Assembly: GCA_033764315.1 (NCBI GenBank)
Contig: JANRJA010000035.1
Span: 1 to 39,253, forward strand
Direction of reading: 5' to 3'
Length of the DNA: 39,253 bases
Source of the DNA: Oculatellaceae cyanobacterium bins.114
GTDB lineage: Bacteria; Cyanobacteriota; Cyanobacteriia; Elainellales; Elainellaceae
Part shown: positions 1 to 39,253 of the stretch, in pieces
How positions within the stretch are numbered: the stretch's first letter is position 1
Layout: each line of letters starts with the position of its first letter
The notes under the pieces: model-generated
Database searches by the model: none
The model's input: the letters and a program-made list of their open reading frames with translations, nothing else
Told to the model about the DNA's origin: nothing
Made by a program: the position numbers and the translations under genes

Positions 1-140
1 AAAAAGTCATGAGATCGCAGGACAGATGTTTGATAACGAGTACGATTTAGCAATTGCTGTCATGAATGGAATGGAAGCTCGTAGCCAAGCAGGTAGTTAT
101 GCACTGGAGCGTTTTATATTTAATTACACCTAGCTACTTA
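1..140 (+). mobile_element. Right end of an IS630-family insertion sequence, ending at a TA target
   Basis: The transposase stop overlaps the terminal sequence CCTAGCTACT, followed by TA (139-140). IS630 elements duplicate TA. Confidence 0.7.
2..133 (+). CDS. IS630-family transposase, C-terminal fragment (gene starts before the window)
   Basis: Frame 2 reads KSHEIAGQMFDNEYDLAIAVMNGMEARSQAGSYALERFIFNYT*, resembling the C-terminus of cyanobacterial IS630 transposases. Confidence 0.8.
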   Translation, partial: KSHEIAGQMFDNEYDLAIAVMNGMEARSQAGSYALERFIFNYT

Positions 141-298
141 ACTACCCTTGTAGGGGTAGTTAGATAGAATCACGTCTGTCTATCTACCTTTATGCAGGGA
201 ATTAGGCAGAATCGTATCTGTCTAACCACCCAAAATGGCAATTAGGGTAGACGAGATTCTGTCTATCTCGCCAATTGCGGAGTTTAGGCAGATTTTAT
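139..298. repeat. Array of alternately inverted ~15-bp units (GGGTAGTTAGRYAGA / TCTGTCTAWCTACCC), period 41-42 bp, REP/BIME-like
   Basis: Palindromes TAGRYAGA-N6-TCTGTCTA start at 161, 203 and 244 (left arm AGGGTAGA), with a left half-site at 285. The first linker is also palindromic (AACTACCC-ttgtag-GGGTAGTT, 140-161). Confidence 0.8.
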
Positions 299-634
299 TC
301 TCAGATTAAAAAATGGTGGCGAGACTTTAGCAAATCTTTATAGAGATATAAGTCTACGCCGTGTTATTGAGTACATGGATACTGAAAACCAATGACTGGA
401 TCAAAAGATGTCATTCGACTTAAGCATTATTTTGATCAAACCCAAGAGAGTTACGTGTATTGGATTTGGTGTGAAGTGAACCCATCAAAAAGCACAGCTA
501 TTGCCGTGCTCTCTAGTGTTTGTTAGTTTGGCTCAATCAACTGATCTGTTTCTGGTTATTCTTTTCCATCCTTTCACGGAGTCAGAGCAATACGAAGCAG
601 TTTCCCTTTTGGGGTAATCGTTGTAATTCTTGGG

Positions 635-733
635 GCGTTTATTTGAAACATGAGGACGTTGATTGAAAACACGGGAACGTTGATTGAAAACACAGAGACG
701 TTGATTGAAAACGTTGCTACGTTCAAAGAAAAC
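635..733 (+). repeat. 21-bp-period direct repeat, 5 units, core ACGTTGATTGAAAAC
   Basis: Exact core at 656, 677 and 698; degenerate copies at 635 and 719. Confidence 0.9.
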
Positions 734-826
734 GTGATCAGCGGCTAGTTTTTGCCTTGCGTCTATGAATTGCTCAGTCGATAGGCTAGCAAACCACCTG
801 CCATAGTTTCAGATTTCCTATAGGAA

Positions 827-938
827 ACGCGATGTGCAACTGAAGGGTTTAGATCCCAGGTTTCTCATTGGAGTTGATCTAAAAGTATCTGATTACACTA
901 CCAGAAACCGGGGATCTTGAAAAAGTCGCACATGGGGT
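827..938. mobile_element. MITE-like element, copy 1 (112 bp), 8-bp target duplication TATAGGAA
   Basis: Terminal inverted repeats ACGCGATGTGC/GCACATGGGGT; internal inverted repeat AGATCCCAGGTTTCT/AGAAACCGGGGATCT; TATAGGAA at 819-826 and 939-946. An inverted homologue lies at 33344-33454. Confidence 0.85.
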
Positions 939-1238
939 TATAGGAAACTAATCGCTATTCATTCGATATTACGATCATGACTGAATCAGTGGGTCATGTA
1001 GTGCGAACTAAAGTCTGATCCCCAGTATTTAAATCAGGTCAAGGTTATTTCCGCGACAGACCTTACGGATAGTATGTGGTACTTTCAAAACGAGAAGTCT
1101 GAGAGGCTTGCTGGATAAAGGCTAAACCACGCTTTGCCAGGAGTGCTACGTCAATAGATGAATGAAGATGGGTTCTCCTGCCTCTTGCTCTCTCAACCCT
1201 GTCGGTCTGGCATCGTATTTGTAAGAGTATAGAGACGT

Positions 1239-3494
1239 ATGTATCGATTCCAGATCAGTGCGGTTACACAACCTGGAGAAACGATCGCCCTGGTTGGTTC
1301 AATTCCTGAACTGGGCTCATGGGATGTAGTGCGATGTGTCCGGTTGCGAACTAGTCGCGATCGCTATCCACTGTGGTCAGTTGATCTTGACCTTGATCCA
1401 AATGAGGTATGGGGATCGGGCAATTTCCTAGATAGTTCAAAAATTGATTATAAATATGTGCGAATTCGTTTAGATGGCAGTGTTGAGTGGGAAGCATGGG
1501 GCACCAATCGTTGGCTGCCCATCGAAGCTGAAACCCTGCCTAGCACTGTCATTGTTGAAGATGGCGTGTTTGGGAGCATTCCATCTTATCCTTACGGCTA
1601 TTATGAGGAACCCTTGGTTCAATCTGCTCCTCAAAGCGAGGAAGGGCTCAAGATAGTCGTGATTGGCAGTTCTGTAGCGTTGGGGTGTAGTGCCTGGTTA
1701 TTGCAGGGGTGGGCATGGCATCTGGGGCAGGCATTGCAACAACGCTATGGGCACCAACTGGTAAATCTATCTGAGATCGGCACCAATGTCAGCACGACGA
1801 TCGCTCGATTTTCTCAAGTGGTGGCACCCGAAAAACCTGACATTGTCATTATTGCTCTTTCATTAGGAAATGAGGGTTTAGCCTCAAGTCCCCCGTCACA
1901 ACGACGGGCAATCCAACAGCACTTTGAAAACGGATTGCACCAGTTAGTGAAGATGACACGGGAATTAGGGGCGCGTCCTATTTTGGGTGGGGTGTATCCC
2001 AATGGAGGATACCTACCAGAACACTATGGCTTGTTGAGAGAAACCCACAAGTGCATGCTCACGTGGGGCGTTCCTGTGCTGGATTGGCTATCGGCAGTAG
2101 ATGACGGTCAGGGACGCTGGAAACCAGGGATGTGGATTGACCCTGCCCATCCCAATACTCTAGGACATCGACAGATGGCTGAGGCGATCGACCTGAGCCT
2201 GTTTCAACTCACCAAAGCTGACCTGGTCGCTGAACCCCATTCCTATCTCCCCGTCGAAAACCCCCTTTATCAAGACAACAGGGGGTTTCATGTGTTTACC
2301 CGCAAAACTGAAAATAGCTTACGGATCATCAATACCTCCCCCTATCCCTACACCATTGCGCCCGATTGGCAAAACTTGCAAATGGCGATACGGGCTAGCC
2401 GACCCACCCCAGGCATTTACCTCACCAACCTTCCTGCAACAGGAACCGTGCCCTTTCTCTTTGTCGAAAACGATGGAACGATCGCAACGACCCTTACGAT
2501 TCCCCCGACGGCTGATCTAACTTTTTATCCAGCATTTCATTTCTTTGCATCACAACGGTCAAATATTCTCTTTTATGATGGGCACCTGGGAATTCTTAAA
2601 GCCAGTGATCATCGCCTCTATGTGATCAATGAGTCAGACCACGACTACAACCTCCACCCGATGTGGAAGGAAGTTCGAGCGGCACTCAAAGCCATGCCAT
2701 CGGGCGTGTATGAAGACCTGGCTCACCCTGATGCTTCCTTTCGCACGCTGATGATCGGCAACGATGGGTTAGAGAGCCGAGTCAAAGTAGCTCCTCGATC
2801 GGCAATCGTTTTAGACTACAAGTGCAGTCTCTCGGAGATCAGCCGTGTAGCAATCATTCCCTTGGGCGATCGCTGTGCTGTGCGAATGCTGTTGTATAAG
2901 CTGGAATATGACGGGCCTGCCTTTCCCTTTGATCTGACCCGCAGCACTAATCTGGCAGACGTGGCTGACATGATTCAAAACGGGTTCCAAGACATGTGGA
3001 ATCCTGCTTTTTTACACTACAATCACGACGCCCGACGCATTTATCACACTAAATGGACTGGGTTATCTTTTGCTCATGAAGCGGAAGAAAGTGATGACCC
3101 TGTTCATGATATGTCTCCCGTGTATGAGCGCATGCGGGTTCGCTATACGGCTCGCTCTAGACGGTTTTGGTATACGCTGCAAATGTGTGACAAAGCATTG
3201 TTTGTGCGAACTGGGTGGTGCGATCGCGGCACTGTAATTGATCTAGTCCACAAACTCGAAGACAAATGCCAGGGAAAACCCTTTCGTCTCTTGCTGATCT
3301 CGCCACAGGCATCTGATGAATTTGCTGATCTTCCCAATGTGCTGCACCACAATCTAGAATTTAACCCCGATCATATGTATGAAGACTTGGGGCATTGGCT
3401 CTATTGCACTGAAGTGATGCGAGATATTCTTGACTCGCTAGGTGTATCAAGCAAAAATCTCTTTTGGTGTCCACCTAACCCTCCACAAGAGTAG
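1239..3494 (+). CDS. CBM20 (starch-binding) + SGNH/GDSL hydrolase + DUF1796 (putative papain-like cysteine peptidase) fusion protein
   Basis: CBM20: TQPGETIALVGSIPELGSWD...YPLW...YKY...WE. SGNH blocks: GSS, G, LGNE, DPAHP. DUF1796-like: PLGDRC...PAFPFD...FAHE...FVR. Confidence 0.8.
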   Translation: MYRFQISAVTQPGETIALVGSIPELGSWDVVRCVRLRTSRDRYPLWSVDLDLDPNEVWGSGNFLDSSKIDYKYVRIRLDGSVEWEAWGTNRWLPIEAETLPSTVIVEDGVFGSIPSYPYGYYEEPLVQSAPQSEEGLKIVVIGSSVALGCSAWLLQGWAWHLGQALQQRYGHQLVNLSEIGTNVSTTIARFSQVVAPEKPDIVIIALSLGNEGLASSPPSQRRAIQQHFENGLHQLVKMTRELGARPILGGVYPNGGYLPEHYGLLRETHKCMLTWGVPVLDWLSAVDDGQGRWKPGMWIDPAHPNTLGHRQMAEAIDLSLFQLTKADLVAEPHSYLPVENPLYQDNRGFHVFTRKTENSLRIINTSPYPYTIAPDWQNLQMAIRASRPTPGIYLTNLPATGTVPFLFVENDGTIATTLTIPPTADLTFYPAFHFFASQRSNILFYDGHLGILKASDHRLYVINESDHDYNLHPMWKEVRAALKAMPSGVYEDLAHPDASFRTLMIGNDGLESRVKVAPRSAIVLDYKCSLSEISRVAIIPLGDRCAVRMLLYKLEYDGPAFPFDLTRSTNLADVADMIQNGFQDMWNPAFLHYNHDARRIYHTKWTGLSFAHEAEESDDPVHDMSPVYERMRVRYTARSRRFWYTLQMCDKALFVRTGWCDRGTVIDLVHKLEDKCQGKPFRLLLISPQASDEFADLPNVLHHNLEFNPDHMYEDLGHWLYCTEVMRDILDSLGVSSKNLFWCPPNPPQE

Positions 3495-3640
3495 AGCACT
3501 CTATCTCAGTATCAAAACATTGTCATAGAACCTGATTTGGAAGAAAAGATCTGGGCTTACAGGAGAGGAAACTGAAGTCCCTAGAAGGTGGGATGAGGGC
3601 AAATTAGTTGTATACATCACATTAGGTAATGTAATAGCTT

Positions 3641-3703
3641 GGGAAGATTGACCCATGACCCTACTTCTAAGCTTTTTCATGAATCAAATAAGATTGCTAC
3701 ATA
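3641..3703. repeat. Partial (right-end) copy of the MITE at 28406-28534
   Basis: GATTGACCCATGACCCTACTTCTAAGCTTTTTCATGAATCAAATAAGATTGCTA closely matches 28477-28530. Confidence 0.75.
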
Positions 3704-3838
3704 AACCGAATAAATCTTTGTATAAACAAATTATTCCTTACTATTTCTGTGATTAAAAAAGTTCACTACATGAACAGTTTTGCACAGTCTATTTGTATGG
3801 AGCGGCATATATCGACATATCTTAGTCTGGAGTTTGTC

Positions 3839-3898
3839 TAAAAGTTTAGATAAAAGTTTAGATAAAAGTTTAGGTAAAAGTTTAGGTAAAAGTTTAGA
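3839..3898 (+). repeat. Tandem 12-bp repeat TAAAAGTTTAGR x5
   Basis: Units at 3839, 3851, 3863, 3875 and 3887 in AT-rich intergenic DNA. Confidence 0.95.
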
Positions 3899-4184
3899 TA
3901 AAAAATATAACAGCTCTAAATCATTTGTGAGATTGGGGAGTTGTCAGAAGCGTACCCTATTTGGGATGGCTACAGAATAATAAAGTTTAACCATCAGACC
4001 TTAAATAATTAAGCTTATTTTGAATGATTAGATCTAAATTCAAAATACTTATGAACTTATTTTTTATATGGAAACGCTGTATTATTTAAGCGTATAAAAT
4101 AAAAATCTGTAGAATGTTATGAGTGCGGAAAATATCTGAATTAGGATAACCGCCTGCGTTTCTTAAACTTGAAGAGGTCTAGAA

Positions 4185-5021
4185 ATGGAAGCAAGATTCA
4201 TTAGAACCCTTGTTTTATTTTTTATACTCACTGTTGTCTTTGGCATTCTCGAATATTTTTGGCCCAGCATCCCCAATCAGCCCCGGTTACGGCGTGGGCT
4301 TGGGACAGACATCCTCTATTGGTTTGTGACTCCGATGGTTAGCCAGATTTTGGCTGTCATTGCTGCCTCTATCGTGCTCTTGCCGCTTTATGCCCTGCTG
4401 GGGCGATCGCTCGAATTAAACAGCATTTTGGCAGGCTATGGTCCGGTTGCTCGATTACCCCTATGGGTGCAAGGGCTGATTGTGATTTTGATTGGAGATT
4501 TCATCGGTTACTGGACTCATCGAGTCAATCATCGGTTCACCCCCCTCTGGAACTTTCACGCCGTTCATCACAGTGCAGAGATTATTGATTGGTTGACTGC
4601 CGTTCGCATTCACCCTATTAACGATATTTTTTCAAAGGGGTTGAAAATTATTCCTATTCTGCTGATGGGGTTTTCTCCAATCGCCGCTGAACTTTACTCC
4701 CCCATTCTATTTAGTTATATTGCTCTGATTCATGCCAATGTTCCTTGGAGCTATGGACCTTTTCGCTATGTGATTTCTAGTCCTGCATTTCACCGCTGGC
4801 ACCACGAAATGGATAAAAAAGCGTGGGGTAAAAACTATGCTGGGTTATTCCCAATTTATGACCTGATCTTTGGCACGTTTTATCTGCCTCGTGGAGAACA
4901 ACCCAAAGAATTTGGTATCTATGGCGAGACGATGACCGACAACTTTATAGGTCAAATGCTTTATCCATTTCGTCATTGGAAATTTCTTCGGAAGGCTAAA
5001 GACTCATTAACCAACTCCTAA
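4185..5021 (+). CDS. Sterol desaturase / fatty acid hydroxylase superfamily membrane protein
   Basis: His boxes YWTHRVNH, FHAVHHS, HAN and FHRWHH; KNYAG...D.IFGT motif; hydrophobic helices. Confidence 0.9.
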   Translation: MEARFIRTLVLFFILTVVFGILEYFWPSIPNQPRLRRGLGTDILYWFVTPMVSQILAVIAASIVLLPLYALLGRSLELNSILAGYGPVARLPLWVQGLIVILIGDFIGYWTHRVNHRFTPLWNFHAVHHSAEIIDWLTAVRIHPINDIFSKGLKIIPILLMGFSPIAAELYSPILFSYIALIHANVPWSYGPFRYVISSPAFHRWHHEMDKKAWGKNYAGLFPIYDLIFGTFYLPRGEQPKEFGIYGETMTDNFIGQMLYPFRHWKFLRKAKDSLTNS

Positions 5022-5140
5022 ACCTCTTGACAGTCCGCTATTAGCGGCTCACCAAAGTGAAGCAACCAGGCAAGGTGATATCAGTCCCCCATTTGGCTCA
5101 CTTAGGACAAGCCGCTTAACCCGTTGTCAGCAAGATTTAG
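5017..5140. repeat. Imperfect long inverted repeat between convergent genes (MITE-like or terminator)
   Basis: CTAAACCTCTTGACA...TTAGCGGCT pairs imperfectly with AGCCGCTTAA...TGTCAGCAAGATTTAG. Confidence 0.5.
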
Positions 5141-5193
5141 AGCGTTGAGTGCAGTCGAAACGCATCTTACGTTAATTTCACCCAACTCCTGAT

Positions 5194-5865
5194 TCAGCAT
5201 TCTCTACCTTGAGGGAGCTGAGTTTCTACTGTCACGTCTTGATAACCGCCTTTGTGCAAAATGGTTTCTATGAGTTGCTTAGCGTTTTGATTGGCGATGG
5301 TGAGGGCATTACTTTCACAAGCTTCAGCTCTGATTTTTTGTAACGCATTGGCTTGAGCACGTTCTTGCAACGCCAATTCTGCATTGGGACCCAGCCACTG
5401 ACGATAGTGTGCCAGGATGCTAGAGCGATTAACATCCAGGGAAGCATCGGTGATATAGGGAGGAGGCAATATCACTTGAATTTGGCGATCGCCCATGTTC
5501 ATTTGCTTAACTTGCAGTTCACTCAGGTCAATTCCTGCTCGCACGGTGCCCACTCCTTCATAGACCAGGTTAGTGTTACCCACGTTTAATCCCAACAGTT
5601 TGCGCTTTTGCTGCGTCACGATGGTGGTTTTAGTCGATACGTTAACAGTGGTCAATTCTGTCATATCTTTTAAGCCACTGATAATTAGCGATCGCACCTC
5701 AGAGGTGGCGGCAGGTTGAGCACCCCACCGAGTTTGTGCCATTGGTAGCCCAAACCCAATCAACAGGGTCACAGTCACAATCATCAAAATGCCCCACACC
5801 AATTGGGCAAACATTGTTTCGATCACGCGAGTCATGATGGGTTTTAAGCCATTGCCAGAAGTCAT
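5194..5865 (-). CDS. DUF4230 domain membrane-anchored protein
   Basis: N-terminal TM helix; ELTTV, G.VRAGIDLS, LPPP.I and A..NAK motifs. Confidence 0.8.
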   Translation of the reverse strand: MTSGNGLKPIMTRVIETMFAQLVWGILMIVTVTLLIGFGLPMAQTRWGAQPAATSEVRSLIISGLKDMTELTTVNVSTKTTIVTQQKRKLLGLNVGNTNLVYEGVGTVRAGIDLSELQVKQMNMGDRQIQVILPPPYITDASLDVNRSSILAHYRQWLGPNAELALQERAQANALQKIRAEACESNALTIANQNAKQLIETILHKGGYQDVTVETQLPQGREC

Positions 5866-5990
5866 GGAATCGTCCTGTTTGTAGTGCTAACTCAACGCTA
5901 TCTCAATTTCTCTAATTCTGTCTTGTCAGAAGATGAGCGATCATCCCATGACGTAAAAAAGGACACCCTATTCACGTTGAGCCACACTCA

Positions 5991-6782
5991 TTAGATCAGA
6001 TGTACAGGATCGCCTACAGAAATAACTTTGCCCTCTTCTAAAGCAGATGATCGGGTATTGACAGCCAACCGATAAAAGTGATTAAAGCGCGATCGCTCTG
6101 CCCACGCAGGTAATGTGTCTTGCCGTTTTGCAATAAACGTTTTTTGAAATTGGGGGTAAGCTTCTCCTGTTTGGGAGTTACGCGTCACAACAACACAACG
6201 TTGACAGGGATTAACCCCCATAAACGTGACCTCCCCAATCTGAAAATTAACCGTTGCCTCTGGGGTTGTAAACAGATGGTCTTCCCAAAATGCAGGAACT
6301 CCGGCAATTTCGATATTGGCACGAAACCGTAAGCGGATTTCTTCAACATCCAGGTTGGGATACCAGGAGGCGATCGCTTCTAGGGTTGCCGTGCTAATCA
6401 ACGTGGGACCGGGAGAGGCCAAATCATCTGGAAATCCAGTTTCGAGGTTGCGTTTGATCGACACCGAGAAGCCAAAATAGTGACTCAACCACGCTTCAAA
6501 TACTGTTTGACTCGTTTCTAAATTAAACGTTTGCCGATCTTCTGATTCGTCTACCCATAAAGTGACGGTGTGAGTAACAAGATCAAATTGAGTGCGGAGT
6601 CGATGGACTTGACTGTTGCGCTTACCGTTGACGAAGTGCCCCGATGCATCAAACATCGCAAACTCGCGATCGCCCTTTAAAGCACCCTGTTTTAGAAGGC
6701 TTGCCTGCTCAAGACTAACCCGATCTAAAGACTTAATTGGGTAGATAAATAGGTTTGAAACGTAAGGGCTGATTGTCACCAT
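5991..6782 (-). CDS. MOSC-domain protein (YcbX/mARC-like, N-terminal beta-barrel)
   Basis: LFIYPIKS, DREFA, RFRANI, FWED and PCQRCVV motifs. Confidence 0.9.
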   Translation of the reverse strand: MVTISPYVSNLFIYPIKSLDRVSLEQASLLKQGALKGDREFAMFDASGHFVNGKRNSQVHRLRTQFDLVTHTVTLWVDESEDRQTFNLETSQTVFEAWLSHYFGFSVSIKRNLETGFPDDLASPGPTLISTATLEAIASWYPNLDVEEIRLRFRANIEIAGVPAFWEDHLFTTPEATVNFQIGEVTFMGVNPCQRCVVVTRNSQTGEAYPQFQKTFIAKRQDTLPAWAERSRFNHFYRLAVNTRSSALEEGKVISVGDPVHLI

Positions 6783-6942
6783 AGATCTTGTCCTGTCCCC
6801 ATTCCCAGGGTTTTAGCGAGTCGATGAAAGAACACCCTGACAGTATAGAGGACAGACCGATGCCTCTAAATATCTAGCCCAATAACTAAACGATCAGACG
6901 TTGCTACACTCTTTAGAAAATCTTTTTGAGAGGAGATTAAGA

Positions 6943-7170
6943 ATGGAACACCTGATTTTTTGGATGTTGGGATTTGGCATACTTTGGGCAGGTTTGAAAC
7001 TGTTTGACGATGAAGCCATTCTCATCGCCACTGCCATCATCGGTTCAGCCTTTGTCTTGATTGGTCTAATTTCTGCTCCCCTACAACTCCAAATTGGCAT
7101 TGAAATAGGGCTGATTGTTGCCCTATTCAACGTTTGTATGCAGTGTATCAAGCGGGGCGATCGCCCCTAA
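6943..7170 (+). CDS. Small hypothetical membrane protein (75 aa)
   Basis: AGGAG RBS before ATG at 6943; three hydrophobic segments; C-terminal CxxC. Confidence 0.7.
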   Translation: MEHLIFWMLGFGILWAGLKLFDDEAILIATAIIGSAFVLIGLISAPLQLQIGIEIGLIVALFNVCMQCIKRGDRP

Positions 7171-7176
7171 TCAAAC

Positions 7177-7206
7177 AAAAAGCTCCAAGCAAATGGCTTG
7201 AAGCTT
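7177..7206. terminator. Putative intrinsic terminator between convergent genes
   Basis: Hairpin AAGCTCCAAGC-aaatg-GCTTGAAGCTT preceded by an A-run (a U-tract on the minus strand). Confidence 0.5.
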
Positions 7207-7220
7207 AGAGTAACAACATA

Positions 7221-7267
7221 TATAGCAGTCCTAAACCAGTTGTCAGTGCAACCCATTGGGGATTGCT
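7221..7267. repeat. Miniature copy of the TATAGCAGTCCTAAA-ended repeat family
   Basis: TATAGCAGTCCTAAACCAGTTG matches the left end at 28406; the element ends in GGGATTGCT. Confidence 0.6.
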
Positions 7268-7276
7268 CAATTGAGT

Positions 7277-7657
7277 TTAAGCCGCTCGTTTTTGAGGGAT
7301 AGTGGGCTTCGGTTGAGAAATGCGAGGTTTCATGGTGGTCACTCGAAGCTGTTGAAGAGCTTCAATCATCTCAGCTTTTTTGAGATGTTTGTTCTTCCCA
7401 TGTGCATTCCTCCACTTAATGCCTGCCTGCTGACATTGCTTGCGTAACTCCTCAACCGGGGTTGATTTACGCCGAGCCGTGGTCGGCTCTTGAGTTGGTT
7501 TCGGTGAAACCGATTGAGTTGCACTAGCGGAAGTTTGAGGTCGCCATTTATCAGTATGTTGCAACCGATGATGAGCATAAATCGCAAACGATCCAGCTAG
7601 ATATCCAGCACTTAACACTTCGATGACAACCGTAGCTTGTGTCAAAAATGATTCCAT
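7277..7657 (-). CDS. Hypothetical protein: N-terminal TM helix and a C-terminal Rho-N/HeH-like helical motif
   Basis: AAGGAG RBS before ATG at 7657; VEELRKQCQQAGIKW...LKKAEMIEAL resembles the Rho termination factor N-terminal/SAP-like fold. Confidence 0.65.
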   Translation of the reverse strand: MESFLTQATVVIEVLSAGYLAGSFAIYAHHRLQHTDKWRPQTSASATQSVSPKPTQEPTTARRKSTPVEELRKQCQQAGIKWRNAHGKNKHLKKAEMIEALQQLRVTTMKPRISQPKPTIPQKRAA

Positions 7658-8057
7658 TGTCAAAAACTCCTTAAAGACCTTAAGAGGTGTCCCATCTGCC
7701 CCAGTCTGGAGAAGGGATGTAGCGATGACTGGGACTAGATACTGATCGGACAGGTTTCATAGATCTGAATATGACCAGATGTGGAAATTGTAATTGAATT
7801 TTTGATCTGCGAACTATAAAATTTGTATAACTTTTAAGGGATATGGCGATCCGAACAACACAGTAGTAGTGATAGGCGTGCGAGTCGCGGCTGCATTTAA
7901 AGTTGCCATTATGATGGTCATGGCAAGTGCTGGTTGAGTACCTGAAATGAGTAAAGCGATCGCGATCATCTTGGCAAAAGCCAGTGCCAACCGTAAAAGA
8001 GCTAGAAATTCAAGTTCAACCCCCTGCCCTAATTCTTCTCTGACCGATCATTCTGCG

Positions 8058-10958
8058 CTATGCATCTAAAAGATGCCGAATGGTCGCCACCAGTTGCTTG
8101 AGTTTCACAGGCTTTGCAAGATAGTCGTTGGCTCCTGCCTTTAAACAGCGATCGCGATCGCCCTCCATCGCCAAAGCCGTCAAAGCAATAATTGGAATAT
8201 TGGCTAAATGGAGATCTTGACGGATAGTTTGAATAGCGGTTAGACCATCCACTCCTGGCATTTGAATATCCATCAAAATTAAATCAGGACAATGCATTTG
8301 GGTCAGGTCAATCGCTTCCTGTCCATTTCTAGCAATCAACATCTGATAATCATGCACCTCTAAATAACTAGAGAGCGTATCAATATTACCCTGGTTGTCT
8401 TCTGCTAACAAAATAATGGGGCGATCGTCTACAAATACTTGCTCTGTCGATCGGGAGGTCAGTACTTCAGATGAAACAGTGCAAGTTTGCTTGTGATATA
8501 TGTCTGTTGACAAAGTAGGGAATACCATCTCTTGATGGCTGGAACGGTAGGGTAATCGCACCGTAAAACAACTCCCCTGACCTAACTGGCTCCTGAGGCT
8601 GACAGAGCCTCCGTGAAGTTCAACAATTTGTTTCACCAGAGTCAATCCCAATCCGGTGCCTTCATAGTGACGATTGAGGCTGCTATCAATTTGCACAAAG
8701 GGGCGGAATAGTTTCGTTTGATCTTCTGGGGCGATACCAATACCCGTATCAGTTATAGAAAACAGAATCCAGTGGTCAACAACCAAGTTCTCTGAATGCT
8801 GGCTCTTCTCTAAAAGGGTATCTTCAGGGCTATCAGGAATGTTTGGCGGATCACAACTCGACTTTTGAATCGTCACTTCAAGCGTAATTTGACCGCAGGC
8901 AGGCGTAAATTTAACAGCATTATTGAGCAAATTGATCAGCACTTGTCGGATTCGACGCTCATCTATCTCAATCGCACCTAAGTTTGGGGGCAAAGACGTA
9001 ATGAGCCGAATCTGTTTTTTAAGTGCATCTTGTCTGATAAATACAAGACTAGAAGCACAAAGATGGTCAATCGAAACTGTAGAAATATCTAACTCTAGCT
9101 TGCCAGCTGAGATTTTTGAGACATCTAAAATGTCATTAATCAGTTGCAGCAGATGTTTCCCACTGTTAGAAATAACCTCAACATATTGATGTTGTTTGGC
9201 GTTGAGTTCCCCAAATATTTCTTCCTTTAGGGTTTCAGACATGCCTAAAATAGCTGTCAATGGGGTTCGCAATTCGTGGCTCATATTGGCGAGAAACTCG
9301 TCTTTGAGGCGGGTAGCACGGGCGAGTTCTTCGTTGGTGCGTTGCAGTTGGGCTTCTGATTCTTTGCGATCGCTAATATCACGCACAAAAAAGACCACTT
9401 CATCATTTCCGCAAGGGGCAACGCGCACCTCTTCGTAGTGAGGTTTGTCCTCTAACCAAATTTGTTGTTCATAACTCTGCACAGTCTGAGTTGCAAGAGC
9501 CTGTTGCATAGCATCATATTGAGTCTTGGCGTGAACGCCTGAACCATTTGAAGCTAACCCTTCAAAAATACTTTTGCCAATCACTTGAGCAGGCTCCACC
9601 ATATTGTTAGGCTGGGATGTTAAAAAATCAACATATTGACCGTTGCGATTAACCCGAAACACTAAGTCGGGTAACGCCAATAGTGTGGCTCGTGCCCTTT
9701 CTTCGCTGCGTTGTAGAGCCTCTTGAATGGCTTTGCGATCGCTAATATCCATTGCAATTCCAAATAGTCGATTCACATGTCCTGTTGAATTGCAACTGAC
9801 TTCTGCTTTCGCAAAGATATACCCAGACGAACCATCAGCTCGGATGATCTTGAGATCAGTGGCATAAGGTTCCCCATACTGAATGGCTCGATCGACTAAG
9901 TTGATAAAGTGTGATCGATCATGCGGTGGAAAATAATTTTGAATCAGTTGTTCATAGGTTGGTGCAGCCTCGTCTGGATTTAGCCCAAATATATTAAAGA
10001 TCTCAGCCGACCAAGCTAGTTCTTTCGTTTGCACATCTAACTCCCAACTGCCCAGCCGAGCCACCTGTTGCGCTTCGCGCAAGCGAGCCTCACTCTGTTG
10101 CAAAGCCGCAGTTCGTCGCTCTACCCGCTCTTCCAAGTCGCGGTTTAGTTGTTGCAGTGTAGATTCAGACCGTTTGCGATCGCTAATATCGAGATGAGTG
10201 CCGATCATCCGCAAAGGGTTGCCAGCCTCATCCCATTCCACCACCTTGCCCCGTGCCAACACCCAAACCCAGGTGCCCGACTTGTGACGCATCCGCATTT
10301 CGCATTCATAGACCTGAATTTCTTGGCTAAAGTGTTGTTCCAGTAAAAGATTTGCTTTTTGCAAGTCTTTAGGATGGGTATTATGTCGCCACGTTTCAAT
10401 CCCAATCGGTTCTAGTTCTTGCAGAGTATAGCCAATCATCTCTGCCCAACGGTCATTAAACGTTACAGTTCCAGTTTGAACCGACCAATCCCATAAGCCG
10501 ATTCCCGATCCTTCAATCGCGAGTTGCAAACGTTCTTTGGTTTGATCAAGTTCAAGGGTGGCTTGTTGACGCTCCACCCGAATCCGAGCATCTCGCACTT
10601 CTCGCCGCACGGCCTCTGGCAATCGGGTTAAGTTTCCCTTCATCAGGTAATCATGAGCACCCGCTTTCATCAATTCCACGGCCAATGTTTCCCCAATCGT
10701 GCCTGATACAACGATAAAGGGAATATCGAGTTGACTGTGCTTTAAAATCTCCAAAGCCGTTGGGGCATCAAATCCGGGTAGCCGATAATCTGAAATGAGC
10801 ACATCCCACGAGCGGTAGGGCAACATTGTAAGCAGGGCGTCAGCCGTTATCACCCGCTCCCAAGTGACATCAAAGCCACCTCGACGCAGTTCTCGGAGCA
10901 CTAACAGGGCGTCGTCTTCCGAGTCTTCAACAATCAGGACGTTCAGCGGCTCATTCAT
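8058..10958 (-). CDS. Hybrid histidine kinase REC-PAS(x3)-HisKA-HATPase-REC
   Basis: N-terminal REC (VEDSEDD, ISDYRLP, DYLMK); H-box MSHELRTPL; N/G/F boxes; C-terminal REC LMDIQMP. Confidence 0.95.
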   Translation of the reverse strand: MNEPLNVLIVEDSEDDALLVLRELRRGGFDVTWERVITADALLTMLPYRSWDVLISDYRLPGFDAPTALEILKHSQLDIPFIVVSGTIGETLAVELMKAGAHDYLMKGNLTRLPEAVRREVRDARIRVERQQATLELDQTKERLQLAIEGSGIGLWDWSVQTGTVTFNDRWAEMIGYTLQELEPIGIETWRHNTHPKDLQKANLLLEQHFSQEIQVYECEMRMRHKSGTWVWVLARGKVVEWDEAGNPLRMIGTHLDISDRKRSESTLQQLNRDLEERVERRTAALQQSEARLREAQQVARLGSWELDVQTKELAWSAEIFNIFGLNPDEAAPTYEQLIQNYFPPHDRSHFINLVDRAIQYGEPYATDLKIIRADGSSGYIFAKAEVSCNSTGHVNRLFGIAMDISDRKAIQEALQRSEERARATLLALPDLVFRVNRNGQYVDFLTSQPNNMVEPAQVIGKSIFEGLASNGSGVHAKTQYDAMQQALATQTVQSYEQQIWLEDKPHYEEVRVAPCGNDEVVFFVRDISDRKESEAQLQRTNEELARATRLKDEFLANMSHELRTPLTAILGMSETLKEEIFGELNAKQHQYVEVISNSGKHLLQLINDILDVSKISAGKLELDISTVSIDHLCASSLVFIRQDALKKQIRLITSLPPNLGAIEIDERRIRQVLINLLNNAVKFTPACGQITLEVTIQKSSCDPPNIPDSPEDTLLEKSQHSENLVVDHWILFSITDTGIGIAPEDQTKLFRPFVQIDSSLNRHYEGTGLGLTLVKQIVELHGGSVSLRSQLGQGSCFTVRLPYRSSHQEMVFPTLSTDIYHKQTCTVSSEVLTSRSTEQVFVDDRPIILLAEDNQGNIDTLSSYLEVHDYQMLIARNGQEAIDLTQMHCPDLILMDIQMPGVDGLTAIQTIRQDLHLANIPIIALTALAMEGDRDRCLKAGANDYLAKPVKLKQLVATIRHLLDA

Positions 10959-10961
10959 AGC

Positions 10962-11387
10962 TTACAATCCTTCTGGTAATGGCTGATTAATCAATGCCCA
11001 ATACAACCCCAATTGGCGCACTGCCTCAGTGAACTGGTCAATATCAACAGGCTTTCTAACGTAACTATTGGCTCCTAAGCTATAACTCTCAACAATATCG
11101 CGCTCTTCACTAGAGGACGTGAGAATGACTACTGGCAGAAGATGGGTTCGCTCGTTGGCTCGAATCTGTCGTAAGACCTCTAGTCCATCAATTTTGGGTA
11201 GTTTTAAGTCTAGAAGTACAACAGCTGGTAGCGGCTCAATATTAAACACCATTTGTAATGCCTCTTCACCATTTCGAGCGATGAGAATTTCATTGAGGAC
11301 ATTGCCTCGCCGCAATGCTCGGAGAGTCAGTCTCTCATCATCAGGGTTATCTTCAACCAATAGGATTACCCGTAGAGAAGTCATCAT
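10962..11387 (-). CDS. Single-domain response regulator, Rcp1-like (phytochrome-associated type)
   Basis: [28 protein letters not shown]...SY.LGANSY..KP and a C-terminal YW motif. Confidence 0.93.
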
Positions 11388-14300
11388 TTAAGCTCCTGTC
11401 CTGATAGATGCATGAGGTACGGTGAAATAAATGGTTGCCCCTTGTTCTATGGCTCCTTCAGCCCAGACCCGCCCCCCATGACGATGGATCGCGCGTTGAA
11501 CGGTAGCTAAGCCAATGCCCGTACCCGGAAATTCATGGGTGTTGTGTAAGCGTTGGAAAACGCCAAAGAGCATGTTGGCATACGCCATATCAAAGCCTGC
11601 TCCATCATCACGGACAAAATAAGTGGGTTGCTCTTCCAGTTGAATGACTCCAAATTCGATGTGAGCGGTGGTGTGGTGACTGGTAAATTTCCAGGCATTT
11701 TGCAACAGGTTAGTGAGAACAACCCGCATCAGTGTGGCATCACCAGAAACAATCACCTCCGGGGCAATCACAGTAGTCACTTGTCGTTCTGGATGGGCTG
11801 CTTGTAGTTCATTAATATGTTCTTGAACCAACGCACTAAGGTTGACAGAGTTATACTGCATCTCAGAGCGAGACACCCGCGATAGGCGTAACAGGTCATC
11901 AATTAACATTCCCATCCGACCAACATTATGACGGATGCGATTAAAGTAGTCTTTGCCTTCTTCGTTAAATTGCTCTCCATAATCTTCTAGTAAAGCTCGG
12001 CTAAAGCCGTCGATCGCGCGGAGTGGCGATCGCAAATCGTGAGAGACAGAATAGGCAAACGCTTCTAGCTCTCGATTAGAAGCTTCCAGTTGAGCTGTGG
12101 TTTGCAGCAGAGTAAGCTCTGCTTGTTTCCGATCGGTGATATCAAAGTTAATGCCAATCATGTGTTGGGGTTCACCTTGCGGATTGCGTTGTACCAGAGC
12201 ATAGGCTTTGATAAAGCGAATGGTGCCATCGGGATGCACCACCCGAAATTCGGGATCGTAATCCTTTTCACCTACCAGAGCTTTTTGAATCGCGGATTCG
12301 GCAAATGGACGATCATCGGGGTGCAAGCTATTTGCCCAGGCATCATAGATATTGGTGAACTGGTCAGAGGTGATGCCATAGAGTTCATACATCCGGTCAT
12401 CCCAGGTGAGAATGTTTTCTGTGACGTTCCAATCCCAAATGGCGATCGCCCCAGACTTTAAAGCCAGAGCCAGACGATCCGAAAGATTCTGCAATTCTTC
12501 TTCTGCGTGCTTGCGCTCAGTAATATCCAAAACAGTGCCAACCAAGTGAGTTGGCTGACCCATTGCATCGACAACCAACTCTCCGCGTGCCTGGACATAT
12601 CTCAACGTCTCATCGCAGTGATAAATTCGGAACTCAATCTCATAGGAGTTAGCCGTTTCAATCGTGGTTTGCACGACATGTTGATGAGGGTCGCGATCGT
12701 CAGGATGAACCTGCTGCTGAAGTTCTTCAAAACTCGGCGGCCCCATTGCCAGGTCACGTCCAAAAATGCGGAACACTTGATCAGACCAGGTGATTTGCTC
12801 AGTTCGCAAGTCAAATTCCCAACTGCCCAACTGGGCAATGCGCTGAGCCGTTTTTAGGTGAGCATCATTTTTGCGGAGAAGTTCTTCGGCTTGTTTTCGG
12901 TCGGTAATATCGCGAGCCGCTGCATAGATTAAGTTATCGTAGGGGCGAGAATACCATTCAATATAGCGATAGGTGCCATCTTTACAGCGATAGCGATTGA
13001 CAAAGGCCAGTATCGTCTCTTGCTCACTGAGAGTGGCGATCGCCTCCAGGGTTGACGCGAGATCATCCGGATGGACAAAGTCTAGGAACTGCTGTCCTTC
13101 GAGTTCTTCAATGGAGTACCCCAAGATCGTCTCCCAAGAGCGATTGAGACGACGGAAATTGCCTTCAATATCAGCAATACACAATAAATCCAATGCCACA
13201 TTAAAGAATCGTTCTATTTCTTCTTTAGCGTGGTTGAGTTGTTCTTCCGTTTGTTTGGTTGGGGTGATGTCGATATGGCACCCGATCAACCGTAGGGGAT
13301 TGCCTGCCTCGTCCCATTCGATTACCCGTCCTGTGCAGATTACCCAAACCGTAGAGCCATCTTTGTGGCGATATCGTAGCTCGTTGTAATAGGGAATCGT
13401 TCCGTGGCTCTGGACATGGTTTGTGTAACTGGTTGTGGCCTTGGGCAAATCTTCCGGAAAAATCAACTGCTTCCAGGTTTCAGGGGAGTTCAAAAGTTCA
13501 TGATCGGCATACCCAAACATCTTTTTAAAGCCAGGGCTAATGTATTGCTGGTGGTTCACCAGATCAGCATCCCAATATCCCGCTAGAATCGTGTCAAGAA
13601 TGTTTTCTAGAAGGTGCAGTTCTCGACGAGTTTGTTCAGCTTGTAAGCGTTCGGCCTCAGCTTGTTTGCGATCGCTAATATCAGTGTGGGTGCCCAACAT
13701 GCGGAGTGGTTGCCCGTTGGCATCCCACGTCACAATTTTGCCCAATGAGAGAATCCACTTATAGTCACCTGTTTGGGTGCGTTGGCGAAATTCCACCTTG
13801 TATTCTGGAAGAAGGCCTGCCAAGTAGTCTTGATAAACCTGACCCACTCTTGGGCGATCGTCGGGGTGCAACCGCTCTATCCACTTAACGTTCGTTTCCT
13901 GAAACGTAGCTGGATCATAGCCCAACATCGTGGCATATTCAGGCGTCACGATGGCTTCTCCCGTTTGCAGGTTGAGGTCATAAAGTCCCTGGTTAGCAGC
14001 CTCTAACGCTAGACGCAACCGTTCTTCATTAATTAGGAGTCGTTGTTTATCTTGAATTCGTTCCTGGGCATTGGCGATCGTTTGCCCCATAACGCCCAAA
14101 AGCCTTTTCATCTCATCGTTCCAGGTCATTGCATGGCTAAAAGAGGCAAATCCCATAAAGCCTGTGACCATTGATTTTTCAACGATAGGAACAGACAACA
14201 CAGCTCTCAGGTTAAATTGTTGCAAACCCGCTTGATCAAGCAATGCTTCAGCGGGTAACTCTGTCACATCAGGCACATAAACAATGTCTCGCTGCTTTAA

Positions 14301-16517
14301 CCTGTTAGTAGACCAAGGAAATGCCTCCATAGGAATTGACTGGGCGATCGCTATTTGTCGCAGGCAGCCCGGTTTGCTCCATTCGTGAGTCATGCTCATC
14401 GTTGGGGCATCTGTGTCAAATTTAAACAGGAAGCTGTGATCAACCTGAGTGATTTCCCCAATCAGTTGCAGGGTGCGTTCAATCTCAGTATTTAAATCGG
14501 CTGGGCTGAGATCCACAAACCGACTGGTGATTTCAGCAATCAGTTGGTTAAAGTCTCGCTGAATTTGCAGGGCTTGCTCGGTGGCTTTGCGATCGCTAAT
14601 ATCTGTAATCGTACCCACATAACCCACGATTTCCCCAGAGCCGCCTCGCTCTGCCACGGCTTGACCCAATACCCAGGTCACTTGCCCTGTGGCATTTTGA
14701 AACCGATATTCTAGAGAAAAGGGGCGATTTGCCCGAATCGCGATATTCCATTCTGTGGATACCAAGTCTCGATCATCGGGATGGATGCCATTGACCCAGC
14801 CAAAGCCTGTAGCTTGTTCTGGATGAAGTCCTGCAATTTGGCACCAGCGTTCATTAACATAGAGACAACGCCCATCGGTATCCGTTTGAAAAATCCCCAC
14901 AGGAGCCGTTTCAGTCAGCGTTAAGTAGCGTTGCTCACTAGCCCGCAAACTGGCTTCAATCTCCTGTCGTTTGGTTAACTCTGCCTGCGCCTGCTGATAC
15001 ATGGTTGCCTGCTGAATGGCGATCGCCAATTGAGTTGCGACATGTTCTAGCAGTCCTAATTCTTTAGACAGCCAATCACGTGGCTGGTCTGTCTCGATCG
15101 CACTCAACAGACCCCACAAGCGTTCACTGGTGCAGACAGGAACCAATATTTTTGCCCGCATGTGTAGATTTTGTAACAATTGGCGATGACAGGTTGTCAT
15201 CGGGGCTGTTTCAATATCTGATACCACGCGGATTCGCCCTTGTTGATATGCCTCTATCCAGTCGGTGGTAAAGCAGGGATCGTTCACTCTCTGACCCAGA
15301 TAAGACGGGCGTGAATCTACCTTACTCTCGGCGACTCCAACACTAGTTCCATCTGCCTCTAGCCACCAAATCACAACTCGGTCGCAGTCCAAGAACGATC
15401 GCACTGCCTCGACAGCCGTATCCAAAATCTCTGGCAAGTTTAAAGAAGCTCGAATCTGAGAGGCGATCGTCGCCATCACTTGTTCTTGCTCTGCCCTTGC
15501 CCTTAAATCAGCGGTGCGTTCTTCTACCTGCCGTTCTAATTCAGCGGTGTAATTTTCTAGCAGCTTGACCTTCTCAATTTCGAGCTGCAAGATCCTCTGT
15601 TCTAAAATATTAGATAATGTATATAACTCCAGTGGATTGAGGGCCTGCAATAAACTGGTTTGAGTCACAATGCCCAGCAATTTGCCTTGTTCACCCGTGA
15701 CCACTAACCGCCGAATCGATCGCTGCTCCATGACTTGCTGCACCACCATCAGCGAATCATTAGGGCTAACCGTAAACACAGGCGCACTCATCACCGCCTG
15801 ACTTTCAACGCTCTCTAAACTCAGCCCCAGAGATTGAAATTGAACAATATCCCGTTCGGTCACGATGCCTAAAGGGATCTGAACCTCCCTCCCATTTGCA
15901 TCGATTCGCGTTTCCACAATCAACACTGAGCCAACCCGATGCTCGACCATTCGTTGGGCGATCGCCAACATAGAAGTGGATAACTCAGCGCAAATGACGT
16001 TAGCGGTCATAACTTCTGACACCAGGCGCAACCGCAAGAGATCTACAGGGCGTGCCAGTTGTCGCAAGCTTTCGTGAGTGATGATCCCCAGAAGAGTCTG
16101 GTCTTGATCGAGGACGGGTAAATGGCGAATGCGATGCTGTTGGAGCAGATTCACCGCCGCAAAAAAATTGGTAAAGTCGGCTTGCTGGAGAGTCACGATT
16201 GGAAATGACATCACCTCTTGCACCGTCACAGCATCCAGCGATCGCTGCTGGACACAGAGGCGCACGACATCACTTTCTGTCAAAATGCCAATTATTTCTC
16301 CCCTCTCAATCACTAATACACAACTCGATCGGGCTTCTTGATGGACGTTGTTTAAAGCATCATTGCTCTTATTGGTCGTACAAATAGCTCGAACCCTGCC
16401 CATTTGAGCGATCGCCTCTGTCACTGTTGTATTGGGTGAAACCAATAACGCTTCTCGAACGATCGCAGATTGCAAATCGGCTGAAGTAAGGGGCATTGAA
16501 GCGGTCATCATAAGCAC
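11388..16517 (-). CDS. Histidine kinase CBS(x4)-GAF(DXCF CBCR)-PAS-GAF-PAS(x5)-HisKA-HATPase (Cph1/BphP-type kinase core)
   Basis: CBS motifs (IRHLPV, GIVTERD); GAF with DPCF and CH; H-box FAYSVSHDLRSPLR; FQRLH..EFPGTGIGLA. The true start may be ATG 16511 or 16508. Confidence 0.93.
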   Translation of the reverse strand: MLMMTASMPLTSADLQSAIVREALLVSPNTTVTEAIAQMGRVRAICTTNKSNDALNNVHQEARSSCVLVIERGEIIGILTESDVVRLCVQQRSLDAVTVQEVMSFPIVTLQQADFTNFFAAVNLLQQHRIRHLPVLDQDQTLLGIITHESLRQLARPVDLLRLRLVSEVMTANVICAELSTSMLAIAQRMVEHRVGSVLIVETRIDANGREVQIPLGIVTERDIVQFQSLGLSLESVESQAVMSAPVFTVSPNDSLMVVQQVMEQRSIRRLVVTGEQGKLLGIVTQTSLLQALNPLELYTLSNILEQRILQLEIEKVKLLENYTAELERQVEERTADLRARAEQEQVMATIASQIRASLNLPEILDTAVEAVRSFLDCDRVVIWWLEADGTSVGVAESKVDSRPSYLGQRVNDPCFTTDWIEAYQQGRIRVVSDIETAPMTTCHRQLLQNLHMRAKILVPVCTSERLWGLLSAIETDQPRDWLSKELGLLEHVATQLAIAIQQATMYQQAQAELTKRQEIEASLRASEQRYLTLTETAPVGIFQTDTDGRCLYVNERWCQIAGLHPEQATGFGWVNGIHPDDRDLVSTEWNIAIRANRPFSLEYRFQNATGQVTWVLGQAVAERGGSGEIVGYVGTITDISDRKATEQALQIQRDFNQLIAEITSRFVDLSPADLNTEIERTLQLIGEITQVDHSFLFKFDTDAPTMSMTHEWSKPGCLRQIAIAQSIPMEAFPWSTNRLKQRDIVYVPDVTELPAEALLDQAGLQQFNLRAVLSVPIVEKSMVTGFMGFASFSHAMTWNDEMKRLLGVMGQTIANAQERIQDKQRLLINEERLRLALEAANQGLYDLNLQTGEAIVTPEYATMLGYDPATFQETNVKWIERLHPDDRPRVGQVYQDYLAGLLPEYKVEFRQRTQTGDYKWILSLGKIVTWDANGQPLRMLGTHTDISDRKQAEAERLQAEQTRRELHLLENILDTILAGYWDADLVNHQQYISPGFKKMFGYADHELLNSPETWKQLIFPEDLPKATTSYTNHVQSHGTIPYYNELRYRHKDGSTVWVICTGRVIEWDEAGNPLRLIGCHIDITPTKQTEEQLNHAKEEIERFFNVALDLLCIADIEGNFRRLNRSWETILGYSIEELEGQQFLDFVHPDDLASTLEAIATLSEQETILAFVNRYRCKDGTYRYIEWYSRPYDNLIYAAARDITDRKQAEELLRKNDAHLKTAQRIAQLGSWEFDLRTEQITWSDQVFRIFGRDLAMGPPSFEELQQQVHPDDRDPHQHVVQTTIETANSYEIEFRIYHCDETLRYVQARGELVVDAMGQPTHLVGTVLDITERKHAEEELQNLSDRLALALKSGAIAIWDWNVTENILTWDDRMYELYGITSDQFTNIYDAWANSLHPDDRPFAESAIQKALVGEKDYDPEFRVVHPDGTIRFIKAYALVQRNPQGEPQHMIGINFDITDRKQAELTLLQTTAQLEASNRELEAFAYSVSHDLRSPLRAIDGFSRALLEDYGEQFNEEGKDYFNRIRHNVGRMGMLIDDLLRLSRVSRSEMQYNSVNLSALVQEHINELQAAHPERQVTTVIAPEVIVSGDATLMRVVLTNLLQNAWKFTSHHTTAHIEFGVIQLEEQPTYFVRDDGAGFDMAYANMLFGVFQRLHNTHEFPGTGIGLATVQRAIHRHGGRVWAEGAIEQGATIYFTVPHASIRTGA

Positions 16518-16522
16518 CTTGC

Positions 16523-19500
16523 TTAAAGGGCTAGAAGAGTTTGAATTAACTGAGATAATTCCTTTAAACGTACCGGCTTAGCCAGATATGCAGTGGCTCC
16601 AGCATTCAAACATCGTTCGCGATCGCCCTGCATTACTAAGGCAGTCAGAGCAATAATTGGAGTTTTTGCCAGTGAGGGATTTTGCCGAATCATCTGAATA
16701 GTCTCTAACCCATCCATTCCTGGCATTTGAATATCCATCAAAATGAGGTCAGGATAATGAATTTGAGCTAGGGCGATCGCCTCCTGTCCATTTCTTGCAA
16801 CTAAAACAGAATAACCTTTGACTCCGAGATAGCTAGAGACTGTGTTGATGTTAGCTTCATTGTCTTCTGCTAGGAGAATATTAGGCAAGGGATTTTCATC
16901 AAGTGTAGCGATCGCCTCTCCAGATGAACAATCTTTCAAAGCAACATCATTTAAGTTAATATTTCCTGAAATAGTATTTCCCAAAGTAACATCCCCTGAG
17001 GGGTGTGAGTTAGCCGTCGATGGCAGGGTTACTCCAGTGGGTTTGTCCTCTAAGCGACAGTTATAGGGCAACCGCACCGTAAAGCAACTTCCCTGACCCA
17101 ATTCGCTGCGCAATCCCACAGACCCTCCATGAAGCTCAACGATTTGTTTCACTAAAGTCAATCCCAGACCGGTGCCTTCATAATGCCGATTGAGATTGCT
17201 GTCGAGTTGAATAAACGGTTGAAAGAGTTTGCTCTGATCGGCAGCAGCAATGCCAATGCCTGTATCAATAACAGAAATACAGAGATAGTAATTTTGCAAT
17301 GAACGACACATTGCGTCAGCATCGGTTGGCACTCTTTGGGGTGGCTCTGGACGCTTGACAGATATGCGCTCTGCCAGATTGATCTCAATGGGTTCATGAT
17401 GGACTTCTAGTGTGACTTTTCCCCCCTCTGGTGTAAATTTCACGGCATTGTTTAACAAATTAATCAGTACTTGCAGCATGCGGCGTTCATCAACGGCGAT
17501 GTCTCCCAGATCAGTTGGCAAAACTGTAGTGAGTTGAATTTGCTTCTTAAATGCCTGTTGTTTAACAAATACGAGACTGGAAGCACAAAGATGGTCAATA
17601 GAGACTCTGGAGATATCTAACGTGAGTTTGCCTGCTGCAATTTTTGAAACTTCTAAAATATCGTTAATCAATTCCAGTAGGTGTCGCCCGCTGCGCTCAA
17701 CCGTAGCGATCGCCTTTTTTTGACGATCATTAAGGGTGCCAAACACCTCGTCTTGCAATCCCTCTGACATCCCTAAAATGGCATTGAGTGGGGTGCGCAG
17801 TTCGTGGCTCATGTTCGCCAGAAACTCATCTTTGAGACGAGTCGCACGCAATAGTTCAGCATTGGTTCTTTCTAAGCGTTGTTCATATTCTTTACGGGTT
17901 CTCATATCACGAGCAATAGTGGAGAAAAATTCCACGTCTCCCTGAGGTGATTTATGAGCCAAAATCAGTTGAGATAAGGGAATTTCTCGCCCTTCAACAT
18001 CTAATAAAGCACTCTCTCCAATCCAACTGCCTGTGGCGATCGCCGTTGGCAATCCTTGATTCAAAATCAGGTCTACTGCCCATTGGGGATGGTAGCTAGC
18101 AATTTGGCGTTGCCGAACAATGGTGTTGTTCTCTAAACCACAGATCTGCTTGAGGGCTGTATTGTTCCAAATAATGTTGCCTTCTAGGTCTGACATGCTG
18201 ATGTAGTCGGTCGAGGCTTCTAGGATGGCAATTAATTGACGCTGTTCTTGTTCTAATCGTTTGCGATCGCTAATGTCGGTGACTCGCACCAAATTGAGAG
18301 TGCGCCCAGCTACTGTAATCGGTTTAGCCGCAATATTGCCCCAAAAAATACGTCCCCAGTGCGTAACATACTCTAGTTCTCGACTCCAAAACCCATTGCA
18401 CTGCATGTCTACCGTAATTTGGACTAACTCCTCATCCGAAAAAGGGTGATGTTGCAGAGTGTGTCCCTCAATGCCAATCAGGTCTGCCTTGTCTTCTACT
18501 TCAAAGAGTTGGGTAGCTCGCTGATTACAATCCAGGGTTAACAGAGTCTCAGGATCGACCAAAAACAAGGCATCCGCCGATTCGTTAAAAACAGCCTCTC
18601 GCAAATCTCGGCTATAGCTTAGTTCGGCTTCAGCTTGTTTGCGATCGCTAATATCGGTTTCAGAGCCACTTATCCGCACAACCTGACCAGACTCATTACG
18701 TAAGGCTTGGGCGCGATCGAGCACCCACATATAACTGCCATCTTTGTGTCGGCTGCGATACTCCACTTCAAAAAACTCAGTTTTGCCTGCAAAGTGGTCG
18801 TTAACAGCGGCCATGACGCGATCGTAGTCATCAGGGTGCATTCGACTGATACACTCATCGGGCGAATCTCCAATGGCATCGTCTGCCAACCCTCGCATCT
18901 GCTTCCAACGACTCGAAAAGAAAACTTTGTTGGTGGTCAAATCCCAATCCCAAATGCCATCGTTTGCCCCTCTCAAGGCTAATTGCCAGCGTTCTTCACT
19001 ACTCCGCAAGGCGGATGTGCGCTCCTCAACCCGATGCTCTAGTTCTCGGTTTAACTGTTCTAGAGCCTGAGTCGCCTGGTCACGTTCGATAGCAATGCCT
19101 GCTATGTTGGCGGCCAAAGCAACCACGATCAAGTCATATTTGTTGGGGGTATAAATGTCACGATGGTAAACAGCAAAGGTTCCCAAGACTCGACCGTCAC
19201 TAGTAATAACGGGGACTGACCAGCAAGCCGCTAACCCATGCTCTAAAGCCAACTCTCGATAGTTTTGCCAGAGTGGATCAGTCGCAATATCTGAAACAAT
19301 GACGGTTGCTCGACGAAAAGCAGCCGTGCCGCAGGAACCAACCCCTTCCCCGATCGCCACCCCGTCGATCGCTTGTATATAAGCGGATGGCAAATGGGGG
19401 GCACAGCCGTGGTGTAGCCTGCCGTCATCATCACAGAACAAAATTGAGCATGAGGCTTGATTTAGCAGCCCTTCCATAGAACAAATCAAAGCATTTAAAA

Positions 19501-22090
19501 CAACTGGGAGCGGTTCTCCTTTGGCAATCTGTTCTAAGATGACAGTTTGAATTTCAAGGAGCAACTCAGCTTGCTTCCGCTGTGTCAGATTGGTGCTGGT
19601 GCCCACGATGCGATAAATTCGAGAGGCTGCATCTCGAATGGGGTTGAGAGTGGTAAGCCACCAGCTTGGTGTATCTTGAAAAACCAGGCATTCCTCATAG
19701 GTGATAGAAACTCCGGCTTGGACGCAATCTGTATAGTGCTGCCGAACCTTCTCTCCAGCAAGTTTTCCTTGCATCTGTGTCGTTGAGTACCCGGTTAACC
19801 GTTCAGCCGCCGGATTGAAGTCAACAAAACAAAAGTCTCCATTCTCTAAAACATCAACCGTAAAAATGACCTGCTCTACCCCTTCATAAATGCTGCGTAA
19901 AAATTGTTCGCGTTCTTCTATAGTGGCTTCTGCTTGCTTGATGGCGGTCAGGTCATGGGTGCTGATGATGACCCCGGCAATGGTGCCATCTAGCTCAATG
20001 TAGGGAGAATAGGTGATTCTGACAAATCGTTGTCTGTCGTTAACCCAGGTTTCCTCGTGCTGAATTTCACCCGCAATGCAGCGATCTAGACGTGGCTTTA
20101 CTAAGGTCTGAAAGACCGTTTCGCCCAGCAACTCGGCAATGGAGTGACCCACCATTTCGTCCCATTGTTTTGCATGCCAGTCTAGATATACCTGGTTAAC
20201 AAGCTGATAGACATAATTGCAATTGAGTAGAGCGATCCCGTCAGTGGTGGTAGAGACAACTCGCTCATATTGATGGAGAATCGCTTGAGTTTGTTTATGG
20301 CTGGTGATATCGACCCCAACCCCCAAGACGGCCAAAGTATTTTTGCCGGGTAAATTAATCGGATGCTTTTGCCACTGAAACCATTGCTCTTCTCCGCTCA
20401 TGGATACACTCTTCTCTTCAGGAATAAAGAGGGAGGTTTGATGGGTAATCACAGCCCGATTTTCTTGTAAAAACCGTGTAATCAGGGCTGGATCGGCATC
20501 AAAGTCTGTACCCGTTTTGCCGAGCAGGGCGTCAATTGTGGTGTGATAAGACTCAGCGATCGCCTTATTGACCAACAAAAAACAACCATTCCAATCTTTG
20601 ACAAAAATTTTGTTAGGGGTGGTGTCAATGATGGCTCTTAGCAAGGCTTGTTGTTGCTGTAACTGAAGCTCTGCCCGTTGGCGTTCACGCAATGCAGCTT
20701 GTTGTTCAGTAATATCGCGTGCCACCCACAACACGGTCTCAGGGGTTAAGGGAGAACATTTGGCATTGAACCATACTTCTGTCTCTTCAATGAGCAGGCA
20801 ATATATATATTCCTGAGTTTGCCCGGTTGCCAGTGCTTGTTGAATGCAGGTCAAAAATAGAGTCACCTGCTCATCAGGAAAAAAATCTTGGAGCGATCGC
20901 CCCAATAATTCTTGACTGGGGCGGTAGAGCTTTTTGGAGTGAGTGGAGGGAATTTTGAGATATCTGCCATCTCGATCTATCACTATCACCACATCGTCCA
21001 TCGCGGCAAAGAGACTCCGCAACTCCGTTTCAGAATTTCGCAGAGCCATTTCAGCTTGCTGGCGTGCCTTCAGTTCTTCCTGCAACTGCTGATGGGTGCT
21101 AGCTTGTTGAATAGCGATCGCCAACTGCACAGCAATCTCGTCTAACAGGGTTAGATCTCGGTCTCGCCAAGAGCGATAGTCACCACATTGATGCCCAATT
21201 AATAATCCCCAGAGCTGGTCAGACACCAAAATTGGCACGACCAGATTGGCTTTTACCTGATATTGCTCTAATAACGCTAGGTGACAACTGGAATAGCCAG
21301 CTCTGTAAACATTATCGATGGTGATTGTGCGCTCTGCCCCATGAAGGCGGGCAGCTTGGGCTTGAAAACAGCAATCATCAATCCGATTACCCAAAGCTGT
21401 TTTCCACCCCTCACCCACCGACTCTGCCACAATGATCCCGCTCCAGTCAGGTTGAAACTGGTAGACCAGAGTGCGATCGCACTGAAGGATATCCCGCAAT
21501 GCCGTTACGGTTGCATCCAAAACCTCTGACAAGTTTAAAGAAGCATGAATCTGGGTAGCCATTTGAGCGAGCAAGCGTTCTCGCTCGATCTGTTCTTGCA
21601 TAGCGCGAGTGCGCTCTTGAATTAGGAGATATCGCAAGCTTTCATCAGTGAGGACTCCCACCACCTTGCCCCGATCATTGACAACGGGCAAATGACGGAT
21701 GCTGTATTGGTGAAATAGAGCCAGGGGAACTCCTAAATCGGTCAGTTCGGAGATGTTGAGGGTTAAGACTGGAGCAGACATGACCTCCGCGATCGCCACT
21801 TCTGCTAGATTTTTTCCTAAACCACTCAGGCGCAGCAGATCCCGCTCGGTCATGATCCCCACCAGGCGGTCCCCTTCTTGCACCAATACACAACTCCGTT
21901 GAGCCTGCACCAACGGCAGGCGGAGTTTACTATTGATGTCGCTAACCAACAAACAGGCATTGTCCGCAGCCGCCATTTGGGCGATCGCCTCCATCACACA
22001 AGCTGTTGGTGCGATCGTCAGAGGATGAGAAGCGATCGATGCTAAAAGATCTTCGTTAGATACCGTAAATGCAGGGGTAGACATCATCAA
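16523..22090 (-). CDS. Hybrid histidine kinase CBS(x2)-GAF(DXCF CBCR)-PAS(x4)-GAF-PAS(x3)-HisKA-HATPase-REC
   Basis: CBS pair; GAF with DCCF and CH...QVKANLVVP; GSCG-type GAF; MSHELRTPL; C-terminal REC. The AGGAG RBS suggests ATG 22087. Confidence 0.93.
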   Translation of the reverse strand: MMMSTPAFTVSNEDLLASIASHPLTIAPTACVMEAIAQMAAADNACLLVSDINSKLRLPLVQAQRSCVLVQEGDRLVGIMTERDLLRLSGLGKNLAEVAIAEVMSAPVLTLNISELTDLGVPLALFHQYSIRHLPVVNDRGKVVGVLTDESLRYLLIQERTRAMQEQIERERLLAQMATQIHASLNLSEVLDATVTALRDILQCDRTLVYQFQPDWSGIIVAESVGEGWKTALGNRIDDCCFQAQAARLHGAERTITIDNVYRAGYSSCHLALLEQYQVKANLVVPILVSDQLWGLLIGHQCGDYRSWRDRDLTLLDEIAVQLAIAIQQASTHQQLQEELKARQQAEMALRNSETELRSLFAAMDDVVIVIDRDGRYLKIPSTHSKKLYRPSQELLGRSLQDFFPDEQVTLFLTCIQQALATGQTQEYIYCLLIEETEVWFNAKCSPLTPETVLWVARDITEQQAALRERQRAELQLQQQQALLRAIIDTTPNKIFVKDWNGCFLLVNKAIAESYHTTIDALLGKTGTDFDADPALITRFLQENRAVITHQTSLFIPEEKSVSMSGEEQWFQWQKHPINLPGKNTLAVLGVGVDITSHKQTQAILHQYERVVSTTTDGIALLNCNYVYQLVNQVYLDWHAKQWDEMVGHSIAELLGETVFQTLVKPRLDRCIAGEIQHEETWVNDRQRFVRITYSPYIELDGTIAGVIISTHDLTAIKQAEATIEEREQFLRSIYEGVEQVIFTVDVLENGDFCFVDFNPAAERLTGYSTTQMQGKLAGEKVRQHYTDCVQAGVSITYEECLVFQDTPSWWLTTLNPIRDAASRIYRIVGTSTNLTQRKQAELLLEIQTVILEQIAKGEPLPVVLNALICSMEGLLNQASCSILFCDDDGRLHHGCAPHLPSAYIQAIDGVAIGEGVGSCGTAAFRRATVIVSDIATDPLWQNYRELALEHGLAACWSVPVITSDGRVLGTFAVYHRDIYTPNKYDLIVVALAANIAGIAIERDQATQALEQLNRELEHRVEERTSALRSSEERWQLALRGANDGIWDWDLTTNKVFFSSRWKQMRGLADDAIGDSPDECISRMHPDDYDRVMAAVNDHFAGKTEFFEVEYRSRHKDGSYMWVLDRAQALRNESGQVVRISGSETDISDRKQAEAELSYSRDLREAVFNESADALFLVDPETLLTLDCNQRATQLFEVEDKADLIGIEGHTLQHHPFSDEELVQITVDMQCNGFWSRELEYVTHWGRIFWGNIAAKPITVAGRTLNLVRVTDISDRKRLEQEQRQLIAILEASTDYISMSDLEGNIIWNNTALKQICGLENNTIVRQRQIASYHPQWAVDLILNQGLPTAIATGSWIGESALLDVEGREIPLSQLILAHKSPQGDVEFFSTIARDMRTRKEYEQRLERTNAELLRATRLKDEFLANMSHELRTPLNAILGMSEGLQDEVFGTLNDRQKKAIATVERSGRHLLELINDILEVSKIAAGKLTLDISRVSIDHLCASSLVFVKQQAFKKQIQLTTVLPTDLGDIAVDERRMLQVLINLLNNAVKFTPEGGKVTLEVHHEPIEINLAERISVKRPEPPQRVPTDADAMCRSLQNYYLCISVIDTGIGIAAADQSKLFQPFIQLDSNLNRHYEGTGLGLTLVKQIVELHGGSVGLRSELGQGSCFTVRLPYNCRLEDKPTGVTLPSTANSHPSGDVTLGNTISGNINLNDVALKDCSSGEAIATLDENPLPNILLAEDNEANINTVSSYLGVKGYSVLVARNGQEAIALAQIHYPDLILMDIQMPGMDGLETIQMIRQNPSLAKTPIIALTALVMQGDRERCLNAGATAYLAKPVRLKELSQLIQTLLAL

Positions 22091-22329
22091 AATGCTCCTG
22101 CTTTAACCAATTATTCTTCTTATAGTCTAATAATGTTTTCAACTACACTCTGACTATTTAAAACATTACAATCAGTAGAATCACTGAGATTGGTACACAT
22201 TCTATTTGTTAGTGGTGGCATTTTGGGCAGAGTAGAGAAAAAGGCGCGATTTTGAAAGCTTTGCCTGCCAAAAGGTCTAAAAATATAGATTATTCTCTAT
22301 CCTTCAACCTATTAGGATCATCCAAGGGA

Positions 22330-22443
22330 CTTGTGTGTACATCGTAGCTAGGGGAGAAGGGGAACCCACTCTAGTTTTAGCTCCCTCTCCCGCTCCGGGA
22401 GAGGGTTGGGGTGAGGGAGATTGGGGAAAGTTGCACATGGGGT
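22330..22443. repeat. Cyanobacterial REP/MITE-like debris
   Basis: CTTGTGTGTACATCGTAGC, hairpin CCCTCTCCCGCTCCGGGAGAGGG, TTGGGGTGAGGG, and a solo end GCACATGGGGT matching the 827-938 element. Similar sequence lies at 38903-38975. Confidence 0.6.
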
Positions 22444-22457
22444 AAACGCAATGTATT

Positions 22458-23528
22458 TTATAAACGCAATGTAAACGTGGTTCCTCGGGGTTGATTGTTT
22501 TCTACCGTAATTTCTCCACCATGCGCTTCGATCGCCATCTTGACAAAGGCAAGCCCTAACCCTGTTTGGTTGATCCCCGTAATAAGTGTGCCAATTTCAT
22601 ATTTGTCAAATAGGCTATATTTTTTCTCTTCGCTCACGCCAGGTCCTTCATCCGTAATCCGGATCGTGGCACCCCCCACTTCAAGATAGTCTGCCTGTAA
22701 AACAATTTGGCTATTTGAAGGAGAAAACTTAATGGCATTAGATAGCAAGTTATCTAAAATGCGCCGAAAAACATTGGCATCGACATTTACACTGCCTCCC
22801 GGTTCAGGCAGTTGACTGGTTATAGTTAGGCGTTTTTGATTGGCCATCGCTTCAGCATCACTCAAAGCAGAAAGACAGAGGGCACGCAAATCAATCTCAG
22901 TGCGATAGAGAACCATCTTGTCAGCTTCTATTTTTGCCATTAACAACAAACTATCAATCTGCAATTGCAGGTGGTGGGCAGCGATCGCAATTTTGTTAAT
23001 TTTGTCTTGGCATTGTTCTGGTGACGCTTGCACAACTCGCAACAACTCAGTAGATAAAATAATACTGGTTAGCGGATTCCTTAAGTCATGCACCATCATG
23101 CTGACCATATCTTCTCGGACTTGTAATAGTGCCTGCAATTCATCGTGTTGTTGTTTAATTCTCAACATAGACCGCACTCTAGCGCGTAGCTCAGCACTGT
23201 GAGTGGGTTTGCTCAAAAAATCAGTTGCTCCCGCATCTAAACATTTGACCAAGTCTTCTTTGGAATTCAGTGCCGTGACCATCACAATGGGAGTATGCAT
23301 CCAACCTCGATTGGCTTTGATTCGACGGCAGGTTTCAATGCCATCCATTCCTGGCATCATGACATCCAGTAAGATCAGATCGGGTTGATGCATTTCCAAA
23401 AAAGACAGAGCTTGTATCCCGTTAGCTGCATAATGTAGCTGATAATTCTCAGTGATTAACATCGCCTCTAACACATCAAAATTTTCAAGCTCATCATCTA
23501 CAATCAAAATCGAAGGAGTGATATTCAT
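22458..23528 (-). CDS. Hybrid kinase REC-HisKA-HATPase
   Basis: IVDDE, LLDVMMP, FLSKP; H-box MVHDLRNPL; NLLSNAIKF; GLGL. Confidence 0.93.
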   Translation of the reverse strand: MNITPSILIVDDELENFDVLEAMLITENYQLHYAANGIQALSFLEMHQPDLILLDVMMPGMDGIETCRRIKANRGWMHTPIVMVTALNSKEDLVKCLDAGATDFLSKPTHSAELRARVRSMLRIKQQHDELQALLQVREDMVSMMVHDLRNPLTSIILSTELLRVVQASPEQCQDKINKIAIAAHHLQLQIDSLLLMAKIEADKMVLYRTEIDLRALCLSALSDAEAMANQKRLTITSQLPEPGGSVNVDANVFRRILDNLLSNAIKFSPSNSQIVLQADYLEVGGATIRITDEGPGVSEEKKYSLFDKYEIGTLITGINQTGLGLAFVKMAIEAHGGEITVENNQPRGTTFTLRL

Positions 23529-23542
23529 ACCAGAGCAATTCC

Positions 23543-26500
23543 TTAAGAGTGAAGTAATTCTGAGATTTTGCTGACTAAATATCGTAACCGCACTGGCTTT
23601 GTTAAATATTCGTTAGCTCCAGCCTTGATGCATCGTTCGCGATCGCCCGACATTGCCAAAGCCGTTAACGCAATGATGGGAACATTAGCAAGTTCAGGTA
23701 AAGCCCGAATTTGAGCAGTTGCTTGGAGTCCATCCATATCTGGCATCTGAATATCCATCAAAATAATGTCTGGTTTGTGAAATATGGCTAATGAAACGGC
23801 TTCTAATCCATTGTTTGCCACAATCAGTCGATACCCATATCTCGCTAAATAATTGGAATAGGTTTCGATATTAGCTTGATTGTCTTCTGCTAATAAAATT
23901 AATGGTTGTCGATCAAAAGCCTCACTATCAGATACAGGGGTAGACTGCATAGATGGTTTGGTTAAGGCAGGTTGCAACCCATAGTTATCACTCATTTCGA
24001 GTACAGGCTGATAAGGCAAAACGACCGTAAATCGACTTCCCTGATTCACCTTACTTTCTACTTCAACTCGACCTCCATGCAGTTCAGTAATACGTTTGAC
24101 CAGTGCCAATCCCAGACCAGTTCCCGTATATTGACGGTTGAGTTTACTGTCGATCTGCACAAATGACTGAAACAGTTTAGGAATGTCTTCGGGTGCGATC
24201 CCAATTCCGGTATCGCTTACCGAAAAGTACATTAAATGTTGAGCATCCATTGTTGAAGCTTGAGTTTGAGTCCAAGCTTCTAACATGACAGACCCACCCT
24301 CTGGAGTGAACTTAATCGCATTGCTCAATAAGTTGATCAAGACCTGTCGCATCCGGCGATCGTCTACCCAAATGTCACTTAAAGAAGGAGAAATTTGAGA
24401 GTTGAGCTGAATATTTTTGTTATAAGCCATCTGCTTAACTAGACTTAGACTGGAACTGCACAGGTTTTGTATCGAGTGGGGGGCAAGGCTCAGCTCTAGT
24501 TTGCCTGCTTCAATTTTTGCCAGATCGAGAATGTCATTAATCAAGTCAAGTAAATGCCTGCCGCTATTCTCAATCGTGGCGATCGCCTTTTGTTGTTGAG
24601 CATTTAACGTGCCAAAGGCAGGTTCTTGTAATGCCTCAGACATCCCTAAAATGGCATTTAGGGGAGTTCTTAATTCGTGACTCATGTTGGCCAGAAACTC
24701 ATCTTTTAGGCGAGTGGCACGAGCCAATTCGAGATTGGCAATTTGTAATTGTTCATTAGTGGTTTGCAAATCTGTTTCAGTTCGCTGCCGCTCATCCAAC
24801 TCAGTATAGAGTTGTTGATACAGATCGGCCTGCTGAATGGCAATCGCCAACTGACCTGACAATTGTTGCAACAGAGCAATTTCCCACGCTTCCCAACGGC
24901 GTGAACAAGAACATTCATGGGCAATGAGCAAGCCCCAAACCCGCTTATTTTCTTGTTGCACAATCGGGACAACCAGTTTTGCCCGAATTTGCAGATTGAT
25001 CATAAACTGGCGAGCACAGTCAGCCATCTCAGTGCGATCGCAGTCTTCAATCTGATAAATAGCCCCCTTGATATATCGCTCAAAGCAATCCGAGGGTAGA
25101 GTTTCAGCAGAAAAAGATAAATTTAGGAGCGGTGGCCAGGGTTCTGCGATCGACTCTGCTACCACCTGTCCTGAGCCATCATCATTCAAACGATAGACCA
25201 AAATGCGGTCTGCCTGAATCGTTTGACGGACTTCTTCTACCGTAACGTTGAGAATAGCGTTAAGGTCGAGAGAATCGCGGATCCGTTTTAAGATGGAGAC
25301 CAGTAATTGTTCTTTCTCTAACTGTTGTTGCAGAAGCAGTTCAATCTGTTTGCGATCGTTGATGTCAGTCAATCGGACTAATCGAACTTGTTCACCTGCC
25401 ACCGAGACCGTTGTACCCGCGATATTTGCCCAAAGCGATCGCCCTTTTCGGGTCACGTATTCAACCTCTCGACTCCAAAATCCAGTTGCTGCCACTTCTG
25501 CACGAATAGTTGCGAGTTCTTCATCATTAAAAGGGTGTCGCTGCAACGTGTTTTCATTGATATTTAATAAGTCAGTTTTAAGCTCTACCTCAAACATTTC
25601 TACAGCACGTTCATTACAATCAACGATCAGTTGAGTTGTTGGATCAACCAAAAAAAGTGCATCGGTAGATTTGTTAAAAATGACATCTCTCAACTCACGG
25701 CTGCGTTTAAGCTCAACTTCTATTTGTTTGCGATCGCTAATATCTAACGCGGTGCCAAACAACTTTATAACGTGTCCCTGCGTATCATAAATCGCTTCTC
25801 CTCGTCCTTCGTGATAACGAATTGAACCATCTGCCAGAATTGCTCGATAGTCGATGTGATAGGGCATTCGGGTGGCGATCGCCTGTTCTATACAGTGCTT
25901 TAAGGTTTCCCGATCGTCTGGATGAATTTTTTGTAGATAGTCGTCATACAGCAGAAAAGACTGAGACGGGTCAAGCCCAAACATGCGATAGAGTTCTTCT
26001 GACCAATGAATGACTTGAGTTTGTACATCAAACTCCCAGTTGCCAATGTGAGCTACTCGTTGGGCTTCTAGCAGAGCGGCTTCACTGTCACGAAGTCGGG
26101 CTTCAGCTTGTTTGCGATCAGTGACATCGAGGTTAATACCAATCATCCGCAGCGGTTCACCCAATTCATTTCGCTCAATTAGGGCATGAGCTTGAATGAA
26201 ATGAATGGAGCCGTCAGGATGAATCACTCGAAATTCAGGATTGTATTCTCGTTCTCCCTGGCGGGCTTGCAGAGAAATAGTTTCAGCCACAATGCGATCA
26301 TCAGGATGAATCGCATGGAGCCATGCTTCATAGGCATTGTTAAAGTCCGATTGTTTAAGACCATACAATTCATACATCCGTTCATCCCAAAACACTTGAT
26401 TATGGGCAATGTCCCAATCCCAGATGCCAATTGCCGCAGATTTAACGGCTAACATCAATCGATCAGACAGATTACGCAATTGCTCTTCGATCTGTTTACG

Positions 26501-28318
26501 TTCTGTGATATTTCGTGAGATAACGGCGATCGCTATCGTTCCACCTGTGTGAGGGTGCTTAATCGGAAATGCACTATGCATCGCCGGAATCAACGCTTGG
26601 GTTTGAAAGTGGCGTAGCCTCACTTCACCTTGCCATGAGTTGCCTGCTGATAAGGCTTGTAATAGCGAGTGTTGTAACTCTCTCCAATCGTCTAAACCAT
26701 GAAAATCATCAATCACAAAGTTGGTAATATCACAGGCTAGATCTAGCCCAACCAGTTGTCGTCCTGCCAGGTTTAAGTAAGTAAAATGTCCTCCTGGAGT
26801 TGCTAGTGCAATAAAGTCAGTGCTGTTTTCAACAAGAGATACTAATTTTTGACGTTCGGCGATCGCTTGCTGCAACTGCTGATTGATCTGTTGCAGTTCA
26901 GATGTCCGTTGCTCTACTCTGGTTTCTAATTCTTGATTGAGTTGATGGAGGGCACCGATCGCCTCTTGCCGTTGCAACTCTGCCCGTTTTCGGCTAGTGA
27001 TATCTTCAACAACACTAATGAGATAAGGACTATCACTCCCAACCTCTTGGGCAAGTGACACGGTCAGGTTGAGCCAGATAATCGTTCGATCTTTGCGAAT
27101 ATAGCGTTTTTCTAAGCTATAGGTTGTTAGATTTCCCCTTAAAAGCTGATGCAGTTGTTGCAGATTGGCAGGTAAGTCATCGGGATAGGTAATTTCTTGA
27201 AACGTTAAAGATTTTAGTTCTTCAGACAAGTAACCCACAATTTCACAAAACCGTTGGTTAAATCGGAGTAAGTGTCCATCCGTCGAAGCATGGCAAATAC
27301 CCACAGCTGCTTGCTCAAAGGTAATCCGAAACCGTTCTTCACTCTGGTATAGAGAAAATTCGGTCTGTTTGCGCTCGATCGCCAATGCGGCTAGATAGAC
27401 CGCTATATTGACTACTTTCCAATCTTTGGCATTGGGAATATAAGCCTCTGGGTGATAAAACGCGAGAGTGCCTAACACCACCCTCGATTTAGAAAAAATT
27501 GGTGTAGACCAGCAGGATCGAAAGCCATATTGCACCATTAGATCGCGCCCAGCGTGCCACAATGGATCCGTCGAAATATCTGTCACCACAACAGGTTCCT
27601 GACGATAGGCTGCGGTTCCACAAGACCCTGCCTGAGGCCCAATCTCAATGCCATCGGCAATCGCTTGACTATAACTTTCTGGCAGACTAGGAGCAGATTC
27701 ATGCCAGAGACGTTCTCCTTTGAGTAACAAAACAGTCCCTACCAGCCCATTAGTTTGCCCCTCAAAAGCTGTAATCAGGCGATCGAGAATGTCAGACAGC
27801 GGTGCATCTAAAACCATCAATTCTAAAATTTGCCGTTGACTGTCAAGCAACCACTCTTGGCGATCGCCACTATGACGATCAAGCTCAGTGAGTTCACTTT
27901 GGGTTGAGAGCGAGTGCGCCGTGATCTGATCTAACTGGTTTTTGACCTGGACAGAGGCGATCGCTTTTTGAATGGTGATTGGTAATAGCATTGGAGAGCT
28001 ATCCTCTGCACCGTGAATCAGGTAATCAGTAGCTCCCTGCTGGATCAACGCCAAGACAACATCTTCTTCACCGACAGTGGCAACGACAATCGAGGGAATA
28101 TGGCGAGTTTTGAGTTCCGCCAAAAATGTAGAGATCGTGTTGTCAACGATGTCAACCGTGAAAACAACACAGTCAAAATCCTGATCCCGCAGCTTTGCTC
28201 TGGCATCAGCGAGAGAATAAGCCATATGACAGGCATAATGATGTCGCTTAGCCAGTTGCTGGATTGTCAATCGCACAGTTGCATTGTCCTCAATGAAGAG
28301 GATTTGAAGAGTCGGCAT
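23543..28318 (-). CDS. Hybrid histidine kinase pseudoREC-GAF-PAS(x5)-GAF(green/red-lineage CBCR)-HisKA-HATPase-REC
   Basis: Degenerate N-terminal REC; GSCG-type GAF; five PAS; GAF FSAETLP...DCA..F...RAKLVVP; MSHELRTPL; C-terminal REC. Confidence 0.93.
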   Translation of the reverse strand: MPTLQILFIEDNATVRLTIQQLAKRHHYACHMAYSLADARAKLRDQDFDCVVFTVDIVDNTISTFLAELKTRHIPSIVVATVGEEDVVLALIQQGATDYLIHGAEDSSPMLLPITIQKAIASVQVKNQLDQITAHSLSTQSELTELDRHSGDRQEWLLDSQRQILELMVLDAPLSDILDRLITAFEGQTNGLVGTVLLLKGERLWHESAPSLPESYSQAIADGIEIGPQAGSCGTAAYRQEPVVVTDISTDPLWHAGRDLMVQYGFRSCWSTPIFSKSRVVLGTLAFYHPEAYIPNAKDWKVVNIAVYLAALAIERKQTEFSLYQSEERFRITFEQAAVGICHASTDGHLLRFNQRFCEIVGYLSEELKSLTFQEITYPDDLPANLQQLHQLLRGNLTTYSLEKRYIRKDRTIIWLNLTVSLAQEVGSDSPYLISVVEDITSRKRAELQRQEAIGALHQLNQELETRVEQRTSELQQINQQLQQAIAERQKLVSLVENSTDFIALATPGGHFTYLNLAGRQLVGLDLACDITNFVIDDFHGLDDWRELQHSLLQALSAGNSWQGEVRLRHFQTQALIPAMHSAFPIKHPHTGGTIAIAVISRNITERKQIEEQLRNLSDRLMLAVKSAAIGIWDWDIAHNQVFWDERMYELYGLKQSDFNNAYEAWLHAIHPDDRIVAETISLQARQGEREYNPEFRVIHPDGSIHFIQAHALIERNELGEPLRMIGINLDVTDRKQAEARLRDSEAALLEAQRVAHIGNWEFDVQTQVIHWSEELYRMFGLDPSQSFLLYDDYLQKIHPDDRETLKHCIEQAIATRMPYHIDYRAILADGSIRYHEGRGEAIYDTQGHVIKLFGTALDISDRKQIEVELKRSRELRDVIFNKSTDALFLVDPTTQLIVDCNERAVEMFEVELKTDLLNINENTLQRHPFNDEELATIRAEVAATGFWSREVEYVTRKGRSLWANIAGTTVSVAGEQVRLVRLTDINDRKQIELLLQQQLEKEQLLVSILKRIRDSLDLNAILNVTVEEVRQTIQADRILVYRLNDDGSGQVVAESIAEPWPPLLNLSFSAETLPSDCFERYIKGAIYQIEDCDRTEMADCARQFMINLQIRAKLVVPIVQQENKRVWGLLIAHECSCSRRWEAWEIALLQQLSGQLAIAIQQADLYQQLYTELDERQRTETDLQTTNEQLQIANLELARATRLKDEFLANMSHELRTPLNAILGMSEALQEPAFGTLNAQQQKAIATIENSGRHLLDLINDILDLAKIEAGKLELSLAPHSIQNLCSSSLSLVKQMAYNKNIQLNSQISPSLSDIWVDDRRMRQVLINLLSNAIKFTPEGGSVMLEAWTQTQASTMDAQHLMYFSVSDTGIGIAPEDIPKLFQSFVQIDSKLNRQYTGTGLGLALVKRITELHGGRVEVESKVNQGSRFTVVLPYQPVLEMSDNYGLQPALTKPSMQSTPVSDSEAFDRQPLILLAEDNQANIETYSNYLARYGYRLIVANNGLEAVSLAIFHKPDIILMDIQMPDMDGLQATAQIRALPELANVPIIALTALAMSGDRERCIKAGANEYLTKPVRLRYLVSKISELLHS

Positions 28319-28405
28319 GTCTATACAACAGTAGGGAGATGAGATGACATCAGAATCAGTAGCACATTTTTTTACTTGGAGTAAATTTATTAATCTTGCT
28401 ACTCA

Positions 28406-28597
28406 CATGGCAGTCCTAAACCAGTTGCAAAAATTGCCCGGTCATTCGTCTGCAATAGGCACTAAAGGGTCAGGACGATTGACCTATGACCCTACTCCTA
28501 AGCTTTTTCACAAATCAAATAGGATGGCTATATAACAGTCTTAAATCACGTGTAAGATGGGCGGGTTGTGAGAGGCGCACCCCTGTGGGATTGCTAT
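28406..28597. mobile_element. Two abutting MITE-like elements of the TATAGCARTCCTAAA-ended family
   Basis: 28406-28534: ATGGCAGTCCTAAACCAGTTG...CAAATCAAATAGGATGGCTATA. A second element starts TATAACAGTCTTAAATCA (28531) and ends GGGATTGCTAT (28597). Confidence 0.7.
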
Positions 28598-28978
28598 TTA
28601 CCGAAAATTATTGAAGGAAAAAACACCTCAGTAAGGGGATGGCGTAAGCATACTCAGTATTCCCCGCAGAGATTTGTTAAGGACAAAAGCCTTTACTTCT
28701 TTACTTAATGTAAATAAACCTAACAGCCAAGCCCAAACTCTTAATCATGCAACAGATGAAATGAGCACAAATTAGTAGCTAGGTGCGATCAAAGTTAACT
28801 CAATGCTGGGTTTTTGCTAAGCTCAACCCTCTTTTAACGCAGACTTTCACCGAGATTGCCTCCAATGCAAAGCCGATGTAACGAAGCCCAAACCAAAATG
28901 ATTAACTCCCAAAAGTTTGGTATTCTGATCACCACGCAGAGGATGTTGGTTTTGTGACACGCTAAAGGGGGAGTGCCC

Positions 28979-29572
28979 ATGCGAATTTTACTCAGGTTTG
29001 CGCGGGCGATCGATCGCATGGTCGAAGTGGTGGGGCAATGGTCACAGTGGCTAGTGATTATTACGGTCGCGGTTGGGTTTTATAACGTTGTTGCTCGCTA
29101 TATTGGGCGATTTATTGGCTTGCAGTTGTCCTCTAATGCTCTGATTGAGTTGCAATGGTACTTGTTTTCCCTGATCTTCTTATTTGGTTTTGCCTATATT
29201 TTGAAACACGACCAAAATGTGCGAGTCGATTTTTGGTATGCCCATTGGGGTGAACGACGACGCACCTGGATTAATTTGATTGGCACAGTGCTCTTTTTGA
29301 TCCCGTTTTGCCTGTTGGGATTGTATACGGCGTTTGATCCTGTGTTGGGGTCATGGGGACAACTCCCCGATGGCAGTTGGGGCACCTGGGAAATTTCTTC
29401 AGATGCGAATGGGCTACCGCGTGCCCCGATTAAAAGCATGGTGTTAGTAGGCTTAGTCCTTCTGTTATTGCAGGCGATCGCCCAAACCATCAAATATGTG
29501 GCGGTTTTGTTGGGATATCCAGAGGCAACTCAACAGCTTCACCAAGAATCAGAACACCTTCCATTTGAGTAA
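28979..29572 (+). CDS. dctQ: TRAP transporter small permease (DctQ)
   Basis: Four TM segments; ELQWYLF, HDQNVRVD and PIKS motifs; GGAG RBS before ATG 28979. Confidence 0.9.
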   Translation: MRILLRFARAIDRMVEVVGQWSQWLVIITVAVGFYNVVARYIGRFIGLQLSSNALIELQWYLFSLIFLFGFAYILKHDQNVRVDFWYAHWGERRRTWINLIGTVLFLIPFCLLGLYTAFDPVLGSWGQLPDGSWGTWEISSDANGLPRAPIKSMVLVGLVLLLLQAIAQTIKYVAVLLGYPEATQQLHQESEHLPFE

Positions 29573-29603
29573 TTCACCATGAACCACAGGGAGCAATATC
29601 ACA

Positions 29604-30938
29604 ATGGGTTATGAATGGTTGGCGATCGCCATGTTCGCCTTCTTTTTTGTCATTTTGATCAGTGGTTATCCGGTCGCGTTTTCCTTTGCAGGAACAGCTC
29701 TAACGTTTGGCGTGATTGGTTTAGCCTGTGGAGCTTTTAATCCCAATCGGTTGTTGTTGCTGCCCAATATCTGGTTTGGCACAATGTCAAACTTTACGCT
29801 TTTAGCAATTCCCTTTTTTGTATTTTTGGGAGCCATTTTAGAGAAATCAGGCATTGCCGAAGAATTGCTAGAGACGATTGGCATTCTCATGGGGCGGTTG
29901 CGAGGAGGCTTGGCCTTGGCCGTGGTGATTGTGGGCACTCTTCTTGCCGCAACAACAGGGGTAGTCGCCGCAACTGTGATTGTCATGGGCATGCTCTCAT
30001 TGCCAATTATGTTGCGCTATGGCTATGACAAGCAGTTAGCCGCTGGCATTATTGTGGCATCAGGAACGCTGGCTCAGTTGATCCCTCCCAGTTTGGTGCT
30101 CGTTGTGCTCAGTGATCAAATTGGGGTGTCTGTTGGAGATCTGTTTTTGGGGGCGTTAATTCCTGGGTTAATGCTGTCTGGATCATATGCGCTTTATGTT
30201 TTGCTGCTGGCGTTGTGGAAGCCCGATATAGCCCCGGCGTTGCCCAGCGAAGTGCGAATGATGGGGGGCACTGCTTTATTTAAAAAAGTACTAAAAGCTG
30301 TTTTGCCCCCGGTTGTGTTGATCTTTGCTGTGCTGGGAAGCATTTTCTTTGGGCTAGCGACCCCAACCGAAGCTGGGGCCGTTGGAGCCGTTGGTGCCTG
30401 TATATTAGCTGCCATAAACCGTCGCTGGAATCAAAAACTGATCCGAGATGCGGCTCATTCCACAGCATCCATTACAACGTTAGTGTTGATGATTCTCTTT
30501 TGCTCCTCTTTCTTCGGTCTAGTCTTTGATGGGTTAGGTGGCAAACAACTGATTACCAGCATGCTCGTTAGTTTGCCGGGTGGTCATCTCAGCTTTTTGA
30601 TCGTGAGTAACCTGGTGATTTTTGCATTGGGGGTTTTTCTAGAATTCATTGAGATCTGTTTTATTGCCATGCCGTTACTAGTCCCCGCTGCCCAAGCTCT
30701 TGGACTTGATATGGTTTGGTTTGGGGTCGTGATGGCAATTAACTTACAAACCGCTTTTATTTCACCTCCCGTTGGGTTTTCTTTGTTCTATCTCCAGAGT
30801 GTCGCGCCTAAAGAGGTGAGCACCATCGATATTCACCGCAGTGCTCTACCTTTTATGGTGTTGCAAGTTGGGGTGTTGTTGATTGTTATGGTTTTTCCTC
30901 AAACCGTTCGGTGGTTAGTGGATTTGTCATTTCAATAA
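29604..30938 (+). CDS. dctM: TRAP transporter large permease (DctM)
   Basis: [33 protein letters not shown] and [10 protein letters not shown] motifs. Confidence 0.95.
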
Positions 30939-30952
30939 ATGAATGGTTTCCC

Positions 30953-31711
30953 TCAACCTGCAATCAACTGAGTCCAACCTCCATCTATCACCAGTTCTTC
31001 TCCTAAGATGAAGGACGAATCCTCACTCGCGAGAAATAGCACAGCTTTTGCGACTTCGTCTGATTCACCAAATCGTTTCATGGGAATGACTTGTTGCAGT
31101 TTTCCTGCGAATTGGTCTACCTGGTCTTGAGAAAGCCCAAGTTTGTTATAGATTGGGGTTGTAATTGGCCCTGGACTGACAGCATTAACTCGAATTCCCT
31201 GACCGATCAGTTCTGCCGCCAGCACACGGGTGAGCGATCGCAACGCCGCTTTAGAAGCTGCATAAATCCCTGAATTGGGCATGCCCATCTGATTGTTGAT
31301 CGAGGTATTAAACACAATACTGCTGTTAGCAGACATCAAAGGAACTGCCTTTTGTACGGCAAATAAGGCTCCTTTAAAGTTGATATCCATGATCTCGTCG
31401 ATGAATGATTCTTCAGCGTCTAATAAGGGTTTGAATTTGGCGACCCCTGCGTTGACAAATAGAATGTCGAGTTTGCCCCAATGCTCTTTAACTTGAGTTA
31501 ATACGGTATCTAAATCAGTGAGCGATCGCGTGTCTGCTCGAATAGCTAGGGCCTCTATCCCTAACTGCTTAGAAGCGTCATTCAGACGTTCTTGATTTTG
31601 CCCTGTAATAGCAACTTTGGCTCCCTCTTGAACAAAAAGTTGGGCAGTTGCCAAACCAATCCCAGTTGTGCCGCCTGTAATTAAGGCAACTTTTCCAGTG
31701 AGTCGAGACAT
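30953..31711 (-). CDS. Short-chain dehydrogenase/reductase (SDR)
   Basis: TGGTTGIG, NAG, YAASK, RVNAVSPG and IDGG motifs. Confidence 0.95.
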   Translation of the reverse strand: MSRLTGKVALITGGTTGIGLATAQLFVQEGAKVAITGQNQERLNDASKQLGIEALAIRADTRSLTDLDTVLTQVKEHWGKLDILFVNAGVAKFKPLLDAEESFIDEIMDINFKGALFAVQKAVPLMSANSSIVFNTSINNQMGMPNSGIYAASKAALRSLTRVLAAELIGQGIRVNAVSPGPITTPIYNKLGLSQDQVDQFAGKLQQVIPMKRFGESDEVAKAVLFLASEDSSFILGEELVIDGGWTQLIAG

Positions 31712-31852
31712 AAGGGGTGCTCCTTAAAAGTGGGTTATCAGGTGTGATTCATCATTGACTCGATATACCTTAGTTTTAATTCGCTATTATTGAACTATCA
31801 ATGCTTCAAAGTTCAAATATCATGTCCATTCGTTCAGAGAGGGTAGAACAAA

Positions 31853-32794
31853 ATGGATGCCCTGAGTGAGGTTTTTCGATCAATTCATTTAGAAAGTACA
31901 ACCTGCTATCGCTTAGAGTTGGCTGCACCGTGGGCAGTACAGATGAATGCCTTTGATGGAGCCGTATTTCTCGTCATTGTTCGCGGCAGCAGTTGGCTTG
32001 AGATCGAAGGAATTGATACGTTGATGCCCTTAGTGGGGGGCGATTTGGTGGTTCTTCCTAAAGGTCAGCCACATCGATTGTACGATTCCCTGTCAGAGCA
32101 GCAGACAACCATTGATTTTGACGAGTTGATTCAGAGTCAATCTGAAGACTCATCAACCGTGATACAGGTCAAGGGTGACGGGCTATCAACAACTTTGATA
32201 TATGGGCGATTTTCTTTTGAACCGCTGCCCGAAAACCCACTGTTGTCTGCGTTGCCTCCACAACTGATTGTCAAAGGTGAAGAAGGGCGTGCTGTTGAGT
32301 GGTTAGACACAACATGGCAATTCATGGCATCGGAAATGGCGATCGCTCGTCCAGGTGCTCAAGTGGTGATCAACCATTTAGCTGGAATTCTTTTAGTACA
32401 AGCAGTTCGGGCTTACATTATGAATCAGGAATGTCGCGATCGCTGCTGGCTAAGAGCATTAACGGATCCTCAAATTGGGGCTGCCATTCACCTGATCCAT
32501 CGTCATCCTGAACAAGGGTGGACGGCTGAAGAATTGGCAGAACGAGTGGGCATCTCGCGCACCACTTTCTTTACTCAATTTCGAGAATTAGTGGGAGAAC
32601 CCCCTAATAAATATCTAACTCGTTGGCGCATGCAGCGAGCCAGTCAAATTTTGCGATCGCAGCGTCTTCCTTTGAGTGCCATAGCTAACTCAGTAGGATA
32701 TGAATCAGAAGCATCCTTTAGCAAGGCATTTAAGCAATGGATGGGGCAATCACCAGGAGCTTATCGACAAACCAATGCAACGGTGCAGTCATGA
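31853..32794 (+). CDS. AraC-family transcriptional regulator (cupin N-terminus, RclR-like), divergent from the SDR
   Basis: MDALSEV start; APW; WT.EELA...GISR..F; GYESEASFSKAFK HTH. Confidence 0.93.
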   Translation: MDALSEVFRSIHLESTTCYRLELAAPWAVQMNAFDGAVFLVIVRGSSWLEIEGIDTLMPLVGGDLVVLPKGQPHRLYDSLSEQQTTIDFDELIQSQSEDSSTVIQVKGDGLSTTLIYGRFSFEPLPENPLLSALPPQLIVKGEEGRAVEWLDTTWQFMASEMAIARPGAQVVINHLAGILLVQAVRAYIMNQECRDRCWLRALTDPQIGAAIHLIHRHPEQGWTAEELAERVGISRTTFFTQFRELVGEPPNKYLTRWRMQRASQILRSQRLPLSAIANSVGYESEASFSKAFKQWMGQSPGAYRQTNATVQS

Positions 32795-32875
32795 CATAGA
32801 CAGTTGCGATAGAAAAATATTAAGTATTAAATTGAAAAAAACAAACTGAATATAGAATAAAAATGGATAAATCAA

Positions 32876-33570
32876 GTGGTAAATTTCACCTCTCATTCAC
32901 GTGGAATGGAAACGATATTTTTAATTTTTGCGCTGCTGAAAGGTTCATATTCGTTGTTTGTCGCCAGTGTAAATTGCAAGAATTTACTCAAAAAAACCGT
33001 TAAGTTATCTAATGTAAGCAGTGAAAAATTATCAGAATCAATAAAGTACTGTGCTATTTTGACGATCATTGAACTAGTTGGCACATGTTTCACGCTAATT
33101 CCTCTAATGTTAGGAGTTCAAAGCATGAGATATATACTTGTTGGTTTTGCTATCTGGTTTATAACAGGAGCAATTGAGGATTTTACTAAAATTTTAACTT
33201 ACCGTTGGGAACAGAAAAGACGACAACAGCACTCTCTATAATCTATAAGAATTACAGAACTAATTGGATCAGTCTCATTGGTATATATGCCTAATTTTGT
33301 GCTATTGCTATTTGCTGTATATGATATTAGATATTTATTTTTAACCCTATGTGTGACTATTCGAGATCCCCGGTTTTCAGGCATGTAACTAGATACCTTT
33401 CAGTCAACTCCAACAAGAAACCGGGAATCTAAACCCCTAAATTACACATCGCGTTATTTTTAAAGAGTTTTAATAGTCTTAAGATAGAAGAAAGAATGTT
33501 CGATGGTTTTTCAGTAATCACTTTAGACAGCATGAATAAGCTTAATGGACAACTTGCTGTTTACTGCTAA
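32876..33570 (+). pseudogene. Low-GC membrane-protein gene disrupted by an in-frame TAA (33239-33241) and a MITE insertion
   Basis: The frame continues past the stop (SIRITELIGSVSLVYMPNFVLLLFAVYDIRYLFL). After removing the MITE and one TSD it stays open (KSFNSLKIEERMFDG...AVYC*) to 33570. The start codon is uncertain. Confidence 0.6.
33344..33454. mobile_element. MITE-like element, copy 2 (111 bp, inverted relative to copy 1), 8-bp target duplication TATTTTTA
   Basis: Ends ACCCTATGTG...CACATCGCGT; TATTTTTA at 33336-33343 and 33455-33462; the reverse complement aligns end to end with 827-938. Confidence 0.85.
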
Positions 33571-33583
33571 ATAGGAGGTAGAG

Positions 33584-33808
33584 ATGCAGAATCAAAAATG
33601 TCCTAAATGTGGTGGAGAAATGGATTCAGGGCGAGTGCAGGCTGAAAGTTTAATGTACTATTCAGATTGGCAGAAAAAGCCCTTCAAGCTTGGCATACTT
33701 GTTGATCAAGCATGTGCATGTCTAACCTGCGGGTATATTGAGTTGTATCTAAATCCAGACGTTTTAAAGAAAAAGATACAAGACAACAACCCAGACATCC
33801 CTAAATAG
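33584..33808 (+). CDS. Small zinc-ribbon protein (CPKC...CLTCGYIELY; DUF6487-like)
   Basis: Strong AGGAGG RBS; two CxxC pairs. Confidence 0.8.
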   Translation: MQNQKCPKCGGEMDSGRVQAESLMYYSDWQKKPFKLGILVDQACACLTCGYIELYLNPDVLKKKIQDNNPDIPK

Positions 33809-33950
33809 CTAAGGCACTGCCGTAATAAAGACCTTATAAGGTATTCAGATGCAGCGGATTGACTCATGATCCTTCTGTAGAAGTTCTGTGGGATAGGAAG
33901 AATAACTCTAAGCTCTAATTTGAGACATTAAGTAAGAAGACACCATTATT

Positions 33951-34076
33951 TATAGTACTGCTTTTCACAGATAGGGTTCGGAAATAAAACCAAGGGGGTG
34001 TGGGGGCTGCGCCCCCAGTCAGGGGTTTCACCCCTGCACCCCAAATTCCCACCCCTATTTACGACGAGTTGTAATA
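33951..34076. repeat. MITE/REP-like element with GC-rich hairpins
   Basis: Core GGGGGTGTGGGGGCTGCGCCCCCAGTCAGGGGTTTCACCCCTGCACCCC; imperfect terminal inverted repeats (…ATAGGG / CCCTAT…). Confidence 0.65.
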
Positions 34077-34241
34077 GGATGAGTTGGCGATCGCGTAACC
34101 CATGCGGATGTTAAGTTGCATGCTCCAATTCAACTTGCTAGCTGAGCTTTGCTGAACGTCCAGACACGGACTCCAGAAGATGTAGATTTTGGTGAACTGA
34201 CATAGGTGGCTTTGCTCCTTTGCGGTTTCAACCAATTCTTT

Positions 34242-34268
34242 TAATTGAGCTAATTGAGCTAATTGAGC
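34242..34268 (+). repeat. Tandem 9-bp repeat TAATTGAGC x3
   Basis: Exact units at 34242, 34251 and 34260. Confidence 0.9.
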
Positions 34269-34274
34269 AGTTCA

Positions 34275-34442
34275 ATGAAGAATATACAGTACTTCTGCGC
34301 CACCACCATTCTCGATACTGCATTCTTCAAGGACAGACAAGACTATTTGATCAGCACCGAGCTAACTCTGATCGAGCAAACCTGGTTGGTGGATGAATTA
34401 AAGGGACTATTAAACCATTTACAGCATCGGGTAGTCCTCTAA
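34275..34442 (+). pseudogene. Possible gene remnant (55 aa)
   Basis: MKNIQYF...LTLIEQTWLVDELKGLL...; the L-x3-E-x2-WL-x2-E pattern recalls C-termini of cyanobacterial membrane proteins and Ser/Thr kinases. No clear RBS. Confidence 0.3.
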
Positions 34443-34733
34443 AAGTAATGATTTTTGAGTAAAGACTACCCAGCATCGTTGAGGGATGTAGATTAATCAA
34501 AACCAAATTTTTGGAGAGGGTTTATAGCTTACTCCTTTGCTTCTCAACTTTTGATACCTTATAGTCATAAAAGTTCTATCTTTAGAAGGATGACTCTCGC
34601 TACTCGATGGAAGATTTGCTCCCTTTAAAGGTAAGCTGTGTCTCTTGAAGGTAGGTTGTGTCAAGATATCCCTTACCGACTTCCCTAGAATTATTGCTGG
34701 AGCGATGCGGTGCAAGACTTTGAACCATCTGCG

Positions 34734-37145
34734 ATGGAACAATCATCGACTGATCGGGCGAATTCCCCTCCTCATCCCAAAATGCTCTCGGCACAATGGG
34801 AAGGGATGGTTTTTCAACTGATCGACGGCTCTATAGCAGGGTGTAATGCAGCAGCAGAGAAGATTTTAGGGTTTACCAAGGAGCAAATGCAGGGATGGAC
34901 ATTTGACACTTGCCCCTGGCAAATAATCGAGCCATCGGGGGATCCTTTGGTGACTGAGCGGTATCCTGCCAAGATTGCCTTGCAAACTGGACAGCCTTGT
35001 TTAGACGTTGTATTGGGGTTATACCATCCCAATGGCACGTTAATTTGGCTACAAGTCAACGCTCAGCCTTTGTTTCAAGTTAATGAAGCCACTCCTTATG
35101 CAGTTGTTTCTACATTCAGAGAAACGGCTGAACCCGGGGCATCGTCTCATTTATCGCAAGAGCCATCTGAGCGGTCTTTACATCAGAACCAGGATTTACA
35201 TGAGGCGATTTTTAATGAGTCTACCGATGCCCTGTTTTTGGTTGATCCCACCACACTCGAAACAGTGGACTGTAACCAACGGGCCGTTGAGTTGTTTGAG
35301 GCAACCAGCAAGGACGAGTTAATTGGAATTCAAGGACCTACCTTACATCGATATCCCTTCACTCCAGAACAACGGAACCTTGTGCTCACCCATATGCAAA
35401 CAGGGGCCTGGATTGGCGAAATCGAGTACGTGACCCGTCAAGGTAAACCCTTTTGGGGCAATCTGGCAACAAAAACAATTCAACTGGGCGATCGCGCCAT
35501 TAACCTGGTTCGCATTACCGATATCACTCAACAGCAAACGGCTCTGTTAGAACGCCAGCAAGCAGAAGCAGCACTACATGAGAGTCAGGCTCAACTTCAA
35601 CAAAAGCTGGCGGAGATCGAAGCCATTTATCAGTCGGCTCCCATCGGCTTAAACTTCATCGACACCGATCTTCGCTTTGTGCGGATTAATCAGCGATTAG
35701 CAGAGATGAATGGATTACCTGTAGAGGCTCATCTAGGGCGGACTGTGCGAGAAGTATTGCCTGCTCTAGCCGATGAAGCAGAATTGTTGCTGCGCCAGAT
35801 TTTAGAAACTGGAGAACCTTTGTTAAATGTGGAAATTGTCGGAGAGACTCCGGCGCAACCGGGTGTGCAACGCACTTGGCTTGAGAGCTTTTTGCCCTTA
35901 AAAGATGGCGATCGCATCATCGGCATTAGTACCGTCTGCGAGGAAATTACTGAGCGCAAGCAAGCAGAGATCGAACGAGAGCAGTTATTAGAAAGAGAAC
36001 AAGCCACACGAGCAGCAGCAGAACAGGCAAACCGCGTCAAAGATGAGTTTTTGGCGGTGCTGTCTCATGAACTGCGATCGCCCCTTAACCCGATTTTGGG
36101 TTGGGCAAAACTCTTGCAAACACAGAAATTAGGGCAAGACAAGACCCAGCAAGCCTTGGGAACGATTGAGCGTAATGCAAAATTATTGGTGCAATTGATT
36201 GATGATTTGCTCGACATGGCTCGCATCATGCAAGGCAAATTGGTTTTAGCTTTAGAGCCAGTTTCGTTACCTGATGTGGTTACAGCCGCCGTTGAAACGG
36301 TTCGGTTTGCAGCAGAGTCAAAATTGCTTCACTTGGAAGTTTTTCTCACTCCCGCTCTACAACCGATCGAAGGGGATGCCATGAGGCTACAACAGGTTAT
36401 CTGGAACTTGCTCGCCAATGCCGTTAAGTTTACGCCAGAGCACGGAAGAATTTTAGTGCGTTTAGAGCAGAGCAACACCCATGCCTACATTCAAATAGAA
36501 GATACTGGTAGAGGCATCAGCCCAGAATTTTTGCCTCACATCTTTGAACGATTTCAGCAGCAGGACACCTCTACAGCCCGTCAATTTGGTGGTTTAGGGT
36601 TAGGCTTGGCTATCTCCCGGCAATTAGTCGAACTGCATGGAGGTACGATTACCGCTGTCAGTGCAGGCGAAGGACAGGGGGCAACCTTTACTGTCCAGTT
36701 ACCGTTGATGCATTCCTTGCCTCAATCGATATCATCTGGTTTACTGACGCCCCAACCCCTCAATCTAAACGGTGTTCGAGTACTGGTTGTAGACGATGAA
36801 CCCGATTCATTGGAGTTGCTCAAAGTATTTTTAGAACAGGAGGGCGCGATCGCCACAACCGTTGCTTCGGCTGAGCAAGCCTTAAAAGTGCTGATACAAG
36901 ACTCGTTTGATGTGTTGGTCAGTGATATCGGGATGCCCAAAATAAATGGCTATGAATTGCTGCGCCAAGTTCGGGCATTACCAGGAGAGCAGAACCGAAT
37001 GATTCCAGCGATCGCTCTAACTGCATACGCAGGAGAACGAAATCAACAACAAGCTTTTGAGGCTGGCTACCACATTCACCTATCAAAACCAATTGAGCCA
37101 AATCGGTTAATTACTGCCATTGCTACACTAACGCAGTCCAGTTAA
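34734..37145 (+). CDS. Hybrid histidine kinase PAS(x3)-HisKA-HATPase-REC
   Basis: LSHELRSPLNPILGW, NLLANAVKFTP, GGLGLGL and VSDIGMP motifs. ATG 34734 chosen; the ORF opens at GTG 34710. Confidence 0.93.
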   Translation: MEQSSTDRANSPPHPKMLSAQWEGMVFQLIDGSIAGCNAAAEKILGFTKEQMQGWTFDTCPWQIIEPSGDPLVTERYPAKIALQTGQPCLDVVLGLYHPNGTLIWLQVNAQPLFQVNEATPYAVVSTFRETAEPGASSHLSQEPSERSLHQNQDLHEAIFNESTDALFLVDPTTLETVDCNQRAVELFEATSKDELIGIQGPTLHRYPFTPEQRNLVLTHMQTGAWIGEIEYVTRQGKPFWGNLATKTIQLGDRAINLVRITDITQQQTALLERQQAEAALHESQAQLQQKLAEIEAIYQSAPIGLNFIDTDLRFVRINQRLAEMNGLPVEAHLGRTVREVLPALADEAELLLRQILETGEPLLNVEIVGETPAQPGVQRTWLESFLPLKDGDRIIGISTVCEEITERKQAEIEREQLLEREQATRAAAEQANRVKDEFLAVLSHELRSPLNPILGWAKLLQTQKLGQDKTQQALGTIERNAKLLVQLIDDLLDMARIMQGKLVLALEPVSLPDVVTAAVETVRFAAESKLLHLEVFLTPALQPIEGDAMRLQQVIWNLLANAVKFTPEHGRILVRLEQSNTHAYIQIEDTGRGISPEFLPHIFERFQQQDTSTARQFGGLGLGLAISRQLVELHGGTITAVSAGEGQGATFTVQLPLMHSLPQSISSGLLTPQPLNLNGVRVLVVDDEPDSLELLKVFLEQEGAIATTVASAEQALKVLIQDSFDVLVSDIGMPKINGYELLRQVRALPGEQNRMIPAIALTAYAGERNQQQAFEAGYHIHLSKPIEPNRLITAIATLTQSS

Positions 37146-37493
37146 CCCCGATGAAGTCGCCTTTGAAGATTCTAGAGGAAACTCAGAGATCTCTAAGTCC
37201 CATCTAAGTCTCTCTGGCAACGGGTTGAGCAGAGCCAAAACCCAAATTCTCAATTGAGTTTGACGAAGCCCCTACACCTCGTACTTCCAAATTCAAGAGA
37301 ACCCACAGGTTGCTTCGTTGCTTGGGCAAGAGATGCACCACTGATCACCAAGACAACATCCAAGATCAACCCTGTTTCTTAAAAAATCTCATCCCTCTTG
37401 ATAGAGAGACGATTAGTGCTCAATCTCTACAATCGGATAGGGCAACGACCAATAGTATCGATCCCAAACATCAACCTATGAAGGCATTAACTT

Positions 37494-38555
37494 ATGTATC
37501 AGACGAAAGCATATTCCGCTGCTAGTGCCACATCACCTCTGGCTTCCGACACGATCGCACGGCGCGATCCAACCGAACACGATGTGCAGATCGAAATCCT
37601 CTTCTGCGGCGTCTGCCACTCCGATGTCCATTCGGTGCGTGACGAGTGGAGCGACTTCATGTCTACGACCTATCCCATTGTCCCCGGTCATGAGATCGTT
37701 GGACGGGTCACTCAAGTTGGCTCGGCAGTAACGAAATACAAGCCTGGTGATCTCGCGGCGATCGGCTGTATGGTCGATTCGGATGGTACCTGTCCCCAGT
37801 GCAAAGCTGGCTTTGAGCAGTTTTGCCAAAATGTAGTCTTCACCTACAACTCTCCAGACAAGCACAAGGCCGCGACCGTCACCTATGGTGGTTACTCCAA
37901 CAGTATTGTTGCCGATGAAAGCTTTGTTTTGCGCGTTCCAGAAAACCTCGATCTTGCTGGAGTTGCGCCGCTCCTGTGTGCTGGGATCACCACCTACTCA
38001 CCCTTGCGCCATTGGGGTGTTACTGAGGGCAAAAAAGTTGGCATCGTCGGACTGGGTGGACTGGGTCACATGGGCGTAAAGCTTGCCCATGCCTTTGGTG
38101 CCCATGTCGTTGTCTTTACAACCTCACCCGATAAAAAGGAAGACGCGCTTCGCCTTGGTGCTGATGAAGTGGTCGTTTCTCGCAATGCGGATGAGATGCA
38201 GAAACACGCAGGCAGCTTCGATTTCATTCTCGATACTGTCTCTGCCAAACACGACATCAATGCCTATCTCAACCTGCTCCGACTCGATGGCAACATCACC
38301 TTAGTTGGTGCACCAGAGAAGCCCCTAGAGGTCGCAGCGTTCAGCCTGATTATGGGGCGTCGCAGTCTCTCTGGCTCTAACATCGGCGGCATCGCCGAGA
38401 CTCAGGAAATGCTCGACTTTTGCGGTGAACATAACATCACTGCCGATGTTGAAGTTATCCCCATCCAAAAGATCAACGAAGCCTACGATCGCCTGCTCAA
38501 GTCCGATGTGAAATACCGCTTTGTTATTGATATGGCATCTTTGAAATCTGAATAA
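37494..38555 (+). CDS. adhA: Zn-dependent NAD(P)H alcohol dehydrogenase (cinnamyl-ADH/YahK-like)
   Basis: CGVCHSD, PGHEIVG, APLLCAGITTYSPL, GLGGLGHMG and YRFVID motifs. Confidence 0.9.
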   Translation: MYQTKAYSAASATSPLASDTIARRDPTEHDVQIEILFCGVCHSDVHSVRDEWSDFMSTTYPIVPGHEIVGRVTQVGSAVTKYKPGDLAAIGCMVDSDGTCPQCKAGFEQFCQNVVFTYNSPDKHKAATVTYGGYSNSIVADESFVLRVPENLDLAGVAPLLCAGITTYSPLRHWGVTEGKKVGIVGLGGLGHMGVKLAHAFGAHVVVFTTSPDKKEDALRLGADEVVVSRNADEMQKHAGSFDFILDTVSAKHDINAYLNLLRLDGNITLVGAPEKPLEVAAFSLIMGRRSLSGSNIGGIAETQEMLDFCGEHNITADVEVIPIQKINEAYDRLLKSDVKYRFVIDMASLKSE

Positions 38556-38556
38556 C

Positions 38557-39002
38557 TATAGCAACCTGAGGGTTGGTTAGAACGAGGTACAGGTGCTGCG
38601 TCGTGAACTCAGCCGAATGGTAGAACTCCCTCCCGCTTGAGTGCTCAGGTCTAAAGCGGGTTGGGGGTTCTGCCTCCACACCCGTTCTGTTCTCTGTTTT
38701 CTTCCCAATAAGATGTGGGGTTGTTGCAAACGTGTGAAAACTAGGCATTGGAGGAGTCTCCCCCAAACCCCCTAGCAGACAGTGTTTTGGTTTACCCAAA
38801 GACGCGCTTCGCATCGGTGCCAAGTTCGGGTGTTTTGGGTGAGAGCAAGACTTTTGGCAAAGGCTCAAAGTCCTCAAAAGTTAGGAATTTAGGGGCTAAG
38901 AGGACGTGTGTATATATCGTAGCCCAACGGGATTCTAGCTCCCTTCTGCTTGAGGAGAAGGGCTGGAGATGAGGGAAATGATACTTGCATTCAGCAACGC
39001 CC
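38557..39002. repeat. Stack of degenerate cyanobacterial short repeats / MITE remnants
   Basis: TATAGCAACC..., GGGGGTTCTGCCTCCACACCC, CCCCCAAACCCCC, AAAGTCCTCAAAAGTTAGGAATTTAGGGGC and GTGTGTATATATCGTAGC motifs; no credible ORF. Confidence 0.55.
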
Positions 39003-39056
39003 GAATTCAGATGAGTTAAGGGCGATCGCCAATTGGGTACTTCGTTTTTTAAAGGG

Positions 39057-39119
39057 CTAGCGTTGCAGAAGTTTCAGGGCGACCTGTCCCATCTGTTGAC
39101 CATAGGCAAGCTGCACTAA
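39057..39119 (-). pseudogene. Possible 3' remnant of a gene interrupted by the IS5-family element
   Basis: The minus strand reads LVQLAYGQQMGQVALKLLQR* starting exactly at the TAA next to the IS end. Confidence 0.4.
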
Positions 39120-39253
39120 GAACCTATCCGAAAACGTCTCAATGGGTGAGATGCTTTTAAGAAGGATGTTTCAGGGATTAACGAGCGATGTCCTTCACAG
39201 AGATCAACCCTGCCTATCGATTGCCAGATGAGGTATGGGAACGGGTTCATCAT
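39120..39253 (+). mobile_element. Left end of an IS5-family insertion sequence
   Basis: TAA followed by a putative terminal repeat GAACCTATCCGAAAAC, then the transposase start. Confidence 0.65.
39188..39253 (+). CDS. IS5-family transposase, N-terminal fragment (runs off the window)
   Basis: MSFTEINPAYRLPDEVWERVHH matches the typical IS5 N-terminal L.D..WE.I motif. Confidence 0.65.
   Translation, partial: MSFTEINPAYRLPDEVWERVHH

Follow-up and report, generated by a model that had tools for sequence, protein, structure and literature searches.

The stretch of DNA analysed here, 39,253 nucleotides from Oculatellaceae cyanobacterium bins.114 and hereafter called the window, carries six signalling genes, A to F, all of which are encoded on the minus strand (Table 1). 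They form two tight blocks, as had been noticed in an earlier sequence-only reading: 14 nt separate A from B, a spacer of 367 nt lies between B and C, and the gaps from C to D, D to E and E to F measure 5, 0 and 3 nt, respectively. If the start of D is moved to an ATG two codons further in, in line with a 1707-aa database copy, the gap between C and D becomes 11 nt. Distances of 0-5 nt suggest translational coupling. The spacer between B and C contains a GC-rich hairpin without a U tract, which is one of three genomic copies of a small palindromic repeat, and the best terminator-like hairpin of the strand lies downstream of a 128-aa open reading frame that itself comes after F. Scans of positions 7000-26999 for promoter-like sites (16 observed versus 28.8 expected) and terminator-like sites (17 observed versus 19.1 expected) were uninformative, and a search of the entire window against Rfam gave no match.

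Table 1. Genes, domains and hairpins of the cluster. Gene entries list domains from the N to the C terminus, with phosphorylatable residues in brackets.
Feature	Position	Strand	Remarks
Gene A	23543-28318	minus	1591 aa; REC (degenerate), GAF (GSCGTA type), PAS x5, GAF (CBCR), HisKA-HATPase (His1214), REC (Asp1522)
Gene B	22458-23528	minus	356 aa; REC (Asp55), HisKA-HATPase (His147)
Gene C	16523-22090	minus	1855 aa; CBS pair, DXCF CBCR GAF, PAS x4, GAF (GSCGTA type), PAS x2 and one weak PAS (E 5e-4), HisKA-HATPase (His1429), REC (Asp1786)
Gene D	11388-16517	minus	1709 aa; opens the conserved cassette; CBS x4, DXCF CBCR GAF, PAS, weak/degenerate GAF, PAS x5, phytochrome-type HisKA-HATPase (His1493)
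Gene E	10962-11387	minus	141 aa; single REC (Asp60), nothing else
Gene F	8058-10958	minus	966 aa; third gene of the cassette; REC (Asp57), PAS x3, HisKA-HATPase (His561), REC (Asp897)
A GAF2, CBCR-type	24836..25267	minus	residues 1018-1161; C1101-A
C GAF1, CBCR	21110..21535	minus	residues 186-327; D-C-C241-F and C269-H
D CBS x4	15639..16457	minus	two Bateman pairs (Pfam)
D GAF1, CBCR	15015..15437	minus	residues 361-501; D-P-C415-F and C443-H
D kinase core	11412..12065	minus	Glu1511-Asp1512 at +18/+19 from His1493
F N-terminal receiver	10608..10940	minus	conserved third-gene head; alpha-1 Arg22, Arg25, Arg26
Hairpin in B-C spacer	22383..22405	minus	10 bp, GC-rich, no U tract
Terminator-like hairpin	7180..7206	minus	11 pairs followed by a T-rich tail; best of the strand

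Domain content of the six proteins

Domains were called with Pfam on the full-length proteins and on 140-aa tiles. Together the proteins contain five kinase cores, seven receivers, 20 PAS domains and a weak one, six GAF domains and three CBS pairs, in agreement with the earlier count of five kinases, seven receivers, about 21 PAS domains, three cyanobacteriochrome (CBCR) GAFs and three CBS pairs. At E <= 1e-3, no family beyond PAS, GAF, CBS, HisKA, HATPase_c and Response_reg was found in the six whole proteins, and the reported absence of HTH, GGDEF/EAL, CheW and Hpt domains from them likewise holds. Chance is excluded by Pfam E-values of down to 1e-121 and by open reading frames of up to 1855 codons. 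The H-box, N box and G box are intact in all five kinases. In six of the seven receivers the acceptor Asp, the Lys and the Thr/Ser are all retained. The exception is the degenerate receiver at the N terminus of A, in which Thr aligns with the Asp, His replaces the Lys and four residues are deleted. D has no receiver domain according to Pfam. A, C and F are near-identical in their DHp/kinase and C-terminal receiver sequences, A and C have a GSCGTA-type GAF in common, and both C and D begin with a CBS-CBCR head. A relationship of the GSCGTA-type GAFs to methionine sulfoxide reductases was considered and ruled out, their sole PDB match being the uncharacterised sensor GAF 3hcy (1.3e-5).

The best solved relative is a CBCR for C GAF1 (6oap, 3e-41; AnPixJg2, 3e-34; TePixJ, 6e-31), for D GAF1 (6oap, 7e-36; TePixJ, 4e-27) and for A GAF2 (8k9o, 5e-37; 7ckv, 3e-34). 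That these GAFs are of the bilin type, as first proposed from the sequence, is backed by the presence of the cysteines needed in all three, the canonical one being C269 in C, C443 in D and C1101 in A. Because they have a further Cys within an Asp-Xaa-Cys-Phe motif, D GAF1 and C GAF1 fall into the DXCF subfamily, with which (TePixJ, PDB 4glq/3vv4) they share the combination of DXCF Cys and canonical Cys-His; different from that subfamily, the D orthologues of Tumidithrix and of one MAG carry Cys-Tyr rather than Cys-His. The S-D-C1078-F sequence of A GAF2 is five residues off register and was excluded as a DXCF motif. Among RcaE and CcaS (PDB 7ckv, 8k9o), RcaE comes nearest to A GAF2 (5e-37), which retains the RcaE residues Glu217, Tyr227, Phe252, Lys261 and His285 as Glu1072, Tyr1082, Phe1105, Lys1114 and His1134 (the Cys of RcaE being numbered 248 by inference from Leu249 and Phe252). 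The protochromic triad of RcaE is given as Glu217, Leu249 and Lys261 in the available portion of bioRxiv 10.1101/2020.12.08.414581. Its Glu and Lys are thus present in A GAF2, whereas Ala1102 stands in place of Leu249, and Tyr furthermore replaces Arg233. Different from RcaE and CcaS also, A is a large hybrid kinase, and RcaF/RcaC-like partners are lacking from the nearby genes.

The CBS pairs are present as had been reported. In each of them one CBS domain carries the motif G-h-h-T-x-x-D, which we take to be a mark of ribose binding. Their PDB relatives are generic CBS proteins (E >= 2e-12), and the four CBS domains of D give a close alignment with their counterparts in Tumidithrix and one MAG. 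The CBS4-CBCR type of sensor head is not rare but common among filamentous cyanobacteria, matching 845 protein clusters (E <= 1e-30). Our search of the literature for CBS domains combined with a cyanobacteriochrome and a histidine kinase returned nothing on such an architecture beyond one catalogue figure legend.

The D kinase and the receivers of E and F

The types of D and E agree with the suggested pairing of a Cph1-type kinase with an Rcp1-like receiver. The kinase core of D is of the bacteriophytochrome type (PDB 8uph, 1.8e-29), and E belongs to the Rcp1/bacteriophytochrome-response-regulator (BRR) type (5brj, 2.7e-39; 5ic5, 3.5e-38; RcpB, 2e-23; Rcp1, 5e-21). Like the stand-alone receivers of this type, E is a protein of roughly 140 aa with Asp60, Thr/Ser and Lys intact, a C-terminal extension and an adjoining phytochrome-type kinase. 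Its helix alpha-1 contains Arg23, Arg26 and Arg27, and its best 120 database matches, which come from several cyanobacterial orders, are 78-100% identical. In the Cph1-Rcp1 and bacteriophytochrome-BRR pairs (PDB 1i3c, 1k66, 5brj, 5ic5, 8avv) a phytochrome-type HisKA/HATPase kinase precedes a single receiver just as in D-E. The sensor part of D, however, consists of a CBCR GAF, CBS and PAS domains and lacks the PAS-GAF-PHY module of Cph1 and the bacteriophytochromes, and different from those pairs the unit includes a third gene, which is headed by a second cognate-looking receiver. An N-terminal receiver in front of a kinase core, as in F, is also found in LvrB of Leptospira (PDB 8vc9) and in the 'dual sensor' REC-CBCR-kinase (PDB 6oap), but similarity is modest. 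The best solved match of the F head is LvrB (2.5e-12). As a prototype of this head the 6oap dual-sensor kinase was ruled out, since LvrB scores best and 6oap is absent at 1e-8.

Conservation of gene order

Gene order was compared in a close set of 24 loci around E homologues (four named ones and 20 others from genomes; E 55-83% identical) and in a distant set of 60 further loci (E 50-72% identical). The latter were taken, all at no more than 72% identity, from 135 matches besides the window's own; left out were every new match of at least 75% identity and ten matches of low identity, namely the second matches of G475, G540, G392, G498, G380, G587, G533 and G467, the third match of G302, and G364. 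In all 24 close loci E has a kinase core like that of D on one side and an N-terminal receiver like that of F on the other, and 22 of these loci are strictly adjacent and co-oriented, the exceptions having an inserted gene (L039) or a divergent kinase (L042). The full D-E-F triad is kept in 42 of the 60 distant loci. Another 11 have the kinase and E without an F-type head, which indicates that a plain kinase-receiver pair is a viable design too, and three have neither.

Across these loci the three parts diverge in lock-step, with identities for E, kinase and F head that fall from 83, 83 and 74% to 56, 58 and 46-53%, respectively. What surrounds them is exchanged: the first gene may carry CBS4-CBCR, ETR1_N and PAS, CHASE3, MHYT-GAF, GAF alone or PAS as its sensor, and the third gene HK-REC, HK, a HisKA_2 kinase or GGDEF-EAL as its output, so that only the kinase core, the single receiver and the receiver with which the third gene starts are constant. 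The cassette is single-copy in the genome (next-best paralogues 37, 40 and 47% identical), where F-type heads are matched three more times at E <= 1e-10. One genome of the same genus contains no match to E at E <= 1e-40, and the cassette is therefore dispensable.

PAS counts vary among orthologues. This, like the sequences that A, C and F, C and D, and A and C have in common, would be expected if the cluster were a pile-up of paralogues which arose by local duplication and domain shuffling and in which coupling occurs only within each hybrid kinase. Yet local duplication could not attain a D-E-F order that is conserved across families at the level of orthology, and the short gaps suggest translational coupling between the genes. 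We consider such an origin improbable.

The remaining genes are less constant companions. Genomes G017 and G294 hold D-E-F alone and G080 only C-D-E-F, whereas B-like REC-kinases or C-like CBS hybrid kinases are found near the cassette in some others (L033, L034, L029). In none of the loci examined does an orthologue of A above about 45% identity lie beside the cassette, and none repeats the full six-gene set. The six genes do not make up a single evolutionary unit, the conserved unit being D-E-F; A and B are lineage-specific additions and C often travels with the cassette. All three are ordinary, lineage-specific multi-sensor kinases.

These findings are at odds with the sequence-only reading in its central point, that all six proteins make up a single integrated phosphorelay, which sums several wavelengths and energy charge and signals to an output encoded elsewhere. 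The genes are co-oriented and closely spaced, the near-identical DHp and C-terminal receiver sequences of A, C and F could use one Hpt, and B-type REC-kinases and CBS-headed hybrid kinases do recur by the cassette in the three loci named above. But only D-E-F recurs as a unit, no examined locus repeats the whole set or has a closer relative of A nearby, and cassettes without A and B, or without A, B and C, exist. Moreover, a stable hairpin lies in the long spacer between B and C, and A has a degenerate receiver at its N terminus. We consider a single relay of all six proteins improbable.

Covariation between kinase and receivers

In 77 loci the kinase residues at +18/+19 from the His were compared with helix alpha-1 of the receivers. 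The kinase has 'ED' at these positions in 59 loci, and in every one of them position 23 in helix alpha-1 of E is Arg; where such a locus possesses an F head, the matching Arg is present in 46 of 48 cases. The other 18 loci have different pairs (ER, TR, DR, KD and more), and there the Arg is missing from both receivers without exception. Position 26 of E is Glu in 14 of these 18 loci and Arg or Lys in 54 of the 59 'ED' loci, with Arg in the window. E and the F head are 20-31% identical overall and 22-56% in alpha-1, as compared to 17-22% between alpha-1 of E and that of the cluster's four other receivers. The own kinase of F is likewise acidic at +18/+19.

The covariation suggests that one kinase may feed two receivers. 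The sequences fall into few classes, which are maybe few old clades, so that perhaps no more than three or four events were independent, and shared ancestry could mimic the signal of co-evolution.

But might D not simply signal to E, as in a plain Cph1-Rcp1-like pair in which E is either a sink for phosphate or the output proper, while F is an independent hybrid kinase downstream? E is of the Rcp1/BRR type, it is the most conserved part of the cassette, as would befit a protein whose own target is conserved, and the 11 distant loci mentioned above have kinase and E only. Against such a pair, the F-type head follows E in all close loci and in most distant ones irrespective of the domain behind it, its helix alpha-1 tracks the kinase residue pair just as E does, and heads of this type are scarce in the genome. 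We therefore regard a signal from D to E only as unlikely.

Relationship to dpxABC

The order of D-E-F, a CBCR kinase, a single receiver and a receiver-headed hybrid kinase, co-oriented with gaps of 0 and 3 nt, is that of dpxABC, a recently described operon for colour acclimation in Fremyella diplosiphon, in which DpxA is a teal/yellow CBCR kinase, DpxB a single receiver and DpxC a hybrid kinase (PMC4752607, PMC13492139, J Bacteriol 2026). The available portion of PMC13492139 characterises DpxA as a protein of about 54 kDa with one GAF and one kinase domain and >67% identity among homologues, DpxB by at least 73% identity among homologues, DpxC by >52% identity after removal of the PAS domains, and the three genes as co-transcribed; the literature found for dpxB is confined to dpx itself and a 'dpx-like' operon of the Nostocales. 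The same gene order is found in loci L038-L041, which are tied to accessions listed there: the proteins of L039, L040 and L041 include those listed as DpxA and DpxB (Table S2, PMC13492139), and the receiver of L038 shares a 90% cluster with one of the DpxB proteins listed.

Like DpxA, D carries a GAF with DXCF and Cys-His, and like dpxABC, D-E-F has no output domain and variable numbers of PAS domains. In size the first genes differ, as D has 1709 aa with four CBS, two GAF and six PAS domains, and DpxA is a GAF-kinase of 474 aa. Compared to the four DpxA proteins, which are 67-78% identical to one another, D is 55-60% identical in the kinase and 29-32% in the GAF; E is 59-60% identical to the four DpxB proteins, which share 81-86%; and F is 39-51% identical to DpxC in the receiver head and 25-28% in the kinase-receiver part. 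D, E and F thus stay below the 67, 73 and 52% of the respective Dpx proteins while having their gene order. E and DpxB form separate, well-supported clades (98/96 and 98/99, respectively), and orthology of E and DpxB was ruled out on this basis and by their identity. Ten member accessions of the E family, checked against the list of DpxB proteins, are missing from Table S2 (PMC13492139), and a search of a plasmid collection with E for Dpx records yielded only proteobacterial and other non-cyanobacterial receivers of no more than 61% identity.

The earlier description of the locus as a candidate for an uncharacterised system holds in part: gene order and core domains match those of dpxABC, but D-E-F is not its orthologue. 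Judged from the sequences, D-E-F and the dpxABC operon are sister lineages that are homologous part by part. As the mechanism and output of dpxABC are given as not known in the available portion of PMC13492139, the homology transfers little function.

Discussion

We believe, at a probability of roughly 0.55, that the region is a juxtaposition of genes around the D-E-F cassette, in which the D kinase serves both E and the F head and F signals on to a distal Hpt. Domain anatomy, catalytic residues, synteny, homology to dpxABC and covariation are observed; every phosphotransfer step, bilin binding, adenosyl binding and co-transcription we infer. D would receive colour through its two-cysteine DXCF CBCR GAF, would probably read an adenosyl ligand with its four CBS domains, and may take in further signals through its six PAS domains. 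After autophosphorylation on His1493, the phytochrome-type core would pass phosphate to Asp60 of the free Rcp1-like receiver E and to Asp57 of the N-terminal receiver of F as a second partner. Phosphorylation of the latter would gate the F kinase, which in turn may phosphorylate its own C-terminal receiver, from where phosphate would reach an Hpt protein and an output whose genes lie elsewhere. None of the six proteins contains an Hpt that would link a hybrid-kinase receiver to a terminal receiver in a multi-step phosphorelay. The genome, however, has 14 Hpt matches elsewhere, including one 109-aa stand-alone protein, and the earlier suggestion that the output is encoded outside the cluster fits with this. 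A, as a hybrid kinase of the putative green/red CBCR lineage, B, as a REC-kinase, and C, as a CBS-plus-CBCR hybrid kinase, would be neighbours of this cassette; by the near-identity of their kinase and C-terminal receiver parts, A, C and F may converge on one distal Hpt.

Cyanobacteria contain dozens of cyanobacteriochrome kinases without an obvious partner or output, and to our knowledge no three-gene module of such a shape was backed by genetics before dpxABC. Our work places the core of the cluster in a broader cassette family, in which kinase core, free receiver and third-gene receiver head are invariant. A further-reaching proposal, which we make tentatively and hold at somewhat less than even odds, is that D-E-F represents a modular cassette of 'one kinase, two receivers' that occurs throughout the phylum. 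Its phytochrome-type kinase core would co-evolve with two receivers, the free Rcp1-like one and that heading the next gene, whereas sensors and outputs would be swapped freely. If this is true, CBCR, CBS, ethylene-receptor-like, CHASE3, MHYT and PAS modules would be exchangeable ahead of the kinase, and hybrid kinases, HWE-type kinases and GGDEF-EAL proteins behind the receiver head; dpxABC would be just one branch, and the version in the window would couple colour with adenylate status.

Large kinase clusters should be treated with caution and not be taken as single systems, as here three, at most four, of six genes travel together. Finally, the charge pair of Glu1511/Asp1512 in D versus Arg23/26/27 in E and Arg22/25/26 in F, which tracks over 77 loci, offers a concrete hypothesis, testable by mutation, of how photoreceptor kinases may branch their signals.

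Results

ORF calls, together with Pfam runs on the complete proteins and on overlapping 140-residue tiles, gave six co-oriented genes (A to F in transcription order, see table) encoding five kinase cores, seven receivers (REC), 20 clear PAS domains and one weak one, six GAFs and three CBS pairs, with no further domain family in A-F. The gene and domain counts of the sequence-only reading, including its lack of an output domain, are thereby confirmed. The H, N and G boxes are kept in all five kinases, and the acceptor Asp, Thr/Ser and Lys in six of the seven receivers; in the N-terminal receiver of A, which is probably a pseudo-receiver, Thr aligns with the acceptor Asp, His replaces the Lys and four residues are missing. 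The window is one complete contig (39,253 bases) of a 6.6-Mb genome in 251 contigs; at this locus it comes closest, among named relatives, to Tumidithrix (Pseudanabaenaceae) and uncultured cyanobacteria.

Features of the cluster and its surroundings, with Pfam architectures of A-F
Feature	Coordinates	Strand	Description
Fusion protein	1239-3494		unusual, 751 aa: CBM20 starch-binding, GDSL lipase and DUF1796 papain-like domains
Terminator-like site	7180-7206	minus	best on the cluster strand; 3' of the 128-aa ORF
128-aa ORF	7277-7663		downstream of F
F	8058-10958	minus	long ORF; REC, PAS x3, kinase, REC
E	10962-11387	minus	long ORF; REC only
D	11388-16517	minus	long ORF; CBS x4, GAF, PAS, weak GAF, PAS x5, kinase
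C	16523-22090	minus	long ORF; CBS pair, GAF, PAS x4, GAF, PAS x2 (+ one weak PAS), kinase, REC
C 872-1002	19085-19477		GAF_2-type domain
Hairpin	22383-22405	minus	inside the B-C spacer
B	22458-23528	minus	long ORF; REC, kinase
A	23543-28318	minus	long ORF; REC, GAF, PAS x5, GAF, kinase, REC
A 173-315	27374-27802		GAF_2-type domain
A N-terminal receiver	27959-28318		probable pseudo-receiver
TRAP transporter	28973-30938		DctQ/DctM genes
AraC-type regulator	31853-32794	plus	with cupin domain; outside cluster
Additional hybrid kinase	34710-37145	plus	811 aa; PAS x3, kinase, REC; outside cluster

The spacers measure 14 nt (A-B), 367 nt (B-C), 5 nt (C-D), 0 nt (D-E) and 3 nt (E-F), and the gaps of 0-5 nt fit a coupling of C through F. 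C and D start at TTG/GTG codons with ATG codons immediately after, and the database copy of D, at 1707 amino acids, may mean a C-D spacer of 11 nt. The hairpin in the B-C spacer, a perfect 10-bp GC stem with no U tract, is one of three genome copies of a small palindromic repeat with 10-bp GC stems and similar flanks, the others lying on contigs C95 and C240 of the same genome (G000). The 128-aa ORF, hydrophobic at its N-terminus and basic in its C-terminal part, matches no Pfam family.

The conserved part of the cluster is a three-gene cassette, D-E-F, of a kinase, a single receiver and a hybrid kinase headed by a receiver (the F head). E is of the Rcp1/bacteriophytochrome-response-regulator type (5brj, 2.7e-39; 5ic5, 3.5e-38; RcpB, 2e-23; Rcp1, 5e-21), and the kinase core of D is nearest to full-length bacteriophytochrome kinases (8uph, 1.8e-29). 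The best 120 database matches of E are 78-100% identical, the named ones spanning several cyanobacterial orders. In a close set of 24 loci around E homologues (the four named loci L002-L005, and L029-L048 taken from the compared genomes; E 55-83% identical), E is flanked in every case by a D-type kinase core and a gene starting with an F-type receiver, strictly adjacent and co-oriented in 22, with an inserted gene in one and a divergent kinase in another, and the identities of kinase core, E and F head drop in step. Of 60 loci further removed (E 50-72% identical), 42 likewise have the full triad, the others having kinase and E only (11), E and an F-type head only (4, at least two of them cut by a contig end) or neither partner (3). 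Because the next-best paralogues of the three cassette parts in the window's genome are 37, 40 and 47% identical and F-type heads are rare there, this cross-genome pattern reflects orthology rather than chance adjacency of common domains. Among other genomes, E is matched in 22 of 300 drawn from the whole phylum (E <= 1e-45) and in 114 of 400 drawn from the class (E <= 1e-40). In G536, a genome of the same genus reported to be 100% complete, E finds no match at E <= 1e-40, so that the presence of the cassette varies even within the genus.

The ends of the cassette vary. A CBS4-CBCR-PAS sensor (CBCR, cyanobacteriochrome) heads the first gene in the window, in Tumidithrix, in two MAGs and in genome G080; elsewhere this sensor is ETR1_N (ethylene-receptor-like) plus PAS, CHASE3, MHYT-GAF, a lone GAF or PAS only. 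The third gene continues as PAS-kinase-REC, GAF-GAF-kinase, a HisKA_2 kinase, a bare kinase or GGDEF-EAL. In two cassettes with 80-83% identity to the window in E, ETR1_N (E 2.5e-34 and 4.3e-36) replaces CBS-CBCR in the first kinase (L030:5195-8752 in G294 and L031:10268-14206 in G017), and the third gene reads REC, GAF, GAF, kinase, its GAFs sharing 40-45% identity with the CBCR GAFs of the window. GGDEF-EAL is fused to the F-type head or to the next gene at L032:7347-9872, L044:10294-12180 and L035:11339-13831; the family can therefore end in c-di-GMP turnover.

Each CBS pair of the cluster carries on one CBS a G-h-h-T-x-x-D motif, which we take to be ribose-binding; the solved relatives are generic CBS proteins. 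Three GAFs are of CBCR type. Those of D (361-501; D-P-C415-F and C443-H) and C (186-327; D-C-C241-F and C269-H) combine a DXCF second cysteine with the canonical Cys-His, and their best solved relatives are all CBCRs (6oap, TePixJ, AnPixJg2, NpR6012g4; E 3e-41 to 4e-27). That of A (1018-1161) is nearest to RcaE (8k9o, 5e-37; 7ckv, 3e-34), for which bioRxiv 10.1101/2020.12.08.414581 describes a protochromic triad of Glu217, Leu249 and Lys261 and a pocket that also includes Phe252, Tyr227, Arg233 and His285. It keeps Glu1072, Lys1114, Phe1105, Tyr1082 and His1134 but carries Ala1102 in place of Leu249 and a Tyr in place of Arg233. The remaining GAFs are not CBCRs: D 670-817 is degenerate, and the GAF_2-type domains of A and C share a GSCGTA motif (GSCGTAA) and have one solved relative only, weak and uninformative. 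A 66%-identical copy of this domain lies within an F-like protein of L029. The CBS4-CBCR head of D is common rather than unusual, as its residues 1-520 match 845 protein clusters at E <= 1e-30; the 120 listed, mostly hybrid kinases from Microcoleus, Nostoc, Anabaena, Calothrix, Kamptonema, Leptolyngbya and others, align over almost all of the 520 residues at 47-59% identity.

Overall, E and the F head are 20-31% identical, and the other cluster receivers are just as close to E, whereas in helix alpha-1 E shares 22-56% with the F head and 17-22% with the others. Across 77 loci having kinase and E, Glu-Asp stands at +18/+19 from the phospho-His (Glu1511/Asp1512 of D) in 59. All 59 have Arg at E position 23, and of the 48 that include an F head 46 carry the corresponding Arg there; both receivers lack it in all 18 loci with other pairs (ER, TR, DR, KD, EQ, NE, KQ and others), although these classes may represent just a few ancient clades and the independent events perhaps only three or four. 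E position 26 is Glu in 14 of these 18 and Arg or Lys in 54 of the 59 (Arg in the window). Such covariation is as expected if both receivers dock on one and the same helix of the kinase. It is a caveat that F's own kinase is likewise acidic at +18/+19.

Discussion

As judged from sequence, the core D-E-F is a variant form of the dpx-type cassette, which was described recently. In Fremyella diplosiphon, dpxABC (CBCR kinase, single receiver, hybrid kinase) is co-transcribed and, in an rcaE background, affects pigmentation; PMC13492139 gives the arrangement as kept in 86 of 95 genomes examined, with identity thresholds of >67% (DpxA), at least 73% (DpxB) and >52% (DpxC). Three of our loci (L039, L040, L041) encode proteins with accession numbers given there as DpxA and DpxB, and the receiver of L038 falls within the 90% cluster of a DpxB listed there; the mutual identities of these four loci (A 67-78%, B 81-86%, C 55-79%) lie within these thresholds. 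The window proteins lie below them, at 55-60% (D kinase), 29-32% (D GAF), 59-60% (E), 39-51% (F head) and 25-28% (F kinase-receiver part). In a tree of 25 receivers, the 11-row clade that holds E (support 98/96) is distinct from both the DpxB clade (98/99) and a CHASE3-linked one. Each part of D-E-F is therefore homologous to its dpxABC counterpart, but the cassette represents a sister lineage, and its sensor is much larger.

Do all six genes then form one phosphorelay for light colour and adenylate status with its output elsewhere, as the sequence-only reading had it? It remains plausible that the cluster senses colour and CBS ligands and acts on a distal output, but its six genes do not make up a single system: no A orthologue above about 45% identity was found near any cassette examined, and G017 and G294 have D-E-F alone. 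A CBS-headed hybrid kinase precedes D-E-F in G080, and in G008 a CBS hybrid kinase and then a B-like REC-kinase follow it. B-type receivers (54-62% identical) also occur in REC-kinases or REC proteins near cassettes of other genomes (L033:14452-15711, L034:1836-2972, L038:14648-15799). Their recurrence hints that B-type receivers are linked to A/C/F-type hybrid kinases.

For the cassette itself we favour, at slightly better than even odds (about 0.55 for the whole), a four-step reading. D would integrate colour, CBS ligand and PAS inputs and would phosphorylate both E and the F head; the F head would gate the F kinase; and phosphate would pass via the C-terminal receiver of F, and likewise those of A and C, to an Hpt protein encoded elsewhere. 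E may serve as a signalling branch, as a sink or as a connector. Among 14 Hpt matches in the window's genome, a stand-alone 109-aa Hpt (G000:C209:69015-69344, equal to L028:1444-1773) is a candidate partner of F, A and C. It adjoins an RsbW-like HATPase_c_2 kinase and a REC-SpoIIE (PP2C) phosphatase, and the three could possibly form a partner-switching outlet for the many hybrid kinases of this genome.

Kinase core, free receiver and receiver head are invariant and co-vary, making up a transmission unit whose inputs and outputs can be exchanged, and this kinase-two-receiver unit is directly testable by mutation.
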